64,000 nt of DNA from Candidatus Thorarchaeota archaeon (GTDB lineage: Archaea; Asgardarchaeota; Thorarchaeia; Thorarchaeales; Thorarchaeaceae). The notes beneath the pieces are model-generated. The model searched no databases. It saw only the letters and a program-made list of their open reading frames with translations, and was not told where the DNA came from. The translations under genes and the position numbers were made by a program. Positions 1-64,000 of this stretch are shown here, piece by piece (positions within the stretch are counted from its first letter, which is position 1; every line of letters begins with the position of its first letter). The DNA is taken from contig JAUWOA010000001.1 in assembly GCA_030612365.1 (NCBI GenBank), positions 7,184-71,183 on the forward strand, read 5' to 3'.

Positions 1-1524
1 GAACTGTACTTGTTGACGCTTCTTTTGACGATCATTAGCTGATTGAACATGCAGCGCGAGGGATTTTGGTGAATGACCATAGACCTTTGCAGTCTTAATA
101 GCTTCAGCAATAGTATCACGAACTGCCTTGTCAGGTCCTGGCTGCAGACCTATTTTCCGCAGAAGCTCAGGGTATGAAAGTCTCTGCGGCTGCACGCCTA
201 TTTCTGCCAAATTCTGTTCAAGTGTAGGAATAAGATTGTTCTCTGCAAACAATGTATGGTTTGTTTCCCAGAGTGTTTTCCCGTGTTTCTGAAACTGCTC
301 ACGTTTCCAACACATCCCTTCAAAATATGCCATTGTATCTTCGGCTGAAAAGAAATCAGGTGGTCGACAGTCGGAGCTTACAGCCCAGTGTTCTAGATAT
401 ATATCATATTCTGAAAGATAGAAGTCTGGATGGTAGGTTCGTTTGGGTTCATCAGGATCCTTGTCACACCACGTAACTTCAGGTTCGTACTCAAATGGAA
501 TTCCATGCTGGAGAAAATAGTTGGCAATGTCACGTTCTGCAAGGCTTCCGACTTTTCTTCCATTCAGTGCTCTATAGAATTCATGAAGACGATGTCGAAA
601 GCGTTCATCCATGAGCTCAGGCTCCATAGCAGCCAGCTCCTCAGGCACACCCCACGCACTGACGTATGATAGATACTTTGCCTGAAACTTATAATCAGTC
701 TTGACTAACTTGTCAACAATTTCCTTGATTGTGGCTTCTCCTTCGCTCTCGACGTTAGTATCGCGCCTCGTTTTGTCATAAGCCTTAAGAATTCGAAGCC
801 CTAGACTGTGGAAAGTGGTCACTTCCACACCCTCGATTCCAAACCTGTGCTTTAACCGACTTCTTATCTCGTTGACTGTTCTCTTGTTGTAGGCTAGGAT
901 GAGAATTTCTCTTGGTGCTACGCCTTTACGATGAGCAAAGAAAGCTGCACGCGAAGTAAGCACGCGAGTTTTCCCTGCACCAGGACCAGCTATGATTAGG
1001 TTATTGATATCATTGGTTAGGATTGCTCGTGCTTGCCTCTCATTGAAACCGTAGCCATCATGATAATCCAGACCGTTGAAGAATTCAGCATGTCTCGACT
1101 TTTGCTCAATGATGTAAGCTTCATTATATCTCTGAAGAAAGGTCAGGAAAGAATCAAGATTATTCGCAATTGGTTCAACATGATGGTCGAACTTGTCAGG
1201 CATCTTCAATAGTTCCATCATTGCTTTTTCAAGAGGGGTTTCGAACGCCATCTTAGCTGGAGTAGTGAGATACGAATCGAATTTCCACAGAAGCTTGATT
1301 TCTTTCCGGAGCGTCTCAAGGTCAGCCCAAAGTTTCTCTATCTTGCTTCGAGCCTTCCTATCTTGTTCTCTCTCCCAATAGTAGTAATAGTATAGTCCGC
1401 CTCCCATCAATACTGGTGCGATTCCATAGGTTGCGAACACAAAGAGGATACTAGCAAACACGCATCCGAAACACAAGCATAACTCAGTATCAGAGAATAC
1501 CACTCGGCCCTCGTAAAATCGCAT
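1..1524 (-). CDS. SF1 UvrD/Rep-like helicase, partial (C-terminus lies off the left edge). It has an N-terminal TM segment and an internal Vsr/DUF559-like endonuclease motif.
   Basis: Manual minus-strand translation from the ATG at 1524 gives MRFYEGRVVFSDTELCLCFGCVFASILFVFATYGIAPVLMGGGLYYYYYWERE... The frame stays open to position 1. Walker A is LIIAGPGAGKTRVLTSRAAFF, encoded around 990-1020. A Vsr-like insert YHPDFYLSEYDIYLEHW is encoded around 370-420. It is absent from the ORF track because there is no in-window stop. The plus-strand ORFs 252..476, 430..669 and 1193..1381 are antisense to it. Confidence 0.6.
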   Translation of the reverse strand, partial: MRFYEGRVVFSDTELCLCFGCVFASILFVFATYGIAPVLMGGGLYYYYYWEREQDRKARSKIEKLWADLETLRKEIKLLWKFDSYLTTPAKMAFETPLEKAMMELLKMPDKFDHHVEPIANNLDSFLTFLQRYNEAYIIEQKSRHAEFFNGLDYHDGYGFNERQARAILTNDINNLIIAGPGAGKTRVLTSRAAFFAHRKGVAPREILILAYNKRTVNEIRSRLKHRFGIEGVEVTTFHSLGLRILKAYDKTRRDTNVESEGEATIKEIVDKLVKTDYKFQAKYLSYVSAWGVPEELAAMEPELMDERFRHRLHEFYRALNGRKVGSLAERDIANYFLQHGIPFEYEPEVTWCDKDPDEPKRTYHPDFYLSEYDIYLEHWAVSSDCRPPDFFSAEDTMAYFEGMCWKREQFQKHGKTLWETNHTLFAENNLIPTLEQNLAEIGVQPQRLSYPELLRKIGLQPGPDKAVRDTIAEAIKTAKVYGHSPKSLALHVQSANDRQKKRQQVQF

Positions 1525-1682
1525 TCACACACCACGCAGAGTGGAATAGGTATGATTGTCTGACATCTCTAACTTTCTAATCATTGAACTTGATTCCTAT
1601 CCACGATTCAAGCAGTTTTGCCGTCTGGCATGATATAAGATTTAGTAGTAGAGATTGGACTATCATTCCAAGGATGGAAAAA

Positions 1683-1735
1683 GCGGACCGGCCGAGATTT
1701 GAACTCTGGACCTCCTCCAGGCCAATTGGCATTGT
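1683..1735 (-). repeat. Degenerate tRNA 3'-end fragment (T-arm plus acceptor plus part of the anticodon arm). Putative att remnant and cassette boundary.
   Basis: The reverse complement is aatgccaattggcctggaggaggtccagagttcaaatctcggccggtcc. This aligns with the 3' portion of the intact tRNA-Ala at 28105-28181 (ggaggaggtcgtgagttcgaatctcacccggtccacca). There is no 5' half (no D-arm). Confidence 0.6.
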
Positions 1736-1824
1736 AGTGATTCTTAGACCCTAAGACTCGAGATGTTTGCAGATTCTATTGTGAATTACAAGAAAGGAAT
1801 CGCGCCCTCTGTCCCATATTCTTT

Positions 1825-2805
1825 TCATTTAATAAATCGACTCTCAAAAGCCGCTGAGAACGCCTCTTCGAAGTAGACCAGTGCTTGAGAAACAGTTCGC
1901 GGATCGCTTGTGCAGATGCCTGCCTCCAGATTCCTATTCATAGAAGGGGCTACTAGGTTTGCTGAGCCGATATACAGTTCTTTGTCATCAACAATTACTA
2001 TTTTCGCGTGCAGATGGTCTGCAGTTTCTATGACAAATCTCCTCTTGTGGAACCCTCTGACTGTTTCCTCATGATGGGGGTCATCTCCTGCTCTTCGTGT
2101 TAGTATCCTTATCGAAACATTCCGTTCTTCCTTCACTTGTGTGAGTTTCTGCTCAATATCTGTGATGCCCCAAATCCATGGAGATGCAATAAGAATCGTC
2201 TTTTCGGCCCTGTCAATCATGCTAAGAATTTTCGGGAGAATTTCTCTGTCTTTCACAAATGATACATCTGTAGATGTTGGTTGAGGTTCTGGAATGTCCT
2301 CTAGATCCATTGAGTACGATTGAACCTGTTCACGGAGTTCATCAGCAATTCCTAGAAACTCGGAATATCTCCCAATGTCATAGCTATCATCGGAATAGTG
2401 AAGCCCATCCAGTGCGATATCGTTGAGCTCTGCTGACCATTGTTCTAACTGTCTTTGAGGAACGTAGACCACCTCGTTGTTCAAATCCTTCCAGAATTCA
2501 TGAAGTTCGCCTGAGATTGCCTTGACTCTGTCATAGCGGTCTAGATCATAGTCCTTTGCGGCATACTCCTCTCCTTGTTTGAAGATGCGAAAGAGTCTTT
2601 TTCCCCATCGTTCCAACAGCCCTCTCTCGAACATGATTTCACTCTGGTCTCGTTCTTCATGTTTGCATCTGGAACATCCTTCTGCTTTGAGATGCCATTG
2701 CCCACAGTCGTTGCATTTGATTACTAGTCCCTGGTCACGCATCTGGAAATGCTCTGCACAAAGCGGGTAGTAGCCGCTCTTCTTTCCACATATCTGACAG
2801 ACCAA
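1825..2805 (-). CDS. PLD-family (HKD) nuclease-like protein with N-terminal Cys-rich zinc ribbons
   Basis: N-terminus MVCQICGKK..CAEHF..CNDCGQWH..CSRCKH has C2C2 pairs. The C-terminus carries the HKD-type motif HAKIVIVDDKELYIGSANL. Confidence 0.55.
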   Translation of the reverse strand: MVCQICGKKSGYYPLCAEHFQMRDQGLVIKCNDCGQWHLKAEGCSRCKHEERDQSEIMFERGLLERWGKRLFRIFKQGEEYAAKDYDLDRYDRVKAISGELHEFWKDLNNEVVYVPQRQLEQWSAELNDIALDGLHYSDDSYDIGRYSEFLGIADELREQVQSYSMDLEDIPEPQPTSTDVSFVKDREILPKILSMIDRAEKTILIASPWIWGITDIEQKLTQVKEERNVSIRILTRRAGDDPHHEETVRGFHKRRFVIETADHLHAKIVIVDDKELYIGSANLVAPSMNRNLEAGICTSDPRTVSQALVYFEEAFSAAFESRFIK

Positions 2806-2996
2806 ACAAGCTACCTCCAGTCCCGTAACTGACCGAGCCTTGTCCGGGTATTAAGACCATCGATGTTTTCCTAATCCTCAGATCAACGACCCAATGAAAT
2901 CCGAAACGGTTCAGAGCTGGCTAGCGGAAAGACCTGATGACGTAGAGAGCGTAAGAAGGCAACTTCAGAAGGAGGGGCCATTGGAATAGAAGAAAT

Positions 2997-3033
2997 GGTG
3001 GACCGGGTGAGATTTGAACTCACGACCTCCTCC
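2997..3033 (-). repeat. tRNA 3'-end fragment (near-identical to the tRNA-Ala T-arm and acceptor)
   Basis: The plus strand reads ggtggaccgggtgagatttgaactcacgacctcctcc. Its reverse complement is ggaggaggtcgtgagttcaaatctcacccggtccacc, with 1 mismatch against tRNA-Ala over ~37 nt. Upstream sequence is not tRNA-like. Confidence 0.7.
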
Positions 3034-3132
3034 TTAATTCCCTAGTTATTAGATATCGGTACTTAATATTGAATTCGTAATTATTATCTGCAGGTCTTTC
3101 CCATTAAATCATGCGGGTGGCGGGAATGTACT

Positions 3133-4695
3133 TTGAAAATTGATGAAAATCCAAATAAAGTCAATAGACATCACTTTGAACGAGCAGTTGAGCTCTCTAG
3201 AAAATGCACGCCTGAAAAAGAAGGAAAGGCAATTCCAATGGTGGGAGCGGTGATTGTCATTGACGGAAAGATAATTTCTGAAGCATATCGTAACCAGACT
3301 GGTTCTGGTGATCATGCTGAGTATATTGCTCTTGAGCATAGAATAGCGGATAAGACCGCTTTCGCTGACGCTGATCTAATTACAACACTAGAACCCTGTA
3401 CCAAAAGGAAGCATGGCAAAGAAAAGAAACCCTGTTCCGAATGGATTGTACTTCGCAGAATTAGAAAGGTATGGATTGGTACGCTTGACAGAAATATTGA
3501 CATTCAGGGAGTGGGCGAAATCTGGTTGCAGGATGCAGGAATTCCCATTGGTAGATTCCCCGATGATTTAGCTATTACAGTACTTGAACTGAACAGGACT
3601 TTTTTTGACCATATTTCAAAACAACCAAGGGTTCCAATAGAAACCTTGGAGGAATTAGCCGAGGAAATTCGAAGTGAAGTAAAGGATTGTCTTGAATCGA
3701 TTCAGCCTCAGGTTGATGCTTATTGGAGCAAGCATAGAGGATTATACTACAAATCAGCATTTCGAAGGATGTTTTGGGACGAACGTAAACACAAGGCTAG
3801 TACGAGGTCTTGGAATGACCTACAGAGAGGCTGGTTCTTAATCAGTGTTCTCAAAGACATTCGAACAGAACTCGATATGCCCTCTCCTACAAGTTCATCC
3901 CATTGGTCCCGAATAGGAAACTTGCTTCTTCACCTACATGAAGGATATCTCGTTCCATTTGAAAAGGAATTAGCTGGCATGGACTCGTTTGTGCATGCGA
4001 CCATGAAAAGAGTCTATGATGAACGGGACCGGTGGGATATTTCCAGAGAAACATCATATGATAGAACAGGTCAACCGACTTCCAATGGCACTCTGGGGTC
4101 TTGGCTGAAACTGCGAACATTCCCAGTTGGATTAGCATGGCGGGCTTATGATGTTTCAACAGAACTTGATGCAGATCATTACGAGGGTTGGCTAGGGAAA
4201 GCAAAAGCCGAGCTCTTTCGTAGAAAATTCGAGCAATGCTATGGGAGTCTAAAGAAAGTCCTGAGCATCCGGTTGTTTGATGTCAGTGGTTCTTTCATCC
4301 CTGCGTCAGAGATGGTTGGTGATGATGTGGCATCAACTCTGCATTGGCTAGCTAGACTAATTGACATCCGTCATCCCACAATGGTTCTTCCATTAATACC
4401 TCTGACACTTCATTCTATTCAGCTCGATTCCATTCTCCAGCTTGCCAAAATCACAGGTTCTGTGCATGATGTTATTGATTTGATTCACTTGCTTCTAAAA
4501 AGACCTCTAGAATTTGATTCCGATGAAGACAAGGAAAACTGGAATGAACTAGGACGCACATTGACCGAATTAGGTGGAGATAGGAAACCAAGTAAGGTGC
4601 CTCAGGAGCTGGCAACGATATTCGGAGAACTTGGCGGTTTGTGTTTCAAGCGCTTGGATTCCAGTGACGATAAATCTGAAACTAAGTCGAGCTGA
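3133..4695 (+). CDS. CDA-fold (cytidine/deoxycytidylate/RibD-type) deaminase domain protein with ~400-aa C-terminal extension of unknown function
   Basis: The zinc-binding signature reads GDHAEYIALEH ... TLEPCTKRKHG..KKPCSEW (the H-A-E ... P-C-x(n)-C pattern) near the N-terminus. The rest of the 520 aa is uncharacterised. Confidence 0.5.
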   Translation: MKIDENPNKVNRHHFERAVELSRKCTPEKEGKAIPMVGAVIVIDGKIISEAYRNQTGSGDHAEYIALEHRIADKTAFADADLITTLEPCTKRKHGKEKKPCSEWIVLRRIRKVWIGTLDRNIDIQGVGEIWLQDAGIPIGRFPDDLAITVLELNRTFFDHISKQPRVPIETLEELAEEIRSEVKDCLESIQPQVDAYWSKHRGLYYKSAFRRMFWDERKHKASTRSWNDLQRGWFLISVLKDIRTELDMPSPTSSSHWSRIGNLLLHLHEGYLVPFEKELAGMDSFVHATMKRVYDERDRWDISRETSYDRTGQPTSNGTLGSWLKLRTFPVGLAWRAYDVSTELDADHYEGWLGKAKAELFRRKFEQCYGSLKKVLSIRLFDVSGSFIPASEMVGDDVASTLHWLARLIDIRHPTMVLPLIPLTLHSIQLDSILQLAKITGSVHDVIDLIHLLLKRPLEFDSDEDKENWNELGRTLTELGGDRKPSKVPQELATIFGELGGLCFKRLDSSDDKSETKSS

Positions 4696-4744
4696 CTTTT
4701 TCTGAGGTTGATTGTTCCATATAAAGGACTGATTAGCATAGATT

Positions 4745-4769
4745 GGGTGGCGGACCGAGCGAGATTCGC
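4745..4769 (-). repeat. Degenerate tRNA 3'-end fragment
   Basis: gggtggcggaccgagcgagattcgc resembles the consensus ggtggaccgggcgagattcgaactcg found in the other fragments. Confidence 0.4.
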
Positions 4770-4774
4770 TTATC

Positions 4775-4990
4775 CTACTACGTGTCCCATTACCTGTCCT
4801 GTCTTACTACCCCTCCTACTGCCTGTCCCACTACCAGTCATGCTACCTGTCCAACTACCTGTCCTATCCTACTACTTATCCTACTGCCTGTCCCACTATC
4901 AGTCATACTACCTGTCCCATTACCTGTCCTATCCTACTATCTATCCTACTGCCTGTCCCACTTCTCATTATGACTCATTGTCCATTACTA
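4775..4990. repeat. Tandem direct repeat of about 3 units of 65-68 bp with a ~9-bp sub-periodicity (tacctgtcc / ctactgcctgtcccact)
   Basis: cctactgcctgtcccact recurs at ~4813, ~4881 and ~4946. tacctgtcc recurs at 4790, 4853, 4862, 4909 and 4921. The track ORFs 4708..5058 and 4743..4973 translate this as a low-complexity P/L/T/C string. Confidence 0.7.
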
Positions 4991-5054
4991 ACCCGCACAA
5001 AAACCACATATTTCGCAATAAACAAACATTTATTACATATCTGGAGAATTATCC

Positions 5055-5309
5055 TTGATTATAATGCAAGATCTTCCCACAAAAAAAATGAATGAGATGC
5101 GTAGGTCTACGAAGGCCAACTACAACGTTCTCTCAGAAGTTGCCAAGAAGTACTTGAATTCGGAAACGGGTGTAGAACTCAAAGCACTGCTGGAACTAGT
5201 AGGTGCGAAGAAATGGACTTTACGGAATTTCGCAAAAATGGAGGACATCAAGGTATCGATTCTTAGTGACCATGATGGCAAGAAGTATGTTTTCTTTAGA
5301 AGCAAGTAG
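5055..5309 (+). CDS. hypothetical small protein (84 aa)
   Basis: Single ORF in its own intergenic space. No motifs recognised. Confidence 0.3.
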   Translation: MIIMQDLPTKKMNEMRRSTKANYNVLSEVAKKYLNSETGVELKALLELVGAKKWTLRNFAKMEDIKVSILSDHDGKKYVFFRSK

Positions 5310-5335
5310 TTTCTGCTAGATTGGAGTGAGTAGTT

Positions 5336-5674
5336 GTGACAGATGGCTCTGATAGAATCGAGACAGTCAAGATAACGACGGTCACGACTACACGAGTAAT
5401 CACTGCGGAGCTGAGGGTAACTGAAACAATCGAGCGTGTGGAGCAACTTCCGTCAATATCGAGAAACCGGTCTGCTGCAAGGATAAAGAAATATCTGATT
5501 ATGGGCGTGTTTTTGGATATTGCAGGTAATCTGCTTGCTGCAGTACTACAGTTGGGGTTGATACTGCAGAATGTAATCCCCTATGTCCTACTCAACCTAC
5601 TAGTGGCTATGGGCATAATCTTCGTGGTTCTGAGAGAACACAGAAGAGGTGCACATGATGCTGATTTGCCCTGA
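5336..5674 (+). CDS. hypothetical small membrane protein (112 aa)
   Basis: The C-terminal half is hydrophobic (LIMGVFLDIAGNLLAAVLQLGLILQNVIPYVLLNLLVAMGIIFVVL). Confidence 0.3.
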   Translation: MTDGSDRIETVKITTVTTTRVITAELRVTETIERVEQLPSISRNRSAARIKKYLIMGVFLDIAGNLLAAVLQLGLILQNVIPYVLLNLLVAMGIIFVVLREHRRGAHDADLP

Positions 5675-5858
5675 AACGCGATTCATGCATCCTCCTAATG
5701 CAACCAAGGAGATTGCTAAGCGAGGGCAAAAGGGGCAGGGCTCAAGTTCCTGTTTCGTGGGGCTTCGCTATGAATTTATTATCGATGCAAATACGTGCGC
5801 GCGTCTTCTCTTCCGACAATATGATGAAGATGGATGTGATTAGAATCTCAGAGGAAAA

Positions 5859-5901
5859 TGGTGGACTGGCTGAAACTCGAACTCGGCACCTCTTCCATGC
5901 C
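5859..5901 (-). repeat. Degenerate tRNA 3'-end fragment
   Basis: tggtggactggctgaaactcgaactcggcacctcttccatgcc has the acceptor-like ggtggac, the T-loop-like cgaactcg and cctcttccatgcc (compare cctcctccatgcc in tRNA-Ala). Confidence 0.45.
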
Positions 5902-5968
5902 ACCGAGGCTGATTCGAATGATTATAATAGAAATCATCATAGATGGACAGAACTGACAAGCACAAGAG

Positions 5969-6922
5969 GTGATTGCACTCAAGAATCTTAAACGCAAAAT
6001 CATTGGTATTGGAAAACATGCTGATGGCGGATTCAAGGATCTGAGTTTTCCTGGTCTCTTTTCGACCAAAATTGGTAAGAAGTTAGGCCACCAATTGAGC
6101 AACCTATCCATGTTTGTGTTTGTATCTTGCTTCTTGACATTCCCAGCTGGGGAATTACAGAATGCTTGGCTTGTGATTGCTAGAAATAATGATATTGTGA
6201 AACTGAGACCTTTAGTAAAATCCGAAAAGGACTATGAAAAATTCGAGCAATTGATGTCTTGCTTTGAACTAATTTCGGAAGATGAAGATTCAAGCGATCT
6301 TGGTCGTCTTTTTGGAAGGAAAGAATTACGTCGTTTCTTAGCTTTGCTTTCTCTCTCAGCTTTTTCATATCTCGAAGTCTTTGGGCAGATGCTCTGTGAT
6401 TACATAAAAGAACACCCCCCCATTTGCAGCAAGGTGCTTTTCTATCTGCAGCAGAATGATGTGCGTGATAAATGCGGCACTCAGGTATTGACTATGAGTC
6501 AAGTCAAGAACCTAGGACTAAGAAAGAAACTGAGTATTCTAGGGGAATCGCTGGGTGCAGACAAAGCATGCGATAAGTATCTTGGCGATGGGGAATTTCT
6601 GAGATACCGCAATCTATTCAACTACTTCGTTAGACTTAGGGGCAAAATGGCCCATGGAAATCCAGAACCCAGTCTAAGTAAATTCGACCATGAATTCTTC
6701 CAGAGCGCACGGAAAGATGTGAAGAAAGCCTTCACTACCTTCGCAGACAATATGACAGAAGTACCGGAGCCGCTGCGGAATCATGTTGAGATAATTCAAT
6801 CATGGTTCAGGAAAACAGCGTCAACACTTGCAGTGATTTACGCAGTCCCGAAAATCATAGTAACCTACACATCAATCCTTGATTCCGTCATTGCTCACCA
6901 CGTAGTCACATCGTCATCCTAG
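5969..6922 (+). CDS. hypothetical protein (317 aa)
   Basis: Long ORF filling a cassette between two tRNA-fragment repeats. No recognisable motif. Confidence 0.4.
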   Translation: MIALKNLKRKIIGIGKHADGGFKDLSFPGLFSTKIGKKLGHQLSNLSMFVFVSCFLTFPAGELQNAWLVIARNNDIVKLRPLVKSEKDYEKFEQLMSCFELISEDEDSSDLGRLFGRKELRRFLALLSLSAFSYLEVFGQMLCDYIKEHPPICSKVLFYLQQNDVRDKCGTQVLTMSQVKNLGLRKKLSILGESLGADKACDKYLGDGEFLRYRNLFNYFVRLRGKMAHGNPEPSLSKFDHEFFQSARKDVKKAFTTFADNMTEVPEPLRNHVEIIQSWFRKTASTLAVIYAVPKIIVTYTSILDSVIAHHVVTSSS

Positions 6923-6976
6923 GTCCATTGAGTAATGGATATACTTGGGCTGTCAAAGAGTACAACGAGCAGAGAA

Positions 6977-7012
6977 TGGTGAGCATCGAGATTTGAACGC
7001 GCGACCTCCTCA
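6977..7012 (-). repeat. Degenerate tRNA 3'-end fragment
   Basis: tggtgagcatcgagatttgaacgcgcgacctcctc. The T-stem no longer pairs, so this is a decayed copy. Confidence 0.45.
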
Positions 7013-7078
7013 TAGCAAGCCAAGAGGATCTCTCTACGGCTACATGCCAGAACTGGGTTCGCTCATTGATGCAAATCA

Positions 7079-8332
7079 CTACTCCTGTGGAGATTGCTCT
7101 GTGTCGCCATAGTATTTCCGCTCAAGAACAACAAGCTCCACCATTCCATCAACTATCGTTCTGGATTTCAGGTCAATCATTGCCTTATCAAGCAGCGCGA
7201 TTATCTTGTTTTTATCTTGGTCTAGCATCTGCAAGAGAATGACTATGCAGGCTCTCGTCATCTCAAGAATATCAGTACAGAGATTCTCCAACCCCGCATC
7301 TTCTCCTACAACACTACCATGAATGTAGGTGCTTCGCACATCATATGCACGGATTATGGAATCATAAGTTTCAGATGGCTTATAGTTAAATTTGCTGAGC
7401 AGAATTGCGAGTCGTTGTCCAAGTCTGCGGGACAACCCCTCTCGTTCTTTTGGCTTCAGAAGTAGTGCTTCCAATGAGGTTATGGCGAGTGTTATCCTTT
7501 GTGCCCAGAGTCCTGGCCGTACAAGTGCATCACTATATCTCTCAAGTGCGACACAGACGTACTTGTGCTTTTGATTCCGGAAGGAGTTCTGCACTAGTGG
7601 CATCATCCTTTCGTAGAAGGTCTTCAGGTTCTCTATGTTAGCTTGAGTCACATCGTAATGGTAGATTACCTCACATAGTTGTAGATCAATATCAACAGAT
7701 TCGTTGAAGAAAGATACGGGAGCAATGGATCCTTCAAAAGCGCACACGACTGCTAACCGATAAAGCCGCAAGATATGCAGTACTGTGACGAGCTTGTCCT
7801 GCGCATCAGTCAAATTTCCAGCAATCGTTAATTCTATCAATGAATCAAAGATTTTCTCCTTCAAATCAGGTTTCAATTTTGTACCATCTGTGAACACACA
7901 AGTCACATCAGGATGAAGAATGACTCCCTCCAAAGCCGCATAGACATCATACCTAATCGGATTTCCACTGAGTTCATTCATGAAAAGGCTTACAGTTTCT
8001 GCCAAAACCTTGGGTGTGAATCGATTGTCAGCTTTTTCAAGAATATTGGTGATGAAGGTCTTTGCGTTTTTCTCAGCATCTTCATCTGACAAACTGAATC
8101 TGGTTTTCAATGCATCAACTGTCACTACGTACGATTCATCACGTATTATTCCTAGGATGATTTCTTTCTGGTCGATCCCCTCATCTCTAAGTATCGCAGA
8201 AGTTCTTCTACGCCTATTGCTTATCTTTCGTTCTGCTTCTATGGCTTTGAAGACTCCATATCTATCCAAAATTGTTTCTATTGCTTGCGCTAGGTCCCAT
8301 AATGTACCGTGTAGTGCATCACTGGATTTCAT
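7079..8332 (-). CDS. hypothetical protein (417 aa)
   Basis: Long ORF. No motif recognised. Confidence 0.4.
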   Translation of the reverse strand: MKSSDALHGTLWDLAQAIETILDRYGVFKAIEAERKISNRRRRTSAILRDEGIDQKEIILGIIRDESYVVTVDALKTRFSLSDEDAEKNAKTFITNILEKADNRFTPKVLAETVSLFMNELSGNPIRYDVYAALEGVILHPDVTCVFTDGTKLKPDLKEKIFDSLIELTIAGNLTDAQDKLVTVLHILRLYRLAVVCAFEGSIAPVSFFNESVDIDLQLCEVIYHYDVTQANIENLKTFYERMMPLVQNSFRNQKHKYVCVALERYSDALVRPGLWAQRITLAITSLEALLLKPKEREGLSRRLGQRLAILLSKFNYKPSETYDSIIRAYDVRSTYIHGSVVGEDAGLENLCTDILEMTRACIVILLQMLDQDKNKIIALLDKAMIDLKSRTIVDGMVELVVLERKYYGDTEQSPQE

Positions 8333-8418
8333 TGTTTGCTTCCCCCGAATACATAGCTAGTGCATTATTCACGTTGATTTGACTCTTCCTTTGCATATTG
8401 GAAATCAGAAGAAGTGAT

Positions 8419-8452
8419 AGACCGGGTGGGATTTGAACTCGCGACCTCCTTC
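8419..8452 (-). repeat. Degenerate tRNA 3'-end fragment
   Basis: gaccgggtgggatttgaactcgcgacctccttcatgc. Confidence 0.45.
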
Positions 8453-8529
8453 ATGCAACGGGGAATGATTGGAGGAAAGACTAAGAGGAAGTTTTACTTG
8501 GAAACAGCAAGATTGGGCAAGAATCGGAG

Positions 8530-9669
8530 TTGAGTGATTTGCTTGGAACACTACTTGAACAGGAAGAGAACGATAGAATGGATTTCAAGGTATCTCTTCC
8601 ATTAGACAAACCGTCTCAGAGGAAGGAACTCGCAAAGGACATCTGTTGTTTCGCCAATTCGCAAGGAGGGCATTTGGTCATTGGAGTTGACAAAGATAGA
8701 ACACGAGTAGGAATACCCCCTGGCTCACTCAACGTGGATGTTATCTTGAAGGTGGCTCGTGAGAGAATTCGGCCTGCTGTTAATACTGCACAGGCTTGGG
8801 AGGAGGTGTGCGAAGAGATTACGTATGGTATTATTGCCATTGACAAAACACACCATGTACACCAGACAATCGAGGGTGTTCACTTCATTAGGGTCAAAGA
8901 TAATTGCATAAGAGCCGACACATCTGCTATTGTAGGTTTGGGGAACGAATCGAGAGAGCATTGGATTGCTGAAACTCGACGTCTACAGGAAGCAGAACGG
9001 CGCGACTTCATTGAAATAGAATCCACACAAGCGGATGCAATACTGAACAGGTTACTTGAGCAATGCTATGGGGACGGACTGGTCGAGCGCCTTTCCTCAT
9101 CGCGTCGGGAGAGGAAATGGCATCTCCGAAGCATGGTTGATTGTCGACTGAATGCATTCAAAGATGCTTGTAGCATAACCCTTGACCCAGAAAGTCCTGA
9201 GATTGATGAGATTCGAAACGACCTTCTACGAACAAGGGCAATAGGGATGTTGGCGATGGCGCATCTTGGAAGTAAGTCTGATGACAAAAACAGGAAAGTA
9301 CGTTTGATACTGGAATACGATCCAGAAGTTGATGCACAACGAGAGAGTGAGTATAAACAGGAGGCAGTACTAGAATGGGCTATGAAATTTAGGAATTACC
9401 AAGAAACAGAAGAGATTCCGACACATGATAGAGGTTTGCTCGAAGAATCTCTCAGATTGCTTGATCGCCTTACGCTGGAGAATGAAATGCGAAGCACTCA
9501 GATACAGCTCCTTAGAGATAATCCCAAGCTTATGTTGCTGTCGTGGGTTCTGCTGAGTTCTCTAGCCGTCGACTCCACATGGGATCTTTCATCTGGTAAC
9601 TCTCGATGGGTCCAGATTATTGAACGTGAACATCGTAACGCATGCAAGCAGACGCACACAAGTGAATAA
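8530..9669 (+). CDS. Schlafen/AlbA_2 ('divergent AAA', AAA_4-like) domain protein
   Basis: N-terminal MDFKVSLPLDKPSQRKELAKDICCFANSQGGHLVIGVDKD matches the AlbA_2/Schlafen core (the E/D-F-K ... ELAK.I.AFAN..GG.L.IGV pattern). Confidence 0.5.
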   Translation: MSDLLGTLLEQEENDRMDFKVSLPLDKPSQRKELAKDICCFANSQGGHLVIGVDKDRTRVGIPPGSLNVDVILKVARERIRPAVNTAQAWEEVCEEITYGIIAIDKTHHVHQTIEGVHFIRVKDNCIRADTSAIVGLGNESREHWIAETRRLQEAERRDFIEIESTQADAILNRLLEQCYGDGLVERLSSSRRERKWHLRSMVDCRLNAFKDACSITLDPESPEIDEIRNDLLRTRAIGMLAMAHLGSKSDDKNRKVRLILEYDPEVDAQRESEYKQEAVLEWAMKFRNYQETEEIPTHDRGLLEESLRLLDRLTLENEMRSTQIQLLRDNPKLMLLSWVLLSSLAVDSTWDLSSGNSRWVQIIEREHRNACKQTHTSE

Positions 9670-9680
9670 CAATGAAGGAG

Positions 9681-9706
9681 TGGTGGACCGGGGGTTCGAA
9701 CTCGTA
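9681..9706 (-). repeat. tRNA 3'-end fragment (acceptor plus T-loop only)
   Basis: tggtggaccgggggttcgaactcg. Confidence 0.45.
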
Positions 9707-10429
9707 CTACGGTGATTTTTTCTTTCGGCCTTTCTTCTTTGGTGGCTCACATTCCTTATCTAGTAGAAAATCTAATGTAAAGTTGAATATGCCATCAGCT
9801 GTTTTCCTGTCTACATTGAACCGCTTAGGATGAGCGGAGAAGATACGATACTGATTGACCAATTTGAGGAGGTGCTCGTAGTATGGAGGAATGCAATTCT
9901 TAAAAGCACTTTTATTTTTCAGATATGCATCCGCCAGCTGCCCAAGAGTGAATCTCAATCTCGGATTTATGGATTCTAGTGTTTTCTTGCTTCGTCTTTT
10001 TAGAATGAGGAATAATCGACTCTCTAAGGCAACAGCGGAATTAATTACTGCAGACCAACAACATCCTTCCATAAGGCAATGGAAAGATTCGTTAATCCTC
10101 TCGGATTCTTCAGACGTACATACCTTAAGCTGCTCAAGTTTAAATGAAGTAATCTTTGAGTATTCTTCTTCAATTTCACCTAGAATTTCTTGTAGTAATC
10201 CCCTATAATGAGGTGTTTTAGGAGCCCATTTATGGATTGGATCTTTTGTATGCTCGAATCCTTCATCCACTCTAGTTAAGAAATCTAGATAACTTCCAAC
10301 ACTATTTCGAAGCGACCAATAGTATCGGTAGTATGTAATTGATTCATACTCTTCGCTGTTTATCTCTTTGATTAGCGTGGATAACCACTTGTCAAGGTGT
10401 AGAACCACATCTATGTAGTTTCTCTTCAA
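9707..10429 (-). CDS. hypothetical protein (240 aa, Lys-rich C-terminus)
   Basis: ORF only. Confidence 0.35.
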   Translation of the reverse strand: MKRNYIDVVLHLDKWLSTLIKEINSEEYESITYYRYYWSLRNSVGSYLDFLTRVDEGFEHTKDPIHKWAPKTPHYRGLLQEILGEIEEEYSKITSFKLEQLKVCTSEESERINESFHCLMEGCCWSAVINSAVALESRLFLILKRRSKKTLESINPRLRFTLGQLADAYLKNKSAFKNCIPPYYEHLLKLVNQYRIFSAHPKRFNVDRKTADGIFNFTLDFLLDKECEPPKKKGRKKKSP

Positions 10430-10705
10430 ACTGAATCCCCTAGCAGCTAATAATCAGGTCCACTGATTTCCCTTTCTGGATTGAACCCGTTCAAATATAT
10501 TTCGGCAATCAATTGAATAATCAGATTCACTCCACAATTCCTTTAACCGTTCCATCCAGCATGCAACACAAATCGCACTTGTTGTGCAAAGGGCCAGTAG
10601 ATCCGCCCGATAGACTACTCCTTCATATTTCGTCGCTGTCAAGCGGAACCGGACAATAAGGCGTTCTGAACTGCCAACCCTTCAAGACAGCTTTGAAATC
10701 TCTAA

Positions 10706-11653
10706 TCAGAGGTGAGAATCGATGAGGTTGACAAACCAAGAGTAATCAAAGAGCACCATCTCATAGTCTGCTGTCAGTGCAAGTGTCGCCCTTTTCAGAT
10801 TGTCCTGCTGCAAATGCTGTCCAAGGATATTGAACGAGAGAACCATACCTATGTCAACGACCTTGGAGAGAAGCGCGAGATACCTCCTCAGTTCATTCTC
10901 CATCAATGCCGGTTTCTCAAAGAGATTTCTTCCATGAAGCATACCCCGACCTAGGTCGGTTTCTGAGGGCACGCTGTGAACAGATTTGGATAGATGCCCG
11001 TAGATACTGCGTAATTCATTTATCGGTATTGGGTTTGTGAATCCCCAGTTGTCGAGCTGGGTAACCATTTCACTCACTCTAGGGATGAGCCTGTAATGTC
11101 GCTGGTGGATTTGATACTTGTTTGTGATATCAAAGATGATGGCGGAACCTTGTTCCAGATGTCGCACCAATGCGGGCTCTGATTTTATCTCTCTTTTCAA
11201 AACATCGAGGAACCCTACTTTCTCATCGCCATCATGACCAATCCTAAGCTTTTGGTCCTTTATGTTGTATTCGTTTCTGAACTGCTCCTTGGCTATCGAG
11301 TCGAAGAATGCACCTCTGATCATGTTCTCCAAGACAATACGCAGAAGCAATGTAGCTATAGAGTACCTGAAGCCAAGGGCATTCTGAAGTGAAACCTTCA
11401 TGGTCTGAGTTGCCTCCCAGATGAGAATCAGGAACGCAGTACTCACTCTGTAGAGAGGGCTTCTATCCTCCTGCTTCAAGATGAGAGCATCCTGTACAGC
11501 GGCTAGGTTGCGGACTGGATTGAAATCGAGAACATCCATAGTCCTGCAGATGTCCAAAGACTCAGAAACACCAGCGGATGCTCTTTTCATCTCTTCTGTG
11601 ACAATCCATTTCAAATCGTTAAACTCATCTACGCTTTCATTCATCTGACTCAC
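10706..11653 (-). CDS. hypothetical protein (315 aa)
   Basis: ORF only. Confidence 0.35.
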   Translation of the reverse strand: MSQMNESVDEFNDLKWIVTEEMKRASAGVSESLDICRTMDVLDFNPVRNLAAVQDALILKQEDRSPLYRVSTAFLILIWEATQTMKVSLQNALGFRYSIATLLLRIVLENMIRGAFFDSIAKEQFRNEYNIKDQKLRIGHDGDEKVGFLDVLKREIKSEPALVRHLEQGSAIIFDITNKYQIHQRHYRLIPRVSEMVTQLDNWGFTNPIPINELRSIYGHLSKSVHSVPSETDLGRGMLHGRNLFEKPALMENELRRYLALLSKVVDIGMVLSFNILGQHLQQDNLKRATLALTADYEMVLFDYSWFVNLIDSHL

Positions 11654-11746
11654 ATTGCTGTAATTGGGTCTGTGCTTGGTTAAAGGATTTCATTGTACGA
11701 CACTGCAATCTTTGGTTAACTGCTCGAAAAGAAAAAGAGGAGAAAC

Positions 11747-11785
11747 GGTGAATCGGGCGAGATTCGAACTCGGGATCTCTTCCAT
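11747..11785 (-). repeat. Degenerate tRNA 3'-end fragment
   Basis: ggtgaatcgggcgagattcgaactcgggatctcttcc. The reverse complement shows T-arm cccgag-ttcgaat-ctcgc with one mismatch. Confidence 0.5.
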
Positions 11786-12376
11786 TTTGGATGCACGCGG
11801 AGTGCGTCGCAAGTGCCAGAGTAAGTCATAGATTCCTAAGGAACTTGGTAGCATGCTATGAATCTGAATTTGAAACCAAATGGCGTACGATATTCACCCT
11901 CATATCGATCTGGTTGCCCAGTAGGTCTAATCAATGAACCAAAAATGTATTCCAGACATTGATGAATCCAGGCTTCATTATCATGTCCATCAGAAGTTGT
12001 CCAAAGGAAACAAATCAATCCATAGCCCAAATCGTCAGCATGTACATATCTTACATCTGGGTGCATCGCCATTCTCTTACGCAGCCTTACTCGTTTGCCT
12101 GTTGAGAGGTCAGTCAAAGATATTCCCACGCTTTCAGGTCTTCAGTCCTGTACTATCGTGGATTCAGACTAGCACAGATTTCTCTCAGACATCATTCATT
12201 CTCATCCAAAAGCATTGAGATGCCTGATTCAGCTGCTCATTCCAACCCTTTAACGATTGCTCCAAACTATCTAGACGCAAATGAGAACAATTGCTTCCTT
12301 ACTCGCGAAATACAGGGATACTACACTCTGAATTTCTATATCGGTACGTTCAATTACTAGAGAAATTCGTACATGA

Positions 12377-13354
12377 TTGGAGTGGCAGTGTTTGCTTCAC
12401 GACTTAAAATCTGATTTTAAACGCATTGAGGCAATTGAGGACCCTCGAACTCGCGGTCTTAGATTCGAAGAATTCCTTACTCGAATATTCGATAATGAAG
12501 ATATTGATTTCAAAGGCAGATACAGACCAAGAAGTGAAGAGGTTGATGGAGCTATCTTTCTTTATGGACGAACATATTTAATCGAAGCAAGATGGAGAAA
12601 GGATCCCGAACCTGCTAGCGCAGTTTATGCTTTTCGTGGTAAAATTGAAGGAAAAATCGCTGGAACCCTTGGCGTATTTTGGTCAATTAACGGATATTCA
12701 GATAATTGTGTACCTACTGTAATAGCTGGTAAAACTCTCAATGTGCTCCTTTTTGACAGAACCGATCTTGAAGCGATTATTGAGGGGGAAATATCATTCA
12801 AAAAATTGCTGGAGAAAAAGACCATTGCTGCGGGAACAAAGGGGGATATATACCTCCCTTGGTCTACAATTAGCAAAGCGCGTATATTAAGAAAACACAC
12901 CGATGATCTAAGCTTATTTGCCATAGTTGAGGGGTATTATGCTGTCACTATTCTAACTTCTCTATTCAATTTCATATTTGATAAAACTAAGTACAAGCCT
13001 GTGATAATTCCATCCGAAGGAAAAGCCAATGTATTAACTCAAGCTCCGATTTATGCTACAATTCTATTCTCTAATCCAAATGCTTATTGTCTTGTAGTAA
13101 TGGACCGTGATGCTGATTCAATTGAGTTCGTTGACCGCTTTCAAGATAAATTGAAAAATGCAACAGGTCCCGGTAAGAACAGATTGCACCTTGCAGTTCC
13201 AAATCCCTCAATCTGGACTTGGTTGAATTTAAGTTTAAAACTTCCAAATCCAAAGCTTCAAGAAATCTTGAAGGATTTTGATTGGTCTGATGCGATTTCA
13301 AAACATTCAGACCTCGATTCACTAGTCGAATTCCTTAAACAGATTGAAACATAG
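12377..13354 (+). CDS. Mrr-like PD-(D/E)xK restriction-endonuclease domain fused to a Toprim-like C-terminal domain
   Basis: N-terminal FEEFLTRIFDNEDIDFKGRYRPRSEEVDGAIFLYGRTYLIEARWRK fits Mrr_cat (FE...GDgGiD...hhQcK). C-terminal CLVVMDRDADSIEF resembles the Toprim DxD region of OLD/DUF4276-like proteins. Confidence 0.5.
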   Translation: MEWQCLLHDLKSDFKRIEAIEDPRTRGLRFEEFLTRIFDNEDIDFKGRYRPRSEEVDGAIFLYGRTYLIEARWRKDPEPASAVYAFRGKIEGKIAGTLGVFWSINGYSDNCVPTVIAGKTLNVLLFDRTDLEAIIEGEISFKKLLEKKTIAAGTKGDIYLPWSTISKARILRKHTDDLSLFAIVEGYYAVTILTSLFNFIFDKTKYKPVIIPSEGKANVLTQAPIYATILFSNPNAYCLVVMDRDADSIEFVDRFQDKLKNATGPGKNRLHLAVPNPSIWTWLNLSLKLPNPKLQEILKDFDWSDAISKHSDLDSLVEFLKQIET

Positions 13355-13549
13355 TGTATCACAAGTTCGGTGGTCAGCAAGAAGTGGTAGACCACCTCTC
13401 TCATCTTCTTCTGGTGCATCACCTGTGAAGAAAGATTTCAATTTCGTAGCGAGATGTTGAAACCAAGAATTCTGCACATCATCTTCTTGGTTAAAGATAG
13501 TGGCTAATTTCACATACCCATGTAAAACAGGAATCTATGGGTCGTGAAG

Positions 13550-13590
13550 TGGTGGACCGGGCGAGATTCGAACTCGCGAGTTCCTTCAAA
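13550..13590 (-). repeat. tRNA 3'-end fragment
   Basis: tggtggaccgggcgagattcgaactcgcgagttccttc. Confidence 0.55.
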
Positions 13591-13606
13591 TTAAAGCCCA
13601 ATTCCT

Positions 13607-14554
13607 CTAATCAGGAGGTTCATCATGAAGTGAGAATGAAACCTCATAGTATTTGATACTAACAAGATCACTAACCACCGAAACTGCGTGATCCATTCTT
13701 TCATCACTCTCTGTACAGAGAATCAAGCCTTTCACGTTGTCATCTAGGTTTTCTCTGACCCAACCCATATACCGTAAAACCTGACCAACTGTTTCATCGG
13801 GGCTTTGTCTCTTCTTAAGTTCAATAACAAGATATGATTCATCCTCTCCTCTCTTTGCAAGGATGTCTATGTATCCTATAGGCCTACTAGATTCCCCATA
13901 GACCGGGTACTGCTGACCTATGCGCCCATCAGCATCAATGAAGACCTTGTATTCTCCATTAAATATTATATCCATATTCTTCACTACGAAATCTTCAAGA
14001 TGCGTTTCTAAGCGGAAGCCGACGATGTCTGAAGTTCCTTCTTCCTCCTCGATGTCTTTTACAAGATTCTGGTAGTAATCCTCATCAAAGAATCCAGTTA
14101 AAGTATTCATTCCGAACGTGATACTTCCGAACTCCACATTCAGTTCCTCCCATTCAACATCGATGAAGCGTGGATACGGAGTTGCACCATGGTCACCAAC
14201 TCGCTCCTTTCCCTTTTCCAAATCGAAATAAGCTTCACCAACTACAGTTCCTACAGCTAATAGAATCATTCTTCCCTTTCTAGCTAGGATTTTATCACCA
14301 AGTTTGATTTTGTGATGGAAGTTCCATATCGCGTTGGTATCTAACGATACTGCGTTTTGTCCCACAATATCAGGATAGTCCTCTCTCCATTCTGCTACCC
14401 TTTCCCAGAGATCATCCTTTTCAATATCTCCAATATCACCCAAGGATGTCCAACCAACCGCTATCGTTCCGTGTTTCAAATCATAATTCCAGACATGGTT
14501 GAACACTCTCCAATTCCGAGAAGCATACGGAGCAATAACCCAGTAGCGAGTCAT
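13607..14554 (-). CDS. N-terminal EVE/PUA-like domain fused to a C-terminal NucS/DUF91-type PD-(D/E)xK nuclease domain
   Basis: The C-terminus GYIDILAKRGEDESYLVIELKKRQSPDETVGQVLRYMGW matches the NucS C-domain pattern (IDLLA..G..vvVEVKRR..a..AVeQLlrY). N-terminal YWVIAP...WRVF...G.IAVGW is EVE/PUA-like. The N-terminal assignment is weaker. Confidence 0.5.
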   Translation of the reverse strand: MTRYWVIAPYASRNWRVFNHVWNYDLKHGTIAVGWTSLGDIGDIEKDDLWERVAEWREDYPDIVGQNAVSLDTNAIWNFHHKIKLGDKILARKGRMILLAVGTVVGEAYFDLEKGKERVGDHGATPYPRFIDVEWEELNVEFGSITFGMNTLTGFFDEDYYQNLVKDIEEEEGTSDIVGFRLETHLEDFVVKNMDIIFNGEYKVFIDADGRIGQQYPVYGESSRPIGYIDILAKRGEDESYLVIELKKRQSPDETVGQVLRYMGWVRENLDDNVKGLILCTESDERMDHAVSVVSDLVSIKYYEVSFSLHDEPPD

Positions 14555-14606
14555 ATTTCTATGAACGCTCTTAGGGGTATTTGTCTTTCTGGTACAACAT
14601 GATGCT

Positions 14607-14642
14607 TGTGGACCGGGCGAGATTCGAACTCGGGACCTCCAA
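14607..14642 (-). repeat. tRNA 3'-end fragment
   Basis: gtggaccgggcgagattcgaactcgggacctccaat. Confidence 0.55.
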
Positions 14643-14809
14643 TGTAATCTTTGAAGAGGCAGTTATTGTCCACAACAACCAAGCTATCTTTTCAACTGGA
14701 CTTCTGGGCTCCGGATAACCTAGCATCTCTTCTATGCTCAATCACTCCGACACTCCACTCTTTCTACCTTATCAGCAAATCTCCTGTTACATCAAGAAAG
14801 TGCGCCGCA

Positions 14810-16015
14810 TTAAGCTCTATGTTTTCTCGAGTCTTTCTGCAAAGTATGTACATTTTTCCTCATGAGAGCCAACGGAATTTTCCAAACCCAATTCTTATCA
14901 TGTTCCATTGCCTCTATCGAGCGATTGTTCATTTGGGTGTTTAGTGAGAGCAAATAGGACCCACGATTCAATACTTCATTTGGGTTATCGAAGTTATCGA
15001 AAATCCATTCAATGACTTCTGAAAGATTCTTACTGTGAAACGCATCCATTATTTCTCGATCAAATGATTCGCTTTTGTAATCAGCATATTTACGGGCCCA
15101 TTGGAAGAAATCATCATGGTATTTCTTATCCATCCCTTCAATATACATTCTGAATGCCATGGGATTAACCTTCAAATGGAGTTCTATTGGTTTCTTTTTC
15201 ATTTTTTCAGAGATGGTCTTACCACTCTGAAATTCACTAACTAATAATTCAGCCAATATTCCATAAGACCGAAATGCAATACTGTCCAGTATCTTTCGAT
15301 CCAATTCCAGTTGCTTACTAGTCGTTATTTCACTAGCTGCCAAAAACGCTCTACAAAATTTCTCGTATCGTTTCAAATTCAGAAAGGACATCTCCCTTTT
15401 CTCTTTTGAAAATAGAGAAGTCTGTTTACCCAGTAGGTTTTTGGAATAACGGTAAAGGAGTTTTTCAACTTGCCTGGTTTGCTGGTTAAGCAAGAGTGAA
15501 CCACTAGAAATAGGTAGAGAAACTTCACTCGAGTCCTCAATCTGAGCCTTTCTAATACGCTCCTGAGACTGTTTATTAGCTATTAATTCCATTTCAAAAA
15601 TCTGTTTCACTTTGGCGTACTGAGTAGTTTCACCTCTTCTTACCGGAACACGTCCTTGTTGAAGTTCGTGAACATATCCAGTTTTGGGAATCGATAGAAC
15701 CGCGATTACTTTGGTTTCAATATCCACGAAGTTTATGGCTAGATGTATAGGTGGGAAAACTCGAGAGTTTGAGATTTGATGAATGATAGAAGAATTGAAC
15801 GCTTTCTTATCAATACCAATCACTTCGCAATCCCCATTTCTAACACCAACTAGAATCCGACCACCGAAAGTGTTTGCCATTGCAGCTATATCCTTCGCCA
15901 ATTCCTTTTTTTCGGACTCCTTTGATAGGTTCAAGGTTACCTTAAAGTCCAGATTTTCACTCTCTCTACATTGTTGAATTATTCCTTTTACAACTTCATC
16001 CAAATCCTCTGACAT
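14810..16015 (-). CDS. Schlafen/AlbA_2 ('divergent AAA') domain protein, a second paralogue
   Basis: N-terminal NLDFKVTLNLSKESEKKELAKDIAAMANTFGGRILVGVRNGDCEVIGIDKK. Confidence 0.5.
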   Translation of the reverse strand: MSEDLDEVVKGIIQQCRESENLDFKVTLNLSKESEKKELAKDIAAMANTFGGRILVGVRNGDCEVIGIDKKAFNSSIIHQISNSRVFPPIHLAINFVDIETKVIAVLSIPKTGYVHELQQGRVPVRRGETTQYAKVKQIFEMELIANKQSQERIRKAQIEDSSEVSLPISSGSLLLNQQTRQVEKLLYRYSKNLLGKQTSLFSKEKREMSFLNLKRYEKFCRAFLAASEITTSKQLELDRKILDSIAFRSYGILAELLVSEFQSGKTISEKMKKKPIELHLKVNPMAFRMYIEGMDKKYHDDFFQWARKYADYKSESFDREIMDAFHSKNLSEVIEWIFDNFDNPNEVLNRGSYLLSLNTQMNNRSIEAMEHDKNWVWKIPLALMRKNVHTLQKDSRKHRA

Positions 16016-16355
16016 CTGATCTCACCACTGACAATGTATTTCTCGCTGTAATAACACGCCACAATTCTTTTGGCCATATCATCCAGCACTGCAAATCGCT
16101 CACACATGCAACCAACGGACCGGTAGATAAGCCCCGTAGATCGTTTCCTAACCCCTACCAGTACCAATCATCGTGGTCTACCCACTGCATCATGATGCCA
16201 GCAATGCAATATCAATCTATCATACGTTTTGGTGCGTATTCTGCTATTGCTGTATTCATCATTTGTCTTACAGCATCAATTGAGTTCATGCCAAGCTAGA
16301 TGGTTGATTAAAAGGATATCATCATTAGTGATAATTATGATAACAACAGAATTGG

Positions 16356-16955
16356 GTGAGTACCTTGGACAAGAGAGAAGCGTATGCTAAATGTATGAAG
16401 GCAAGTCTTCGAAATGCTGAGATGTGGCTAAAGGAAGCTGGACTGATTGCCAAGCACGGAAGTAGTTGTCATGCTCAGGCTCTAACAATCTTTGCTTACG
16501 AGGAAGTTGGTAAGTCCTTCATGTGCTGGCTAGTTGTAAACAGTGTAATGCCCTTCAATCATCCTGATGTAGATTTTGCGAATCGAGGAAGCATATTCAA
16601 GAAACACTCCCTCAAGAGCAGCACGACATTTGCAATTCTTACTGCGGCTAGGCGGTACCAAAAGAAGGTTGGTGAAGATTTGAGAAAGCGTTTTGCAAGT
16701 ATGGGGGATGCCGCAACCAGAACTCGGTCTATCTACATGTATACAGATATCAAACGAGGACGTAAAGGACTTGAAATCATCAATCCATTGATGCAACCAA
16801 CTGCCATTGAAGCTGCATTGAATGAAGTTGCCCTTGCCATAAGAGAGCTAAAGATGTTCTTCAAGCTCACACCCGAGATTGGCTACATCTTTGAGAAGGG
16901 ACGGATAGAAGCAGAAGAGCATGATGAAAAATGGCCTGAAGACCCAGAGTGGTGA
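16356..16955 (+). CDS. HEPN-domain protein (AbiV-like)
   Basis: Rx6H motif in DFANRGSIFKKHSLK, plus a predicted alpha-helical N-terminus (MWLKEAGLIAKHGSSCHAQALTIFAYEEVGKSFM). Confidence 0.4.
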   Translation: MSTLDKREAYAKCMKASLRNAEMWLKEAGLIAKHGSSCHAQALTIFAYEEVGKSFMCWLVVNSVMPFNHPDVDFANRGSIFKKHSLKSSTTFAILTAARRYQKKVGEDLRKRFASMGDAATRTRSIYMYTDIKRGRKGLEIINPLMQPTAIEAALNEVALAIRELKMFFKLTPEIGYIFEKGRIEAEEHDEKWPEDPEW

Positions 16956-16987
16956 TATGATGGAATGCAATTAGAAGAAGCAGTAGT

Positions 16988-17021
16988 CAGGCGAAACTAG
17001 AATTCGGGATCTCCTCCAAGC
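16988..17021 (-). repeat. Highly degenerate tRNA 3'-end fragment
   Basis: caggcgaaactagaattcgggatctcctccaagcc versus consensus gcgagattcgaactcgggacctcc. Confidence 0.35.
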
Positions 17022-17032
17022 CATCCTTAGCA

Positions 17033-18127
17033 TCAGATTGCCCATTTGCAATTCTTTTCTTTATGATAATTCAGTGACTCCGGTTCTATATTATGATTCC
17101 AGCGAATTTCCAATCCATGTAGTGTGTGTGATTTATTGTTATGTATTATTTTCAAGGTCATTGGGTCGATATAGAATATACCAAGGTGCATCTCAGCATG
17201 ATGATTAGGGCAAAGACATAGAGTGTTCCCATCATAATCGAGATTGCGCGATGGGTCAGCTTTTGGAGGAATAATATGATGTATATGACAGTAATACCTA
17301 CCTTCAGGAGTAGCAATCGGAATGCCACAAATTTGGCATGTGGCATTTTCAAGATTTCTGACTCGTCTTTTTACTCTTGAATCACGCTCGATTTCTTCGC
17401 GCATGAATACGATCTTTTTTGGAATTTCCCCTTTCTTTGGACGTACCAGAGGAGGTCGATTATCTTTCTTTCGAGTCAGGGGCTGCAATCGTAATCCGCC
17501 CTGAATCCTAATCTTTCCTTGATTTACTCGATATAGAAGTTCATCAACGAATCCAAGATCTGTGAAACCATATCGTGTGAATATCGTCTTGACTACTTGT
17601 ATGATGCGAGCGTATTTCCATTGGGATGATGTGTATTTCCACTTACCTTGTAGTAGTCCAAGCTTCATCAGACCATTAACACTTACAGAATTCCAAATTG
17701 GATACTCCAGAGGTTTGGCCACAAAGAGCATCGTAGAAGCGAAATCATGACCTGTTCCTTTTAATCTGTATGGAGATCGATTCTTGAGAAAAATACCTAT
17801 TCTGGTTGCTACCGAATCGGCATTGTCATAAATCAGATATTTCAATGATTTCCTAATCTGTATGATTCCATTTTTCTGGAAACTTGTTGTATGCATTCTC
17901 TTCATTTTCGCCGTACGAACTTCTTTGTATAGTTCAAGTGCTTCTGACACAGTGAGTGTGTTCAGATGATTTTCCTGTAGATAGCCGCCTAGGTTTCCAA
18001 TACGAGTGTTCCACCAACCCACCCTGTAGTCCTCATAGCTCATTCCCTTAATCTCAGGACCTCGATCATATCCCGGAGTTCGAAATTTCTTGACTATCTC
18101 ATCTAGTTTCCTATAATGTATCACCAA
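17033..18127 (-). CDS. HNH endonuclease-domain protein
   Basis: C-terminal CQICGIPIATPEGRYYCHIHHIIPPKADPSRNLDYDGNTLCLCPNHHAEMH carries the C..C ... HH..P ... N..LC..CH..H HNH signature. Confidence 0.6.
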   Translation of the reverse strand: MVIHYRKLDEIVKKFRTPGYDRGPEIKGMSYEDYRVGWWNTRIGNLGGYLQENHLNTLTVSEALELYKEVRTAKMKRMHTTSFQKNGIIQIRKSLKYLIYDNADSVATRIGIFLKNRSPYRLKGTGHDFASTMLFVAKPLEYPIWNSVSVNGLMKLGLLQGKWKYTSSQWKYARIIQVVKTIFTRYGFTDLGFVDELLYRVNQGKIRIQGGLRLQPLTRKKDNRPPLVRPKKGEIPKKIVFMREEIERDSRVKRRVRNLENATCQICGIPIATPEGRYYCHIHHIIPPKADPSRNLDYDGNTLCLCPNHHAEMHLGIFYIDPMTLKIIHNNKSHTLHGLEIRWNHNIEPESLNYHKEKNCKWAI

Positions 18128-18204
18128 CTACTTCCTCCCACAAACAAATGAGACGAACTAACTCTTATATATTTCATATGGACTTCTATAGAAACAATGA
18201 AGTA

Positions 18205-18234
18205 ATGGTGGGCCGGTCGAGATTCGGAATATTA
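18205..18234 (-). repeat. Degenerate tRNA 3'-end fragment
   Basis: aatggtgggccggtcgagattcggaatatt. Confidence 0.4.
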
Positions 18235-18279
18235 ATTATCTAGAATTCATTATATCGGGCTTGTTGAGGGGGTGTATTA

Positions 18280-19542
18280 TTGACCAATTCCAACCCTAGT
18301 GTAGCAATAGGGCAATTGCGTGAGGCTTGGTCTGACATACGTACCTATACGTCAAGTATGTGGCAAATCTCAGCACTCTGTTTTTCAGTAGTTGCAATCT
18401 CTCTCAATGTATATTTAGCATCTCTTAACATGAATACTGAACTCCCAGCCATAGCAAAGGACTTCGCATTGATCATGGCACTGAGTTTTGTAGTTTTTAC
18501 AATTGCCACATTTCAATGGTTACGTGATAGTATTGTTAAAAGAGAACTGTATATTGGAAATATCGAAGTAGTTCTCTCAAATCTTACAACAGAAGATTCC
18601 GTCGTATCTTCTGTTCATTTATTTGATGTGACTTCTAGACCGCTCAAGTATGTACTAAGGCTGTTCTATTTAGTAGCTAGCATGTTGGTTTTACTTTTGA
18701 CCCCATCTCTCCTAGAATATCAACAAGTATTGATGTCGCCTGCCGCTATCCTCTCTATTCTAGTGATTATCGGAACCGCGATCGCGTTACGCTTTTTTCG
18801 AAATAGAATACACATACTCAGGAATCGATTCAAGTCGATTTTGCATATGCTTATCATCACTTCAGTCATTGTCTTTCTTGCTGAGCTCTATCTTCAAATG
18901 GAGGAGATTCCATTTGACTTCGCATTATCATCTTTGATTGTTGGTGGAACCATCTTTATCCTATATGCACTCTCAAAACAGCTTATGAGTTTGAATCTCC
19001 GGATAGATTTTGCTTCCCGTCTCACTCGTCTTCCAGTTGAGAAGAAGGCGCCTTATAGCTTCAGCAAATCCGCAACCATTGCTGCCCTGCAGATGATATT
19101 TGGCTCTGATTGGAAAGAAACAGATCTTGGTGTATGGTGTAAGTTGGGGGTGGATAAGAAATGGAACCTTCGTATCAGTTCCTCTGATTTCTTCAATAAT
19201 ATGCGCGATCGTGATATTCAGTTTGAAAAATCTATCCTTTTCCATACTCAATCGACGGTAGTAATTGATGTTGACAAATCAGACTTAGACTCTGTTGCAC
19301 AAGCATTCGGACTGGATAAAACTCAAGCTAATGCAATTACGCTGAACGCAAAACAAATACTAGGCCATCCTGTATTAGGGACAAATAACGAAATTGAGTG
19401 CATTATTATTATCAGATTGGTCAAGGATTTGAAATTCAATGTTAATGGAGCAATACCAGTATTCGCTTATCTAGTTGAAACATTGAAAGAACTTGCATTC
19501 ATCAGAAATCGATATGCTCACGAAGATGAATTAGGATGGTAA
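18280..19542 (+). CDS. Polytopic membrane protein with C-terminal HEPN-like (Abi_C-type) motif
   Basis: Several hydrophobic helices lie in residues ~20-230. The C-terminus LAFIRNRYAHEDE fits Rx4H. Confidence 0.4.
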   Translation: MTNSNPSVAIGQLREAWSDIRTYTSSMWQISALCFSVVAISLNVYLASLNMNTELPAIAKDFALIMALSFVVFTIATFQWLRDSIVKRELYIGNIEVVLSNLTTEDSVVSSVHLFDVTSRPLKYVLRLFYLVASMLVLLLTPSLLEYQQVLMSPAAILSILVIIGTAIALRFFRNRIHILRNRFKSILHMLIITSVIVFLAELYLQMEEIPFDFALSSLIVGGTIFILYALSKQLMSLNLRIDFASRLTRLPVEKKAPYSFSKSATIAALQMIFGSDWKETDLGVWCKLGVDKKWNLRISSSDFFNNMRDRDIQFEKSILFHTQSTVVIDVDKSDLDSVAQAFGLDKTQANAITLNAKQILGHPVLGTNNEIECIIIIRLVKDLKFNVNGAIPVFAYLVETLKELAFIRNRYAHEDELGW

Positions 19543-20148
19543 TTCCCTGAGTCATATAATTTCTTGGACATTTTCCACAGTCCAACTATGCTAATTTCGG
19601 TTTTGTGTCATACTTAGGAAAATGGGGAGTTGGACAGATTCAGAATGCTGCTATTTCTTCGTGTGAATTTCGTTAGCTGATACGGTTTCATACGAGTTCA
19701 CGTAAATCAATAAGGTCCGCATTAACTACTTCGCGAAGTGCCCATTCTGGATACTTGACAATATACATTGTTTTCCTCCGTTCAGCATCCCAGAATTTCT
19801 TCTCCTCCCTACGGTTCGTAGGAGCGAATGGATTTACAGGTTGAATCGATGCATAAGCTGGAAAAAGGAAATCAAACTTGAACCTGCATTTCACCAAGCA
19901 TCATCACAACTCCTAGACTCCCAATTTCAGGTATGGCTATTACAGACTGACTCCCCTCTGCTGGTTTTGGAAGATTCATGGCAAATTAGTGTTATTGTGA
20001 TTATAAAATCGAACCTCATGAATAATGAGAATGGTTGATAATGATAGCTTATTGTCAGTCATAAGGCGATTTTGTAATTGAAAAGAAACCTAATATCGAA
20101 CTCCACAGAATCTGGTAGACAACTGAAACACAATGGGAGAGGAAACTC

Positions 20149-21135
20149 ATGTCAGATGATGAAAACATGCCCGTATATGATGGAAGCATCGAAAAGTATC
20201 TCAATTATATATCCCGCATAGCCAGCAAAAGGCAAAAGCACCTGCTGAATTCGGCAGAAGAAGATTGTGATTATATCGCTAAATCCTATTGGCACACTTT
20301 CGGAATCACGGGAATAGTCACTTTCTCTTCTCAACCTTATCATCAGAAGGATCAAGATCTTCATTGGCAATATGTAAAGAAATGGATCGGAATCCGGTTT
20401 AGATTACAGGAAACTCTGAATATACTGCAGGACTCAATGACTCTAGGATTTCAAGGAAGAACATCAAGTGCATTCAATCTATTGCGTTCTGCTTTGGAAA
20501 GCATTGTGACTGGAGTATTCTACTATTTTCTGTCTCAGAACCATTATCGAGAAATCGCTCATATTGTGAAGCATAAAACAATTGGACGAAACAACCACAG
20601 GTTCCAGGATCTTGTTAAAGAAGCTATTGATAGCATTGAGGATAAAAGCGAAGTGCCATTAAGGCTGGAATCTCAAATTGCAGGAATCGCTTCAGAATCG
20701 CAGCCGCCTTTGATTTTGCCCACTTTTAGAGAAATGACTAGGCAAATCGCTGAATGGAAACTTGTGGGCCATTCAGCTGACGAAACAATGAATCTTCTAT
20801 ATAGAGGATTTTTCAACGAGTTCTCTACTTACACACACTCTCTATTTGAATCGACTTATGTCCAAAGTGGGACTAGCGCCGGAAACATCAATTTATTGCT
20901 AGGTTGGGATATCGATTTGAATGCCTTCCAAGAGTATTCACGTCTTTTCAATCTAACCTGCAGTACAGTCCTAATTCTCTATCTTTCATCGACATTAGAA
21001 TTACAGACAACCTCTGCTTTCTCTAAATTGTTTTCCATTTACCTAAATAAACATCCAGATGTTGAGTCCGTATTTGGTGAAATTACTGAACAGATTAAAG
21101 GGTTAATCAAAAAAAGTCGGAAAACGAATCAATGA
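20149..21135 (+). CDS. hypothetical protein (328 aa)
   Basis: ORF only. Confidence 0.4.
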   Translation: MSDDENMPVYDGSIEKYLNYISRIASKRQKHLLNSAEEDCDYIAKSYWHTFGITGIVTFSSQPYHQKDQDLHWQYVKKWIGIRFRLQETLNILQDSMTLGFQGRTSSAFNLLRSALESIVTGVFYYFLSQNHYREIAHIVKHKTIGRNNHRFQDLVKEAIDSIEDKSEVPLRLESQIAGIASESQPPLILPTFREMTRQIAEWKLVGHSADETMNLLYRGFFNEFSTYTHSLFESTYVQSGTSAGNINLLLGWDIDLNAFQEYSRLFNLTCSTVLILYLSSTLELQTTSAFSKLFSIYLNKHPDVESVFGEITEQIKGLIKKSRKTNQ

Positions 21136-21455
21136 AATCAAGGCGTGCGAGGAAGAGAGCCAATTGCTCATGTGTGAGCAGTTCAAGGCTGCTTTAGCAC
21201 TATTCGGACTCTGCCTCCTCCAGAGCCAAAAGGATGATGACGATGCAGAATCCGTCCTAGATAAGGTCGAAATGCACTCCAAATTGTTTGCGCCTGTTAT
21301 CATGCCGATGATAAACGACTTGTGGAACCTTCTGTAGGAAGGAGCTAAGGTCAGTGAATAGCTGGAATCTACAGAGTTTCGGTGCTAGCCTGCTTTGCTT
21401 ATGTAGAACTGGGTACCGACAAGGGTGATAAAGGAACAAGCTCATGTAGACAAGC

Positions 21456-22643
21456 GTGAGGGGAATAAATGTGGCTCATAAGGCACTTCTTGTTTTGGTC
21501 TACCTGTTTGTAATGTTTCCATTTGCTTCGGAGCCACGTCTAGCAATAGACAAGTATGGAACCACAGGCATGAGTCTAACCGCCGATTATACGCCTCACG
21601 ATCCAATCTTAATAACATCCGATGATGACTTCGAAACACAAGGTTGGCCTGGCAGTGGGACTCCTGAAGACCCGTTTGTGATTGAAGCCCTTTCCATAGA
21701 TGTCGCCAGAGGCGGTCATTGTATGGAACTTCGAAATACTAGAGCAAGCTTCACCGTAAGAAGCTGCTTTCTGAGTCATTATGGCGATGAATGGGTTGGA
21801 GGAAGTCATGCCAGTACAGGTGTTAAGCTTTTCAATAGTACACATGGAATAGTTGAGAATAGTGGATTTATTGAAAATGGAGTCGGCATCTATATGCTCA
21901 TGTCGAACAACACGATGATTAAGGATAATGACTTCTCTGGAGTGGCCGATGACCCCATCATATCTGCCATTTCAAGTCATGTGACAATCTCGAATAATAT
22001 CTGTAGTGGTAACAGCTTTGGCATAGATGTCACCAAGCATGGACATGACTATTCACCAGCCTTAGACATCCTAAAATCCTATTCCGGAATCTACAATGAC
22101 ATTACCGTTGTCAACAATACCTGTACCGGTGACAAGCTTGGCATTTTGATATCAGGTTGTATGTCTGGCACCATTATGAATAATACTGCCTTTAACAACG
22201 ATTACTACTGGGATGATGGTGAAGAAGGAGCCATGACACGTGGAAGCAATTTCATGATAAGTGATTCACAGAATCTTCTCTTTACAAATAATACTGGAAT
22301 TGCAAAAGGGGTCTGCATTAGCATCAAAGGCAGTTTAAACATCTCAGTTGTGGGCAATTCTTTCACAAGTCATGAATTCCATCCTGCTTATGACGAGTCT
22401 AAATTGGCTTTCTTTGACTACAATTATTACTCCAACTATGATGGAATAGATGAAGATGGTGATGGTATTGGGGATACTCCCTATTTTGACCTATATGGAA
22501 ATATTCAGGATGAACATCCATTGATGTACTATCCTTGGTGTGAACCCGAAATTGATTCCAGCGACTTTATTCTGCTATTGGTTATCGGCGGTTTGTCAAT
22601 CACAGCTATAATCATTGTGATTCTGTGGTTCAAGCGTTCCTGA
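21456..22643 (+). CDS. Secreted/cell-surface protein with right-handed parallel beta-helix repeats and a C-terminal membrane anchor
   Basis: N-terminal hydrophobic signal (ALLVLVYLFVMFPFASEP). Repeated segments of the form G.....N...G..I (NSGFIENGVGIY, ISNNICSGNSFGIDV, VVNNTCTGDKLGILI, FTNNTGIAKGVCISI). C-terminal TM FILLLVIGGLSITAIIIVILWFKRS. Confidence 0.55.
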   Translation: MRGINVAHKALLVLVYLFVMFPFASEPRLAIDKYGTTGMSLTADYTPHDPILITSDDDFETQGWPGSGTPEDPFVIEALSIDVARGGHCMELRNTRASFTVRSCFLSHYGDEWVGGSHASTGVKLFNSTHGIVENSGFIENGVGIYMLMSNNTMIKDNDFSGVADDPIISAISSHVTISNNICSGNSFGIDVTKHGHDYSPALDILKSYSGIYNDITVVNNTCTGDKLGILISGCMSGTIMNNTAFNNDYYWDDGEEGAMTRGSNFMISDSQNLLFTNNTGIAKGVCISIKGSLNISVVGNSFTSHEFHPAYDESKLAFFDYNYYSNYDGIDEDGDGIGDTPYFDLYGNIQDEHPLMYYPWCEPEIDSSDFILLLVIGGLSITAIIIVILWFKRS

Positions 22644-22830
22644 CCTTTCTGTGAATTTGGATTCTATTTGAACTCGTGTTAGTTGTTGATAGATTGGAAT
22701 GGGCCCTTGTCGCATGCAGGGCATCATCCTGGGAGATCGCGCACGGCAGCGATTCACAAGTTCTGCACGTTCAAGTCGCCCTTTGTGGTGTTCTTTAGGA
22801 CAGCTCCAGACCAACCTACGGTAGACCATC

Positions 22831-25389
22831 TTGGAAAAGAACTACAAGAATCAGGTGTATGCGATCGAGATTACTGAGATTCCTAGGTCCTACTTCGAGC
22901 ATGCCATGAAGCATCTTGAGAAAAAAGCCTCCAGTCCGACACATGTCAAGCTTGAGAGATTCCTAAGTTCTCTTTCACACACGGATGTCCCAACTGGATT
23001 CAGGATTCAAGGGTTAGGAGGGAATGCTCGACTGCTCTACGTTACAAGAGGTACTAGGTCGAATATGGAAGCCATCAAGGAGAGCTTTGCAGCGCACTTC
23101 CCTGAGTTCGTGGTCCAGTCCTTATCCGAAGTTGGGTGCCCTTTGGTGGCTGGACAAGCGAATGCTGCGTTATTGACCGGAGTTCCCCAGCCAGCTGTCC
23201 AAGCATTGCAGGCAATGACAGAGATTATGGTCAACTTCAAAGGTAATTCATTATACCAAGTCTGGATGGTTCCTGCGGGGCCAAGTAGGGTTAAACGAAT
23301 TCTTGCAAAGAAGCGCTACAGGTCTGCTTTGGAGGGCTCCCAGAGGCAAAAAACGACTCAGACTTGGCTGGGGGGTCAAGAAACTGCAACACAGGCTGAT
23401 GTAAACGCCAAGATGAGCCTCAAACATCTTGAGAGAAACTATGAGAGATCAATCTCGAATCGCATTCTGAAATGTCAAGTCACATTGGCATTCTGGGATC
23501 GACCGGATTCGGAAGAGAAGCTGAGAACTGCTGTGAACGCATTGCTTGCAGCACTCTCATCCAGCCACAGAAACGCCAGGATGAAGGTCAGGTTTCTCTC
23601 AGGTAAGATTGCCCAAGAAGTGATTCGGAAGACGCTCATGCTAGAAAGGAGGAGGATGACAACTGAACTGCTGCCGAAAGAAGCGGTTTCATTGGTTGAA
23701 ACCCCCAGTGTCGAAGTGGGGACAAGAGTAGGCAGCCCAGCATCATTTTCAACATCTGGTAGCAAAACAACACAACCGACATCAGAGACCCTAGAATTCC
23801 AAACTGACCATATCGCTCTCGGTCATGTATTCCGTCACAACACTGTTGACAAGTCACGAACGAAGCTCATCGAGATGGAGCAACTTAGACTCCACACGGC
23901 CATCGTAGGAATGTCAGGGTCAGGAAAGAGCACTACAAAGAACAGGATTGTCATCGACGCCTGGAGGAACGGAATTCCTAGTCTGTTGATTGAGCCGGTG
24001 AAAGCCGATGCACGCATTCTCATGGGTGCCATTCCTGAGATGCGCATCTTCACGGTGGGCCGGGAGGATGTGGCTCCCTACCGCCATAATCCGTTTCTGA
24101 TTGACGCGAACGTGCCAGTTCAACTTCACATTGACTTGCTCTACTCATGTTTCTTGGCTGCATGGCCACTCTACGGCATTCTTGCTAACCATTTGCGCAA
24201 GGTGATAAATCGGACGTACAAGCATAATGGATGGGATTTGCTCAACAATCGTCCGGGAAAAACCATCACGCTGGACATGTTTCTAGAGGAAGCAGAAACC
24301 TATTCACGAAACCTCAGATATGGTGCGGAACTCAAGAAAGACTTCGAAGGAGCAATTGTGGCCAGAGCTCAGGATCTCTGTGACCAATCGCGCGCGGCAA
24401 TTCTCAACGCTGAAAGGAACTTACCAATCGATGAGCTGCTCTCAAAGCCAACCATCATCGAGCTGAAGCACATTGGTGACCCTAGCTTCAAAGCCCTTAT
24501 GCTTAGTCTCCTTATCATTCGTGTTTACGAATTCTTCGACAAGCTTGGTCCCGCGAATAAGCTCCGCAATCTGCTTGTAATCGACGAGGCGCATAGCTTC
24601 CTTGAAGAACTGCCCAGAATTGCGGACATGAGTGAGGGCGCAGTCTCAAGAAGGCAAGTTCTTGACCAGCTGTTGAACCTAATTGCAGAGGCTAGAAGTT
24701 CGGGACTTGGGCTTGTGATAGCTGACCAGAACCCTGCGCGTCTATCGCGTGATGCTCTCAAGACCTGCAACACTAAGATTGTACATCGTCTTACGAGTCC
24801 AGAGGATTGGGACTTGCTTGGTCGGGAAACAGGTTGTACTCCAGAGCAGGCACGGCACATAGGCGTTCTGAAGAACGGAGAGATTGTTCTACGTTTGCCT
24901 TCTGACGATGTTCCGACCAAGGTAAAGGTGTTCCATGACCCTGAGTTTCACCCCGACATGAAACAGAATTGGACAGATGATGATGTAAGAAGAAGAATGA
25001 AACTATTCTATGATACACATCTAGATTTTGCCATAACACCAAGAGCACCACAACTTGAATCCGGAACCAACAGAGATGACATAGTCCAACTAGCACTTCT
25101 GGTGGAAGATGTGGTTCAGGATGATGATTTTCGCAGACTGTATCTCGCATCAATAGGTGTCAAGGGCCAGGACGACACAGCACACCGAGTCGAAGAGGTA
25201 ATCGCCTTCTACGCGGCCAGCCTTCAGGTTCCGAACCTGAACCCGATTGAGTTCGCGTGGGTGCTCTTGAAACGATCAGTAGAGGTTCTTGGAGCGCCCT
25301 CCAACCCTCCAGACCGTGACTTGGTGGCTAAGCTAGTGGGTGATAACCTGCAATCGGGCTTGACTCCGCCCGAGAGCGGAGGGGTTTGA
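22831..25389 (+). CDS. HerA/FtsK/VirB4-like (DUF87-type) P-loop ATPase with ~330-aa N-terminal extension
   Basis: Walker A AIVGMSGSGKSTT. Walker B LLVIDEAHSFL. HerA-type motif LVIADQNPARLSRDALKTCNTKIVHRLTS (the QRP....QCNT.I..RL pattern). Confidence 0.65.
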   Translation: MEKNYKNQVYAIEITEIPRSYFEHAMKHLEKKASSPTHVKLERFLSSLSHTDVPTGFRIQGLGGNARLLYVTRGTRSNMEAIKESFAAHFPEFVVQSLSEVGCPLVAGQANAALLTGVPQPAVQALQAMTEIMVNFKGNSLYQVWMVPAGPSRVKRILAKKRYRSALEGSQRQKTTQTWLGGQETATQADVNAKMSLKHLERNYERSISNRILKCQVTLAFWDRPDSEEKLRTAVNALLAALSSSHRNARMKVRFLSGKIAQEVIRKTLMLERRRMTTELLPKEAVSLVETPSVEVGTRVGSPASFSTSGSKTTQPTSETLEFQTDHIALGHVFRHNTVDKSRTKLIEMEQLRLHTAIVGMSGSGKSTTKNRIVIDAWRNGIPSLLIEPVKADARILMGAIPEMRIFTVGREDVAPYRHNPFLIDANVPVQLHIDLLYSCFLAAWPLYGILANHLRKVINRTYKHNGWDLLNNRPGKTITLDMFLEEAETYSRNLRYGAELKKDFEGAIVARAQDLCDQSRAAILNAERNLPIDELLSKPTIIELKHIGDPSFKALMLSLLIIRVYEFFDKLGPANKLRNLLVIDEAHSFLEELPRIADMSEGAVSRRQVLDQLLNLIAEARSSGLGLVIADQNPARLSRDALKTCNTKIVHRLTSPEDWDLLGRETGCTPEQARHIGVLKNGEIVLRLPSDDVPTKVKVFHDPEFHPDMKQNWTDDDVRRRMKLFYDTHLDFAITPRAPQLESGTNRDDIVQLALLVEDVVQDDDFRRLYLASIGVKGQDDTAHRVEEVIAFYAASLQVPNLNPIEFAWVLLKRSVEVLGAPSNPPDRDLVAKLVGDNLQSGLTPPESGGV

Positions 25390-28104
25390 GTGGGTTCCCG
25401 ATTCAAAGGGATTGAATCAAAGACCAAGGCGCAGCTTAGGAGGGAGCTAGCATCTAAATTAACAGAAGCTGCTCAGGAGTTCCAAAGAAAACAGAAACTG
25501 AAGAAGAGAGAGAAGAAGCACCTTCACGGTGACCTTCCCAAAGACCACAAGCCTATCGTGTCAGATGCGTACTTGGTCGATAGGAAGAAGTTCGATGAAT
25601 GGATTGAACGTGAGTGGAAGCATATGTTTCCCACCGGAAATAAGAAACGTTCAAGCAGGTTTTCTGCTTCCGAAGTGAAGGACTCAGGGAAGGGCTTGTT
25701 ACGAACCATTGCTGAAGCCTTCAGATTCTCAGTTGCTCGCAAGAGTGACGATAGCTCGAGTGAAAAAAACAAGGATTCCCACGATCGAGAGGAGCAAAGC
25801 AAACCGACCAAGAAAGCCAAGCGAGAGTCAACCTCTGGCGTTGAATCCGCACAGGAAAAGCGGTCTAGACCTTCAGGTTCAGATGCTAAGAAAAACAGAA
25901 CGGCATCGGAAACTCGGAGGGATTCAAAGGAGCGGCATCATCGCAGGTCGAGAACGGAACGACCTGAATCCAAGATGACCAAGAGAGAGAAAGATGTTGG
26001 ACAAGTCAGAGTAATTCGTTCAATGGAAGACTTCAATCGAGCACTCAAGAGATACCCGGAATTCCGCTATAGAGAGAACTTCGAGAAAGAGTATGGCAGG
26101 ATAAGACAGTATTTTGAATCAGACGAAAGCCGTCGAAGACATACTCCAAAACTTCTATCATTCATTGAGAGGAAGGAGCTGCATCTTGCATATGAAAGAG
26201 ATGTTGGCCACCCCCCAGAAGTCAAAATAGAAGGTATGAAGGATGTAGACAAATTACTTGGCAAACATGACAATCGACAACAATGGAAAGGCTTCAAAGA
26301 AGATTATCGGATGGCAACGGTGTACTTCGAAGTCAGATTTAGTCGCGAAAAGACAACGGAACTAGCAAAGATTCACAATGTCCCCCAAAAAAGAATTGGC
26401 GTATTCAAGAAGTTAGCGGAATCAGCTCTAGTATCTTCTCTACGTAGAATGGAAGAACGAAGGATTGTAGAGAAGTGGGCGGAATCCAATCTGGAGTCAC
26501 ACCTTAGGGCTTTGGACAAGCAGGTTTCAGAGAAGAGAGAGAAGACACCATCTCCTAGAGAATCATCAATCAATCCGATTTCGCCCGTAGATGCGACTCA
26601 CATTTATGACAAGCTCTCCAAGATAGGAGAAGGGGATCTCAAAGCTGGAAGGCTAACAGATGCAGCTGTAGAGATGGCCGGAATGATAGCTGAAGGCAAA
26701 GCTGGTCTATCTTTCATTGAAATTGACAAGATTGGTCTAAAGAAGCAGGACGTTAGGAATCTAACGCGAATCATCGAAGACAAGCACCAAGATGTTGAAT
26801 CCGCCCTTCAAGAACGACTTGAGCTAGGTTCTACTAACTGGGAATTCCGATTTGGGATTGCTGAAAATCGGATTTATCTGTGGAAGTTGAATAAGACGCT
26901 TAACGACATGCTGAATGTCTGGTCTGACCATTATTTCTACTTCAATCGGGTTGACATCGTGAAAATGCTAGATGATTTCGGAAGAAAACTTCAACTCCCT
27001 GATGGCAGATCACACGAAATTAGGCATTTCAACGGAATGATACAATCCTTGGTTTCAGAGGTCGCAGCAGCCCAGGTTAAAGTTGAACGTGGGCAATCAC
27101 GTTTGAGGGGGGATGTGCTTCATCTCTATCGTGATGTGGTTGGGCTTGACAATCTCGATTTCCATGGCAAGATGGTTAAGGTGGCTTCAAGACTGGGTCG
27201 TGGTCCAATCTATAACCCAAAGATTCCCACCGGAAAGGAACTTGAGCTTCTTAGAAGCCAATTCGGCGCGGCGGTGAATAGCGACTGTTGGCTAGGTGGC
27301 GATGGCCGAATGTATTACTATGAAGCTGACCTTAGCCGAATTAAGATAGTCCAGGAACAGCTTCAGAAGCTAGGTGATATTGAATTGCGACTGCAACCTA
27401 TGACGGGACGAAGCTATCGGATGCTCTTACCTCGGCCGATTGGTAAGGCTTTCATATCTTGGGAATTCGCCACAGATGACAAGTCTATCAAAAACGAACG
27501 GCTGTCGAGATTCGTTCGAAAGGGAAACCGTAATGTTTGGATTGCCTATCACAAGAATCTCATTCCAGAGGATGGCTCTATCACTGAAGAAACAGGATTT
27601 CAGTGGAGTAGGTCTATTGTACTTAATCCTGGAATTCAAGATGCGAAATATGGCTTAAGGCCACAACTGTCTGAACAAGATATCTCCATCATCAGAGAAA
27701 ACGGTAGACGTGATAAAAAGAGGGGATACATTCACCTTCAACTCAGTGCGTTCCTGAAATCCGATAATGAATCGAAGTCTGAAGCAATTGAGAGAATGGA
27801 ATCTGTGATATCAAGCAATAGAAGTAGGCTCATTGACGATGAATCTGACTTGGCAGAGAAACTTGGAATAAAAATGAGAGTCTATCCAGAGAGCATCACG
27901 CTGTATGAAGGAACAGGTAGAGTATCGATAAAATGGGTCGCAAAGACAAAGGATACAGAAAATGCAATCAGATGGTGGCTCTTGGCTCCTCCCAATGATG
28001 TAAGGAAGAATGGAATCGTGAAGAACTGGCTTCTAAAAAAGCTGGGTGCTGTTCAAAGAGTGCAAAGACAGCTTGAGGATGAAGGACTACTGAAAAAGAA
28101 GTGA
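25390..28104 (+). CDS. Large partner protein (904 aa) of the HerA-like ATPase. Lys/Arg/Glu-rich N-terminal ~200 aa. No recognised domain.
   Basis: GTG start at 25390 directly abuts the upstream TGA at 25387-25389, which indicates translational coupling. Its stop at 28102-28104 abuts the tRNA-Ala 3' end. Confidence 0.55.
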   Translation: MGSRFKGIESKTKAQLRRELASKLTEAAQEFQRKQKLKKREKKHLHGDLPKDHKPIVSDAYLVDRKKFDEWIEREWKHMFPTGNKKRSSRFSASEVKDSGKGLLRTIAEAFRFSVARKSDDSSSEKNKDSHDREEQSKPTKKAKRESTSGVESAQEKRSRPSGSDAKKNRTASETRRDSKERHHRRSRTERPESKMTKREKDVGQVRVIRSMEDFNRALKRYPEFRYRENFEKEYGRIRQYFESDESRRRHTPKLLSFIERKELHLAYERDVGHPPEVKIEGMKDVDKLLGKHDNRQQWKGFKEDYRMATVYFEVRFSREKTTELAKIHNVPQKRIGVFKKLAESALVSSLRRMEERRIVEKWAESNLESHLRALDKQVSEKREKTPSPRESSINPISPVDATHIYDKLSKIGEGDLKAGRLTDAAVEMAGMIAEGKAGLSFIEIDKIGLKKQDVRNLTRIIEDKHQDVESALQERLELGSTNWEFRFGIAENRIYLWKLNKTLNDMLNVWSDHYFYFNRVDIVKMLDDFGRKLQLPDGRSHEIRHFNGMIQSLVSEVAAAQVKVERGQSRLRGDVLHLYRDVVGLDNLDFHGKMVKVASRLGRGPIYNPKIPTGKELELLRSQFGAAVNSDCWLGGDGRMYYYEADLSRIKIVQEQLQKLGDIELRLQPMTGRSYRMLLPRPIGKAFISWEFATDDKSIKNERLSRFVRKGNRNVWIAYHKNLIPEDGSITEETGFQWSRSIVLNPGIQDAKYGLRPQLSEQDISIIRENGRRDKKRGYIHLQLSAFLKSDNESKSEAIERMESVISSNRSRLIDDESDLAEKLGIKMRVYPESITLYEGTGRVSIKWVAKTKDTENAIRWWLLAPPNDVRKNGIVKNWLLKKLGAVQRVQRQLEDEGLLKKK

Positions 28105-28181
28105 TGGTGGACCGGGTGAGATTCGAACTCACGACCTCCTCCATGCCAAGGAGGCATTCTACCAGGCTGAACTACCGGCCC
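28105..28181 (-). tRNA. tRNA-Ala (anticodon GGC), genomically encoded CCA
   Basis: The reverse complement is GGGCCGGTAGTTCAGCCTGGTAGAATGCCTCCTTGGCATGGAGGAGGTCGTGAGTTCGAATCTCACCCGGTCCACCA. Acceptor stem is 7 bp with a G3:U70 wobble, which is the alanine identity element. T-arm is GTGAG/TTCGAAT/CTCAC. Anticodon stem is CCTCC/GGAGG with loop TTGGCAT. Confidence 0.85.
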
Positions 28182-28265
28182 ATGTTGTTAGTTTGCAAAT
28201 CCTAAGAGAACGGTTAAAAGAATTGTGGAGTGCTATCCTATTTCGAGCATAAGGTAGTTGATAGT

Positions 28266-29207
28266 TTATTCTAATTTGTCCATTGAAGTGAGGATGGGTT
28301 CATCATCTGTATTGTACTTCATCCTGACTGGAGGACCATAGTGGTGTAGCAACCAATCTAATTGTGGCACTTGGAATCGTGTTACAAACGTAACAACTTG
28401 AGAAAGGAAATGTAATAATCCGAGTCTTTCTGTTCCTGTTTCATCATCTAGAATGATCTCTGTCAGGTGCAATGGTTTATCCCAATGGTCACAAGGTCGC
28501 ACGAGTCGTTGGCTTCTTTCATAACCGAATACCCAACCAAGGGTAACATCTTTGTCATGAACATAAATCAAGTCGAAAAACGATTTCGGATTGATTTGGG
28601 CTCGCTTGATATTGGTTCGCACTGCTTTTTTAATGGACTTGGTATTCTTCCATCCGCTTTTGAAGGCGAAGATGAAGGATGTAGGCCATCCAATATAATA
28701 ACGCTCACCCCAACTTGCGGGCGTCACTAATGGACGAATTAGCTTAAGTTCTGTTCTAGTAGAATGAATGTTGTCAATTGCATCTCTTACTTTGTCTTTC
28801 AGAGTAGTCTTAACCTCAATAGTAGCAACAGCTGAATCAATTGGAATGAACTTGTTAGTTTTATTAGATTCTTCAGGAGTTTCAAATACAATGTATGGGT
28901 GAGAGAAGCGATCATAGATTATCACATCATTTTGCTTTGACTGGACACCATTTCTATCAATTAGGAATCCTTCCACAATTCCAAATTTAGGTGGCAGGTA
29001 TTTTTTAAGCAACTTTCGAATAATAGTTTCATTCGATTCTCCTTTTGCTTGGTTCTGTGCAATCACGTCATTCATGGCGGTTTCCGACTTTAGCCATGAT
29101 TCTCGCCAAGCCCGATTTTTCTTCAGGAAATGTGCGCTCTCAATTGCTTCAGTTTCCCTCGATGTTTCATCCTTAGATTCTTCTTCTGGCAACTTGAAAC
29201 TCTCCAT
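28266..29207 (-). CDS. hypothetical protein with possible PD-(D/E)xK restriction-endonuclease-like core
   Basis: VIIYDRF...FIPIDSAVATIEVKTTL follows the D ... hhhhEhK pattern. Assignment is weak. Confidence 0.35.
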   Translation of the reverse strand: MESFKLPEEESKDETSRETEAIESAHFLKKNRAWRESWLKSETAMNDVIAQNQAKGESNETIIRKLLKKYLPPKFGIVEGFLIDRNGVQSKQNDVIIYDRFSHPYIVFETPEESNKTNKFIPIDSAVATIEVKTTLKDKVRDAIDNIHSTRTELKLIRPLVTPASWGERYYIGWPTSFIFAFKSGWKNTKSIKKAVRTNIKRAQINPKSFFDLIYVHDKDVTLGWVFGYERSQRLVRPCDHWDKPLHLTEIILDDETGTERLGLLHFLSQVVTFVTRFQVPQLDWLLHHYGPPVRMKYNTDDEPILTSMDKLE

Positions 29208-29639
29208 CTACGAAATACACCGGAATAAGAAAGGGTTTCCATTCCTGTCTGCGCAATATCCTCTGTTTAGCGTAGAGGCGTCCGGTCCACCATTACTTCT
29301 TTTCCAGTAGTCCTTCATCCTCAAGTTGTATTTGTACTCCTTGAATAGCACTTGGTTTTTTCGATAACCAGTTCTTCACGATTACGTTCTTCCTTACATC
29401 ATTTGGAGGAGCTAAGAGCCACCATCTGATTGAATTTCCTGCATCCCTTATCCGAATTAAACCCCAAGGCGATCTGAGGATTAACCTGTCCCATTTGTCT
29501 TAGTGGATGGTCGGAAGTAGTTCCAGTACAAACCTGCGTATCTCTTCATACTTATATGCTAACATCGCCTTAACAACCACGACGGGCTTTTTTCGTCAGA
29601 AACTACAGTACAACATAGGCGATTCCTGAGGTAACATCG

Positions 29640-29906
29640 ATGGGTGAAGAAGTCACATACACCACGGCATACTGGCGTGTGAAGTTGGCCCTCCGACTTG
29701 TAATGCTAGCGGGCCTCATCATCATTTGGTGGGGAATTGGCTCGCTTATCACGGACATCATCATCTGGCTCGGTGTCGAGTGGGTTAGCGTTTCCACTAT
29801 CGGCACCATTACTATTGGTATCGGCATTGTCATATCTACTGCCATAATCGACAAGATGGTCGATCGCCTTTACCCCCTCCATGCCAGCCTCCAAAAAAAC
29901 GAGTAG
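29640..29906 (+). CDS. hypothetical small membrane protein (88 aa)
   Basis: Two hydrophobic helices. ORF only. Confidence 0.3.
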   Translation: MGEEVTYTTAYWRVKLALRLVMLAGLIIIWWGIGSLITDIIIWLGVEWVSVSTIGTITIGIGIVISTAIIDKMVDRLYPLHASLQKNE

Positions 29907-29950
29907 TCAGGAGGGCTAGACTGCCTAGTCGCGGGCTTGTATTCCTCCTG

Positions 29951-30301
29951 ATGCTACTGGCCATCGTCCTGACAGTGAGCCCATTGTTCTACGCTCCAGT
30001 CATGTACAGCGAGTATTCAGCGGCTCCAGCTCTGGTCATACGTGGCTACAACGTCCATGTTGAAGGTTTCGTGTACTGGTCCAATTACACCCCCGCCTCA
30101 GAAGTTGAGGTCCGAATATTCGCCACCGACGAGCTCACCAGTGAAACCATCCTGACAGATGTGGATGGTCGGTTCTACGGTGAACAGAGATATGAAGCTG
30201 GACAGGTCTTGGTCTTAACCATCATAGGTCAGCGTTTCCGTGTCTTTATTCCCTATTTCGCGGGAGGCACGGTGTCACTCGGTGACTTCTTCATAGACTA
30301 A
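29951..30301 (+). CDS. hypothetical small secreted protein (116 aa)
   Basis: Hydrophobic N-terminus MLLAIVLTVSPLFYAPV. Confidence 0.3.
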   Translation: MLLAIVLTVSPLFYAPVMYSEYSAAPALVIRGYNVHVEGFVYWSNYTPASEVEVRIFATDELTSETILTDVDGRFYGEQRYEAGQVLVLTIIGQRFRVFIPYFAGGTVSLGDFFID

Positions 30302-30357
30302 ACCGAGTAGGAAAAGAAAACATGGCATGTGATAGCCCTAATCTACCGACCCTGAGT

Positions 30358-30546
30358 TCAACCACGAATACGAGTGCCCTGAACGTTCTTGTGAGCCCAG
30401 GCGAACTTACGGAGTCTGGCTGAGGCGCCATAGTTGCAGGCTGCGCACTTCTTATGCCTAACGTGGTAGGATCGTCTGCCGCATCTTCTGCAGCGAATGT
30501 GGTGGGGGTTATTCTTCTTGCCTTTGGATGGAGTGCCCTTTCCCAT
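30358..30546 (-). CDS. rpl37e: 50S ribosomal protein L37e
   Basis: [50 protein letters not shown] has the C4 zinc-ribbon L37e signature. Confidence 0.85.
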
Positions 30547-30552
30547 AGCAGT

Positions 30553-30813
30553 CTACTCCTTCTTACCTGACTTGGGCGCCGGACTAACGATAATGACGTT
30601 GTCGCCTCTCACAATCACATTCTCGATAGCCACAACAGATTCTGTATTGGTTTCCGGGTCGAAGGTTATCTCCTCGGCGTTCTCAAGTATGAGGTTCAGA
30701 TGCTGGTCATAGCCAAGCAATCTCCCCTTGACCTTCTTACGCCCCTTCATCTCAACGAGCACCTGAGTGCCAATCGATTCCTTGAGCAGTTCCATAGGTC
30801 TACCTGCGTTCAC
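30553..30813 (-). CDS. Sm-like (LSm) archaeal protein
   Basis: Sm1/Sm2 motifs: VLVEMKGRKKVKGRLLGYDQHLNLILENAEE ... VVIRGDNVIIV. It is adjacent to L37e, the conserved archaeal Sm-L37e pair. Confidence 0.8.
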   Translation of the reverse strand: MNAGRPMELLKESIGTQVLVEMKGRKKVKGRLLGYDQHLNLILENAEEITFDPETNTESVVAIENVIVRGDNVIIVSPAPKSGKKE

Positions 30814-30978
30814 CAGTCTTCACCAACACAGAACAATAGTCGGAGCTTCTGAGCCCTCGACGCTTTCGTCTTGTCGCTGGGTTTGGCTTAAAAACGTGGC
30901 GATGAAACCAGCCAACCTAGTCACGTTTCCAGCCACTCTCGCGCGGTCGCGCCATAGGTTTCAAAAGGATATAGTCAT

Positions 30979-31494
30979 TTGGGATGGTTAATGCCAAAGA
31001 TAGAACGTATCAGAAAACGCCATCCAATGAAGAAACGTGACCAGAGGAGGGAGCTGGAGCGGATAGAGGATATTCTGAGTTCGAGCATAACTGGGCTGGA
31101 TGAAAAGTCAAAGCTCGAAGAGGGCGTACTGGATGACGGGTCACGGGTCATCTTAGTAGAAGGTGAGATTATCTTCTTTGAAACCGATGGAGTTCTCTTC
31201 CCAACTCTCCGGGCACTACTCAGCGAAGTCGTGAGGATCCCGACGGTGACAGTCGACATGGGGGCAGTCAAGTTTGTCGTCAATGGCGCAGACATCATGC
31301 GGCCCGGAATCACTCACATAGAGGATGGGATAAAGGCGGGATCAATCGTCGCCATAGTCGATGAGCGGCATGGAAAACCTCTTGCAGTTGGGGTTTCCAA
31401 GATGTCAAGTGAAGAACTCCGTAGCGCAGTTTCAGGCAAGGTGATTCAATCAATACACCATGTCGGTGACAAGCTTTGGGAATTCAAGATTTGA
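30979..31494 (+). CDS. PUA-domain protein (Tma20/MCT-1-like, DUF1947 plus PUA)
   Basis: C-terminal PUA-like GADIMRPGI...GSIVAIVDERHGKPLAVGVSKMSSEEL. Confidence 0.55.
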   Translation: MGWLMPKIERIRKRHPMKKRDQRRELERIEDILSSSITGLDEKSKLEEGVLDDGSRVILVEGEIIFFETDGVLFPTLRALLSEVVRIPTVTVDMGAVKFVVNGADIMRPGITHIEDGIKAGSIVAIVDERHGKPLAVGVSKMSSEELRSAVSGKVIQSIHHVGDKLWEFKI

Positions 31495-31499
31495 ACTGT

Positions 31500-34190
31500 T
31501 CAGTCATCCTTGACCATTTCTGCTCGGATATGACTTAGTGCAGCTTTGTACAGATCCTTTGCAAGTTCAGGGTTTAATCCCGAGTTCTTAGCGAATCTGT
31601 TCCTTGCGAGACCCCTCTTTGATGAGTCTATGTCCTTCCTGACTACCTCGCCTATCGATTTGTATCCCCTGTCGTTCAGTATTCGCGTTTCTGCTCTTGA
31701 TAGCAATCGTGTAGGTCCCTCTTCATTCTCAGGCAGCTGCAATTCCATCAGATTCGAATCTGCTAGGTCAAGTCGGACTCCGTAGCGCAGTTGTCGGCTG
31801 AATAGTTCCATTCTTTTCGCAATCTTTCTTCTTCCCAACGACTTCAGCAGTTGACTTAGGTCCTGTGCCAGGTTGCTGCAGATGCGGACAAGCATCGCTA
31901 GGTCTCCCTCATCGATATCGCTGCCAGAAGCACGTTCTCTTCCTTTGCTTATCGTCCTCGCATTTTCACTTGCTCCATCGATAATAGAGCTCACTCCGAG
32001 CTCGCTAATCCAATCATTCAGTGCCTGTTTCTTGAACTCCCTTCGCCCGCGGACAAGTTTTACATACCTGTCACTGGCTTTGTCGATTCCTGCCATTTGC
32101 AATTCGATATCCGCTGGGAGAACTGTTCTAGGCCTTATCGACTGAGGTATGCTGAAAGCCAACACGATGTCTACAAGGTCCGATTCCAACACCCCCTCAT
32201 CAAGACTAAGGAGCGATTCCCGGACTCTGTGGTATTCGATGATATTGAAACCGGCCCTAACTGCTGCACGAGTTTCCTTTGTCAATCTAAGCCCTTTCTT
32301 AACCGTTTCAATCGCTCCAACTTTCTGGTACCATGCGAATAGGGCATCAAACGTTTCTTCCATCTTCTCCATGTATTCGCTGTCTACTGATGCCCTGAAC
32401 GTTTCTCCCACCAATTGTAGAAATTTCAACTTCACAGTTTCTCGCTTGAATACGTTCTTAGTAGTGGCAACCCTCTCCATCAAGCTTGCTGCTAGCGTTG
32501 GATACAGCATTCCCGAATTCAGGGGCTCAAGTGGACGGTGAAGCAGCGTATCCTCCAACGACTCGGGGTTCGAAAACTGCCAAGAGGGGCCTCCAAAGAC
32601 AATGTAGACTCTGCCTCCATACTGAGCCAAGTGATACTCTCCAATTCTCCCTGCAATCTGAAGATATCTAGACCGTGCAACCAAGAACCCCATGCTTCCA
32701 TCGAAGATGATCACTACACAATCAAACGGAAAGCTAGCTCCCGACGTGATACCGGTTGTTGAAACCACGGTCTTTACCGAACCGTTACGGATCGCCCTCT
32801 CAAGTCGCTCCCTAAGATCAACAGTGAGGCCTGCATGGTGAAATGCTACTCCTTTGCGTAGGGTCGCTTCCAGCTTTCGAGCTCTTGGCATGACCTCACC
32901 TGAGGAGAGAATTCGAGAAACCACATGCTCCTCCATCGGACGCGGATGCTTATCCGCGAGATACTCCGAAAGCACCTCTGTGCCCTCTCTGTACCCGACC
33001 ACAATGAGAACTGACTTGTTTGGGTCATCACCCATGTGTTCGAACACGGCATCAATCAATCTATCCGCAGTTACCAGACATCCTTGAGTGCCATCACTGC
33101 TGACAATCGAAACACCTTGTTCCTCTCCAATCACCATGAACTCGTCGGGAGTGAGACGCATCTCAGGTCGGAAAATATCTGCATCGAGCCACCCAGCAAC
33201 TTCTCCTGTTTCGCCAAATCGTGAGGAGAGAGTGAGTATCTGCATGTTTATCCTGAGGAGCGTAATCAGGCAATCAAGTCTAGTGCTTCTGTCTGTGCCC
33301 AAGTTACGAGGCTGAACATGCGATACAAAGGAATCCAGTTCTGTTAGTTCATCTATTACGGCGAGGCCAATACCATTGATCCATGCCTTATTTAGCAGGA
33401 CAGCCGACAAGACGCTCTCATAGATACCAATAATGAGATTTGCGCCTTTCAGCTCTTCATCATCAGCTCTATGCTGTCCATCGTGTCTAACTACTTTGTA
33501 TCCCAGATTCTCGAAGAGCTTGCCGTATTCATCTACTACCTGCCTATTCAGAGATGTATAGGGACTAAGATACAGACACCTAATACCTCTTTGAACGCGA
33601 ATCAGAATGGTGATCATTGCGAGGAAGGTCTTCCCAGAACCCGGCGGCATCAGGATCATGAAGTTGCCTTTGACCTCTCCTACCTCTCGAATGAACTTTT
33701 CTTGAGCTGGGAGCAGTCGAATGAAGTTCTTGTGTTTGAGCAGAATCTTGGCAGCCTTCTGAATCTCGGTGTCGGCTTCTGTTGAGCCTCCCATGCTGCC
33801 AACTGCACCGAGGGCAAGCCTGCCTTGATGTGTAATCATAAATTTCCGCTGCTTCTTCCCCCTTTCACCCACTGTTTGCACAAACCCAACATTGGCCAGC
33901 TTAGTCATACTCTCGTAAAGTGTGCCCCCCGAGATCAGTTTCTTGCGGTCTGTTTCCCATGTGACTTGTTGTTGTGACTTCTCTCCCTTTGTTTGAAGAG
34001 TCGGCCTAGACATTCCTCTCTGAAGAAGTATGCCTTCAACTATTTCTTCCCACCTCAATGTCGGGATAATCTCTCCAGCCTGTGGACTTAGGGCCGCAAG
34101 AATCTCCATTGCATAGCGATTTCCCAACGCCTTAAGCTGACGTTGCAGCGTAGCAAGATGAACATCCTCCAATCCACGCGCGCTCATCAC
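31500..34190 (-). CDS. SF2 DEAD/DEAH-box helicase (Ski2/Hel308-like) with N-terminal winged-helix region
   Basis: Walker A LMPPGSGKTFLAM. DExx-type LAVIDELTEL. Helicase C-terminal region VAFHHAGL...R. Confidence 0.6.
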   Translation of the reverse strand: MMSARGLEDVHLATLQRQLKALGNRYAMEILAALSPQAGEIIPTLRWEEIVEGILLQRGMSRPTLQTKGEKSQQQVTWETDRKKLISGGTLYESMTKLANVGFVQTVGERGKKQRKFMITHQGRLALGAVGSMGGSTEADTEIQKAAKILLKHKNFIRLLPAQEKFIREVGEVKGNFMILMPPGSGKTFLAMITILIRVQRGIRCLYLSPYTSLNRQVVDEYGKLFENLGYKVVRHDGQHRADDEELKGANLIIGIYESVLSAVLLNKAWINGIGLAVIDELTELDSFVSHVQPRNLGTDRSTRLDCLITLLRINMQILTLSSRFGETGEVAGWLDADIFRPEMRLTPDEFMVIGEEQGVSIVSSDGTQGCLVTADRLIDAVFEHMGDDPNKSVLIVVGYREGTEVLSEYLADKHPRPMEEHVVSRILSSGEVMPRARKLEATLRKGVAFHHAGLTVDLRERLERAIRNGSVKTVVSTTGITSGASFPFDCVVIIFDGSMGFLVARSRYLQIAGRIGEYHLAQYGGRVYIVFGGPSWQFSNPESLEDTLLHRPLEPLNSGMLYPTLAASLMERVATTKNVFKRETVKLKFLQLVGETFRASVDSEYMEKMEETFDALFAWYQKVGAIETVKKGLRLTKETRAAVRAGFNIIEYHRVRESLLSLDEGVLESDLVDIVLAFSIPQSIRPRTVLPADIELQMAGIDKASDRYVKLVRGRREFKKQALNDWISELGVSSIIDGASENARTISKGRERASGSDIDEGDLAMLVRICSNLAQDLSQLLKSLGRRKIAKRMELFSRQLRYGVRLDLADSNLMELQLPENEEGPTRLLSRAETRILNDRGYKSIGEVVRKDIDSSKRGLARNRFAKNSGLNPELAKDLYKAALSHIRAEMVKDD

Positions 34191-34308
34191 AATCGCTCGT
34201 CATTACCGAGTGGACAGGTATAAACATTGGGCAGTTGGAACTACCTCATAATACTAGGTCTTTTCTTCTTACGACAGTTTGGAGCATCGTAACTCGAGGT
34301 GATTCAAA

Positions 34309-34710
34309 GTGCGTTCCCTGTTTAGACGCAAGCGAAACAAAAATGAGGCTGACAATGAAACGACGGTAATTCCGCCATATGCAGGCCTAGGTGTATTCTC
34401 GCCCGCTGTGAAGGGCAAAAGTCCAGAGCCTGCTCATGAATGCAAAAGGCTAGCGGAGCTCGAGTCCATATTCATTAGATCAAAACGCCTCGATTCTCTC
34501 AATGATGTTCCCTATGTTGTGGACCAAATCCGTAATGGCAACATAGTTCTCCTTGACATCACAAGAATGAATGACAGGAAAGAACAGAGCCATCTGGAAT
34601 TGAAACGCATAATCGAGCGGATTCGTGGAGAAACCCGAAGCTACAGTGCAGATATTGCTCTAGTTAACGATAACTGCGTCATCGTGACACCTTGGTTCGT
34701 CAAGTACTGA
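34309..34710 (+). CDS. sepF: SepF-like (DUF552) cell-division protein
   Basis: C-terminal IRNGNIVLLDITRMNDRKEQSHLELKRIIERIRGETRSYSADIALVNDNCVIVTP follows the SepF pattern. Confidence 0.45.
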   Translation: MRSLFRRKRNKNEADNETTVIPPYAGLGVFSPAVKGKSPEPAHECKRLAELESIFIRSKRLDSLNDVPYVVDQIRNGNIVLLDITRMNDRKEQSHLELKRIIERIRGETRSYSADIALVNDNCVIVTPWFVKY

Positions 34711-34720
34711 GCACACAACA

Positions 34721-36631
34721 TTATCTCAGTTTGACGGTTTCAGTGACCCTCAACGCAACTGTGTCAATGTTTAGAGCTTTATGGATTGTTGAGGCAAGAT
34801 TCGTGCACTTGGATGCTTCTCCATGACAGGTTAGCACAATTTCTGGAACTGGACTGACACGCTTAACGAAGTTCAGTATTTGCTTTCTATCGGAGTGTCC
34901 CGAAAAGCCTTCGACAGTGGTGATCTCAAGGTTCACGGGGATCGACCTCGTCTGTCCCTCATGGCTCTTCATGCGTACTTCCTTCCAGCCCTTTTGGATT
35001 CTACTGCCTAGCGTATTTGCCCCTTGATATGAAACAAATACCAACGTATTCTTCTCATCAGGTGCTAGAAGCCGGAAATAGTCCACACTGGGTCCACCAG
35101 CTAGCATCCCGGAAGTAGCCATGATGATGCAGGGTTCACCCTCCACAATCTCCTCGCGCTGGTCGGGGTTATCCACTTGAACAAACACCTCGCTCAAGAA
35201 TGGGTTGATTCCCTGGTGAAATACCATTTCTCGTATCTTCTTGCTGAGGGCTTCTGGATGTGTCGTATGGATTGCTGTGGCTTGGGCAATCATCCCCTCA
35301 ATGTAGATTGGAATCCTTGGAATCCGTTTCTTGGAAACCAAGTCCTCCAGTACAAGCATAATCTCCTGTGCTCGGCCAACTGCAAGGACTGGAATCAGTA
35401 TCTTCCCGCCCCTCGCTAGCGTTCTCTTGATTATCGACGCAAACTTTCTCTCAACTTCCTGTCTAGGAGGCATCTTGTCTGTCGGGTGGCCATAAGTACT
35501 CTCTACGATGAGGGCTTCCAATCTGGGGAATGTGAACGTAGCGGGCTCAAGAAGCCTAGTGCGGCCGAACTTGAAGTCGCCTGTGTATGCCATATTGTAT
35601 CGCCCATCCCCTATGTGCAGATGGATAATGGCCGATCCGAGGATATGCCCTGCATTGTGAAGAGTCAAACGGACATCTGGAGCAATATCAGTTACTTCTC
35701 CATAGTTCAATGGAATTGTGTGCAGAATGGCTTCTTTCACATCTTTATCGCGATACGGTCTAAGCTTCCCTTCTCGTTCAGCCACATCGAGATAGTCTAG
35801 CTGAAGGAGCGTGGAGAGATTGAGTGTCGGGGCAGTCATGTAAACTGGTCCGCGATACCCATACTTGAACAAGAACGGAACCATGCCACAGTGGTCTAGG
35901 TGAGCATGTGTGATGACTACCGCATCTAGATTGTCAATGCTGAACTCCGGCATATCCAAACGAGGAAATGCTCTAGTCGGAGTGCCCACGTTCACGCCGC
36001 ATTCAATCAGGATGTTGCTCTCAGAAGTTTGAAGAAACATGCACTGTCTTCCAACCTCGCGAAATCCTCCTAGTGCAGTTAGCCTAATCCATCCGTTATC
36101 CATCAGACTCCGGCGGTGTATCCTTCTGCCAATCTCGCGGAATGATTTGTTCCTGCTTGCTGCCTCCGATTGAATGATGTAGCGAATCTGTTTAATCAGC
36201 TTGCTTTCAATAGGTGGAGTTCTCATCACGGCTGGCCGCCAAAAGGTACGCCTTGTAATCTCTCTGAGCGTTGTCCCACTTCTGCCAATCACGAGGCCCG
36301 GCTTCTGGGCTTCGATTATGACTTCGCCTCTTGAATCGTCAAAATCAATTGAGGTTATCTCCGCATCCTCAGGCACCAGCTCACGTACCGACTTCTCTGC
36401 ATCTTCATGAGAAATTCTCACTTCCGGAGCCGACCTGACTACGATGCGTTTCCTCATCTTGCGGGCGAGTGCCTTGATCATATCCCCGTCGTCAAGAAGT
36501 ATCTTTGGCGCTTTCGAGTATATCGCAATCTCCGGGCCTTCATACTCAACAGCGCTTATCGCGGCCGATTTTGGAAGCGCGTCCTTGATTGCCTCGCGAA
36601 TGTCAACGTACTCGTTATAGTGGGAACCCAT
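34721..36631 (-). CDS. fttA: KH-domain/beta-CASP metallo-beta-lactamase ribonuclease aCPSF1 (FttA)
   Basis: N-terminal KH domains (VIGRSGTTLREITR). MBL motif HAHLDHCG. beta-CASP region. 636 aa, typical of archaeal CPSF1. Confidence 0.85.
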   Translation of the reverse strand: MGSHYNEYVDIREAIKDALPKSAAISAVEYEGPEIAIYSKAPKILLDDGDMIKALARKMRKRIVVRSAPEVRISHEDAEKSVRELVPEDAEITSIDFDDSRGEVIIEAQKPGLVIGRSGTTLREITRRTFWRPAVMRTPPIESKLIKQIRYIIQSEAASRNKSFREIGRRIHRRSLMDNGWIRLTALGGFREVGRQCMFLQTSESNILIECGVNVGTPTRAFPRLDMPEFSIDNLDAVVITHAHLDHCGMVPFLFKYGYRGPVYMTAPTLNLSTLLQLDYLDVAEREGKLRPYRDKDVKEAILHTIPLNYGEVTDIAPDVRLTLHNAGHILGSAIIHLHIGDGRYNMAYTGDFKFGRTRLLEPATFTFPRLEALIVESTYGHPTDKMPPRQEVERKFASIIKRTLARGGKILIPVLAVGRAQEIMLVLEDLVSKKRIPRIPIYIEGMIAQATAIHTTHPEALSKKIREMVFHQGINPFLSEVFVQVDNPDQREEIVEGEPCIIMATSGMLAGGPSVDYFRLLAPDEKNTLVFVSYQGANTLGSRIQKGWKEVRMKSHEGQTRSIPVNLEITTVEGFSGHSDRKQILNFVKRVSPVPEIVLTCHGEASKCTNLASTIHKALNIDTVALRVTETVKLR

Positions 36632-36747
36632 CTAGAATCACTTCGTGGTTTAAGGCGTATTGCATACCCTTCTGGTTTCATCTAAGACCCACAGCCGATT
36701 GGGCTGAAACGGTTTCGAATAGAGCTGACAAAAAACGATGTCTGCTA

Positions 36748-37386
36748 CTATTGTTTCCAGATCTTCGTGATGACGTCTTTGTCTACTTCTTTGTAGCCAT
36801 CCTTATCGATGACACTCACAAGAATCGAGTTTCCTGTTGCAGCATCTCTTTCGATTGCTGCGGCGATTGCTCGCACTGCAAGCTCTATGGCCTTCTTCTT
36901 GGCAAGCCCATCCTTGTACTCTGCTTCCAAGACCCCAAGAGCTATCGGGGATCCCGATCCTGTTGATGTGTACTTATCGGGCAGAACGGACCCAATGAAG
37001 TCTGTGTAGAAGACCTGTGGGCCATCATCATCAAATCCTCCCACTACGCATTGGAGCATATATGCTCCTCGAGCTGAAAACATTATGTTGCTCAAGAGAC
37101 GCGTTAGTGCCCTAACACGCATGGATCGTCCTCTCTGAATCTCAAAGAGTTTCGCTTCTGCTTTCAGAAGTTCCATAATTGCTTGAGCATCAGCAACTGA
37201 ACCTGCAATTGTCGCGCCAATGCTGTCACTGATTTTGTAAATCTTTTTAGCTGTCTTATTGGCGATAAGGTAACCCATGGTCGCTCTCTGGTCGCTTGCC
37301 AGGATGACACAGTCTTTTGCTATTAAGCCAACAGTTGTTGTTCCTGTCTTGGTTACCTCTGCGGGTGGCTGCATCTGATGTTCCAT
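36748..37386 (-). CDS. psmB: Proteasome subunit beta
   Basis: Propeptide followed by TTTVGLIAKDCVILASDQRATMG, the N-terminal Thr nucleophile motif. Confidence 0.9.
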   Translation of the reverse strand: MEHQMQPPAEVTKTGTTTVGLIAKDCVILASDQRATMGYLIANKTAKKIYKISDSIGATIAGSVADAQAIMELLKAEAKLFEIQRGRSMRVRALTRLLSNIMFSARGAYMLQCVVGGFDDDGPQVFYTDFIGSVLPDKYTSTGSGSPIALGVLEAEYKDGLAKKKAIELAVRAIAAAIERDAATGNSILVSVIDKDGYKEVDKDVITKIWKQ

Positions 37387-37516
37387 ATCGAGTAACTCCG
37401 TATCAATGAAATATAGCGTAGGAGAACTAGTGACAAAAAGCTGGTTCTGAGATTCGTATTAAAACGTTTCTTAGTGGTCGCTCTTGTGTTTTATTGGTGT
37501 CAAAATCATTGCGATG

Positions 37517-38344
37517 CTAGTTTCCTGCTTCTTTGGGAGGTTCAGGTCGTTCGTAGGTGACGACAAACTTGATTTTCTTGGCTTTCTCAATCACCTTTAG
37601 TGCGTCAGAAGCCACGCCAATCTCCGCGTACTGAATCCCTTCAATGTAGCGACTTGCCTGCGGAAACTCAATAGTGACAGTCTTTCCCTTAATGGACACA
37701 CCAAACTGGTCTACTGGTACGGCAGGGATTCTTCTTTTGATGACTGCCAAGACCTTCTTCTCAGGGTCAGTAATGAGCTCTCTGGCCGTGATATCGAAAA
37801 CAAGGGTTTTTCCAGCTAGCGGACTGTTGAAGTCAACTCTGACACGACGTCCAAGCACTTGGGTAATCACACCTCGTTCGTGACCTATCTTCACCTCTTC
37901 CCCCTTTATGGCCCGTACTCCGTGTTTGGCCAGTTTTATTTTGGCGAACAGTTTGATCTTGCTTGGGTCTCTAGGTCCCGATCCTTTCTCTGGTGGCACC
38001 TCAACAGTTTTTGATTCCCCCACCTTCATCCCGATTAGCTCTTCCTCGACAGCGGCGAGAAGCCAGTTCCAACCAATTCCGACGAGCATTGGCTCATACC
38101 GCTCATCCTCCTTGTACATGCCTTCTTTCCGCGCGACATCCTCCATGGTACAATCGAAGACTTTTCCATCTCTCTTGGTCTTAATTGTGTAATCGACATA
38201 CAGGAGACTGCCTTCGCTAACAACATTCTTAGCAACTGACTTCTTGGCCGCACTCTTCTTCCCTGTTGTCTTTTTTGTGGACTTCGTTTCTTTCTTGGTT
38301 GTCTTCTTCTTGGCCTTTTCGTTGGACACTGTCGATAACCTCAC
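37517..38344 (-). CDS. FKBP-type peptidyl-prolyl cis-trans isomerase with Lys-rich N-terminal tail
   Basis: FKBP core LLYVDYTIKTKRDGKVFDCT...MLVGIG...GMKVGESKTVEVPPEKGSG. N-terminus KAKKKTTKKETKSTKKTTGKKSAAKKSVAK. Confidence 0.7.
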   Translation of the reverse strand: MRLSTVSNEKAKKKTTKKETKSTKKTTGKKSAAKKSVAKNVVSEGSLLYVDYTIKTKRDGKVFDCTMEDVARKEGMYKEDERYEPMLVGIGWNWLLAAVEEELIGMKVGESKTVEVPPEKGSGPRDPSKIKLFAKIKLAKHGVRAIKGEEVKIGHERGVITQVLGRRVRVDFNSPLAGKTLVFDITARELITDPEKKVLAVIKRRIPAVPVDQFGVSIKGKTVTIEFPQASRYIEGIQYAEIGVASDALKVIEKAKKIKFVVTYERPEPPKEAGN

Positions 38345-38406
38345 GCGTTTCTATGTGTATTTTGCCGCCCGGTTAGATGGTGGAATAAAACGGTTTCCTT
38401 GTGGTA

Positions 38407-38994
38407 TTATTGCTGAATGCCCTCCAGTACTTGTATCTTTTCAAAGAATACCGACAAACTCGCCACGGTTTCAATATCAAGACCACAGTTCACCATCACA
38501 TTCTTCAAGTCCTTGATGTTCGCAAGAGATGAACTGACGACGAAGACAGAACCCCCTTTCCGAAGATGCCTGATAGCCTGTTGAATGAAACGCTCAGCGA
38601 GTTCAGTGCCCTTAGCACCACCCAACAATGCATGGTCCATATCAGTTGTGGCGCCGTCACAAGGAAGATATGGCGGGTTGAAGGCGATTACTGAGAACAA
38701 TACGGCTGAAGGAATGGAATCAAGCAGATCTGACTGCATGACACTACACAGATGTGTAAGCCCATTCCGCTTGAGGTTCCTTAGCGTATTCCGAGCAGCC
38801 TCCAAGGAGATATCGGTCGTTACAACCCTTTTTGCGATTCTAGCGGCGCCTAATGTTAGAAGCCCAGCACCACAGCCCACATCCAGAAAAACATCATCGC
38901 GGTCAAGATCAATGGCATCCATCAATAAAAACGAGTCTTCAGCAGGAGCATAAACCCCGGAATCAACCCTAAAATCAAGGTCTTCTACTCTCAC
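38407..38994 (-). CDS. HemK/Mtq2-family (N5-glutamine) methyltransferase
   Basis: SAM motif LDVGCGAGLL. Catalytic NPPY. Confidence 0.7.
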   Translation of the reverse strand: MRVEDLDFRVDSGVYAPAEDSFLLMDAIDLDRDDVFLDVGCGAGLLTLGAARIAKRVVTTDISLEAARNTLRNLKRNGLTHLCSVMQSDLLDSIPSAVLFSVIAFNPPYLPCDGATTDMDHALLGGAKGTELAERFIQQAIRHLRKGGSVFVVSSSLANIKDLKNVMVNCGLDIETVASLSVFFEKIQVLEGIQQ

Positions 38995-39878
38995 ATGTTC
39001 TTGCCCCTTGGACCCGGTACTAAACCGTCCTCTATCATCTCCACTAGGCAGTCTGCAAGCGTAACCAGGATATCCAGTGTTAAGTTCCTCAGCCGTTCGG
39101 TGCCAGTCACAGAAGCTCCCGCTCTATCCAGGAGCGTGTTAACCAGGGCCTTATCCAACTTCATATTTCGGAACCAGATTCGAAGTGCCTTCCCAATCTG
39201 TTTGTTTGGGTAGGAATAGGTGCCATGAATAAGCCAGAAGAAAACCTCAGGGTTTCTCGCGAATGGTCCCGCTACTCTGGGTGTCATGCAAACAACACCT
39301 GAATCGACCTTTGGAACGGGATAAAACATACTTGCTGGCACACTCATGATCTGTGCCACATCAACATGATATCGCACACCTATTGTCAAACGTGCGTAAT
39401 TGCCCGACCCCGGTTCTGCAAGGAGTCTTTCTGCGAATTCCTTCTGATACATCAGAGTAGCGCTTTCGAATTTCACTTGCTCAAGAAGTCGAAAGGTGAT
39501 ATCAGAAGAAATGTTGTAGGGCAGATTGCAGACCACTTTGTCAACTTCAGGGAAGTCTATCGCCAGTGCATCGCCCTCTATGATCTCGACATTGTCTAGT
39601 TCACTCAGAATCTCTCTTAGAGCTCTGACCAATCCCACGTCTTTCTCGACAACATAAACAGTCTTAGCACACTGAGCAAGCAATTGAGTGAGAATGCCTA
39701 GCCCTCCGCCAATCTCCAAGACTGATTCATCCTTGGTTAGATTCGCAGACCATACGATGTCCTTAGCAATTCTGTGACTTGTGAGAAAGCTCTGACCGGC
39801 CTTCTTGCTAGGTCGTACCGAGTATTTCTGAAGCAGGGATTTGACCTCTTCTTGATACAGAGATCTCACCCTGGCCAT
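38991..39878 (-). CDS. rsmA: 16S rRNA (adenine1518/1519-N6)-dimethyltransferase KsgA/Dim1
   Basis: GQSFLTS..., VLEIGGGLGILT, and NLPYNISS motifs. Confidence 0.9.
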   Translation of the reverse strand: MARVRSLYQEEVKSLLQKYSVRPSKKAGQSFLTSHRIAKDIVWSANLTKDESVLEIGGGLGILTQLLAQCAKTVYVVEKDVGLVRALREILSELDNVEIIEGDALAIDFPEVDKVVCNLPYNISSDITFRLLEQVKFESATLMYQKEFAERLLAEPGSGNYARLTIGVRYHVDVAQIMSVPASMFYPVPKVDSGVVCMTPRVAGPFARNPEVFFWLIHGTYSYPNKQIGKALRIWFRNMKLDKALVNTLLDRAGASVTGTERLRNLTLDILVTLADCLVEMIEDGLVPGPRGKNM

Positions 39879-40468
39879 TGTCTTCTCTCATCATCATTTC
39901 GCCTAGGCGGACGAACGAATACCCACCGCTTAACATCCTCTTTCAGCTCATTGATGATTCTCGCAGTAATGGTTTTCTTAGGATTCTGCAGCTTGGTCCG
40001 AGCAGCGATATCTTCGAAATTCTTGAATGGAGCCTTCTTTCTTTCATCAAGAAGCGCCCACATCAACGTCTTCCCAACACCAGGAAGGAGTTGGAGTGAA
40101 TGCATTCTAGTTGTGATTGGTTTCGCTTCATTGAAGAACTGCACGAACTTGTGTTCATGCTTCGTTACAATTAATTCAATGATGAATGCCAGCTCTGTCG
40201 TGCTTTCGGGAATCAGGTCCTCGTAGAAGACTCTTCGTTTCACATGATCGATGTTGGTCTGGGAGTCCTTCTGAATTGACACGCGATCTTGAGGCTTAAA
40301 TCTAGCACCACTTCGGGGTACAAGTTCAAGAAGAGTGAAGTGAGACTCACCCACTGCCTGTACTATGGGGTCTCCTCGTGGTCGTGAATCTCTCAGGTAC
40401 ACCTTCGGCTGACTGACTGCCAGGACATATGCGTGACTCTCGTACATCCTGCCTTGAGATGATTCCAT
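39866..40468 (-). CDS. DUF655 family protein, a conserved archaeal neighbour of ksgA
   Basis: The position immediately upstream of ksgA and overall similarity are typical of archaeal DUF655. Confidence 0.6.
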   Translation of the reverse strand: MESSQGRMYESHAYVLAVSQPKVYLRDSRPRGDPIVQAVGESHFTLLELVPRSGARFKPQDRVSIQKDSQTNIDHVKRRVFYEDLIPESTTELAFIIELIVTKHEHKFVQFFNEAKPITTRMHSLQLLPGVGKTLMWALLDERKKAPFKNFEDIAARTKLQNPKKTITARIINELKEDVKRWVFVRPPRRNDDERRQWPG

Positions 40469-40583
40469 ACTCTTACACTCCTGACACTATCAAGCCGCAT
40501 TACATGAGCAAATGGTGGTTTATGGATAAAAATGCAGCGCTCTTACTTTGCACCAGTTCTGATCGTAGTTAAGTGGTTAATAA

Positions 40584-40919
40584 TTATGAAATTGACTTCA
40601 AAACAAGATCTACTATCTCTATCAGCTGTTCATCAGTTACGTCAGTGGACCGCGCATCAAGGATAGTTCTCATCTCTTCCTTAGTTGTTGGAGCTATGTT
40701 TGCTACTTGAACGGCCTTAACTCGCTTGATGGAGTACTTCTTGATGAGGCGTTCCACGAGCTTTCTTGATACAGCTGGTGCCATCTTGGAGAATGATGAA
40801 GCATGTTCCAGAGTGATTGTCTGCTGAAATGATAGCTCCCCTTCCTTGGCTCGTTTGGCTAGGACCTTTTTCACTTGGGGGAGGGCTATTTCCTCTTCCG
40901 CTAAAACTTCTCTTGGCAT
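40584..40919 (-). CDS. rpoF: DNA-directed RNA polymerase subunit Rpo4/F
   Basis: ~110 aa. Conserved position next to L21e. Helical HRDC-like C-terminus. Confidence 0.65.
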   Translation of the reverse strand: MPREVLAEEEIALPQVKKVLAKRAKEGELSFQQTITLEHASSFSKMAPAVSRKLVERLIKKYSIKRVKAVQVANIAPTTKEEMRTILDARSTDVTDEQLIEIVDLVLKSIS

Positions 40920-40929
40920 GTGGTATCAC

Positions 40930-41226
40930 TCAGCCTTTGCTGACTTGAAGGTGCTCGGGTCGTATGATCAATGTCTTCATAGCTTTGCCAAGGCTGACAT
41001 CAACGACAACTGCCCTTCCACGCATTTCTTTGACAACACCCGTTCTCCCTTGATACCTTCGATGAGGCATGCCCTTGTGAAAACCCGGGTCTATCACTAT
41101 ATCGACTCTCTGCCCTTTCTCAAAGTCGACGAGCACTCTGTTCGGGGGGACAAGACCACGCGTCCGTACCCTCTTGCTCATCAAAGCTCTAGTGCGAGCA
41201 CGGAAACCATGACTCTTCTTAACCAT
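40930..41226 (-). CDS. rpl21e: 50S ribosomal protein L21e
   Basis: MVKKSHGFRARTRALMSK..RGL.P...L..F..GQRVDIVIDP...GMPHRRYQGRTGVV. Confidence 0.9.
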   Translation of the reverse strand: MVKKSHGFRARTRALMSKRVRTRGLVPPNRVLVDFEKGQRVDIVIDPGFHKGMPHRRYQGRTGVVKEMRGRAVVVDVSLGKAMKTLIIRPEHLQVSKG

Positions 41227-41494
41227 AGGGCATCAACATGTTGTTTGTTAGTACCTCGGTTGGTGAGAGAGATATACCCCTACGTAACCGAAGCCAAGCC
41301 TCTCCTCTTGGGTCGCCACTTAAGGATTTCGGACAAGCCAAGAAAAATGGACACGATTAGATATTCTCAAGAGGCTACTTGTAGAGCTATATGACCCGAC
41401 GGGGTATTCTCATGGAACCAAAGGCTGCTGTCAGACTTAGAGCAGGTGTCAAAATCATTTACCAATGGTTTCCAATGTCCTAGAGGAGTGTCCC

Positions 41495-41821
41495 CTACTG
41501 CAATTGAGCTCCATCGGTTGGAGGATATCTTAAACAGAAGCACATGTGTAAGACAATAACACCAGTCGTAATTGTGGAGCCCAACCGGCCTATGACCAAG
41601 CCATGGGTGGAATCAAGGAGTGCGACATCCGGAAAGATAGCATCAGGATAGTTGCGTACAACCATTTTCCATGTCAATGTATTCGACTGCTGCGAAGCGA
41701 AGGGTCCATTGCCAATGCTTGGAGCTGCAGCATGCCCAATGTTAGCACAAGGCATGTCTGAAGAACCTTTTTTCCTTTGAAACCATAGCTTGAATGCACT
41801 GTTTTCACCGGTACCGTCCAC
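41495..41821 (-). CDS. hypothetical protein (108 aa)
   Basis: ORF only. Confidence 0.25.
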   Translation of the reverse strand: MDGTGENSAFKLWFQRKKGSSDMPCANIGHAAAPSIGNGPFASQQSNTLTWKMVVRNYPDAIFPDVALLDSTHGLVIGRLGSTITTGVIVLHMCFCLRYPPTDGAQLQ

Positions 41822-41998
41822 TAGTGTGTGGTAAGCCGATATGCTCGTTCAGCCTAGAACGGCACATGGCCGCCACCCCCGCCAGACAGCAATACATTCT
41901 GGTAGTCACTGCCCAAGTAGTGGTGGGATGAATCATACGCCTTGACTTGTACCTTCATCTCAACATAGCCCTGAATGAGAGTCCAAGAGACATAGTAA

Positions 41999-42349
41999 TC
42001 ACTGCCATAGTAAGGTGTAATCTGTACCTACATGTATATAGCTTGTCCAATATCCTGAGCTGCTCTTGTACTTCACATAGACCTTCACATAGTCCATTGC
42101 TGAGTAGTGGTTCACACGGACGTATCCAGTTGTACCTGCAGACTCCCAGGCTCTGTAGATCAGTAAGGATGCGGGAATGGGATCGTTGGCGTTCAGTGGA
42201 TTGTAGCCCCAGCTGACTTCATTACCATCGCCAATTGCGTCTCCATCAGTATTCCAGTTCAGTGGATTTGTACCATGAGAGATCACCTCGGCACCGTCCG
42301 AGAGGCCATCGTTGTCTGAAGGCTGAAGCAACTCTTTGCAGCAATGCAT
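41999..42349 (-). CDS. hypothetical protein with Asp-rich calcium-binding-like repeats
   Basis: DNDGLSDGAEV and DGDAIGDGNEV resemble thrombospondin type-3/EF-like repeats. Confidence 0.3.
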   Translation of the reverse strand: MHCCKELLQPSDNDGLSDGAEVISHGTNPLNWNTDGDAIGDGNEVSWGYNPLNANDPIPASLLIYRAWESAGTTGYVRVNHYSAMDYVKVYVKYKSSSGYWTSYIHVGTDYTLLWQ

Positions 42350-42477
42350 ATCTAGCAGAGCACTAGCTAGTTCTTGACAAAAAGATACGATTCGATATTG
42401 TTGCCCTGCAATCTGGATTGTGGCTGTGAAGTTGTCACTAGGTTCGATTGTGAGGATCGCCTCACAGAGTGTTCAGA

Positions 42478-43917
42478 TTACAATGAACGGTTATGGTTTG
42501 CTTCAAGGCTGTGAATCGCTGTAACAACCAATTCAATGCAAACGCATGCAGAACCTACCTTACCGGCAATCGACGGCACAGTTCTCCCTTCGTCTCCTGA
42601 TATCAGTTCCTTGATGTAGGTGCCACCTTGAACCTTGAAGTAGCCCTCCAGCTCATGGCTTCTCCTCCTCTTCAATCGCACCTCGTAGATGTGCTTCTTC
42701 CTCGTCAAGTCACTTCTTCTGTGTGCCACTCGCGTTGGAGTTCTCTGGTCAAGGTCAATGTTTGTTAGTTCTCTTTCTGCTCTTCTTACTTCATCATCAG
42801 TCAATTCTCGGTCAGTCTTGATGATGGCTGAATACTCCTTGATGTTCTCAGAAGATTCACTCTTGAGTCGTTGCAGATGTTGTCTGTTAGTAGGTCGCAA
42901 GCCTTCGACTTCTACCTTCTTGCGTGATTTCTTTCTGATTTTCTTCTCCAGCTTGGGAAGATTCAGCGTTCTTACGCGAGGTTTACTAATCTCCACAACA
43001 AATGGACGTCCAGACCCAAGCATCAGAGCGTCCACATCTTCACGTCCTGCAGCATGAAACTTGAAACGGGTGCCTTTGGCGGCTTCTTGGATTGGCAAAC
43101 CAACATACTCCGAAATGGAGTCCGGGTACCTTCTCCCGGTATTGTGGCAAGCGTCACATCCTTTGCCATTGCAATCTGAACAATCCCATCGGCTTTGGGG
43201 GACTCCCACCACCTTCTTTCGATACCTACCGTAGATAAACAGCGGGTTGATTTGCAGCCTAACCAAATCGTTCTGCATATCATAGACTACAACTAGTTCT
43301 GGCTTATCAAAGTCAACGGGTTTGTCAAAGATCGCGCTAACCTGTTTCCCGAACTCCCTATTGAAATCAGACCTCAGGGTTTCTCCGTAGATGAGATTAT
43401 GTTGTCCTTTCAATTCATCTTCTCTTTCCGCGAGGATTGGGTGTGGTATAGACCCTGCGAGGACGGTGTGGAATTCGATGTCTTCTGTGTCCCTCACTGC
43501 CCGTTGAACGATCTCTGGTATTCTGTCGAATGCACAATCAGCGTCCACGGAACAGAGGTAACAGACCTTGCCCTTCTCATAATCCAGTGCTTCCTTCTCA
43601 GCAAGAATCTGCGCTGGAGAGAACATGCCGTTGCCAGCAAGAATCGTAAGTAGTTTCCTGCCTTCGTCCTTCGCACCAGCCTTGATTATCTCATCAGCCT
43701 TCATTGAGAGTATAAGCTTGATTGAATTTCCTCTCTGGTCGTTCGATGTACCGGTACTCAACCAGGCGAACTGCCGACCCAAGCATCTGTCGCATAGAGG
43801 ATATTCCTCAAGTAAGGATGCTGCGGTGTCTAGTATCCCTGGATTCTCTCTACCCACCATGTAGTAGGGCCTCATCGTCACCCGGCATGCACTTTGCACA
43901 TAAAGATGGCTATTCAC
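42478..43917 (-). CDS. pus10: tRNA pseudouridine(54/55) synthase Pus10
   Basis: N-terminal zinc ribbon CDRCLGRQ, THUMP-like region and C-terminal catalytic domain. Its ~480 aa size is typical of archaeal Pus10. Confidence 0.75.
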   Translation of the reverse strand: MNSHLYVQSACRVTMRPYYMVGRENPGILDTAASLLEEYPLCDRCLGRQFAWLSTGTSNDQRGNSIKLILSMKADEIIKAGAKDEGRKLLTILAGNGMFSPAQILAEKEALDYEKGKVCYLCSVDADCAFDRIPEIVQRAVRDTEDIEFHTVLAGSIPHPILAEREDELKGQHNLIYGETLRSDFNREFGKQVSAIFDKPVDFDKPELVVVYDMQNDLVRLQINPLFIYGRYRKKVVGVPQSRWDCSDCNGKGCDACHNTGRRYPDSISEYVGLPIQEAAKGTRFKFHAAGREDVDALMLGSGRPFVVEISKPRVRTLNLPKLEKKIRKKSRKKVEVEGLRPTNRQHLQRLKSESSENIKEYSAIIKTDRELTDDEVRRAERELTNIDLDQRTPTRVAHRRSDLTRKKHIYEVRLKRRRSHELEGYFKVQGGTYIKELISGDEGRTVPSIAGKVGSACVCIELVVTAIHSLEANHNRSL

Positions 43918-45131
43918 TAGACAAGTGGATCTATGTATTTCAACGCCTTTAGACCCAAGACAAACGTTCTGGGATTCCGCATAAGCCGAGCGATCACCTT
44001 GCGCTGCATGTCCATGTCGCCCTCTTGCTTCACAATCTCAACAAGTCCCATAGATTTTGCGTCCTCTATTATGGAGTTCAATCCTTTGTCTGAGAGAACG
44101 GATAATGCTCTTTGAGCTACGTACATCATCCGCAAATCCTTCAAGATTCGGAACCGCCAACCCGCTTCGTAGCGGCTCAACGATTTGTGCGAGCAATCTC
44201 TCTCATCAAGCGCTTTGGTGACAGTCCTTCCCGCAATTTGGGCTGCAATTCCTCCCATAACAACCCCGCCGCCCGTTGTTGCCTTGACCATGCCTGCAGC
44301 ATCACCCACTACAACGACCCCTTGAGCGAAGCATCTTCTTACCGGTAACCCCACGAGCACGATTCCTCCGAATCCTCTCTCTAGAGTTGCACCCCTTAGT
44401 CGCTCTCGTAGAACCGGATGGTGATTGATCGCAGCTTTTAGTCGAGGTTTCGCGCTATTCTTGGCTGCAAGACCAACTCTTGCTTTCCCCTCGCCCATAG
44501 GTATCAACCAAGCGAAGAACCCAGGCGCAGTCTGGCGTCCATAGTACATCTCCACAATGTCATCATCGATATCTACACCTTTCACTTCATACTGGTACGC
44601 AGGAAGCTTGTTCCGCCTTGACACTACCGGTAGGTTCAATGCTTTGGAGATTTGGCACCGGGAGCCTTCTGCATTGACAATGACCTGAGCGCTGCATTCT
44701 GATAGCATTCCTTCTTCTCTAATGCTCAATATCTTGGTTTGGCTTTCACTCGTTCGAATTCCAAGGACCTTCGCCTGAGTACTGATGTCCGCTCCGTTGT
44801 CCCTTGCCCTATCTGCCAACCATGAATCGAACCGCGACCGATTGATTACCAGCGCCTCACGACGACCGCGTTCAATCAATAGCGATTGTCCCGTTGGAGC
44901 GAATATCCTGGCTCCCGAAACCCGATTCTGAATAACATCGGAAGGCGGTTTGAGCCCTAGTAATGCCAATCCGGATGCGCTTAGCAAGCCCGCACAGTGA
45001 TCAGGCTTTCCTATCTCGGGATGCTCTTCAAACACTTGAACCTGATGACCACTTTGAGCGATTTCGGCTGCAGCCAGCAGTCCCGCAGGTCCTGCTCCGA
45101 TGACAATCGCTTCGGGGTCTAGAATAGCCAC
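43917..45131 (-). CDS. Geranylgeranyl reductase family (digeranylgeranylglycerophospholipid reductase-like) FAD-dependent oxidoreductase
   Basis: N-terminal FAD motif AIVIGAGPAGLLAAAEIAQSGHQVQVFEE. GGR-like length of 404 aa. Confidence 0.8.
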   Translation of the reverse strand: MAILDPEAIVIGAGPAGLLAAAEIAQSGHQVQVFEEHPEIGKPDHCAGLLSASGLALLGLKPPSDVIQNRVSGARIFAPTGQSLLIERGRREALVINRSRFDSWLADRARDNGADISTQAKVLGIRTSESQTKILSIREEGMLSECSAQVIVNAEGSRCQISKALNLPVVSRRNKLPAYQYEVKGVDIDDDIVEMYYGRQTAPGFFAWLIPMGEGKARVGLAAKNSAKPRLKAAINHHPVLRERLRGATLERGFGGIVLVGLPVRRCFAQGVVVVGDAAGMVKATTGGGVVMGGIAAQIAGRTVTKALDERDCSHKSLSRYEAGWRFRILKDLRMMYVAQRALSVLSDKGLNSIIEDAKSMGLVEIVKQEGDMDMQRKVIARLMRNPRTFVLGLKALKYIDPLV

Positions 45132-45158
45132 TCTCGACTCATTCCTGATGGCAACCGT

Positions 45159-47339
45159 TCATTTTAAGTTGGACAAACTCGGACATGCCGCATTTGTCCG
45201 TCCAGGAACGACACTGGACTCCATTTGAATCTTGACTATGTTGCGAGCCGCATTCACATCTGCATGCAGACTCATCTGACAGTGAGAACAAAAGAAGTAC
45301 TCCCCTCCCTTTGTTTCTTCAGTATCAAGTGGATTCTGTACTCGAACTCCTCTCTCACCACATCCACTACATATCTGTGATGTCCACGCGGGGTTCACCA
45401 TCCAGACACCACCCCTGTAGTGACCGAGAGCCGCACGTCGGTATCTCACGCCCTGAATCAACAGGCCCCAAAGATTGGTTGAGAGGTTCCAGCTATGGGT
45501 GTGCTTTCCACCAGCACCCTGAAAGAACCGGAGGTCCTCGAAGCACACGGTCTTGACTCTCCTGCTCTCGCAGAACCAGACTGTTTCGCAGGCAACTTGG
45601 TGAGAGATCTCGCGTCCGAGGCGTCTGACCTTTCGCCACACTGACCCCAGCTCCCGTTCTCTTTTCAGAATGTAAGCTGGAGCTATCAGCCCCGGATGCT
45701 TGCTCTCCCAGTTGTTCCTTCTTCTGGCTATCTGCGATGTGAGCTGCTTAGCCCGTTGTCTGAGTTTCTCGCGCTTGATGAACAGATTCTCCCGTCCAAT
45801 AATTCTTTCTTCGTAGTCCCCATCACAATTGCTGATAGAGACTACTACTGGGTTCCTGAGGCCTCTATCTACTCCGGCGTACTTCGTGCGTGATTGAGAT
45901 GGTAATACAGACTTCAACAACTCTTGACTAGGAGGCCTAAAGGGAATTGAGAGGCTAGCCTTCCCTTCTCTAAGCTGGATTGTTGGCGGAGCACACCTTC
46001 GTGTGTCCTTTAACCTTGTGACTTCGGACCTCAGCCGTTCAATCTCACCACAGTCATTGGTTCTTCTTGACGTGAGCTTGGCTAGTGTTCTCTTGGCTTG
46101 ATTAAGAGCAACCATGTTCATCAACTGGCTACTCATATCTTCGAAATGCGAGGCTCTGAACTCAAGGCGAAGTGCTCGCTCGCTATCCCCTCTTCCCAAG
46201 GCCTCTCTCGCTTTCCTCCGTGCTCTCTGAGCCTTATGTGGTAGCCAATTGAGAAACCTGAATCGTACTGTCTGGCTCCTGTAGGGAGATTCCTTGTCGG
46301 TTTCATGACCCAGCACACCAGGTGGGGTCTTCAGGTACAGGATGATCTCATCCTGTCTATCAGGGTCAACCTTGAACCAGTATCCTTGTCCTGTTGTATT
46401 CTCTGTGGAAGCGGAGAAGTCTTCCGTTTGCATTTTAAAGACAGGAGATGTGAAGGGGAAACCATAAGTGTGCCACATCTCGACCTGCCTACACAGGGCA
46501 TGCCTAATCTGGGCACTCTGAGGAGCATCACTTTTGAGGAGCTCCCGAACTCTTGCTCGTTGCTTGTTCCTCCGTCCACCTCCTAGGTGGAATGGGGGGG
46601 TGCTGTTCGTCTGATCGAAAGCGGAGAGAATAAGTTCGTCAAGAGCTCGCCTCAGTTGCTTGCACACTGACAGAGCATAGTGGAATCCTGACCCATTCCT
46701 ACGTGTCACGGAATCGCGAACCCTCCGTACTAGCTCAGGAGGTATCCGTTTATTGCCAACCAACCGGGAGATATTTTCACCTGACTCCTTGAGAATACGC
46801 AGAAGAGCACGCAGGAGTTCTCTGCGTGAGTAGTCAGCAAGGATGATTCGTGCTGCAGCTTCAAGTGCATTCCTGAACATTCTCTCAAAGACAAGTTGTC
46901 CGAACTCGTTGTCCTGTTCCCAGTTCAGGTTTGCCTCTTCACGAAGAATCACATATCCCCGACAGCGGGCAGTATCAAGTTTCCACCCAATGCTTTTAGC
47001 CTGAGCGTACGACTTGTAGACCCTTTGTAGGATTAGGTTGACAGCCTGGATGTATCTATCGAAGTGCTGGGTAAGTATGCTCAGATCAGCTACAGAACAC
47101 TTCTTGCCTGAATTGTTCTGCAAGCCTGCGGGCACTTTGTCAAGCGCTCCTCTTGAAAAGAGGAGATTTGGTTTTCTCCCTTGACCCTTTCGAGCTGTCT
47201 GTCGATTGAATGAGTTCAATGCGAATGTCTGGGTAAGAAAGATTGGTGAAGAGGAAATATAGCTACCATCCATTGTTTGCTGTTTTGACCCTGTTGAGAT
47301 CTTAGACTCGCGGGGATGGCGCCGCGACTTGTTCTTCAC
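45159..47339 (-). CDS. TnpB/Cas12-like RuvC nuclease (726 aa) with ~490-aa N-terminal extension
   Basis: RuvC-I YAGVDRGLRNPVVVSI (D at ~491). RuvC-II ...VKTVCFEDL (E). Zinc finger CSGCG...CSHC. RuvC-III HADVNAARNI (D). All three catalytic positions are intact. Confidence 0.75.
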   Translation of the reverse strand: MKNKSRRHPRESKISTGSKQQTMDGSYISSSPIFLTQTFALNSFNRQTARKGQGRKPNLLFSRGALDKVPAGLQNNSGKKCSVADLSILTQHFDRYIQAVNLILQRVYKSYAQAKSIGWKLDTARCRGYVILREEANLNWEQDNEFGQLVFERMFRNALEAAARIILADYSRRELLRALLRILKESGENISRLVGNKRIPPELVRRVRDSVTRRNGSGFHYALSVCKQLRRALDELILSAFDQTNSTPPFHLGGGRRNKQRARVRELLKSDAPQSAQIRHALCRQVEMWHTYGFPFTSPVFKMQTEDFSASTENTTGQGYWFKVDPDRQDEIILYLKTPPGVLGHETDKESPYRSQTVRFRFLNWLPHKAQRARRKAREALGRGDSERALRLEFRASHFEDMSSQLMNMVALNQAKRTLAKLTSRRTNDCGEIERLRSEVTRLKDTRRCAPPTIQLREGKASLSIPFRPPSQELLKSVLPSQSRTKYAGVDRGLRNPVVVSISNCDGDYEERIIGRENLFIKREKLRQRAKQLTSQIARRRNNWESKHPGLIAPAYILKRERELGSVWRKVRRLGREISHQVACETVWFCESRRVKTVCFEDLRFFQGAGGKHTHSWNLSTNLWGLLIQGVRYRRAALGHYRGGVWMVNPAWTSQICSGCGERGVRVQNPLDTEETKGGEYFFCSHCQMSLHADVNAARNIVKIQMESSVVPGRTNAACPSLSNLK

Positions 47340-47550
47340 CAGTCTTTCACCGTCTGTCTGTTTCGGCCTTTGTATAAAAGGACATACAAAAGAGATGGAA
47401 ATATAGCTACCAGGGTCATTTCATAGCTATATATTTGATATTATTATTTTATTCCAATTGATGAAATTATGCCAAAATTTGTAACTGCTATGGTTCTTCT
47501 TTACTCGCAGCAGTTAGAAATAAATACTTTCGCGAGTACAAGGGGGTGGA

Positions 47551-50500
47551 ATGCAAAAATCAAGAGGGCGACCTCGCAAGCCATTACCTAGACATCCTAA
47601 TCGGGTCATAGCAACTGCAGTCCAGAAAGGTCTGTCTGCTACCCTTGAGATGCAGAGAAGTATCAAGAACAAAAACACCGAAAAAGTTTATGCTAGTTCC
47701 AGAGAAACTTGGTCAGCTGCTAGGAATGTCTACCTTCAGACTAAGCGGCTTCGGAGAGCAGACTTCTCATATATCATGAAGGCTGAACCCAACATGAGAG
47801 GTAATCTTCTCAACATGTTGTACGAGAAGGCCGCAGCTTATGGCAACACTGAAGTCTCCAGAGTTAAGAGATCTAGCGATACAGTAGGTCCGCTCAACAT
47901 CCGTTTCAACGTATGCGGCGCAGCATTACGTGACTTCGCGATGACAATGTACCCCTTCCCGGATCCCGCATTCTTTGGAACACGAATACATCATCATGAT
48001 TCAAAGCGGAAGACCTTCAGGATCATGGGGTATGAAGCAGACTCGTACGGCCCAATGACCCCTCTGATTCATCCCGACATGGTGCCCATGGACTTCGTTG
48101 ATGCAATCAGGCATCACCTCGACTACCTTGCTACTTACTGCTACATCTATGATGTTCCGCCGAGAGACACGGGACGTTACTGGAAACTCCTTCAGCTCCA
48201 TGCACGAGCGTACTTGGACTACATATACTCAGAGCATCTTTATGGAAAAAGAGCCTTCAGAGTTGGCACGAACGCCATACTACAGACGCTCAAGATGGAC
48301 ATCCAGGAACATTACAGTGTCCGCACTGGAAACGCGCCAACCGTCACTGGTTCAATAAACCTCAGGAAGCCATCTTTCTCGATGGCCTTTTTCGAATCAC
48401 AAATCGCAGAAGCAAAGGCTGTCGGCATCGAACATCCCTCTCTGAACGAGCTTGAAAGGATACTCCAAGGCGGATATCGAATCGGAGAACACGAGGAGGA
48501 ACCTTGCCTGACAGAGAATGATGTCAGGCACATCTGGAGAGGAGCACTAAGAAGGAGCAGAAGAATTGGCTCTCAGGTCCACCGGCACATCTCCGACCAA
48601 CTGTGCAGCCCTTGGAGTCTTGCAGAAGCAATTCGCAATGGGGATTCATTAGGCAGCAACGATGGCTATCTCCTATGTTCCGAGGTCTCGGTGAATACCG
48701 GCCTCGGAGCGGGACGGGTCGACATAGTCCTGTTGAGGAGAGAGGTCACACCTGACGGGTTGTGTGTATATTGGAAACCCATCATGGTCTTGGAGATCAA
48801 GACTCGACTAAGCCAATTCTGGGAGTTGACACATGAAACAATCAGGTCCATGTCCAGAAAGAGCCATGGCTTGCTGGACCGGAAAGTCGGAGGTTTTTCC
48901 TTTCGCAGCAGAGTGCTCGACGGCGAGGAGTGGGATGCTATCGTACGTGCCACGCCGAACAAAGGCACTATCAAACAGGTTACGGCGTATACAGACGCTG
49001 TCTGGGGAGAGTACAAGAGAGTAACAGGAACAACACAAGACAATCCGATTCGTGTTGGTACTCTGTTGCTGGATGCGACAGAGAATATTGGTCTGACCCG
49101 CAAGGCCATTCGGAGCCTAGTTATCAATGCGTATGAAACGATGATGAACAAACGAGGAAGCATATCTCGGACACTGATTGAGCCCATCTTGAACGACGAG
49201 TTACCAAGGATTGCTGTCGTGATACATGAACGCGATGAAACGAGTGAGTCAGAAGGGACGTTCATCACCCCCTCTTGGAGGGCTGTCTATGATCCTTTGG
49301 AGAGCGCGAGCAATATGGGCAGAAGGTTCATACTCGCTCTGTTCAGCCAGTCGCGAACCTCAGCTGGCTTCTCAGCAGGATGGATTTCACAGTATTATCA
49401 TGGTCTTCATCTTGTTCGTGACTTGTTGGCGGCCAACTCGGATAGTGGTGTCATCTGGTTGGATCTAGCAGATGAGTTCTCGCACCCTCAGCTTGCTGAG
49501 GCTAGGTTGCGTCTTCGTCCGTACAGCTATCAAGAGAAGGATGTCCTTCGCAGTCAGCCTGAATACATCCGAGAGCTCTTCGAATCGATACGGGTGGTAG
49601 GTCTGCTTCGCGAAACTGACAACTTCCTGTTCAACAAAGGGCAACTACCCAATCTTCGACAACACCTCACTGAAATAGTGAATGGAAGGAAACTGATTAT
49701 CGTGAGCGGCTGGAGTACGCTCCAAGAGGCAACCCCGGAACCACACCGGGCTAGGCTGAATGAGCTTCTCAATGGCATCATTACCCAGCTGCCCAATGGT
49801 AGATCTACAACTGTTCTGTGGTTCGATGCTCCTGTACCAGGAGAGACAAGTTCAGCGGCGTACTCATCCCGCACCCTCCTTCCCTTCTATGACTCTTCGC
49901 GGCTCCGAGGTGAGGTAAATGAGATTATCTGGAACCTGCCAGTCGCTCCAAAGAGCGAAGTCCTACCTCAAGAATGGTGGCTGCCAGTTCTTGCTGCGAC
50001 ACCGTTCCATGATGACATCAGAGCTATTGTCAGTCAGAATGCAGAAGGCTTCGATGTTCGACTAACGCTTGTCCCGCCATTGACGAACTGGTCTAAACGG
50101 TTCCGGAATGAGGGGCTCGGAGTTGTGACAAAAACCGAATCGACTGAAGAAGTAGTACCTTACTCCACAGCGAGAGAGCGAATGAAAGTCCTTGCACTCA
50201 CGTTGCTGCCCTGGCTCGTTGAGCTGTGGCCTTCAGTTCGTCTGGATACAGAAATAGGCTCTCGCATCGTATGTGATCTCCTTGGCGAGATAGAATCCGA
50301 ATATGAACATGGGAGTGAGAGTGTTTCCGTTAAGGTCCGAACTATAGAGGGGGTTCCTGGCAAGGAACCGACCATATTGCAGCGACTTCGCTACCGTCCC
50401 AAAACTAGCCGGGGCGGTAAGTCATTCGCTGCCACCAGTATAAACACTATCAACTCAAGACGGCTCTACCGCGGTCCACGGAAACTGAAGACGAAGCCAC

Positions 50501-51774
50501 GGTGCCTGACCCAAGTCACACCTCTGAGGGCAAGTGTGAACCTGCACGCTGAAAGATTCAACCAAGCTGTGTGGTTTGGCCTACGACTATCCAGCGAGAG
50601 TCTGGGATTCGATTGGATAGCCATTCAAGATGCCAAAGCCCCCTACGGGGTGAGAGTTGGGCTCTTCTATCAACGAGAGGAAGGAACCAAGAGCGAAAAC
50701 CTTGACTGGTCCATCACACGTCTTGATGTAGTTCGGGAATCCGGGTTCAAACTGGACGAATTCGACCAAGTCATTGAGTATGCTTTCACGCGGGTTCACG
50801 AAGCGAAGTCTATGGAGGACTCAAGTCAAGAGCACATGTGGCTCGCATGGAGTAGACCAGACACAGAGTCTAATTGGGCCTTGGCTGGCATGCTTAGCCA
50901 TGTACTTCGGCCCCGCTCAACCACCGTGAGTCTTAGGGCCTTTGCAATCAAGTCTGAAGGAGTATCGACAGCGGCGACCCCTCCCATAGTCGACTTTCCG
51001 GAGAATCTGACAGGTGCTGCAAGACAGGCAATCGCACAGGTCGTCAGGAGGTTGTTGAGAGTGAGATATGTCAGGGTCAGCCTTGCCATGGAGGAAGACG
51101 CATGTGAGGTGCGCTTTGTGGATGAAGGCGACAGAATCCTCCGCAGGGTCAAGATTAGAACAACGGTGGATGTCATTCGACTCTTGCGTTGGCCGATGAC
51201 CAAAGGCAGACCTCTAAGATTGGGGCACGACCTCCGCGTGACCTGGAACCCCTTTCATGACTTCTCACAAGTGCGCCCCGACATTGACTATGGGAAACTC
51301 CGGTATCTGGAACCATTCGTCATCCTGAACCGTTCAGATGACCAGACAGGAACACTACCACCTTTCATGTCAGATGTATTGGCAGAGCATAGACCTGTCA
51401 GTGTTGTGATTCTCCATGATGCGGCAGTCTGTCCTCTCACGGATTTCTCAAAATGGGAGCATGCTAATTGTTGGAGGGTCCAAACCTCGGATAAGGGTTT
51501 TGGATTTGACAATAAGAGTGAGGACGCATTATCTGACAGGCAAGTCTACGCCGTCTTGAAGAAACTGGCCCAGACTGTGGGAGAGAAGAGAGTGCAAATA
51601 GAGTTTGACCACGGACAAGACGAGAACGACCGTCTTGTCTTTCATGAGAGTGAGTTCATGCGGAAACTCTCAAAGGAGTTTAGGCACGTTCCTTTGCATC
51701 CACTGGCCCCGGGACATACGGCAAAGATCAAGCTAATGCTCAGACAACGCAGTCGAGCTAGGAAACGGAGATAG
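47551..51774 (+). CDS. Giant (1407 aa) protein of unknown function containing a PD-(D/E)xK nuclease-like core and an AT-hook-like N-terminus
   Basis: LCSEVSVNTGLGAGRVDIVLLRREVTPDGLCVYWKPIMVLEIKTR fits E ... hhhD ... hhExK. N-terminal RGRPRKP. No Walker A found. Confidence 0.6.
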   Translation: MQKSRGRPRKPLPRHPNRVIATAVQKGLSATLEMQRSIKNKNTEKVYASSRETWSAARNVYLQTKRLRRADFSYIMKAEPNMRGNLLNMLYEKAAAYGNTEVSRVKRSSDTVGPLNIRFNVCGAALRDFAMTMYPFPDPAFFGTRIHHHDSKRKTFRIMGYEADSYGPMTPLIHPDMVPMDFVDAIRHHLDYLATYCYIYDVPPRDTGRYWKLLQLHARAYLDYIYSEHLYGKRAFRVGTNAILQTLKMDIQEHYSVRTGNAPTVTGSINLRKPSFSMAFFESQIAEAKAVGIEHPSLNELERILQGGYRIGEHEEEPCLTENDVRHIWRGALRRSRRIGSQVHRHISDQLCSPWSLAEAIRNGDSLGSNDGYLLCSEVSVNTGLGAGRVDIVLLRREVTPDGLCVYWKPIMVLEIKTRLSQFWELTHETIRSMSRKSHGLLDRKVGGFSFRSRVLDGEEWDAIVRATPNKGTIKQVTAYTDAVWGEYKRVTGTTQDNPIRVGTLLLDATENIGLTRKAIRSLVINAYETMMNKRGSISRTLIEPILNDELPRIAVVIHERDETSESEGTFITPSWRAVYDPLESASNMGRRFILALFSQSRTSAGFSAGWISQYYHGLHLVRDLLAANSDSGVIWLDLADEFSHPQLAEARLRLRPYSYQEKDVLRSQPEYIRELFESIRVVGLLRETDNFLFNKGQLPNLRQHLTEIVNGRKLIIVSGWSTLQEATPEPHRARLNELLNGIITQLPNGRSTTVLWFDAPVPGETSSAAYSSRTLLPFYDSSRLRGEVNEIIWNLPVAPKSEVLPQEWWLPVLAATPFHDDIRAIVSQNAEGFDVRLTLVPPLTNWSKRFRNEGLGVVTKTESTEEVVPYSTARERMKVLALTLLPWLVELWPSVRLDTEIGSRIVCDLLGEIESEYEHGSESVSVKVRTIEGVPGKEPTILQRLRYRPKTSRGGKSFAATSINTINSRRLYRGPRKLKTKPRCLTQVTPLRASVNLHAERFNQAVWFGLRLSSESLGFDWIAIQDAKAPYGVRVGLFYQREEGTKSENLDWSITRLDVVRESGFKLDEFDQVIEYAFTRVHEAKSMEDSSQEHMWLAWSRPDTESNWALAGMLSHVLRPRSTTVSLRAFAIKSEGVSTAATPPIVDFPENLTGAARQAIAQVVRRLLRVRYVRVSLAMEEDACEVRFVDEGDRILRRVKIRTTVDVIRLLRWPMTKGRPLRLGHDLRVTWNPFHDFSQVRPDIDYGKLRYLEPFVILNRSDDQTGTLPPFMSDVLAEHRPVSVVILHDAAVCPLTDFSKWEHANCWRVQTSDKGFGFDNKSEDALSDRQVYAVLKKLAQTVGEKRVQIEFDHGQDENDRLVFHESEFMRKLSKEFRHVPLHPLAPGHTAKIKLMLRQRSRARKRR

Positions 51775-51779
51775 TGGTT

Positions 51780-52403
51780 TCACTTTGAGCGATGGCCTTC
51801 AACTAGGTGAGTGTCCCAAAACTTGTGTGCTCGACGTTTCTCTCCGTCCACCTCGTACTCCTCAAGCCCCAAATAAGTTGTCATTATCATGAACACGGTG
51901 GAGTCCTCAAGGGGGTCCACGACGAAATCCTGAAACTGTTCTCCATGCATACTGATGAGCTTGAAGAGCGACGATGGGAGTGATATTGTGGCTTTCCTTG
52001 CCTCTACACTCTCATACTCGGGGTACAGCTGGCAAAAATAACCCCAGAATCGGGGGTATTCTCCAGTCGGTCCTTGGACCATGTGTACTTCTGTGGGAAC
52101 AAGACAACACCTCTGCTCGACCATTTCTTCATTCCACTGCAACTGCTCATATGGCTCCTCGTAGTCCAAGTCCTCTATTGCGCTCATACTCTCAGCTGCA
52201 ATGAGCTGAAGCTGGAGGGTCTTGAAGTCGAGCTCTTCATCTTCTTCATTCTCATCCCCTTCAGGAAACCAGTCAAGATCGACAATGACTGGAAGACCCA
52301 TCATTCCACGTAGTATGTCCTCTTCCTGCTCACCGAAAGGCAAGGTTTCTGGGTCAAGATCTAGGAGGTCCTCATCTCCTTTCAAATCATCGGATTGCCC
52401 CAA
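51780..52403 (-). CDS. Highly acidic hypothetical protein (207 aa, Asp/Glu-rich)
   Basis: DEDLLDLDPE..EGDENEEDEELDF.. is distributed over the whole length. It is convergent with the giant gene. Confidence 0.4.
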   Translation of the reverse strand: MGQSDDLKGDEDLLDLDPETLPFGEQEEDILRGMMGLPVIVDLDWFPEGDENEEDEELDFKTLQLQLIAAESMSAIEDLDYEEPYEQLQWNEEMVEQRCCLVPTEVHMVQGPTGEYPRFWGYFCQLYPEYESVEARKATISLPSSLFKLISMHGEQFQDFVVDPLEDSTVFMIMTTYLGLEEYEVDGEKRRAHKFWDTHLVEGHRSK

Positions 52404-52868
52404 GACATGTCACTCCCTTTGTCAGTCTTACAGAGGTGCTGTTGTACTTAAGGTTGGCCGTATCATAATGGTTGCATACCCCATGGATTAACCAGCAGTT
52501 CGGGCGTATCTCTTCCATCCAGCATGTTCTGGATATTGGCTCCCCTAGTCACCCTAACATGTCTAGGATCGTCCAACTTCTTGGCAGCCACCCTTCCTGC
52601 TACGTAATGTAGCTAGTTCGCTTTGGCTGCAGCCGCTGTGGTTTCGTTACCATGAATGGGTTTAGAACGATATCGCCCAAATGTGCAAGTGCATCGGTAT
52701 ATCCGCTCGCCGCCTACAGCGGGAGTTTCGTGATGCTGTTGTCTTGGCTGGCTTGATAATGAGTATGTACGTTCATATTCGAAAATGTTCAATATTGTCT
52801 AAGTTTGGTGCAGCTGTTTGCAACCCTTTATTATCTCTCGCCTAGGTTGGAGTTGAAGAGCTGACTGG

Positions 52869-53249
52869 ATGGTCAAAACGATGGCTAAACGCGAATTCAG
52901 ATACAAGCAAGTTATCGCGGTCAGAACCGATTTGGGCATGAGTCGCGGTAAGATAGCTGTTCAGGTGGCTCACGGTGCAGTGACTGCTGCTGAGCGGACA
53001 AGGGTTAGAGCGCCTGAGCTCTGGAAACGCTGGCTCAATGAAGGTCAGAAGAAGGTGGCTGTTAAAGTTGGCTCAGAAGAAGATCTGCTAAAACTTGAGA
53101 TTGTAGCAGCATCCAAGAATCTTCCCATCGCTCTCATCAGAGATGCAGGAATGACTGAACTTCCTCCCAGCACTGTCACAGTCTTAGGAATAGGCCCCGC
53201 GAAGATTGAAGCTATCGATCTTGTAACTGGTGAACTCAAGCTGCTCTGA
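52869..53249 (+). CDS. pth2: Peptidyl-tRNA hydrolase, archaeal/eukaryotic type
   Basis: YKQVIAVRTDLGMSRGKIAVQVAHGAV...IALIRDAGMTELPPSTVTVLGIGP. Confidence 0.85.
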   Translation: MVKTMAKREFRYKQVIAVRTDLGMSRGKIAVQVAHGAVTAAERTRVRAPELWKRWLNEGQKKVAVKVGSEEDLLKLEIVAASKNLPIALIRDAGMTELPPSTVTVLGIGPAKIEAIDLVTGELKLL

Positions 53250-53261
53250 GGAGGATTTCAC

Positions 53262-54614
53262 TTGATTGAGCCCCATCCACTCGAGGTCCTAGTGGGAATG
53301 GAGCTCTACAGCACTGAAGCAAAGGGTGTCGGAGGACGGCTGAAGACGCGCTTTGAGGATTTCCGCGTCGAAGAGATACTGCCAGACGGGAGGAATCTGG
53401 AGCTACGGGAATCGCTTGATGAGTCAGACCCAACAGCCACAGCCGACTTCACGATTGACGGGGATAAACGGAAATACGTTCGATTCACCATCCAGAAACT
53501 CGGCTTGTCCACGATGGATGTTTCCACAATACTCGCCACAGAATTGGGCATCCCAAGGCATCTAGTTTCCTATGCTGGCCTGAAGGATAAGCGTGCTTTG
53601 ACTGTGCAATCCATGTCAGTACCCGCTGGAGCATCTCAATCACTTGCGAAACTCAAACTCTTCAAAATGGCAATTCGGGATCTGGAGTACGTGCGACAAC
53701 CCGTTCAGATAGGTGATCTCTGGGGAAACCGGTTTGCTATTCTTCTAAGGGAACTTGAATCCAGCTGCACAGACTCCATGGGCACCGCGCAAGAATTGGC
53801 GGGCAAATTCATTCTCAACTACTTTGGCGTTCAACGGTTTGGTGTAACCCGACCGGACACACACACGGTGGGAAAGGCTGCCGTAAAGGGCGATTTTGAG
53901 GGTGCTCTACGCATCATGCTGACGGTCACAAGTGAGTATGAATCGGAAGAGCTCACAGGAGCTCGTCAGGACATTGCACAGAACATGACTGTGACCCAGA
54001 AAATACTGGATTGCTTCCCAAGGGGATTGCGACATGAACGTATCGTGCTTGGACATCTCATGAAACATCCCAGGGACTATCACAGAGCATTTACCAAGAT
54101 ACCTTCACGAATTCAAACCTTTTTTGTGCACTCTTATCAGTCATATCTGTTCAATCGATTGATTAGCCAACGCCTGAGATCTGGGCTTTCCATACAGTCC
54201 CCCGTGCCGGGCGATTTCTTGATACAGTTGGACCAAGCGCATTCGGGTCGTGATTCTTGGCTTTTCGTGACCGAACGGAACCTAGAACAACGCAGAGAAC
54301 TTGTGAGTTCAGATGCATATGGTTTGGCTGCCCCGTTACCTGGATTCTCCACAAGAACACCTCCATCCCTGCAATCAGAGATGCTTAAAACAATACTAAA
54401 GGATGAAGGGATAACCCTCATGGATTTCAGAAGCGCAGAAAGCAAAGCACTGGCTTCTCCTGGGAGTTTGCATCTAATCTCAATCAAGGTCCCTGAACTC
54501 AATCCGCAATGTGACGATGATGGGCTATGGCTCCAGTTCAACCTTAGGAAGGGGTCGTACGCAACTGTAGTTATGCGAGAGATAATGAAAAATCATCCCA
54601 TAAACAGAATCTGA
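53262..54614 (+). CDS. truD: tRNA pseudouridine synthase TruD/Pus7
   Basis: RLKTRFEDFRVEEIL ... YAGLKDKRALTVQ ... YFGVQRFG are TruD hallmarks. Confidence 0.8.
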   Translation: MIEPHPLEVLVGMELYSTEAKGVGGRLKTRFEDFRVEEILPDGRNLELRESLDESDPTATADFTIDGDKRKYVRFTIQKLGLSTMDVSTILATELGIPRHLVSYAGLKDKRALTVQSMSVPAGASQSLAKLKLFKMAIRDLEYVRQPVQIGDLWGNRFAILLRELESSCTDSMGTAQELAGKFILNYFGVQRFGVTRPDTHTVGKAAVKGDFEGALRIMLTVTSEYESEELTGARQDIAQNMTVTQKILDCFPRGLRHERIVLGHLMKHPRDYHRAFTKIPSRIQTFFVHSYQSYLFNRLISQRLRSGLSIQSPVPGDFLIQLDQAHSGRDSWLFVTERNLEQRRELVSSDAYGLAAPLPGFSTRTPPSLQSEMLKTILKDEGITLMDFRSAESKALASPGSLHLISIKVPELNPQCDDDGLWLQFNLRKGSYATVVMREIMKNHPINRI

Positions 54615-54615
54615 G

Positions 54616-55203
54616 TCAATCCATATCTCGCCGCCTTTCGCTGAGTTTTCGCATACTCTCGTCAAACTCATCCTCTATTGCGTCATCATCTTTCTCAAGG
54701 CGCTCGTCGTACTCAAACAGTACTTTCTCTCCCATAATTGCAGAAACAATTTCCTTGAGTTGGGCAGTCGTGTATGGAATCCGTTCTTTATCGTCTGCTC
54801 TCAAGATTACTATGCTTTCCCTATATCCTCCGGGCATGTGCAGACTATTGACTCCCACTTCGACCGCAGGGTCTATGAATGTTCTGACAATCTTCCGAAG
54901 CTTGATGGGCCCCTCGATGACTATTACTTCACCGAATGCTTCAGTGATAGCACTAATGAGCTCTTCTGCAGATAACAAAGCGATCTTGGTCCTCTTCTTC
55001 ACAACTAGGATTATCCGGTCTGCCACCTTGATGGCTCGTTGAAGATTGAGATCCTCCAAAGCTGAGTAATCTTTCTCCTTTTCCAGCAGCCATTTGCAGA
55101 ACTCAATATCGAAGGACGTAATCTTACCTTTATCGAATCGCTCCTGACAATTGGGACAAAGAGTATCCGACTCCAAATCAAAACGGCAAACTGGTATTTT
55201 CAT
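54616..55203 (-). CDS. hypothetical protein with N-terminal C4 zinc ribbon (CRFD...CPNC) and acidic C-terminus
   Basis: MKIPVCRFDLESDTLCPNCQ. The rest is not assigned. Confidence 0.35.
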   Translation of the reverse strand: MKIPVCRFDLESDTLCPNCQERFDKGKITSFDIEFCKWLLEKEKDYSALEDLNLQRAIKVADRIILVVKKRTKIALLSAEELISAITEAFGEVIVIEGPIKLRKIVRTFIDPAVEVGVNSLHMPGGYRESIVILRADDKERIPYTTAQLKEIVSAIMGEKVLFEYDERLEKDDDAIEDEFDESMRKLSERRRDMD

Positions 55204-55279
55204 TTTCTATTCCTCGCCAATCTAGAACGCTCCAGCTGTAGCCAGGCCTCGGGCGAGGACAATATTAGTCGTTCTCATA

Positions 55280-55594
55280 CTACTTGGAAATTGTAATATC
55301 TATCGTGGAAACGTTCAAGTCGCTTCCCTTGTCAGTTTGCACAGTGGTTGTATCTATCTGTATGTCCTTGACCTTGACATCGGTGATGAATCTATGACGG
55401 GTTATCTCAGCCACGTCAACAGCTCTGCTAATGAGCCGTCCCCGGGCCTTGATCACAACTTCTTTGGCACCCTTGTTGAAGAGGGTCACACATGCTAGCA
55501 CGTAAGACATCACATTCTTTGACCCAACGAGGACGACTGCATCTCTAGGCCCAGAGTCTGTCTGCTCTGCTTTGTCAGGCTTTCCCTCCGTCAC
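55280..55594 (-). CDS. albA: DNA/RNA-binding protein Alba
   Basis: [45 protein letters not shown]. Confidence 0.85.
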
Positions 55595-55713
55595 CCGAAG
55601 TCACCACGCTTGCTATCGCTGATTCAATATAGCCCTCTGTGGAGTCCTTCTAATATTGATTCCGATGCTAGGAAACTCGCCATATTTATACGCGAGCAAG
55701 CACATCGCTCCTA

Positions 55714-57066
55714 TTGGAGCAGCAGATAGAACTTCTGCACCTTCGCCTTCGAAAGCTTTTTCTTGCGACCGAACACGGCCACCCTTCGGAGTATAAACGG
55801 ATGACAATGTTGACATTCCTCGGTTCCTGCAGAGAGATAGGTCGTGCTGGGTTTTTCATTGAAGAGGGCAAAGAGAGCGTGATTGTGGATTACGGTGTTA
55901 AGTTCCTCAACCCGCTTGCGTTTCCGCCTTCAGTACCGTTGGATAATCTCCAAGGGGTCGCACTCACGCACGCACATCTCGATCATTCTGGGGGAATACC
56001 CATGGTCCTCTCAGATCCTGATGTATCTCTCTTCTGCACGCCTGCAACCCGCGATCTGAGCGTACTCCTGCTCCGCGACATGGATAAGATTTCTAGGGGA
56101 CGCCTTCCCTTCAGTCGCAATGAGATTCCGCGTGTGAAGCGTCAATGTCAACCTACAGCCTACGAGGAAACGGTTCCACTAGGTCACAATTTCGAGTTAA
56201 CGTTGTTCAATGCTGGACACATTCCCGGGAGTGCGATGGTCTCTGTGCGATGCAATGGCAAGAGAATCCTGTTCACTGGCGACTTCAACACGATAGAGTC
56301 TAGATTGAATATGGGTGCAAGGAAAAACCTCCCGAAGCACGATGTGGTTGTTACCGAAAGCACATACGCTCGCAGAATGAACCCGAATCGGGAAGAGATA
56401 GAGATAGATCTAGTAGACACCGTCATTGAAACCTTGGAGCGCGGAGGGACGGTCCTGATTCCTGCGTTTGCTGTTGGAAGAAGTCAAGAGATTATGTGCA
56501 TTCTTGAGGCCAGCAATCTTCCCCGGAAATACCCAATCTATGTGGATGGAATGGCCAGAAAGGTCAATGATATCTTGGTGAAGCATCCAGAATACATCGC
56601 TTCACCTCAAGCATTCTCAAGGGCTGTATCGAGGGCACATACAATACACGACAACCGAGATCGTCAGCGCGCAGTCAAGAAGGGTGGAATCATAATCTCT
56701 CCAGCAGGGATGTTGAAGGGTGGAGCTTCCCACCTGTACTTCAAGATGCTATATGATAATCCAAAGAATGCGATTATACTCGTCAGTTTTCAGATTCCGG
56801 GGACGCCTGGTGCAGAGCTGCTGGCAACGAATAAGGTCACAGTTGGCAACCGTGATTTCGACGTGGACGCCGAAGTAAAGATTCATCATCTATCATCTCA
56901 TTCCGACTCTAGAGGTCTGTTGGATTTGCTGAAGAAGATACCCGGGGACCCAGAATATTACGTGGTTCACGGTGAGTCTGAGTCTTGTGACGCCTTGGCG
57001 GAGAAGTTGAAGAAATCAGGCCGTCGAGCGCATGTGCCCGAGGTTAGCGAGAGTTTCGAGATCTAG
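55714..57066 (+). CDS. beta-CASP metallo-beta-lactamase RNase (aCPSF2-like, no KH domains)
   Basis: HAHLDHSGG, GHIPGSAM, and a beta-CASP region. ~450 aa. Confidence 0.7.
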   Translation: MEQQIELLHLRLRKLFLATEHGHPSEYKRMTMLTFLGSCREIGRAGFFIEEGKESVIVDYGVKFLNPLAFPPSVPLDNLQGVALTHAHLDHSGGIPMVLSDPDVSLFCTPATRDLSVLLLRDMDKISRGRLPFSRNEIPRVKRQCQPTAYEETVPLGHNFELTLFNAGHIPGSAMVSVRCNGKRILFTGDFNTIESRLNMGARKNLPKHDVVVTESTYARRMNPNREEIEIDLVDTVIETLERGGTVLIPAFAVGRSQEIMCILEASNLPRKYPIYVDGMARKVNDILVKHPEYIASPQAFSRAVSRAHTIHDNRDRQRAVKKGGIIISPAGMLKGGASHLYFKMLYDNPKNAIILVSFQIPGTPGAELLATNKVTVGNRDFDVDAEVKIHHLSSHSDSRGLLDLLKKIPGDPEYYVVHGESESCDALAEKLKKSGRRAHVPEVSESFEI

Positions 57067-57278
57067 CTCTCTTCGGTAGTGGTGCGCGCCTCTACAATTT
57101 GGCACTTCACCTGCTGAAGAACCTCTTCAGCTTTCTGGGGTTCAACGACAAGCGTGTAAAGATACCTACCAGTTCGGAGCTTCAACTTGACCTGGTTCGC
57201 ACCTCGCTTCACACGACACTCTGTTGCGTCCTCAGTCATCTCGAGGAACTTTTCCACGTCATAGATTTGCTTCGGCAT
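57063..57278 (-). CDS. rpl38e: 50S ribosomal protein eL38 (likely start at the internal MPKQ)
   Basis: MPKQIYDVEKFLEMTE...NQVKLKLRTGRYLYTLVVEPQKAEEV parallels eukaryotic eL38 (MPRKIEEIKDFL...[25 protein letters not shown]). Confidence 0.65.
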   Translation of the reverse strand: MPKQIYDVEKFLEMTEDATECRVKRGANQVKLKLRTGRYLYTLVVEPQKAEEVLQQVKCQIVEARTTTEES

Positions 57279-57309
57279 TGTTGCGCCCCTTGTTATCATT
57301 TCTTGTCAG

Positions 57310-57386
57310 TGGTGGGCCGGGGGTGACTCGAACACCCGATTTCCGCCGTGTGAAGGCGGCATCATAGCCAACTAGATCACCGGCCC
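57310..57386 (-). tRNA. tRNA-Val (anticodon CAC), genomically encoded CCA
   Basis: The reverse complement is GGGCCGGTGATCTAGTTGGCTATGATGCCGCCTTCACACGGCGGAAATCGGGTGTTCGAGTCACCCCCGGCCCACCA. Anticodon stem is CCGCC/GGCGG with loop TTCACAC. T-arm is GGGTG/TTCGAGT/CACCC. Confidence 0.8.
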
Positions 57387-57414
57387 ATACTGCCGGCTCA
57401 TCACTCGGGAGGAA

Positions 57415-57573
57415 CTACCTTCTAGACCGCCTCTTCGGCCTGAGGTCCTTTGTATGGCACTTTCTACATTTCTTCGCCTTCAGCGGGTTGGTGGCTCCGC
57501 AATAACGGCATACCGATTTGTAGAGCAGATAATGTTGTGCAAGTCTGCGTTTTTCGATATCTGCTACTGGCAT
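57415..57573 (-). CDS. rpl40e: 50S ribosomal protein eL40 (52 aa; below the ORF-track length cutoff)
   Basis: Manual translation gives [52 protein letters not shown]. This is the C4 zinc-ribbon eL40 pattern ([20 protein letters not shown]...CRKKKCGH). Confidence 0.7.
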
Positions 57574-57697
57574 ATCTATAACCTCATTCCTTAACGGCGG
57601 ACTATCTGGTTCCCCTCAAGTCTGCTCAGCCATCCCCGCTAGGTGACGTTAAAAAACTTATGCTCTCTACGCCACCCATTATATGCACTGAGCCCGC

Positions 57698-58588
57698 TCA
57701 CAAGACATCTTGGAGCAATCTAGCGACATCACTTGGCTTCTCTGCTACTGGTATACCTGCATCATTCAGCGCCTTAATCTTGGCCTGTGCAGTTCCGGTG
57801 CTGCCACTTATGATGGCTCCTGCATGCCCCATCCTTTTACCTGGTGGTGCGGTTCTTCCTGCGATGTAGCCTACGACAGGTCGGTCATAGTTTTCTTTGA
57901 TGTATGCTGCCGCGCGTTCTTCTGCATCGCCGCCTATCTCCCCCACAAGAACCAATGCCTTGGTGTTATCGTCTTTCTCGAACAGTTTGACTGCCTCTAT
58001 GGGTGTCAGTCCAACGCATGGATCCCCACCAAGACCAATTGCAGTTGTCATTCCGATTCCTGCGTATGTCATCCCAGCAGCAATCTCATAGGTTAGTGTG
58101 CCGCTTCGCGACATGAGTCCTACAGGGCCGTCAGCAAAGACGTGACCGGGCATGATGCCAAGCTTCTGCTTTGCTCCTGGAGTGACTATTCCCGGTGTAT
58201 TGGGGCCAATCACGGTGATTCCCTGTCTTTTGGCAGTATGAATTACTCTAATCTCATCGCGAACGGGAACATGCTCAGTTATCACAACAACAGGATTCAG
58301 CTGTGCAGCGATTGCCTCAAGTGCGGCGTCTCCTGCGAACGGTGCAGGGACAAAAATTACCGCAGCAGTGGCATCATGTGCCTCTTTTGCTTCCATTACA
58401 GTATCAAAGACCGGGATCCCATTGACCTCTTGACCGCTTTTCCCAGGTGTCACACCTGCAACGATTTTGGTTCCATACTCAAGCATTGCCCGTGAGTGAA
58501 ATGTTCCCTGTCCACCTGTGATTCCCTGGATGATGACTCTGGTGTCTTTGTCTGCTAAAATCGCCATTCTATTTTGCCTCCTTTGCAA
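57698..58588 (-). CDS. sucD: Succinyl-CoA ligase (ADP/GDP-forming) subunit alpha
   Basis: TRVIIQGITGGQGTFH; active-site His region GHAGAII; 296 aa. Confidence 0.8.
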   Translation of the reverse strand: MQRRQNRMAILADKDTRVIIQGITGGQGTFHSRAMLEYGTKIVAGVTPGKSGQEVNGIPVFDTVMEAKEAHDATAAVIFVPAPFAGDAALEAIAAQLNPVVVITEHVPVRDEIRVIHTAKRQGITVIGPNTPGIVTPGAKQKLGIMPGHVFADGPVGLMSRSGTLTYEIAAGMTYAGIGMTTAIGLGGDPCVGLTPIEAVKLFEKDDNTKALVLVGEIGGDAEERAAAYIKENYDRPVVGYIAGRTAPPGKRMGHAGAIISGSTGTAQAKIKALNDAGIPVAEKPSDVARLLQDVL

Positions 58589-59714
58589 GATTAACCACCT
58601 TGGAGGCTGCTTCCTCCATGGTTTTCAGGAACGGAATCCCTGCCTTGTTCAGAATCTCTTGCCCCTCTTCTTCATTCGTTCCCACCATGCGTACAACCAT
58701 TGGCACGGTTATGTCGCCATCATCACGTGCGGCTAGGATACCCTTCGCCACCTCGTCGCATCGCGTAATTCCTCCCATTATATTGATGAGTATAGCTTTG
58801 ACCTTGGGGTACATCAGAGCTACCTCGATGCCTTTCTCCACTCTCTCTGCATCTGCTCCACCACCTAGGTCAAGAAATGTGCTGGCTTTGCCTCCGTACA
58901 GCGACACAGTATCAAGGGTTGCCATTGTGAGTCCGGCTCCATTGCAGATGCATGCAATGTTGCCGTCGAGCTCGACATAGGCCATGTCATTCTCTGTTGC
59001 CAACTTTTCTCTTTCATTCTGCTCTACTGGGTCCCTCTTCAGGCTCTCCATCATTTGCTTGTGCCTGAAGAGTGCATTATCATCCACATTCAGACGCGCA
59101 TCAGCTGCTAGGAATCTGCCATCCTTTGTGAGGATGAGGGGATTGATCTCTGTCAGCTCTACGTCGTGCACTTCAACGATGTTCCACAGTTTGAGGAAGA
59201 AGCTTGCCAACTTGTTAATCTGCTTCCCTCGGAACCCCATCTTTGTGGCCATCTCGCGGGCATTGTAGGGCAGGAATCCAATACTTGGGTCTACATGCAT
59301 CTTAACAATCTTCTCAGGGTTTTCTTCTGCAAGCTCTTCAATTGACATCCCACCGGCTCCACTGCCTATCACAACGTATTTTCGCTTATTCCTGTCAATG
59401 GTTATGCCTGCATAGATCTCCTGTTGAATGTCCAATTTTTCCTCAACCAAGACTGCTTCCACGGACAGATTATTGATTTTCAATCCAAGGATATGCTTTG
59501 CGACTTCCTTGGCTTGCTCAGGGGTGTCTGCGAATTTCACACCGCCTGCCTTCCCTCTCTTCCCCGAGAGTACCTGTGCCTTGACGACAACAGGTTTACC
59601 CACCTTGGCTGCGACTTTCATCGCCTCTTCAGGCGTCTTAGCTACACCTCCAGGGGGTGTGGGCATATTGAAGGCACGGAAAATGTCCTTGGCTTCGTGC
59701 TCAAGTAATTTCAT
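58569..59714 (-). CDS. sucC: Succinyl-CoA ligase subunit beta (start probably at MKLLEHEAK)
   Basis: MKLLEHEAKDIFRAFNMPTPPG...ATP-grasp...GGMSIEE; it overlaps sucD by 20 nt. Confidence 0.8.
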   Translation of the reverse strand: MKLLEHEAKDIFRAFNMPTPPGGVAKTPEEAMKVAAKVGKPVVVKAQVLSGKRGKAGGVKFADTPEQAKEVAKHILGLKINNLSVEAVLVEEKLDIQQEIYAGITIDRNKRKYVVIGSGAGGMSIEELAEENPEKIVKMHVDPSIGFLPYNAREMATKMGFRGKQINKLASFFLKLWNIVEVHDVELTEINPLILTKDGRFLAADARLNVDDNALFRHKQMMESLKRDPVEQNEREKLATENDMAYVELDGNIACICNGAGLTMATLDTVSLYGGKASTFLDLGGGADAERVEKGIEVALMYPKVKAILINIMGGITRCDEVAKGILAARDDGDITVPMVVRMVGTNEEEGQEILNKAGIPFLKTMEEAASKVVNLAKEAK

Positions 59715-59881
59715 GATAATGCTCCCATGCATTGGGGTTCATCGTACGACCCCGGGCATAGGCTCGGACCGGCGCTCCGAGCTAGAAAAAGGTAACTGAA
59801 AATGCAGGAATGCTTTGGTTGGTATCCGACCCATGCGAATTCGTGGTGCAGTGTTCAGGTTAGTCAAAGTTACGGTCAGTA

Positions 59882-62101
59882 CTAACTGATGGCGTCAAGG
59901 GTAACCGTCAAATTCTTGTTCAATTTGCGAATCTCTCTCTTCAGTTCTTTGTCGGCTTTTCTTCCCATGATGCCTATCAGGATGCTATTGATGTAGTGCA
60001 ACTCCTCCAGACAATTCTCAACAATTCCTGGTCCATGTTGCCCACACTTCACAACCTTCTTCATGTCTTGTGTCTGTACCGCATCAAGAACTCCCGCAAT
60101 CGCCTTCCTAGGCATTCCTGTTCTAGCCACTGCAACATCAATCAGGATATTCGCCAGCTTATTCCCAGCTTGTCCCAGTGCTTTGGTCACTCTCTTTGCA
60201 TCCCTCACGGAAACACCTAGAACTGTAACGCTTTGCCCGAGTTCAGTACATTTGAAACCCTTACCATCCCGCTGCATCAATCCTTCTCTCTCCAATTCGC
60301 CAAGAATCTCTAATCCTCTCAGCGATTGACGGATTACCGAAGCAGCGTATGGCTTGGTTTCATCGTTCTGAAGAGCGAAATTCGAAAATCTAACTAGGTG
60401 TTTGCATAGTCTGTGCCTTTTGATTCCTTGATACTTCCATGACTCGCAGGTGCAGGAAACCCCCTCCCCGGCTCTAACAACGACATGGTGCCACAAGTCA
60501 CGACTCCGACTATGTACGAGCCCCTCAATCTTGCTGGGGCTTATGCTTACCAGCCTCACATCCTCCTCTGGTATCTCATGCGCACGTGTGATTGTGGATT
60601 TCGTTGTGCGCAGGGAAATTAGTGTTTCAACATCAGCATCGTCTGCTAGCATTAAACCCTCGCGAGATATCTGAGTGACGCGATTGGTTGTCGCCCAGAA
60701 TGTCCTGTCCATAATCGAGAATGGGTCTTCCTCCCCCGTATGGTCGCTGCATAGCTGTCGAAGTACAAGATCTTGAGCATTCTCTGGATCATCCATCGAG
60801 CTGTCAACCTCACCGAGCCTGGGGCTGATGTTCCCTTTTGAATCCTCGACGAAGTATTGTGCAAGAACTCTGTGCCTTTCAGTTTGGGTGCCGACAACGA
60901 CTATTCCAAAGGCTTCATTGTCGACTCCTCTCTTTCCGATAGAGCTAAGCACATCATTGAGCTGCCATTCAGATAGTTGTGTTAGTTCCTCCTCATTGGC
61001 TAGGTCCCCGATTAGATCCTGCATGAAGACTCCGATGAGAAAGATCACAGTCGCCCTCAGTCCGCTTGCAATCGCAAAGCGCGTTGGCATGACAATCACT
61101 GGCACGAGGCCATCTTCCCACGCACCGGATATGATCCTTCTCTGGCTTCGCGCAATTCCCTCGTGGATGAATGCAACCCCTCTGGAGATGGTTTGTCCCA
61201 GCATAACTGATGTTGCACATTCTGGGTACCTCCCCATAATATCCCGCGAGAGGTCTCCAAGGTCATCTCTATGTTCGGGCGCTAGTCTAAGATTAAGAGC
61301 TGACTCATTGCTTGCATCACTTATTCCTGTAAGCTGAGCAGCCAACTCTTCGCAAGCAGGAATGTTGGAGCAGAGAATGGCTACCTGTCCACGCCTATAT
61401 TGAACGAACTCAGTAAGGTCCGCGAGCGACTCGGTGACGCTTTCGAATGCCTTGACACTGAATATGCGTTTCATATCGGTCTTAGTGTCCTCAACAATCC
61501 TAGCGCCTAGCCATGAACTGAGATCTTCAACATCTGCGACTGGGGGGCTTACCACGACATGCTGCAATTCAGTATGCATGCCCATCAATGTAACCAACAC
61601 AGTTTCCAGTTTGGCACCAAGCCTTGGCTGGCCAATCAAGTCAAGACGGTCGGTAAGGAGACACTCGATGCCTTCGAATGCATCTGGATGTACGCGCAGA
61701 GCGATGTCTAGAGACCGGAAGGTTGCAACGATCACGCGCCCCCCCTTCCATGCGTCCCCAATTGCTGTCCTTCTCCGAATGATTGCTGTAGCTTCGATGC
61801 CAAGTCGTTTACATCTGTAGCTCAACGAATGGAATCGTTTTTCGGCTTGATGTGGATTTGGACAGAGCACAAGCGCCCTCGTCTTGAAGTCAGACGCTAC
61901 GCGATTCAGAAGCGATATCTCCGCTATCTGATAGGCTTCTTCATAATCATAGGTCTGCAGAATTTGACTCTCCCCTCTCAGAATCCCTCCATCAACCGCA
62001 GCAGACTGAAATTGGGTTAGACTAGTCAGGCCTTCTCTTCTGAGAACTTCCAATAGACGAGGCGAAACATGCTCGATTTCAAGTTCTCTAAGCGTGCTCA
62101 A
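59882..62101 (-). CDS. Helicase-like protein with degenerate ATPase motifs and a SWIM-type zinc finger
   Basis: SF2-like fold, but GxGKT is replaced by ...ILRGESQILQTYD. SWIM finger CTCESWKYQGIKRHRLCKH fits CxCxnCxH. Confidence 0.45.
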   Translation of the reverse strand: MSTLRELEIEHVSPRLLEVLRREGLTSLTQFQSAAVDGGILRGESQILQTYDYEEAYQIAEISLLNRVASDFKTRALVLCPNPHQAEKRFHSLSYRCKRLGIEATAIIRRRTAIGDAWKGGRVIVATFRSLDIALRVHPDAFEGIECLLTDRLDLIGQPRLGAKLETVLVTLMGMHTELQHVVVSPPVADVEDLSSWLGARIVEDTKTDMKRIFSVKAFESVTESLADLTEFVQYRRGQVAILCSNIPACEELAAQLTGISDASNESALNLRLAPEHRDDLGDLSRDIMGRYPECATSVMLGQTISRGVAFIHEGIARSQRRIISGAWEDGLVPVIVMPTRFAIASGLRATVIFLIGVFMQDLIGDLANEEELTQLSEWQLNDVLSSIGKRGVDNEAFGIVVVGTQTERHRVLAQYFVEDSKGNISPRLGEVDSSMDDPENAQDLVLRQLCSDHTGEEDPFSIMDRTFWATTNRVTQISREGLMLADDADVETLISLRTTKSTITRAHEIPEEDVRLVSISPSKIEGLVHSRSRDLWHHVVVRAGEGVSCTCESWKYQGIKRHRLCKHLVRFSNFALQNDETKPYAASVIRQSLRGLEILGELEREGLMQRDGKGFKCTELGQSVTVLGVSVRDAKRVTKALGQAGNKLANILIDVAVARTGMPRKAIAGVLDAVQTQDMKKVVKCGQHGPGIVENCLEELHYINSILIGIMGRKADKELKREIRKLNKNLTVTLDAIS

Positions 62102-62340
62102 CTAAATCTGCTCCGATGTTAACCTTATGGAACGTATAAGGATATGTCATTCTCTTGCTTTGCCGCTAACCAAAAAGTGCTAGTATTATCCAAAAATACA
62201 CAACGGCAGGGATTTCTTGGAATATCGGTGAATTGCCCTTCGCTTCCCTTTCAGCTCGATTGTCAATCTGAGCATATGGGACGATGGTGTCCTATCCTGC
62301 TATGACACAGTGTTAAAAAGGAACAGAGCCACAGCGCTAT

Positions 62341-63138
62341 TTGAAAGGACAAGGAACGGCAAGTACGTCCTTTGCTACTTCAAAGAGGCTTGAGAGAATG
62401 GCATTTGTTGCAACGAGACAGTCTGGTTTTGACATCATCTTGAAGAAGGGCTTCCAAGTTAAGCCCGGCTCCACATTCATCTGCGGCTTTCATGGTCTGG
62501 GCGAAGTAGGCTTCCTAAGCACCGCCCATTTGACCAGAACATTAGAAGCAAAACGAGTCGGGTTCATCAAGAGCGACATGCTGCCATTATTCGTATCGAT
62601 GGAAAATGAAAGGTTGGTACTTCCGTTCGAGCTATACTCCTACGCAAAAAAGAAACTGATCTTTCTCGTACCTCGATTCCAGCCACATCAGAGCGACCAG
62701 TGGAATTTTGTAGACAGATTAGCTGAGTGGCTAACAAAGTGCAAATTCTCAGAAACCATCCTTCTAGGCGGATTGGATGCAAGCTTCAAGGAAGGTGAAG
62801 CGAATATGCGTTGCGTCCCAACGAGTAAGTATGAATCCTTGGTTGAGAAGTGGGATGTTCCGCTCCTAGAGGAGGGGCTTTTCGTGGCTGGTCCACTCGC
62901 ACTCCTGCTAGCAGAGCTAGAGATGCGAGATGCTCCCGCAATCGGCCTGCTGTCCTACGCAATACGAGGAAGACCAGATCCGCGGGCAGCTGCCGCAATG
63001 CTGGAGAAGCTGAACCAAGTTTACGGTCTAAAGGCCAATGTGGAACAACTCCTAGAAGAGAGCAAAGAGATTGAACGGCTTGAGAAGATGCGCAGATCAA
63101 TCGAATCCGATGATCGGACTTCTGACATGTTTGTCTAG
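62341..63138 (+). CDS. PAC2-family (proteasome assembly chaperone-like, DUF75) protein; true start possibly the internal MAFVATRQ
   Basis: FICGFHGLGEVGFLSTAHL is the PAC2-like glycine-rich N-terminal motif. Confidence 0.45.
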   Translation: MKGQGTASTSFATSKRLERMAFVATRQSGFDIILKKGFQVKPGSTFICGFHGLGEVGFLSTAHLTRTLEAKRVGFIKSDMLPLFVSMENERLVLPFELYSYAKKKLIFLVPRFQPHQSDQWNFVDRLAEWLTKCKFSETILLGGLDASFKEGEANMRCVPTSKYESLVEKWDVPLLEEGLFVAGPLALLLAELEMRDAPAIGLLSYAIRGRPDPRAAAAMLEKLNQVYGLKANVEQLLEESKEIERLEKMRRSIESDDRTSDMFV

Positions 63139-63677
63139 CTCAACCTTCGTATGTACCACCCGATGTCAACAAGGTTCTTGGCCACAAGTCTATCCTTGGC
63201 CAGACGTCCAATCTTAGCAGCATCCACTGAGAGTGCTGCCAAACCAAGACACTCACTTGATTCGTTGAGGATGAAGACCTTTTGACCTCTCAGAAGTGAA
63301 GGGTCAATCTTGACAACTGACTCTTTGAGAATGCTTCTTCCGTATGTAAATGATTCAGCACCCTGCCTTGAAACAATGAGAAGGTTGGATGTGAATTCTT
63401 GAACGCGTTCCAGTGCTGGTAGGCTCAACCTAAACTTACCATCCACGAGGTCTCCAAGCCATGTGCCGAGTGAAAGAGGGGTGAATGGTATGAAGTCACG
63501 GTCAAGAATCTGCAGCCATCCGCTAGGAACTAGATAGAATGAGATTCCCTTGGCTCTGGGTAATGATACTGGTGTAAGAGTACCCAAGATGCGCTTTGTT
63601 ACACCGGCACCAAAGTCCGAATCTATTTGGTTCCTCACCGTGTCCCATTGGACCGAGTCCACATACTCCGGTTTCAC
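63135..63677 (-). CDS. hypothetical protein (180 aa), possibly a PUA-like partner of the upstream Sun methyltransferase
   Basis: A 4-nt ATGA overlap with the upstream gene suggests translational coupling. Confidence 0.35.
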   Translation of the reverse strand: MKPEYVDSVQWDTVRNQIDSDFGAGVTKRILGTLTPVSLPRAKGISFYLVPSGWLQILDRDFIPFTPLSLGTWLGDLVDGKFRLSLPALERVQEFTSNLLIVSRQGAESFTYGRSILKESVVKIDPSLLRGQKVFILNESSECLGLAALSVDAAKIGRLAKDRLVAKNLVDIGWYIRRLS

Positions 63678-64000
63678 GACGATTCCTCCTTCTCAATCCT
63701 GCAAATGAAGAAACCTTCCAAGTTGTGCTTATGGGGAAGAAAACGTCTTGCAAGGGTCAGTGATTCGTGCAACTCAACGCCGTACGGGTTGGGATAGGCG
63801 GGGACGCCAAACTCGATGTTGATGGGCACTAACTTCGTTTCAGGTCGCCGTTTCAGGATATCATCAATGACGAATTCGTTTTCTTCAGGGGCGATAGAGC
63901 AGGTTGAATATACAAGAGTTCCTCCCGGAGAGAGAGAGGTGATTGCAGCATCGAGCAGCACATCCTGCTTGGTTGCGCAAAACCTGATGTCCGCCATGCT
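63674..64000 (-). CDS. NOL1/NOP2/Sun-family RNA (cytosine-C5)-methyltransferase, C-terminal part (N-terminus beyond the window)
   Basis: GTLVYSTCSIAPEENEFVID is motif VI, with the catalytic TCS cysteine. The in-window M at 63997 is not the true start. Confidence 0.7.
   Translation of the reverse strand, partial: SMADIRFCATKQDVLLDAAITSLSPGGTLVYSTCSIAPEENEFVIDDILKRRPETKLVPINIEFGVPAYPNPYGVELHESLTLARRFLPHKHNLEGFFICRIEKEESS

Follow-up and report, generated by a model that had tools for sequence, protein, structure and literature searches.

A hypervariable island anchored on a tRNA-Ala(GGC) gene in a Thorarchaeote probably consists of non-autonomous gene cassettes that are flanked by att-type sites and recombined in trans by an enzyme encoded outside the array. 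New cassettes enter at the 3' end of the tRNA, existing ones are duplicated, and populations exchange or re-order them. Islands that are anchored on a tRNA and contain partial tRNA repeats are familiar, and they are usually read as graveyards of integrase-bearing elements. What is new here is that the repeats delimit intact single-gene modules, that these modules are re-ordered at the repeats in natural populations, and that no recognisable recombinase accompanies them. The setting is the archaeal group closest to eukaryotes. On the preferred reading, Asgard archaea would gain a cassette system for stockpiling and exchanging accessory and defence genes, comparable to the integron in function and based on a different site.

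The tRNA-Ala anchor and its fragments

The window is the whole 64-kb stretch of DNA that was analysed. The island anchor is an intact tRNA-Ala(GGC) with an encoded CCA at 28105-28181 on the minus strand, where ARAGORN places it in agreement with a preliminary description of this DNA (Rfam tRNA, 65.4 bits). The gene and its promoter are conserved as an orthologue in L002, L118, L140, and L141. Homology between the window and L002, a relative found via the flanking helicase and in which 4.6 kb of the island was seen, ends ~12 nt beyond the tRNA 3' end, and this point is the island boundary. The core flanks of L002, L140, and L141 are ~93-94% identical to those of the window at the nucleotide level, and despite this their array content is unrelated to the window's. 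All contigs compared are metagenomic.

The array occupies positions 1 to 18205. It consists of cassettes of 1.0-2.3 kb, to which one tRNA-proximal block of 9.9 kb is added, and its repeat density is ~1 per 1.4 kb. The preliminary description listed 12 co-oriented copies of a tRNA 3' end, and an nhmmer profile recovers 12 out of 12 on the strand of the tRNA. The matches span 1683-1728, 2996-3039, 4748-4768, 5859-5906, 6987-7011, 8416-8462, 9681-9704, 11747-11790, 13550-13596, 14607-14650, 16990-17023, and 18206-18226. The same profile finds nothing in 18227-28104 or 28182-64000 besides the tRNA-Val itself. A 38-nt probe made of the 3' part of tRNA-Ala was compared across the 64 kb. It matches 30-37 of 38 positions at 1681, 2996, 5859, 8415, 11746, 13550, and 14606, while the best background match is 22/38 once those sites, both tRNA genes, and a pair of short fragments that reach 23/38 each are set aside. 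With nhmmer E values down to 1e-14, the fragments match tRNA-Ala better than random. Three short copies (21-24 nt) are individually weak (nhmmer E 0.09-0.5); they agree with the tRNA 3' end at 18-19 of 21-22 positions, for which the estimated chance is ~1e-3 or less per window.

The fragments, all on the minus strand, alternate with genes. A UvrD/GajB-like gene cut by the window edge (1-1524, minus) is followed by a long-class fragment that runs from the anticodon loop TTGGCCT to the 3' end (1681-1728; 30/38, nhmmer E 7.5e-13), a PLD gene (1825-2805, minus), a fragment identical to the tRNA at 37/38 positions (2996-3039), and a deaminase gene (3133-4695, plus). To the left of position 1, a 5.7-kb ENA contig extends the sequence by 966 nt, which does not complete the UvrD-like gene. 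A short-class fragment of 21 nt from the T-loop to the CCA (4748-4768) precedes a repeat-rich segment with no clear gene (4769-5858). A long-class fragment with a GGC anticodon loop (5859-5906) and a fragment with an indel in its acceptor part (6977-7011) enclose a 317-aa gene (5969-6922, plus). Next come a 417-aa gene (7079-8332, minus), a long-class fragment that keeps a TGC anticodon loop, GTTGCAT (8415-8462), an SLFN gene (8530-9669, plus), and a short-class fragment with a 1-nt deletion (9681-9704).

Further towards the tRNA lie a 240-aa gene (9707-10429, minus), a 315-aa gene (10706-11653, minus), and a long fragment that includes an intron-like stretch (11746-11818). The tRNA-Ala of L135 has a homologue of this stretch as its canonical intron (blastn, L135 3285-3362 to window 11741-11818, 86%). 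A 97-aa gene together with Mrr (11836-13354) is followed by the EVE-NucS gene (13607-14554, minus), whose cassette boundaries are a fragment with the T-stem GCGAG/CTCGC (13550-13596) and a second fragment at 14606-14650. The remaining genes are a second SLFN gene, SLFN2 (14810-16015, minus), an AbiV gene (16356-16955, plus) bounded by a degenerate long fragment (16984-17023), and an HNH gene (17033-18127, minus). A short-class fragment with the acceptor GGGCC (18206-18226) forms the distal end of the 9.9-kb block, and the same fragment type is present in L140 at 7435-7455.

The fragments had been called intergenic. All of them lie in short spacers between ORFs, with the qualification that the 4748 fragment overlaps a doubtful repeat-encoded ORF and nothing else. 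Their lengths correspond to the classical anticodon-loop and T-loop classes. The short class alone has a common ~14-nt trailer; the trailer CTCCTTCATTGTT is shared by fragments 9681 and 18206 and by L147 at 2548-2570. Beside the Thorarchaeota fragments, no conserved non-tRNA arm is evident by eye. The T-arm is a 5-bp inverted repeat flanking a 7-nt loop, a geometry that tRNA-targeting tyrosine integrases reportedly use (Williams 2002, cited in PMC8813620).

Do the fragments derive from one tRNA gene or several? They are mutually divergent, as first noticed, and fall into two T-stem types. The TGC loop of the 8415 fragment indicates that it comes from another tRNA-Ala isoacceptor. GGC and TGC loops, two T-stem types, and one retained intron point to several source genes. 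As judged from sequence, then, the fragments are genuine derivatives of tRNA-Ala from several source genes.

Cassette cargo

The cargo was initially described as nuclease- and defence-type. Pfam and PADLOC bear this out for UvrD/GajB-like, PLDc_2, cytidine deaminase, two SLFN_AlbA_2, Mrr_cat, NucS_C, HEPN_AbiV, HNH_2, and HerA; five cassette ORFs have no Pfam or PADLOC match. Of two HEPN domains that had been proposed, one is HEPN_AbiV and the second is unproven (best E 0.09). Gene orientation inside the array is mixed, as the ORF strands confirm. The arrays of relatives are not purely defensive, as they also carry nitroreductase, methyltransferase, flavodoxin, and amidohydrolase genes. Homologues of EVE-NucS that are 56% identical (L144-L146) occur in nuclease-rich islands without tRNA fragments, and this context indicates that the EVE-NucS family spreads by other routes as well.

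Cassette exchange between populations

The array is not fixed across related genomes, since content differs in L002, L140, and L141, and cassettes are permuted in L143 and L148. Evidence of gain comes from a comparison of L002 with L080: the two differ by a single 0.6-kb cassette, which L002 alone carries, placed precisely at the tRNA 3' end. L002 also has a tandem cassette duplication. Evidence of re-ordering comes from L143 and L148, which are short contigs from other samples. In L143, the EVE-NucS cassette is 93.6% identical and has fragments on its flanks, and the outer flanks match the L002 and L140 arrays, not the window. In L148, AbiV, the 317-aa gene, and EVE-NucS are found at 92-96% identity in an order unlike that of the window.

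Where do the junctions fall? Those resolved in L143 and L148 all lie within a fragment, between the T-arm and its 3' end. The 13550 fragment is a junction partner in both contigs and the 14606 fragment in L143. In L148, hybrid fragments contain the overlaps of 34 nt and 24 nt, with crossovers placed in the T-loop/T-stem. The 5' part of the 5859 fragment recurs in one L148 hybrid junction and the 3' part of the 6977 fragment in a second, and the 3' part of the 16984 fragment with its trailer is also found in an L148 hybrid junction. Because all of these junctions are inside fragments, the fragments function as sites of recombination, and the modules behave as non-autonomous cassettes. Homologous recombination would likewise favour the best-conserved 15-25 nt of a repeat, so these positions do not prove that the exchange is site-specific. 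Breakpoints away from fragments also exist, at 22763 between the window and L141 and at 24041, inside HerA, between the window and L140.

Inverted tRNA copies and relics

The array also contains inverted copies of the tRNA 5' half. A copy of the tRNA-Ala promoter and 5' half that ends in the anticodon loop lies at 10526-10625 (plus) between the 240-aa and 315-aa genes; it matches the 5' half at 22/31 positions against a background maximum of 18 (nhmmer E 2e-21). A second promoter and 5' half lies at 16055-16151 (plus) between SLFN2 and AbiV (nhmmer E 8.6e-19). These copies modify the earlier proposal that each fragment delimits one or two genes: both of the "two-gene" cassettes are split by inverted 5'-half copies.

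On the 5' side of the tRNA, a DUF6602/NucC-like PD-DExK nuclease cassette (28266-29207, minus) is absent from L002. Beyond it, at 29282-29452 (plus), lies the second arm of an inverted repeat. This arm consists of an inverted tRNA 3' end, CCGGTCCACCA (29282-29292), and a 160-nt copy of the 3' end of p904, the 904-aa protein gene described below. It pairs with 27945-28115 over 171 nt with 85% complementarity and is present in L140 too. The element at 29282-29292 is a 13th tRNA 3' fragment, inverted and absent from the earlier list. Furthermore, the 3'-terminal 112 nt of another copy of the 904-aa gene, of type B (...QLQKEGPLE*), lie at 2884-2995 (plus) and abut the 2996 fragment (aligned locally with the L141 allele, they score 174 across 112 nt). 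This relic is an old tRNA/p904 junction that is now 25 kb away from the tRNA. The idea that a p904 tail follows every fragment was rejected, as a tail is found at the 2996 fragment alone, plus a weak 24-nt match at 6977.

A HerA and LAGLIDADG-fold protein pair beside the tRNA

The block between the array and the tRNA contains a HerA/FtsK-superfamily ATPase of 852 aa (22831-25389, plus) and its downstream partner p904 (25390-28104, plus), whose stop codon abuts the tRNA 3' end. HerA852 has weak Pfam matches to P-loop_TraG/DUF87/HerA_C, matches PADLOC HerA models at E 1e-15 to 1e-11, and is 94.7% identical in amino acid sequence to its L141 counterpart. By sequence, p904 matches nothing in Pfam (even at E<=10), in a phmmer search of the PDB, or in PADLOC. 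Its C-terminal ~400 aa are predicted to have a double-LAGLIDADG homing-endonuclease fold, which was identified solely by profile search and structure prediction. Residues ~293-904 are hyperdivergent among close relatives. The p904 family counts 349 representatives. The acidic residue of the LAGLIDADG motif is D/E in 40/40 proteins for motif 2; for motif 1 it is D in the window protein and in 11/40 of the family.

The pair keeps its tRNA-abutting position in seven loci. What had been listed as HerA-like cargo is thus confirmed as HerA and refined to one half of a conserved HerA and putative LAGLIDADG pair. The pair is a conserved resident of the locus, and it may be a defence system or the local recombination module. 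The block has co-diverged with the core, and its location between the tRNA and the array means that insertion at the intact tRNA alone cannot explain array turnover.

Search for a recombinase and a second archaeal lineage

In agreement with the preliminary description, the window has no detectable recombinase of the tyrosine or serine type: none of its scanned ORFs contains a Phage_integrase, Resolvase, or Recombinase domain. The same holds for six other Thorarchaeota loci in which genes were scanned. No integrase domain was present in the scanned ORFs of L140, L141, and L147 (precomputed Pfam) or in those of L024, L063, L135, L023, L054, and L085, and no integrase was found in the tRNA-Ala(CGC) loci of Thorarchaeota or in other contigs that bear fragments. 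For the Thorarchaeota arrays, a recombinase of any known kind was found neither in cis nor on any fetched contig. The array likewise has no recombinase together with a replication (primase/helicase) module. No episomal or circular cassettes and no viral contigs carrying the site were found. A viral or plasmid source of the att site was also tried and rejected, since IMG/VR searched with long- and short-class site patterns gave phage tRNA clusters and nothing relevant.

Similar arrays occur in a second archaeal lineage, in which the cassettes of L106 and L133 are integrase-less (L106 genes scanned). A ~70-nt site is common to these cassettes and to a 10.6-kb element, L094, that carries a Phage_integrase gene adjoining the tRNA. 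Every cassette conserves the whole ~70-nt site, non-tRNA arm included, a pattern that favours selection on this site. Some cassettes retain the first bases of the integrase-side trailer ACTCACGC. By analogy, the second lineage may serve as a precedent for the supply of a recombinase in trans; none such was found for Thorarchaeota. A second lineage with a shared site and a matching integrase element suggests that the architecture is more general.

Models of array formation

How would such an array be built? The preferred model is that the island comprises at least 12-14 small non-autonomous cassettes, mostly nuclease or defence modules with one gene each, and that the fragments would serve as att-type recombination sites. 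One cassette end would carry the 3' part of a site (T-loop to CCA) and a short trailer, and the opposite end would carry the 5' part of the next site. The sites probably date from integration events at several kinds of real tRNA-Ala gene. The enzyme would most likely be a site-specific (tyrosine) recombinase that some autonomous element with the same site provides in trans, and homologous recombination between repeats probably contributes.

A somewhat unlikely alternative is that the fragments are passive scars, inert leftovers of successive full-size integrase-bearing elements that entered at the tRNA and have since lost the integrase and most other genes through deletion. All later shuffling would then come down to homologous recombination of the ordinary kind, among the repeats or with DNA of other strains. 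Partial tRNAs in tRNA-anchored islands are generally accepted to originate in this way, as in tycheposon islands, which also contain degraded elements (bioRxiv 10.1101/2020.12.28.424599). It is in line with the two classical length classes of the fragments, with the breakpoints outside fragments, and with the trailer bases (ACTCACGC) kept by some second-lineage cassettes, and the p904 relic behind the 2996 fragment shows that large deletions occur. However, it requires 12 consecutive remnants that were each trimmed to one intact gene with 50-200-nt spacers, and no scanned array ORF has an integrase domain. Imperfect repeats of 21-45 nt are also poor substrates for homologous recombination, yet they hold all resolved junctions, and conservation of the ~70-nt site in every cassette of the second lineage is likewise at odds with inert scars.

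The HerA and LAGLIDADG pair occupies the usual place of an integrase and is in this respect a concrete candidate. An Asgard integron-like platform is conceivable, with T-arm mimics of tRNA-Ala as sites and with the LAGLIDADG-fold protein and the HerA/FtsK-type ATPase, not a tyrosine or serine recombinase, as the engine; this proposal is unlikely. In a version that is quite unlikely, the pair would be the engine, with the LAGLIDADG endonuclease cutting the near-palindromic T-arm of tRNA-Ala-type sites, and repair from other copies or incoming DNA would insert, delete, invert, and swap cassettes. If this engine were true, it would be an undescribed route to capture and shuffle defence genes. It is highly improbable that the fragments belong to working tRNA genes that are split or contain introns, or that they are artefacts of metagenomic assembly. 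Relatives do carry introns in tRNA-Ala genes that ARAGORN misses, and two promoter and 5'-half copies lie in the array. However, no co-oriented 5' half is located upstream of any fragment, and both 5' halves lie on the other strand with no more than 22/31 identity, and one of them lacks the G3:U70 pair. Rfam and ARAGORN report the intact gene as the one tRNA here, so the fragments are not full-length tRNA genes with introns. As to assembly, one independent ENA contig has the window's gene order over 15.4-38 kb, and another carries the PLD and deaminase cassettes of the left end. No exact stretch between fragments is long enough for k-mer chimeras, and the 92-96% identity of L143 and L148, not 100%, indicates other strains.

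Relation to known systems

Like tRNA-targeted integrative elements and accreted islands (Islander database, PMC4383910; archaeal integrated elements, PMC4158269), the island is bordered on one side by an intact tRNA and contains displaced 3' fragments that form direct repeats. The lengths of these fragments fit the anticodon-loop and T-loop crossover classes (Williams 2002), and in both cases newer insertions displace older ones from the tRNA. A difference is that neither these 28 kb nor the other arrays contain an integrase, and that the att-adjacent gene encodes a predicted LAGLIDADG-fold protein. The units are single-gene modules of 0.6-2.3 kb that are re-ordered between strains, and inverted 3' and 5' copies lie on both sides of the tRNA. 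The tycheposons of Prochlorococcus similarly form hypervariable islands by specific tRNAs with scattered partial tRNAs and defence or niche-adaptation cargo, and they encode a replication module along with a recombinase of the tyrosine or serine type, with degraded integrases also seen (bioRxiv 10.1101/2020.12.28.424599). In contrast, the present array lacks both a recombinase and a replication module, and its repeat density is far higher.

The island resembles integrons, including archaeal ones (bioRxiv 10.1101/2022.02.06.479319), in that cassettes are mostly single-gene, the site is split between neighbours, and identical cassettes occur in different orders or contexts in different hosts (L143, L148, L002/L080). 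It differs in having no IntI, no attI/Pc, and no attC hairpins, and in having tRNA-derived sites and mixed gene orientation. An earlier suggestion of either an integron-like array or insertions at an att core therefore stands as to cassette behaviour and tRNA-derived sites, and not as to membership of the integron family. Like cis-mobilisable elements, the array cassettes are att-flanked and lack recombination genes of their own. CIMEs, known from the accretion and mobilisation of ICE-derived islands in Streptococcus, are integrase-less att-flanked modules that need a recombinase encoded elsewhere, and pdif modules on Acinetobacter plasmids are dif-flanked, integrase-less, and moved by host XerCD. 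This logic is seen directly in the second lineage, with the L094 integrase element and the cassettes that share its arm. The differences are another domain of life, another type of site, and, for Thorarchaeota, a trans-acting enzyme that was not found. The ssrA islands of Dehalococcoides encode their own recombinase. They resemble the present island in that the 3' end of a single small RNA gene is a recurrent target of site-specific insertion (PMC3146451).

LAGLIDADG homing endonucleases can be free-standing or co-opted, as in PI-PfuI, I-DmoI, I-Tsp061I, and the HeimM2 element of Heimdallarchaeum (PMC8813620). Like them, p904 has a predicted double fold and is located at the exact edge of a conserved RNA gene. 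The differences are that its gene lies in no intron or intein and stands free beside the tRNA, that the fold is fused to a ~480-aa N-terminal region, and that a HerA-type ATPase is its partner. In comparison with Sir2-HerA and DUF4297-HerA defence systems, HerA is present and a Sir2 or DUF4297 effector is not; the partner has no PADLOC match and a predicted LAGLIDADG fold.

Relatives of the window carry introns in tRNA-Ala at different positions, in the D-loop in L002, L080, and L063 and at the canonical site in L135, L079, and L147; these intron-bearing genes were missed by ARAGORN. The varied positions bear on an old idea that tRNA introns shield genes from integration.

tRNA fragments of the array

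Two tRNA genes were identified in the window by ARAGORN, a tRNA-Val(CAC) at 57310-57386 (minus strand) and, in agreement with the preliminary description, an intact tRNA-Ala(GGC) at 28105-28181 (minus strand). A repeat finder detected the 3' part of the tRNA-Ala as a family of 9-10 copies in the same direction. Seven sites match a 38-nt probe of this part at 30-37 of 38 positions; once these sites, both tRNA genes, and two short fragments (23/38 each) are excluded, the next-best match in the window is 22/38. A search profile made from the clear copies recovered all 12 fragments listed earlier, every one on the tRNA-Ala strand, but none in 18227-28104 or across the 36 kb on the opposite flank of the tRNA. 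The tRNA-Val has no fragment array and can thus be used as an internal control. The fragments lie, as previously claimed, between genes, in short inter-ORF spacers, and set blocks of 1.0-2.3 kb and a tRNA-adjoining block of 9.9 kb. Rfam detects the intact tRNA alone, and there is no co-oriented 5' half. The fragments are therefore not full-length tRNA genes split by long introns.

Fragment lengths fall into a long and a short class. Long fragments begin in the anticodon loop or stem and reach CCA (1681, 5859, 8415, 11746, and 16988) or are somewhat shorter (2996, 6977, 13550, and 14606). Short fragments (4748, 9681, and 18206) begin within the T-loop and are 21-24 nt each; those at 9681 and 18206 have a common trailer of ~14 nt that is found again in L147, another metagenomic contig. 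The fragments derive from more than one source tRNA gene because a GGC anticodon loop is retained in fragments 1681 and 5859 but a TGC loop in 8415, because there are two T-stem types (GTGAG/CTCAC and GCGAG/CTCGC), and because part of fragment 11746 (11746-11818) is homologous to the canonical tRNA-Ala intron of another Thorarchaeote. T-stem pairing is preserved in 88% of cells, with both-sided change in 3 of 5 pairs.

The position of the tRNA-Ala intron varies among Thorarchaeota, being in the D-loop in some and at the canonical 37/38 site in others; the window gene is intron-free. Loci showing this variation are L002 14769-14876, L080, L063 ~1981-2100, L135 ~3290-3397, L079, L147 ~11799-11909, and window 11746-11818. 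ARAGORN overlooks tRNA-Ala genes with a D-loop intron, including the orthologous gene of L002 (29-nt intron), and some with a canonical intron. In the window, the truncated fragment 4748-4768 is followed after 5 nt by 195 nt (4773-4967) of 12-nt sub-repeats (TCCyACTACCTG-like) with a 65-nt higher-order unit; the cassette concerned (4769-5858) contains no convincing gene.

Cassette turnover among relatives

The host assignment is supported by archaeal flank genes (FttA, Pus10, TruD, and geranylgeranyl reductase) and by an adjoining helicase with 92% identity to Candidatus Thorarchaeota MAG proteins. The array is not fixed among relatives. L002 aligns with the window at 94.6% nucleotide identity up to ~12 nt beyond the tRNA 3' end, and past that point consists of small unrelated cassettes, each terminated by a fragment. 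In L140 and L141 the core DNA is 93-94% identical to the window, but the arrays are wholly different, with cargo that includes nitroreductase, methyltransferase, DUF362, STAND NTPase, and LRR protein genes. In the MAG CSMAG_1051 (L005 2434-5787), homology stops at window position 30340 in a differently arranged locus, with no tRNA-Ala or fragment within 3.3 kb past the end of homology.

Three independent comparisons demonstrate movement of the units as cassettes joined at the fragments. In L080, an L002-type tRNA directly precedes the sequence that in L002 comes after the second fragment. In other words, L002 holds one additional 0.6-kb cassette exactly at the tRNA 3' end; its next cassette is present as a tandem duplicate. 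L143, from a different sample, carries the EVE-NucS cassette (window gene 13607-14554, minus strand) at 93.6% identity with a fragment on each end, and its outer flanks match not the window but the end of L002 cassette 1 (96%) and an L140 cassette trailer (92%). In L148, from a third data set, the AbiV (gene 16356-16955, plus strand; 95.9%), 317-aa (gene 5969-6922, plus strand; 92.4%), and EVE-NucS (96.4%) cassettes of the window are directly adjacent in an order absent from the window. The match overlaps (34 and 24 nt) fall within hybrid fragments, and comparison with the parental fragments maps both crossovers to the T-loop/T-stem. At every resolved junction, the part from T-loop to CCA travels, together with the trailer, with the next cassette in the tRNA orientation, and the site part 5' of the T-loop remains with the preceding cassette. 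Integron cassettes follow the same split-site logic.

Could assembly chimeras be involved? This is unlikely, because no two different fragments are identical over a long stretch and L143 and L148 represent diverged strains rather than identical sequence. Furthermore, the window gene order recurs over 15.4-38 kb in an independent ENA contig, and another such contig bears the PLD and deaminase cassettes of the left end.

The HerA-p904 pair at the tRNA

The 904-aa protein gene p904 (25390-28104, plus strand) ends 1 base before the tRNA-Ala 3' end. It lacks any sequence-level annotation, and the gene upstream encodes a HerA/FtsK-type ATPase. This pair abuts or overlaps the tRNA-Ala 3' end in the window, L118, L140, L141, L135, L063, and L147, at identities down to 51%. 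The block has co-diverged with its host, in contrast to the differing arrays farther out, so turnover must take place at internal sites too and not solely at the intact tRNA. Between the window and L141 (p904 gene at 10001-12709), HerA and p904 codons 1 to ~290 match the core in conservation (92.8% nucleotide identity; HerA 94.7% amino acid identity), whereas the remaining ~610 codons, including the LAGLIDADG domain, are only ~45-55% identical and unalignable as DNA. Such a mosaic may reflect replacement of alleles or diversifying selection acting on a putative DNA-binding domain. The tRNA/p904 junction is present twice more in the window, once after fragment 2996 as a 112-nt relic that belongs to the other p904 allele type and once, inverted and 171 nt long, upstream of the tRNA. 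P0008 (683 aa) matches only the N-terminal ~210 residues of p904 (75% identity) and continues into helix-turn-helix domains, so the p904 N-terminal region is a separate shuffled module.

A second lineage and possible mechanisms

A metagenome scan also found contigs of a GC-rich archaeal lineage (L106, L133, L050, L094, L072, L076, L082, L096, L098, L136, and L037) in which partial copies come after a tRNA-Ala(GGC) in the same orientation. Most copies (14 sites, 10 loci) lie within a conserved ~70-nt site, TGCAATTyCG..TTGATTGAAyCGAA..ATGTCTGGCTC..GCGAGTTCAAnGCTCGCCCGGTCCAC, whose 5' two-thirds is non-tRNA-like, with a hairpin at the anticodon-arm position. L106 has no integrase, and among its cargo are genes for flavodoxin, GNAT, and agmatine deiminase. 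In L094 the site bounds a 10.6-kb element with a type IIG restriction enzyme and, directly against the tRNA, a tyrosine integrase gene (Phage_integrase). This lineage is most simply read as combining an autonomous integrase element with non-autonomous cassettes that use its att site, and by analogy no better precedent is available for the arrays of Thorarchaeota.

What moves the Thorarchaeota cassettes? As first reported, no tyrosine or serine recombinase is detectable in the window: integrase, resolvase, or transposase domains were absent from all scanned window ORFs except a TnpB-like one 17 kb off, the left end of the island being off-window. Nor did the genes called in L140, L141, and L147 show any such domain, and scans of L024, L063, L135, L023, L054, and L085 likewise revealed none. 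In the core region, a 726-aa ORF (45159-47339) has a Cas12f1/TnpB-type TNB domain and lies beside a 1407-aa ORF (47551-51774) with no Pfam match. By comparison with L094, p904 occupies the normal seat of an integrase. The favoured reading is a recombinase that probably acts in trans. Two main alternatives seem unlikely to us: inert scars that homologous recombination has reshuffled, and a mechanism driven by the LAGLIDADG protein and HerA.

tRNA-anchored islands with partial tRNA repeats are an established architecture (PMC4383910; PMC4158269; tycheposons, bioRxiv 10.1101/2020.12.28.424599). In the published surveys of Asgard mobile elements that were consulted, aloposons, integrated viruses, and integrase elements are described and fragment-bounded arrays of this kind are not; a literature search returned no report of this combination of features. 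By its defining features the locus is neither an integron nor a tycheposon nor a self-contained integrative element, and it fits the description of non-autonomous att-flanked cassettes. The initial observation is confirmed and its interpretation upheld, with cassette behaviour at the fragments shown by the contig comparisons.

Variation 5' of the tRNA

A second variable spot lies 5' of the tRNA-Ala (window 28233-29618, 1386 bp; L118 2113-5904; L002 14579-14708, 130 bp). The window and L140 carry a NucC-like DUF6602 cassette (window gene 28266-29207, minus strand) with an inverted fragment as boundary. L118 has a different 3.7-kb insert with two ~350-aa genes of no assigned family, edged by a promoter and 5' half copied in direct orientation (L118 2271-2362). 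In L135 the boundary of an OLD-family nuclease is formed by an inverted fragment, and L063 has four inverted fragments. Within the window array, the tRNA promoter and 5' half, ending in the anticodon loop, occur as two inverted copies that divide the two two-gene cassettes. Together, the inverted fragments and 5'-half copies point to inversions and to integrations that duplicate the 5' part.

A 171-nt inverted repeat, 85% complementary (27945-28115/29282-29452), encloses the DUF6602 gene and the tRNA-Ala with its promoter. Both arms consist of the final ~160 nt of the p904 gene joined to 11 nt from the tRNA end, so that if they recombined, the tRNA gene would be inverted but remain intact. L140 has the same arrangement. 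In L141, an inverted tRNA-Ala promoter and 5' part (6496-6579) lies ~6 kb into the variable region, just past the HerA gene.

Follow-up and report, generated by a model that had tools for sequence, protein, structure and literature searches.

A translationally coupled HerA-clade ATPase and putative LAGLIDADG-fold nuclease beside a tRNA-Ala gene in Thorarchaeota

In the present study, a conserved two-gene module of Thorarchaeota is described from a 64,000-nucleotide stretch of DNA of a Candidatus Thorarchaeota archaeon (the window). The gene of a HerA-clade P-loop ATPase is translationally coupled to that of a partner protein, for which structure prediction indicates a LAGLIDADG homing-endonuclease fold. 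At this site a tRNA gene borders a mosaic of imported genes, and the pair probably drives recombination there by cutting DNA; the reading that we favour, with a probability of about 0.4, is that of a site-specific cut-and-translocate system starting recombination at the tRNA junction. The pairing appears to be undescribed so far, as a HerA-type ATPase with a LAGLIDADG partner was not found described in a full-text literature search.

Results

The ATPase gene occupies positions 22831 to 25389 of the forward strand and encodes 852 amino acids from the first TTG, or 844 if the GTG at 22855 is the start; the true start is ambiguous, because this GTG agrees with the start called for the orthologue in the related locus L001. 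At the coupling junction (25378 to 25392, forward strand, read from the sequence), a Shine-Dalgarno-like ribosome-binding run, GGAGGGG, lies at 25378-25384, and the ATPase stop codon TGA at 25387-25389 is directly followed by the GTG start of the partner at 25390. The partner gene (25390 to 28104, forward strand; 904 amino acids, by the model multidomain, DNA-binding and nuclease-like) ends with TGA at 28102-28104, which touches the 3' end of a tRNA-Ala(GGC) gene placed by ARAGORN at 28105 to 28181 on the reverse strand. A first-pass annotation of this DNA had given the coordinates of the pair, including the TGA-GTG junction and the contact of the partner stop codon with the tRNA, and all of them hold, as do the motifs GMSGSGKST, LLVIDEAHSF and ADQNPARL...CNTKIVHRL, which are all in the open reading frame 22831-25389. 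Neither reading frame is a chance one, since both have homologues that evolve under purifying selection, strong in the ATPase (dN/dS 0.09-0.12); the value of the partner is 0.31. Overlap or abutment of the two genes is also seen in L003, L009, L027, L029, L051 and L053.

The ATPase, a hexameric-type DNA motor of the FtsK/HerA superfamily, has an N-terminal domain of ~330 residues, followed by Walker A, Walker B and a C-terminal HerA-type core. Its earlier assignment to the HerA clade is borne out by these motifs, by the PADLOC HerA model (2e-15) and by HerA chains in the PDB (4e-13 to 1e-12), while NCBIfam CedD was matched at 1e-13 (50.6 bits against a 600-bit cut-off); all of the PADLOC HerA and CedD matches are under the curated cut-offs. 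The HerA equivalogs NF040819 and NF042943 were not reached (27.8 bits against a cut-off of 970, and 45.1 against one of 800, respectively). In the window protein, the matches to Pfam DUF87 and HerA_C fall below threshold; DUF87 is precomputed for L009 and L011. The family of ATPase relatives comprises 1628 representative clusters at E<1e-30. By part, the core has a dN/dS of 0.05 and the N-terminal domain one of 0.35. No PDB sequence was matched by a profile built from 15 sequences of that domain (canonical HerA has a HAS-barrel there), and no transmembrane segment was found in the window ATPase. Among IMG/VR contigs, the partner was absent and the ATPase had remote HerA matches only.

The first-pass annotation had seen no recognisable domain in the partner. 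No model of Pfam, NCBIfam, PADLOC or PHROGs matched it, and it took structure prediction to bring its domains to light. An AlphaFold2 model covering residues 200-904 (pLDDT 86.4, pTM 0.71) overturns that description, as it predicts helical and helix-turn-helix (HTH) domains, followed by a novel α/β domain and, at the C-terminus, by the monomeric, two-lobed fold of a LAGLIDADG homing endonuclease. Upstream of the modelled part, residues 1 to ~205 (25390 to 26004, forward strand, from the alignment) are basic, rich in K, R, E and S and probably disordered, and this N-terminus is restricted in the alignment to the clade whose ATPase is without transmembrane helices. Its dN/dS is 0.28-0.33. Unusual conservation of the disordered N-terminus was considered and rejected; the window and L001 are close relatives (~93% nucleotide identity; dN/dS 0.33), and the high identity of this region reflects recent common ancestry rather than constraint. 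The real anomaly against L001 is the replaced C-terminal part of the partner.

The helical region (residues ~212-382; 26023 to 26538, forward strand; model helices 13-183) includes an HTH resembling sigma-70 region 4. Members of the partner family match Sigma70_r4 at 6.9e-11 and also HTH_3, and a PDB fold search with this region returned no significant match. The α/β middle domain (residues ~397-600; 26578 to 27189, forward strand), delimited by the model (pLDDT 84) and by conservation, is part of the minimal core common to all family members, and a structural search of the PDB with it gave no significant match (best E 0.16).

The two-lobed fold spans residues ~612-860 (27223 to 27969, forward strand), and the model has the αββαββα arrangement of LAGLIDADG homing endonucleases. 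Foldseek against the PDB matched it to PI-SceI (2e-4, probability 1.00), the TliVMA intein endonuclease, I-Tsp061I, PI-PfuI, I-DmoI, I-SceI and WhiA, and homing endonucleases in BFVD were matched at 4e-6. Independent support comes from the sequence profile of the partner, which aligned both motifs to those of the T. litoralis VMA intein endonuclease (7qsu/7qss, E 0.005). In the alignment, motif 1 is ..GAAVNSD632C.. (D632 codon at 27283-27285) and motif 2 is ..NLIPE727-D728-G729.. (27568-27576), both on the forward strand; among 24 diverse relatives, D632 is invariant and D/E728-G729 is conserved. Pfam LAGLIDADG families gave no match at E<=1 for the window partner and none at E<=0.01 among 32 members. 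On the model, the partner is a putative nuclease retaining both catalytic acidic residues. The earlier statement that it is not NurA, SIR2 or DUF4297 is upheld by this fold and by the absence of any Pfam, NCBIfam or PADLOC match to those families.

About 32 partner homologues were recovered, all in Thorarchaeota or Hermodarchaeota, and their distribution is patchy even inside Thorarchaeota. The search succeeded with the C-terminal core alignment as query; the full-length alignment added nothing, because its low-complexity N-terminus swamped the word index. Co-occurrence of the two genes in other genomes, on which the first-pass annotation had made its reading depend, was checked and found: an ATPase gene is directly followed by a partner gene in about 15 independent archaeal loci (the window, L001, L003, L009/10, L011, L024/25, L026, L027, L029, L031, L032, L038, L051 and L053), with ATPase identities of 25-95%. 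However, the partner occurs without an adjacent ATPase in seven loci (among them L005, L006, L007, L008, L058/59 and L060/61), and in L002 an intact partner stands beside a 5'-truncated ATPase without Walker A. Of the HerA-dependent two-component system proposed earlier, the conserved coupled pair is retained and a strict dependence is not, the ATPase being an accessory rather than an obligatory component of the module.

The ATPase is membrane-anchored in six distinct loci, and in four of the six it is preceded by two membrane-protein genes, a Ced-like architecture. The operon in L009/10, L011, L051 and L053 runs from a protein of ~210 amino acids (signal peptide and two transmembrane helices) through one of ~270 amino acids with 5-6 transmembrane helices to an ATPase with 2-4 N-terminal transmembrane helices and then the partner. 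L044 has the same membrane-protein and ATPase genes, but a partner is not visible there, as the contig ends within the ATPase gene. Transmembrane helices are also present in the ATPases of L026, L027 and L028, and those of the window, L001, L003 and L022-25 have neither such a helix nor membrane-protein genes beside them. The distant pairs (L009, L011 and L025-L053) do not adjoin tRNA genes, and housekeeping surroundings were observed at L053 (rpl2/ftsZ) and at L011 and L060 (POR/MCH).

In nine loci (the window, L001, L002, L003, L005, L006, L008, L058/59 and L062), the partner stop codon lies 0-8 nt from the 3' end of tRNA-Ala. The partners of these loci are only 38-87% identical, and each allele goes with its own tRNA-Ala intron structure. 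Upstream in the window, between 1683 and 17018, eight direct, diverged tRNA-Ala 3' halves of about 38-44 nt, running from the CCA end as far as the stem or loop of the anticodon, are found on the forward strand (1683-1719, 2995-3034, 5858-5898, 8415-8454, 11746-11785, 13550-13588, 14606-14641 and 16986-17018). Small defence-like cassettes are bounded by these copies, and comparable arrays are present in L001, L002 and L003. Island reading frames match models for PLD/DrmC, PDC-S02, PDC-S50, Schlafen/AlbA_2, Mrr, HEPN-AbiV, HNH and DUF6602/NucC-like proteins; with the eight direct repeats, these matches support the earlier description of a defence-rich island with an attachment end at the tRNA. 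The island thus has the bounding direct repeats of a tRNA-targeting island and no integrase beside the att site: no tyrosine or serine recombinase was found in 1-29500, where 19 of 20 reading frames of >=150 aa were scanned, the 401-aa frame at 14810-16015 at E<=0.01 only, and the 420-aa frame at 18280-19542 had no significant match.

Remnants of the partner-tRNA junction were also observed. A direct remnant (2885 to 3034, forward strand; tblastn 3e-17) holds the last 34 codons of an L001-type partner and a tRNA-Ala 3' half, with 93% nucleotide identity to L001. This L001-type remnant sits 20 kb upstream of the current partner gene. An inverted remnant (29282 to 29452, reverse strand; tblastn about 1e-18) holds the last ~55 partner codons and 11 nt of the tRNA 3' end. 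Together with 27945-28115 it forms a 171-nt, 85% inverted repeat flanking the tRNA-Ala gene and a DUF6602/NucC-like PD-(D/E)xK nuclease cassette (28266 to 29207, reverse strand), which lies between the tRNA and this remnant and is present in L002 and L008 and absent from L001. Junction remnants occur in L002 as well. A partner stub at every tRNA-half repeat was rejected, since only one of the eight, the copy at 2995, carries one, a short run of purines being the most that the other copies share. An age gradient, as expected from serial integration at the tRNA, was also sought and not found, the most distal repeats not being the most decayed.

Compared with L001, whose flanks are ~93% identical to the window at the nucleotide level and which carries a different partner allele, a 3.2-kb tract has been replaced (26268 to 29487, unstranded, from blastn HSP boundaries). 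It takes in the partner from residue ~300 onwards and the tRNA, together with the DUF6602 cassette and the inverted remnant; at residue ~300 the identity of the partner to L001 falls from about 0.9 to about 0.5. Inside the tract, the partner-tRNA junction has ~1.8 kb to its left and 1.4 kb to its right. The GC content of the tract is island-like (0.43-0.44) and that of the ATPase is core-like. The ATPase and the 5' part of the partner gene, syntenic and of core-like GC, look like long-resident, vertically inherited DNA and not like freshly mobile DNA, and the mosaic against L001 is conversion-like.

Discussion

Taken as a whole, the first-pass annotation was right about the pair, the HerA clade and the apparent novelty, and wrong about a domainless partner and a strict dependence on the ATPase. 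Herein, we propose that the partner would bind a long specific DNA site via its HTH and LAGLIDADG domains and would make a nick or a double-strand break. The ATPase would probably be docked via the N-terminal half of the partner, a half found mainly in partners with an ATPase gene beside them. Once loaded at the break, the motor would translocate on or unwind the DNA, in the manner of HerA with NurA, and the end would be resected and enter homologous recombination. In the clade of the window, the predicted target is at or beside the junction of the partner 3' end and the tRNA-Ala 3' half, and with such a target the module would act like a motor-equipped, free-standing homing endonuclease. Break repair would carry copies of the module, its tRNA half and adjacent cassettes into related chromosomes; the module would also stimulate recombination between tRNA-half repeats, and could thereby help to build and reshuffle an integrase-less cassette island.

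The replaced tract over the junction, the junction remnants and the tRNA abutment are consistent with such site-specific cleavage and homing, and the LAGLIDADG fold, the tRNA-Ala abutment and the replaced tract together point to homing or recombination at least as strongly as to defence. The linkage of each partner allele to a tRNA-Ala intron structure, the intact partners without an ATPase, and the eight tRNA-half repeats without a recombinase gene in 1-29500 also favour this reading. However, the single convincing partner remnant among eight repeats, the missing age gradient, the distant pairs away from tRNA genes, and the long-resident look of the ATPase and the partner 5' part count against it. 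The part of the tRNA covered by the repeats is also the classic att footprint of tyrosine integrases, so that an integrase acting in trans could explain the tRNA-half array without the partner. Moreover, a pure homing model falls short of the membrane-anchored ATPase and two membrane proteins in several distant pairs, and we know of no homing endonuclease that works with a HerA-type motor.

Several known systems resemble parts of the module. As in HerA-NurA, which resects archaeal double-strand-break ends, the genes of a HerA-clade ATPase and a nuclease are coupled, and it is plausible that the motor feeds or opens DNA for the nuclease. In contrast, the window partner is a LAGLIDADG-fold and HTH protein without a match to NurA, the ATPase has a different ~330-residue N-terminal domain and stays far under the HerA equivalog cut-offs (28 versus 970 bits), and the module is accessory and lineage-restricted, whereas HerA-NurA is a universal repair operon. 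With LAGLIDADG homing endonucleases (PI-SceI, TliVMA/PI-PfuI, I-DmoI, I-Tsp061I and I-SceI), the modelled partner shares two pseudo-symmetric lobes, a DNA-binding β-saddle and two LAGLIDADG-type helices ending in conserved acidic residues. It differs in being neither intron- nor intein-encoded, in its 500-975 amino acids with extra HTH and α/β domains, in lacking a Pfam LAGLIDADG match, in its coupling to a motor ATPase, and in a gene that adjoins a tRNA gene rather than lying inside one. A precedent for the favoured reading is the Heimdallarchaeum element HeimM2, in which a homing-endonuclease homologue has been proposed to be co-opted for site-specific insertion beside a tRNA gene (PMC8813620). 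By its description it is an Asgard mobile element inserted precisely beside such a gene; it belongs to a different lineage, targets the interval between a 16S rRNA gene and tRNA-Arg, and has no reported HerA-type ATPase.

Defence against viruses or plasmids ranks second and is possible, if doubtful. A HerA-type hexamer with a LAGLIDADG effector would sense or translocate on invading DNA and cut it, and allelic swapping of the recognition and nuclease half would diversify specificity. The pair sits in a hotspot crowded with defence-like cassettes, the PADLOC HerA and mad8 models match the ATPase at 1e-14 to 1e-15, and its PDB matches are chiefly HerA chains of SIR2-HerA or DUF4297-HerA type complexes. 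With these anti-phage systems it shares the ATPase core (5e-12 to 2e-15; NCBIfam HerA_antiphage and PADLOC HerA), the two-gene layout and the defence-type island. The partner family is patchy and fast-evolving (dN/dS 0.31), its specificity half has been swapped with the motor kept, and AbiTii-like (L009) and STAND/TPR and LRR (L001) neighbours are present. Nevertheless, the effector is neither SIR2 nor DUF4297, the ATPase scores 45 versus 800 bits, no PADLOC model matches the partner, and intact partners occur without an ATPase in seven loci and beside a truncated one in L002. Defence also leaves the tight, conserved tRNA-Ala abutment unexplained, as well as the copies among housekeeping genes (L053, L011 and L060). 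To our knowledge, no LAGLIDADG enzyme is an immune effector, and the long specific sites of these enzymes suit homing more than broad immunity. Of the defence system of a new type proposed earlier, the apparently undescribed pair in a defence-rich island stands, and what speaks for the defence role itself is the neighbourhood.

An unlikely alternative is DNA translocation of a Ced or type-IV-secretion-like kind, in which a surface-anchored protein, a polytopic channel and a membrane-anchored HerA/CedD-like ATPase would move DNA, the LAGLIDADG/HTH protein would process or recruit it as an analogue of a relaxase or entry nuclease, and the copy in the window would have been reduced to a soluble form. 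The operons with membrane proteins, a transmembrane ATPase and a partner (L009/10, L011, L051 and L053, and L044 without a visible partner), the helices in L026, L027 and L028, and the TraG P-loop domain as best Pfam match of the ATPase favour it. Among characterised NCBIfam relatives, CedD is the best match throughout the ATPase family (1e-11 to 1e-17); in Sulfolobales it has a transmembrane domain, an unknown N-terminal domain and a HerA/VirB4-like ATPase and is required for DNA import (PMC11868833), an arrangement that some relatives share, with membrane-protein neighbours. However, every Ced-type score is far under the family cut-off (CedD 42-64 bits versus 600; CedB 13 bits, in L009 only), and models of CedA, VirB6 and pilins did not match the membrane proteins; the layout of L009, L011, L051 and L053 is analogous, but homology to CedA, CedA1 or CedA2 was not detected. 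The ATPases of the window, L001, L003 and L022-25 have no transmembrane helix or membrane-protein genes, and the window has no CedA-like or CedA1/A2-like neighbours; pilus-assembly, relaxase and plasmid genes are absent nearby, and Ced as described includes no LAGLIDADG protein (PMC11868833). The first-pass annotation had held that a Ced component would undo its proposal, which is touched in the ATPase, through CedD and the membrane-anchored relatives, and not in the partner. Quite improbable is an integrase-less cassette-capture platform, integron-like in function, with the LAGLIDADG nuclease and HerA-type motor as its recombination engine. A cut at the tRNA-Ala half-site, with break repair on short tRNA-half homologies, would insert, invert and swap defence cassettes, which would explain the direct and inverted tRNA-half arrays beside the partner in several Thorarchaeota genomes; in the four-gene relatives with a membrane-anchored ATPase, the same nuclease would be linked to DNA uptake, and Asgard archaea would then have a dedicated import-and-integrate system. 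Very unlikely is a non-catalytic, WhiA-like DNA-binding factor with an FtsK-like motor, acting in chromosome segregation, site-specific resolution or regulation. Bacterial WhiA is among the fold matches (weakly, E 0.13) and likewise combines a LAGLIDADG scaffold with a sigma-r4-like HTH, L053 adjoins ftsZ, and the ATPase and partner 5' part are syntenic with core-like GC. Yet the domain order is reversed, and WhiA has lost the catalytic acids that are conserved throughout the partner family; the patchy distribution even in Thorarchaeota, the allelic replacement, the truncated ATPase of L002 and the elevated dN/dS also argue against it.

Conclusions

Should the nuclease prove active and cooperate with the motor, it would be the first LAGLIDADG enzyme to serve as a dedicated partner of a HerA/FtsK-type ATPase, and a new effector class for the HerA theme of motor plus nuclease. 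Long-site LAGLIDADG enzymes with natural allelic specificity variants are also useful starting points for genome engineering. From the membrane-anchored relatives there is a hint of Ced-like DNA translocation outside Crenarchaeota, and the pair is a concrete candidate for how Asgard archaea build integrase-less islands at tRNA genes.

Gene organization and predicted products

In the window, a HerA-clade motor gene is coupled to the gene for a protein that carries HTH domains and a LAGLIDADG fold whose catalytic residues are intact. The ATPase ORF (22831-25389, + strand, 852 aa) encodes Walker A GMSGSGKST, Walker B LLVIDEAHSF and an ADQNPARL...CNTKIVHRL block, and has two candidate starts, TTG 22831 and GTG 22855, the latter being the start called in the orthologue. 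Its TGA stop (25387-25389) is followed immediately by the GTG at 25390 of the partner ORF (25390-28104, + strand, 904 aa), and the sequence GGAGGGG lies 6-12 nt upstream of this GTG. An intron-less tRNA-Ala(GGC) gene was detected by ARAGORN at 28105-28181 on the - strand. The ORF check and ARAGORN placed both ORFs and the tRNA exactly where the first-pass annotation had put them. The gene immediately preceding that of the ATPase (21456-22643, +) encodes a NosD/β-helix protein that bears hydrophobic segments at both termini, and further β-helix proteins are encoded close to partner homologues in two other compared loci, L060 and L062.

The ATPase was placed in the HerA clade by all profile libraries, with matches to PADLOC HerA (2e-15), NCBIfam CedD (1e-13), HerA_antiphage (5e-12) and PDB HerA chains (4e-13), all scoring far under the curated cut-offs. 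An exhaustive phmmer search recovered relatives in 1628 representative clusters at E<1e-30, mostly of 900-1100 aa with 130-170 additional N-terminal residues, and the N-terminal domain of about 330 aa is common to many of them. The ATPase core is under strong constraint (dN/dS 0.05), and the N-terminal domain is under weaker constraint than the core (dN/dS 0.35).

The partner had been described as lacking any recognisable domain, and this description holds only for sequence libraries, in which no significant match was obtained: even at E<=1, the best was a single sub-threshold hit to a ubiquitin-like domain (E 0.04, 14.5 vs 24.5 bits), and no curated model covers the protein. The family is small and lineage-specific, with about 32 clusters, all from Thorarchaeota or Hermodarchaeota. 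Residues 200-904 nevertheless yielded a confident AlphaFold model (32 sequences, pLDDT 86.4, pTM 0.71), and Foldseek comparison of this model related the C-terminal region of about 260 residues to LAGLIDADG homing endonucleases, including PI-SceI, the T. litoralis and P. furiosus intein endonucleases, I-Tsp061I, I-DmoI and I-SceI in the PDB, with WhiA as a weak match, and viral homing endonucleases in BFVD. Independently of Foldseek, a profile of the same region matched, at E 0.005, the VMA intein endonuclease of T. litoralis, and the alignment brought both LAGLIDADG motifs into register. The two catalytic acids are both kept in 24 relatives, including very distant ones with fully canonical-looking motifs, e.g. 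SDGHI and FADGDGS; D632 closes the helix of motif 1, and D/E728-G729 follows that of motif 2. Upstream lie helical/HTH domains, for which some family members match Sigma70_r4 at 7e-11, followed by a conserved α/β domain that gave no significant structural match; the N-terminal ~200 residues, rich in K, R, E and S, evolve nearly freely.

Co-occurrence of ATPase and partner

Surveys from both the partner and the ATPase revealed the ATPase-partner gene order in about 15 independent loci: the window, its ~93%-identical relative L001, L002 (with a truncated ATPase), L003, L009/10, L011, L024/25, L026, L027, L029, L031, L032, L038, L051 and L053. The genes overlap or abut in most of these loci, with ATPase identities of 25-95%. 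The two-component organization proposed in the first-pass annotation is therefore found in other genomes; the ATPase and partner form a genuine module that has stayed paired across deep divergence. The partner also occurs without the ATPase, in L005, L006 (two copies), L007, L008, L058/59, L060/61 and L062. In L002 (8648-10000), the ATPase orthologue is 5'-truncated, having lost the N-terminal 405 residues including Walker A, beside an intact partner; this truncation is probably recent, because the remaining part still shows a dN/dS of 0.09 against the window. The ATPase also varies in presence at a second locus, the syntenic chromosomal site shared by L011 and L060 (POR/TPP, MFS and MCH genes), which carries a four-gene membrane operon in one and the partner gene alone in the other. 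In L012, a distant partner homologue is followed after ~60 nt by a sequence that by eye resembles 5S rRNA (2485-2610).

The window-type clade has a soluble ATPase and two genes only. A four-gene operon is found in L009/10, L011, L051 and L053, in which a signal-peptide protein with 2 TM helices (~210 aa) and a 5-6-TM protein (~270 aa) precede the ATPase, which here has 2-4 TM helices at its N-terminus, and the partner comes last. The same two membrane-protein genes precede the ATPase in L044, where the contig stops inside the ATPase gene, and the ATPases of L026, L027 and L028 are also membrane-anchored. In L053 (6599-8904), ribosomal protein L2 and ftsZ genes directly follow the operon, which may be coincidence or a hint of a link to cell division. 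Behind more distant ATPases lie genes unrelated to that of the partner, for a protein of 591-663 aa in L035 and L037 and for a conserved protein of ~200 aa in the metagenome contigs L040, L041, L047, L049 and L050; the latter pattern suggests a lineage-dependent choice of partner in the wider ATPase family.

The tRNA-Ala junction and its genomic setting

A scan of genome contigs identified Candidatus Thorarchaeota MAGs as the closest relatives. To the right of tRNA-Ala lies conserved core DNA with LSM, PUA, DEAD helicase, aCPSF1 and proteasome genes, syntenic in L001, L002, L005, L006 and L058. An 896-aa DEAD/ResIII helicase gene at 31500-34190 (-), also present in L002, L005, L006 and L058, is cleanly missing in the ~93%-identical L001, where the blastn alignment skips from window 31632 to 34243. 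To the left, GC is low (0.40-0.44 vs 0.47-0.52 in the core), and small cassettes encoding PLD/DrmC-like, deaminase, Schlafen/AlbA_2, Mrr, PD-(D/E)xK (PDC-S02), HEPN-AbiV and HNH proteins are separated by eight direct, diverged tRNA-Ala 3' halves extending between the CCA end and the anticodon stem or loop. Similar arrays adjoin the same gene pair in L001, L002 and L003. Of the 20 ORFs in window 1-29500 with 150 aa or more, 19 were scanned, and none of these showed an integrase domain. The deaminase-domain ORF (3133-4695) is closely followed by a degenerate tandem repeat (4773-4967) that has a period of 12 nt and comprises nine overlapping 65-nt copies.

A tight association of the partner with tRNA-Ala recurs across loci: the partner stop codon lies 0-8 nt from the tRNA 3' end in nine distinct loci, whose partner proteins are merely 38-87% identical. 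Each partner allele is linked to its own tRNA-Ala gene structure, which is intron-less in the window and L002, is interrupted in the D-arm region by ~33 nt in L001 (12710-12900), and has larger or multiple insertions in other genomes (L005 11447-11640, L058 9549-9720, L062 8796-8900). ARAGORN misses every interrupted copy, and Rfam barely detects that of L001 (30.5 bits). Two further copies of the exact partner-tRNA junction are present in the window: a direct remnant (2885-3034) with the last 34 partner codons and the tRNA 3' half, of the L001 allele type at 93% nucleotide identity, and an inverted remnant (29282-29452) with the last ~55 partner codons and 11 nt of the tRNA. The latter creates a 171-nt inverted repeat around tRNA-Ala and a DUF6602/NucC-like PD-(D/E)xK nuclease gene (28266-29207, -), which lies between the tRNA and the remnant. 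An equivalent inverted remnant is found in L002, and inverted tRNA halves lie on the far side of the tRNA in L008 and L058. L002 and L008 carry the DUF6602 gene and L001 lacks it, and the gene behaves as a cassette of its own on the 5' side of the tRNA.

Comparison with L001 revealed a mosaic. Identity is ~93% over 22763-26268 (the ATPase and partner codons 1-293) and resumes at this level from 29487 onwards, and the DNA between 26268 and 29487 has been replaced; at about partner residue 300, identity drops to about 50%, with synonymous sites saturated. From the junction, the replaced tract reaches leftwards for about 1.8 kb and rightwards for about 1.4 kb, spanning the DNA-binding and nuclease domains of the partner, the tRNA (intron-less in the window, intron-bearing in L001) and the DUF6602 cassette. 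In GC, this tract resembles the island, and the ATPase gene resembles the core. Therefore, the ATPase and the N-terminal third of the partner are long-term residents, and the specificity-and-nuclease half of the partner, together with its tRNA, has been exchanged as an allele. The junction has been duplicated, inverted and allelically replaced.

Discussion

The window pair follows the same general plan as known systems of a HerA motor with a nuclease partner. Full-text literature searches returned no paper on its partner family and none linking LAGLIDADG proteins to HerA-type ATPases. Herein, we tentatively propose, with a probability of about 0.4, that the partner makes a site-specific break, which the motor ATPase would process by analogy with HerA-NurA; the partner is predicted to dock on the ATPase through its N-terminal half. 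In the window clade, the break site would lie at or near the tRNA junction, so that the module might act like a free-standing homing endonuclease promoting recombination there. A comparable case is the homing-endonuclease homologue proposed by Wu et al. as co-opted in the HeimM2 element (PMC8813620). The chief weakness of this homing-like model is that the tRNA-half array could be the work of integrases acting in trans.

A role in defence, which we consider somewhat less likely, would suit the gene surroundings and has precedents among other HerA systems, yet it leaves the tRNA abutment and the ATPase-less partner copies unexplained. DNA translocation like that of Ced seems less likely still; it would suit the relatives with four genes and a membrane-anchored ATPase as well as the resemblance to CedD, but not the soluble window copy. 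The WhiA match raises the further option of a non-catalytic role, which is unlikely because the catalytic residues of the partner are conserved. There is a small chance that the pair underlies an integrase-less cassette-capture, or import-and-integrate, mechanism, which would be categorically new.

Follow-up and report, generated by a model that had tools for sequence, protein, structure and literature searches.

IS607 elements are compact, with a two-gene layout of tnpA and tnpB in about 2 kb. The TnpB-like proteins known as TldR are nuclease-dead repressors that have lost the catalytic residues of RuvC and occupy fixed locations in the host genome beside the genes they regulate, and the natural single guide tracr-L of Cas9 has the promoter of its own system as target. 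TnpBs associated with Asgard Cas1 (aCas1) were reportedly described by Makarova et al. in 2020. Altae-Tran et al. (2023; PMC10691335) considered aCas1-TnpB loci with a downstream GTTCACTCA motif and raised the idea of an aCas1-TnpB transposon. In the TnpB/omega model, the flank next to the RNA scaffold serves as guide (review PMC13565253). The same review (PMC13565253) gives the rule that IS607 elements have GG termini and GG targets, and places the RuvC-II glutamate of Fanzor and pro-Fanzor (RIIr) TnpBs about 6 residues before the zinc finger.

The gene considered in this study lies in a window of 64,000 nt from a Candidatus Thorarchaeota archaeon (contig JAUWOA010000001.1), and I regard it as quite probable that its product is an RNA-guided nuclease of the TnpB type, borne on a transposon (45154-52828) that resembles IS607, is specific to Thorarchaeota and is present here as a non-autonomous copy. 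Features of the element are collected in Table 1. The likeness to the IS607 family lies in complete relatives with a MerR-HTH/resolvase TnpA at the left end, in GG ends and targets, in the lack of inverted repeats, and in a tnpB at the right end whose scaffold overlaps the 3' end of the reading frame, with a hypervariable flank beyond it; tnpA is missing from many copies. Unlike IS607, the elements measure 7-9 kb, with a conserved gene for 1400-1800 aa on the opposite strand between tnpA and tnpB. Their TnpB has about 700 aa, with a family-specific N-terminal region of about 480 aa, tnpB has an additional scaffold-like module at its 5' end, and the RNA matches no Rfam family, RAGATH-18 included.

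Other systems share part of this arrangement. The aCas1-TnpB loci, compared here by their published description, are also of Asgard lineage, with a TnpB beside a protein with a Cas1-like domain and a hypervariable stretch after a conserved T downstream of tnpB; they differ in that GTTCACTCA was absent here on motif search, sequence models do not identify the giant protein as Cas1, and a serine recombinase is present. Casposons, too, are mobile and have a protein of Cas1 fold at their core, but the element described here has no inverted repeats, family B polymerase or regular target duplication and does have a serine recombinase and a TnpB. As in TldR and tracr-L systems, a short guide would lead a TnpB/Cas protein to a promoter; in contrast to them, the nuclease is intact in its catalytic residues and borne on a transposon, the guide lies in the leader and first codons of its own mRNA, and repression is putative. 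Membership in TldR itself was rejected, the triad being invariant and the element mobile and multi-copy.

Table 1. Features of the element and its surroundings, in coordinates of the 64,000-nt window.
Feature	Position	Strand	Remarks
Whole mobile element	45154..52828	minus	7675 bp; each boundary ambiguous by ~4 nt
Putative homing guide	45134..45153	minus	TTGCCATCAGGAATGAGTCG; flanking DNA read through: spacer and first GGR bases
Right end, 3' module of omega-RNA-like scaffold	45154..45231	minus	69 loci; covariation; model R1
TnpB-like RNA-guided nuclease gene	45159..47339	minus	726 aa, GTG start; D491, E601, D694 and C4 zinc finger
Internal covarying helix	45617..45694	minus	45694-45689 with 45622-45617; pair types GC28/AU15/UA8, GC43/UA11/AU8, AU29/GC24
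Site B, guide-like, 12 nt	47253..47264	minus	AGCTATATTTCC; directly 3' of 5' module
5' omega-like module	47265..47341	minus	Codons 1-25; covariation in 32 loci
TATA-like box TTTTATA, putative promoter of tnpB-like gene	47373..47379	minus	~34 nt upstream of GTG start
Site A, target-like	47397..47412	minus	TGGT and exact copy of site B
Giant cargo gene, 1407 aa	47551..51774	plus	Divergent from tnpB-like gene
207-aa acidic ORF	51780..52403	minus	Subfamily-specific passenger where other copies carry tnpA
Left end	52770..52828	minus	AAGGG TTGCAA ACAGCTGC...AACTTAGACAATATTGAACATTT

Boundaries, Copies and Insertion Site

Comparison of the window by blastn with related loci L085/L087 gave 92% identity over 45154-52622 and 52704-52828, between flanks that are unrelated and belong to a different genomic site. 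Within these limits the order is left end, the 207-aa gene, the 1407-aa gene (on the opposite strand), the TnpB-like gene and right end, and the same gene set recurs in the 92%-identical elements at other genomic sites (L085-87). A third site (L088/89) preserves the gene order, with a giant protein that is 75% identical and DNA that is 87% identical over 48502-52553, and L008 and L046 are 88% identical to each other with differing flanks. Each metagenome-assembled genome (MAG) contains 3-10 diverged copies, many of them on contigs that break within the gene, and the sites of the copies differ in every genome.

An earlier note on this DNA, made from the sequence alone, had found no transposon context for the nuclease gene. 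That view is refuted: the gene lies inside a precisely bounded element of 7.7 kb, whose relatives carry a serine recombinase of the IS607 type. The note had also seen no TnpA, IS ends or CRISPR array. TnpA and a CRISPR array are indeed absent from the window, but transposon ends exist. As inverted repeats are lacking in this family (none were found at the ends of the element), the ends can be seen only by comparison.

The suspicion that the block is an insertion splitting the geranylgeranyl reductase gene (GGR) from pth2-truD was borne out by synteny, since GGR, pth2 and truD are contiguous at the empty site, L028, where a conserved CCTAGGCGAGAG adjoins the insertion point. Also accurate was the distance of 27 bp from the stop codon of the tnpB-like gene to the GTG start of GGR at 45131. 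The element landed between the TATA-like box of GGR and its start codon. The boundaries are ambiguous because a GG core is common to element and target.

Left ends aligned from the window and from L085, L064, L008, L024, L046, L082, L069, L018 and L057 have the consensus A[AT]GGG-N6-ACAGCT...AACTTRG.CAA..TTGGACATTTATTAGG. The left junction falls between A[AT]GG and G and the right end finishes with ...AACGG(T), and both ends fit the GG rule of IS607. At its left end L018 encodes a Resolvase domain (PF00239, E 3.6e-24) together with a MerR HTH; full-length serine recombinases are present also in L023, L046, L054, L069 and L082, with remnants in 8 further loci. The window contains no recombinase gene, and so I infer the mobility of its copy, which is non-autonomous, from the sister copies. 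A second ACAATGAACGGT at 42480-42491 scored only 17 bits and is at best a decayed remnant.

The Nuclease

The open reading frame described in the earlier note and all its motifs are real. The three RuvC motifs, GVDRG (D491), CFEDL (E601) and HADVNAARNI (D694), are intact and each is invariant in 27 family members, as are the cysteines of the CxxC...CxxC zinc finger (C657, C660, C684 and C687), all of which supports the description as an enlarged TnpB/Cas12f-like nuclease with an intact catalytic site. The protein is matched by Pfam PF07282 (Cas12f1-like TNB) with an E-value of 1.5e-12 and by the NCBIfam model guided_TnpB (NF040570) with 68.9 bits, under the cutoff of 100, in an alignment confined to residues 457-702. 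Judged by its sequence, it is a divergent TnpB, with a core common to the family and N-terminal 480 aa that are not.

An AlphaFold2 model of the protein (pLDDT 76.5, with residues 1-32 predicted to be disordered) found its best Foldseek matches in Cas12f (8hr5, E 2.6e-12), the TnpB of 8h1j (1.3e-7) and Fanzor2 (9b0l), and also matched ISFba1 TnpB (8iaz). The predicted fold is that of TnpB overall, WED-REC-RuvC-TNB. This fold is shared with ISDra2 TnpB and Cas12f (8h1j, 8hr5, 7c7l), as are the spacing of the D-E-D triad, the C4 finger and the guide-proximal RNA pseudoknot; the differences are a REC domain about doubled in size and an extra helical insertion (~366-444) before RuvC, and similarity in sequence is confined to the last 250 residues or so. 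Membership in the Fanzor or pro-Fanzor (RIIr) group was rejected, E601 sitting 56 residues before C657.

Members of the family are proteins of about 700 aa conserved over their full length at 43-58% identity, essentially confined to Thorarchaeota, and a scan of viral contigs found no relatives. Synonymous change is suppressed in the first 40 and last 40 codons of the tnpB-like reading frame. It is also low in a stretch at about 45522-45699 (0.19-0.25 vs. a background of ~0.42) that contains the internal covarying helix, which may be an upstream part of the omega RNA.

The Scaffold at the Right End

Nucleotide homology amongst 69 loci ends sharply at 45154, 5 nt past the stop codon (...AATGAACGGT), and the flank directly after ...AACGGT is unrelated in every locus. 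The 3' module that ends there consists of hairpin H1 (45219-45214 with 45205-45200), helix H2 (45199-45196 with 45174-45171) and a pseudoknot (45212-45206 with 45160-45154). In the alignment, 91.9% of cells are paired, as compared to 25-44% in slid controls; 13 pairs are changed on both sides, and none of 500 shuffles reached the observed values. Covariance model R1 scores 75.7 bits at the right end. Scans with Rfam, over the whole window at the gathering threshold and over 45050-45800 at E<=10, identified two tRNAs and nothing further, neither an omega family nor RAGATH-18 nor any other. A long-range helix offered by RNAalifold (45712-45707 with 45218-45213) was rejected because hairpin H1, which is well supported, stands in competition with it and because its pairs hardly covary.

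It had been argued that a 3'-overlapping omega RNA cannot be accommodated in front of GGR. The argument fails: the covarying scaffold consists of the last ~75 nt of the reading frame plus 5 nt. Since it lies inside the 3' end of the gene and stops just past the stop codon, the short spacer would itself be guide, and by analogy with the TnpB/omega model the flank listed in Table 1 is the putative homing guide. What seemed an orphan nuclease is a transposon gene, its probable guide in the "missing" 27 bp.

The 5' Module and the Repeat Beside the Putative Promoter

A second structure lies at the beginning of the tnpB-like gene. Its hairpin H1' pairs 47327-47322 with 47313-47308, and the loop (47320-47314) forms a pseudoknot with GGATGGT at 47271-47265. 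Over 32 loci, 91.6% of cells are paired vs. 32-46% when slid, with pair types CG16/UA15, GC14/AU10/GU5 and GC19/CG11; model R1 matches this position weakly, in the window and 5 other loci. The strand with the start codon, TGGTGAAGA (47341-47333), pairs with 47252-47244. A closing helix of this kind, 9-14 bp in length, occurs in about 20 of 42 loci and varies in sequence between subfamilies, and the cross-locus control for it is uninformative because related loci share GATGA/TCATC.

The 10-20 nt or so after the 5' scaffold are repeated exactly about 140 nt upstream, beside the TATA box. In the window these are sites B and A, whose exact repeat of 16 nt ranks first among the direct repeats within 44000-54000. 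Between site A and the TATA box downstream of it are 17 nt, and in front of the site is a conserved [CT]TGNT, similar but not identical to the A[AT]GG motif found left of the element; a TTAAATA/TTATATA box is found at the equivalent place in other loci. Matches between A and B within a locus reach at least 9 nt in 26 of 33 loci and at least 12 nt in 15, as compared to 20 and 0, respectively, of 854 cross-locus controls; the other 7 of the 33 have no exact match of at least 9 nt. The arrangement is present in further clades as well. The sequence of the repeat differs between subfamilies, and its place and its start at the scaffold junction are constant. In L010 and L012, site A matches the full length of the guide (16 nt after TGGT), which could lead to self-cleavage instead of mere binding.

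The extra 5' copy of the scaffold, with a repeat that matches the promoter, is a new feature of the system. A guide had been suspected in the 211-bp region upstream of the gene (47340-47550); what seems to be present there is, rather, a site resembling a target.

The Giant Protein and the 207-aa Reading Frame

The tie to the adjacent giant protein that the earlier note had contemplated is supported by giant homologues in 40 loci, and there are also deletion derivatives without the giant gene (L008; L004/5). The giant protein is predicted from structural models to contain a Cas1-like helical domain, a PD-(D/E)xK domain (E378, D391, K417) and a RecA-like domain, and its C-terminal half has a conserved H..C..H..C motif. 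Its invariant residues E79/E101, H174 and D184 are candidates for the metal-binding E-H-D/E site of Cas1. No sequence model recognises Cas1 in it, a profile search for distant relatives yielded nothing beyond the same 45 proteins, and neither it nor the 207-aa ORF, whole or in segments, has a match in Pfam, PADLOC or PDB sequences. The 207-aa ORF has no tblastn match in L001-L084; a reading frame of 207 residues is called at the equivalent position in L085-L089.

The result is an unusual OMEGA element, with a TnpB nearly twice the usual size, a family-specific RNA, and a giant partner of predicted Cas1-like, Cas4/RecB-like and RecA-like fold. The presence of relatives of a CRISPR effector and of the CRISPR integrase in one Asgard transposon bears on the assembly of type V systems and adaptation modules.

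Proposed Mechanism and Alternatives

Complete relatives have, in order, a left end, tnpA (encoding the MerR-HTH serine recombinase), the giant gene in opposite orientation, the tnpB-like gene and a right end. In the subfamily of the window the 207-aa ORF has taken the place of tnpA, so movement must rely on a recombinase provided in trans, for which the giant Cas1-like protein is a conceivable substitute. The guide-proximal part of the omega RNA would be formed by the end of the reading frame and the 5 nt after it, its hairpin loop in a pseudoknot with the terminal GAACGGU. Transcription would continue into the flank, so that the 16-20 nt adjoining the right end would act as guide. The complex of nuclease and RNA, like those of other OMEGA systems, would cleave the empty site that excision leaves behind, a site composed of the G-rich motif left of the element and the match to the guide, after which the element would be regained by copying from a sister chromosome.

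A domesticated, immobile TnpB derivative that serves the host with a guide encoded elsewhere, as the earlier note had considered, is very improbable. The intact catalytic site, conservation over the full length of the family, the lack of TnpA in the window and the housekeeping neighbours would suit such a gene, but not the multiple diverged copies in each MAG at sites that differ in every genome, nor near-identical elements with different flanks, nor a right-end scaffold with a hypervariable flank after it, the pattern of mobile OMEGA elements. The note itself had named IS ends and TnpA in the wider genome as grounds against its proposal; defined ends and a serine recombinase were found in related copies, and so the domesticated option fails. 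That the gene encodes a novel Cas12-like type V CRISPR effector with its array outside the window is scarcely credible: its size is between those of TnpB and Cas12 and its best matches in sequence and fold are to Cas12f, yet no array was found within the window, the called genes of the inspected loci contain no Cas Pfam domain, and both the position of the guide and the hypervariable flank are of the transposon type. I also consider it improbable that the giant Cas1-like protein is the transposase, after the aCas1-TnpB transposon of Altae-Tran et al. (2023; PMC10691335), with the IS607-type tnpA an occasional passenger or nested element. The terminal inverted repeats and the GTTCACTCA motif are missing, derivatives deleted for the giant gene exist, and tnpA, where present, sits exactly at the left end, the canonical IS607 position, between ends that obey the GG rule. 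A rule that the flank at the right end copies the left end, tried on 8 loci, was rejected: it holds for L046 (13/13) and partly for the window (10/12), and the six others with both ends show nothing of the kind. The left-end copy of the 13-nt repeat of L046 lies inside the conserved left end.

As to the 5' module, I tentatively hold that the TnpB of an active transposon regulates itself by RNA guidance, through repression of its promoter by a guide in the leader and first 25 codons and control of translation by the closing helix. The 5' end of the tnpB mRNA would constitute a second, smaller scaffold with a guide of 12-16 nt identical to the site upstream of its own TATA box; once charged with this RNA, the protein would most likely bind site A, throttling its own transcription, and the same structure may sequester the start codon. 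That the sequence of the A/B repeat varies from copy to copy suggests RNA-guided autoregulation. It is somewhat unlikely, by comparison, that repeat and structure are not a guide-target pair at all, the fold serving translational control, perhaps as an RNA mimic bound by the protein, and the repeat being kept by local gene conversion or serving some other factor. A closing helix of 9-14 bp that buries the start codon fits this alternative, the repeats are only about 140 nt apart, which makes conversion possible, some copies have no A/B match, and full-length matches risk self-cleavage. On the other hand, the repeat differs from one subfamily to the next yet always begins at the scaffold junction and lies beside the TATA box after [CT]TGNT; sites for a protein would not vary so freely, conversion alone leaves identity at exactly these limits unexplained, and the 5' module has the hairpin-pseudoknot geometry of a guide-proximal omega RNA, with compensatory changes of its own.

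If functional, the 5' scaffold with its promoter-matching guide would place RNA-guided transcriptional control already inside active transposons, in a compact architecture with a guide naturally of seed length, easily tested and engineered. Self-regulation, if true, would make the system a natural intermediate, with homing nucleases on one side and RNA-guided transcription factors (TldR, Cas12m, tracr-L) on the other, in an Asgard element where a Cas1-fold protein and a Cas12 ancestor are brought together.

The insertion in the window has a further aspect. It parts GGR, a gene of lipid biosynthesis, from its TATA-like box and may thereby alter expression of GGR in the host.

Nature and distribution of the element

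The tnpB-like gene of the window belongs to an OMEGA transposon of IS607 type, a new and enlarged variant that is hardly found outside Thorarchaeota. As cargo it has a giant Cas1-like gene, and it also carries a candidate guide directed at itself. The element's status as mobile and as the source of an omega-type RNA is well supported; how it homes, how it might regulate itself and what the giant protein does are matters of inference.

The ORF was confirmed, with a GTG start and 726 aa, and the claim of the earlier note that it encodes a RuvC nuclease with intact motifs holds: 27 aligned family members all keep the triad (D491, E601, D694) and the four cysteines of the zinc finger, and the N-terminal ~480 residues are likewise well conserved among them. 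The sole Pfam domain is Cas12f1-like TNB (E 1.5e-12), and NCBIfam guided_TnpB aligns to residues 457-702 with 68.9 bits, under its cutoff of 100. Sequence profiles match solved structures in the RuvC/TNB part alone. The AlphaFold2 model (pLDDT 76.5) resembles Cas12f, TnpB, Fanzor2 and Cas12k structures; the REC region, helical and enlarged (~70-290), and an inserted helical segment (~366-444) account for the extra mass. The RuvC-II glutamate lies 56 residues before the zinc finger, the canonical position rather than the Fanzor-type one.

A protein search gave 172 matches. The 120 listed are mostly near-full-length (~700 aa) and 43-58% identical, with one at 90%, and every source name given among them is Candidatus Thorarchaeota. 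With each species represented by a single genome, a scan found 77 tnpB-like loci, nearly all labelled Thorarchaeota; none were found in the viral contigs scanned. The N-terminal 485 residues, as query against 1.84 billion representative proteins, retrieved only 32 (34-51% identity), about what members and fragments of one family would be expected to give, and the narrowness of that result makes the extension family-specific.

The genes around the window copy are Pus10, geranylgeranyl reductase (GGR), PTH2 and TruD, which point to an archaeal host; the host genes flanking other copies are different in each locus inspected. Metagenome-assembled genomes carry 3-10 diverged copies each (CSMAG_2458 has 10 loci), and many contigs break inside the gene. 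In related copies (comparison loci L046, L018, L023, L054, L069, L082) the left end is directly followed by a gene of 177-208 aa whose product joins a resolvase domain (PF00239, E 3.6e-24) to a MerR-type HTH, as is characteristic of the IS607 transposase; remnants of the serine-recombinase gene persist in eight further loci. No recombinase gene was found in the window copy, which has instead a 207-aa acidic ORF, at the same position in L085-L089. The idea of a domesticated, context-free nuclease gives way to that of a multi-copy, bounded element with different host flanks and an IS607 recombinase in its relatives.

Ends and insertion site

Nucleotide similarity of the window to essentially all loci ends ~5 nt past the stop codon, at a common terminus, ...CCAGTGYCGTTCCTGGNCGGACAG-CTTGATGTCCAAG-TTTGTCCAAnTTACAAT(G/C)AACGGT, beyond which the sequences are unrelated. 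A copy at a different genomic site (L085-87), whose giant protein is 90% identical, shares 92% DNA identity with the window over 45154-52622 and 52704-52828, and this alignment fixes both boundaries. The left end starts AAGGG-TTGCAA-ACAGCTGC... and can be aligned with those of nine other copies (consensus A[AT]GGG-N6-ACAGCT...TTGGACATTTATTAGG). There are no terminal inverted repeats at the element ends, and GG is present at the right terminus and at the left junction, in agreement with the published IS607 rule of GG termini, GG targets and no repeats or duplications (PMC13565253).

GGR, pth2 and truD are contiguous in L028, an empty site, and CCTAGGCGAGAG beside the insertion point is common to that locus and the window; the pre-insertion site was therefore ...GAGAGATAATAAGG joined directly to TTGCCATCAGGAATGAGTCGAGAGTG. 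A TATA-like ATAATAA and the GTG start of GGR, on either side of the insertion, are now 7.7 kb apart. The right end carries a TATA-like TTAAAAT ~33 nt upstream of the GGR start, and GGR transcription may now come from the element end or by read-through.

L046 has a 13-nt sequence (GGTTCCGTAACTG) twice, once just within the left end and once directly after the right end. The window counterpart is a 10/12 match (GGTTGCAAACAG vs GGTTGCCATCAG), and nothing similar is present in six other loci with both ends.

Coordinates of features in the window and in comparison loci
Feature	Location	Strand
Element	45154-52828	
tnpB-like gene	45159-47339	-
Giant gene	47551-51774	+
Giant gene, C-terminal part	50251-51774	+
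Right boundary of similarity	45153-45156	
Insertion junction regions	45129-45167; 52829-52869	
TTAAAAT	45161-45167	
Second synonymous-suppressed stretch	45522-45699	-
6-bp helix	45694-45689 with 45622-45617	-
5' repeat AGCTATATTTCC, downstream copy	47264-47253	-
5' repeat AGCTATATTTCC, upstream copy	47408-47397	-
9-bp inverted repeat, ATATAGCTA	47423-47431	-
9-bp inverted repeat, TAGCTATAT	47401-47409	-
End repeat, window	52814-52825; 45145-45156	
End repeat, L046	~681-693; 9290-9302	
Weak right-end match	42437-42491	+
Solo module, L077	17670-17744	-
Solo module, L006	18006-18080	-
Solo module, L008	16148-16225	+
Solo module, L053	47-125	-
Variant architecture, L001	3838-9781	
Tandem repeat	4773-4988	

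An omega-RNA scaffold at the right end

The earlier objection that no omega RNA can fit is answered by a scaffold inside the 3' end of the ORF itself; the 27 bp between the stop codon and the GTG of GGR, with the first GGR bases, would be the guide position by analogy with the OMEGA model (PMC13565253). Clear compensatory change runs through the last ~75 nt of the ORF: hairpin H1 is found as xCCAG/CTGGx or xCCAC/GTGGx, and helix H2 as GGAC/GTCC, GTAC/GTAC, GCAC/GTGC or GGGC/GCCC; an inner hairpin is variable. A pseudoknot is formed by the H1 loop, (G)YCGTTS, with the terminal SAACGRY. Over 56 sequences 91.9% of cells are paired, vs 25-44% with partners slid, and both sides have changed in 13 pairs, values attained by none of 500 shuffles. 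Synonymous differences in the last 40 codons, counted where the amino acid is unchanged, are 0.16-0.28 vs ~0.42 in the background.

No Rfam family run against the window matched this RNA. Searched with a covariance model of the module, the window gives one strong hit (75.7 bits). Four other loci have additional solo copies (48-80 bits), none of them located where a large tnpB gene ends; they may be stand-alone omega RNAs or remnants. The L006 copy lies just upstream of a canonical 402-aa IS605-type TnpB gene. The window also has a weak match (17.2 bits, E 0.013); it overlaps the final Pus10 codons and its last bases are an exact ACAATGAACGGT. This could be a solo right end in decay, or it could have arisen by chance. 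A second stretch of the ORF with suppressed synonymous change contains a strongly covarying 6-bp helix, and may be an upstream segment of an exceptionally long omega RNA or an element in its own right.

In a sub-clade (L026, L033, L038, L047, L053) the terminal hairpin is shortened and the right end is followed by a common flank, C(A/T/C)GGTGGCTTAGC, with a tRNA alongside (tRNA-Lys(CTT) in L033, L047 and L053); the insertion looks orthologous, and perhaps fixed.

A 5' module and a repeat near the promoter

The covariance model also gives recurrent, if weak, matches to the opening ~75 nt of the ORF, and the geometry there is that of the right-end scaffold. The hairpin is TCGCGG-cgccatcc-CCGCGA in the window, with stems CCAG/CTGG, GCGG/CCGC, CCCGG/CCGGG and TCCGG/CCGGA in other loci, and its loop (CCATCC, CCGTCC, TCGTCC, TCATCC) is complementary to GGATGG, GGACGG, GGACGA and GGATGA of a conserved ACAATGGAYGRY. 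Over 32 loci 91.6% of cells are paired, vs 32-46% slid (CG16/UA15, GC14/AU10/GU5, GC19/CG11). Synonymous change is suppressed here, and the encoded N-terminus is predicted to be disordered.

The 10-20 nt directly after this module recur exactly 116-155 nt upstream. A conserved [CT]TGNT stands before this upstream copy, and the TATA box of the tnpB promoter is 10-17 nt away from it. The repeated sequence differs in nearly every copy of the element. Within a locus, 26 of 33 cases show a match of at least 9 nt, vs 20 of 854 cross-locus controls; for at least 12 nt the figures are 15 of 33 and 0 of 854. In the window the repeat, as a 16-mer, ranked as the top direct repeat in 44000-54000, and its 12-mer AGCTATATTTCC occurs nowhere else in the window. 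A closing helix of 9-14 bp, found in ~20 of 42 loci and changing in sequence between subfamilies, pairs the region of the start codon with the bases that immediately follow the guide-like stretch, which is thereby limited to 12-16 nt. A 9-bp inverted repeat, the 3' arm of which falls within the upstream site, is probably a by-product of a near-palindromic guide sequence in the window copy.

The simplest reading is an omega-like RNA embedded in the mRNA, whose guide would match the element's own promoter: the nuclease would regulate the tnpB promoter by RNA guidance, and the same fold would control translation. No description of such a self-directed TnpB arrangement was found in the searchable literature. 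In some copies the match has the full length, which might expose the element to cutting by its own nuclease; the alternatives are that gene conversion keeps the repeats identical, or that the 5' fold has a purely translational role.

The giant partner protein

Homologues of the 1407-aa giant protein occur in 40 loci: in 35 the gene lies directly upstream in divergent orientation, and in five it shares the strand of tnpB; deletion derivatives such as L008 lack the gene. Among database relatives, the 48 that have a source name come without exception from Thorarchaeota, are annotated as "hypothetical proteins" and lack any Pfam domain. E378, D391 and K417 are invariant and make a PD-(D/E)xK-type motif, and the C-terminal part, of very variable length between subfamilies (proteins of 1400-1870 aa), has a conserved H-x4-CP...H-x2-CW (H..C..H..C) motif that looks like a zinc site.

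Cas1-associated TnpBs have been reported from Asgard archaea, with Cas1 suggested as transposase (Altae-Tran et al. 2023, PMC10691335), and the Cas1-like giant protein might by extension be a transposase. The IS607 recombinase of relatives makes that role unnecessary, and a motif search showed that the GTTCACTCA motif downstream of those TnpBs is absent here. The giant protein could equally process or repair the break made by TnpB.

In a variant architecture (L001, L002, L009, L066) the giant gene lies upstream of tnpB on the same strand, followed by a gene for a Rad51/KaiC-like ATPase (PF08423, E 1.5e-14), which recalls the RecA-like domain that the giant protein itself is predicted to contain, and by a 233-aa ORF. 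Unrelated to the tnpB element is the window's only tandem array, with periods of 12 and 65 nt and CCTGTCCTACTA-like units.
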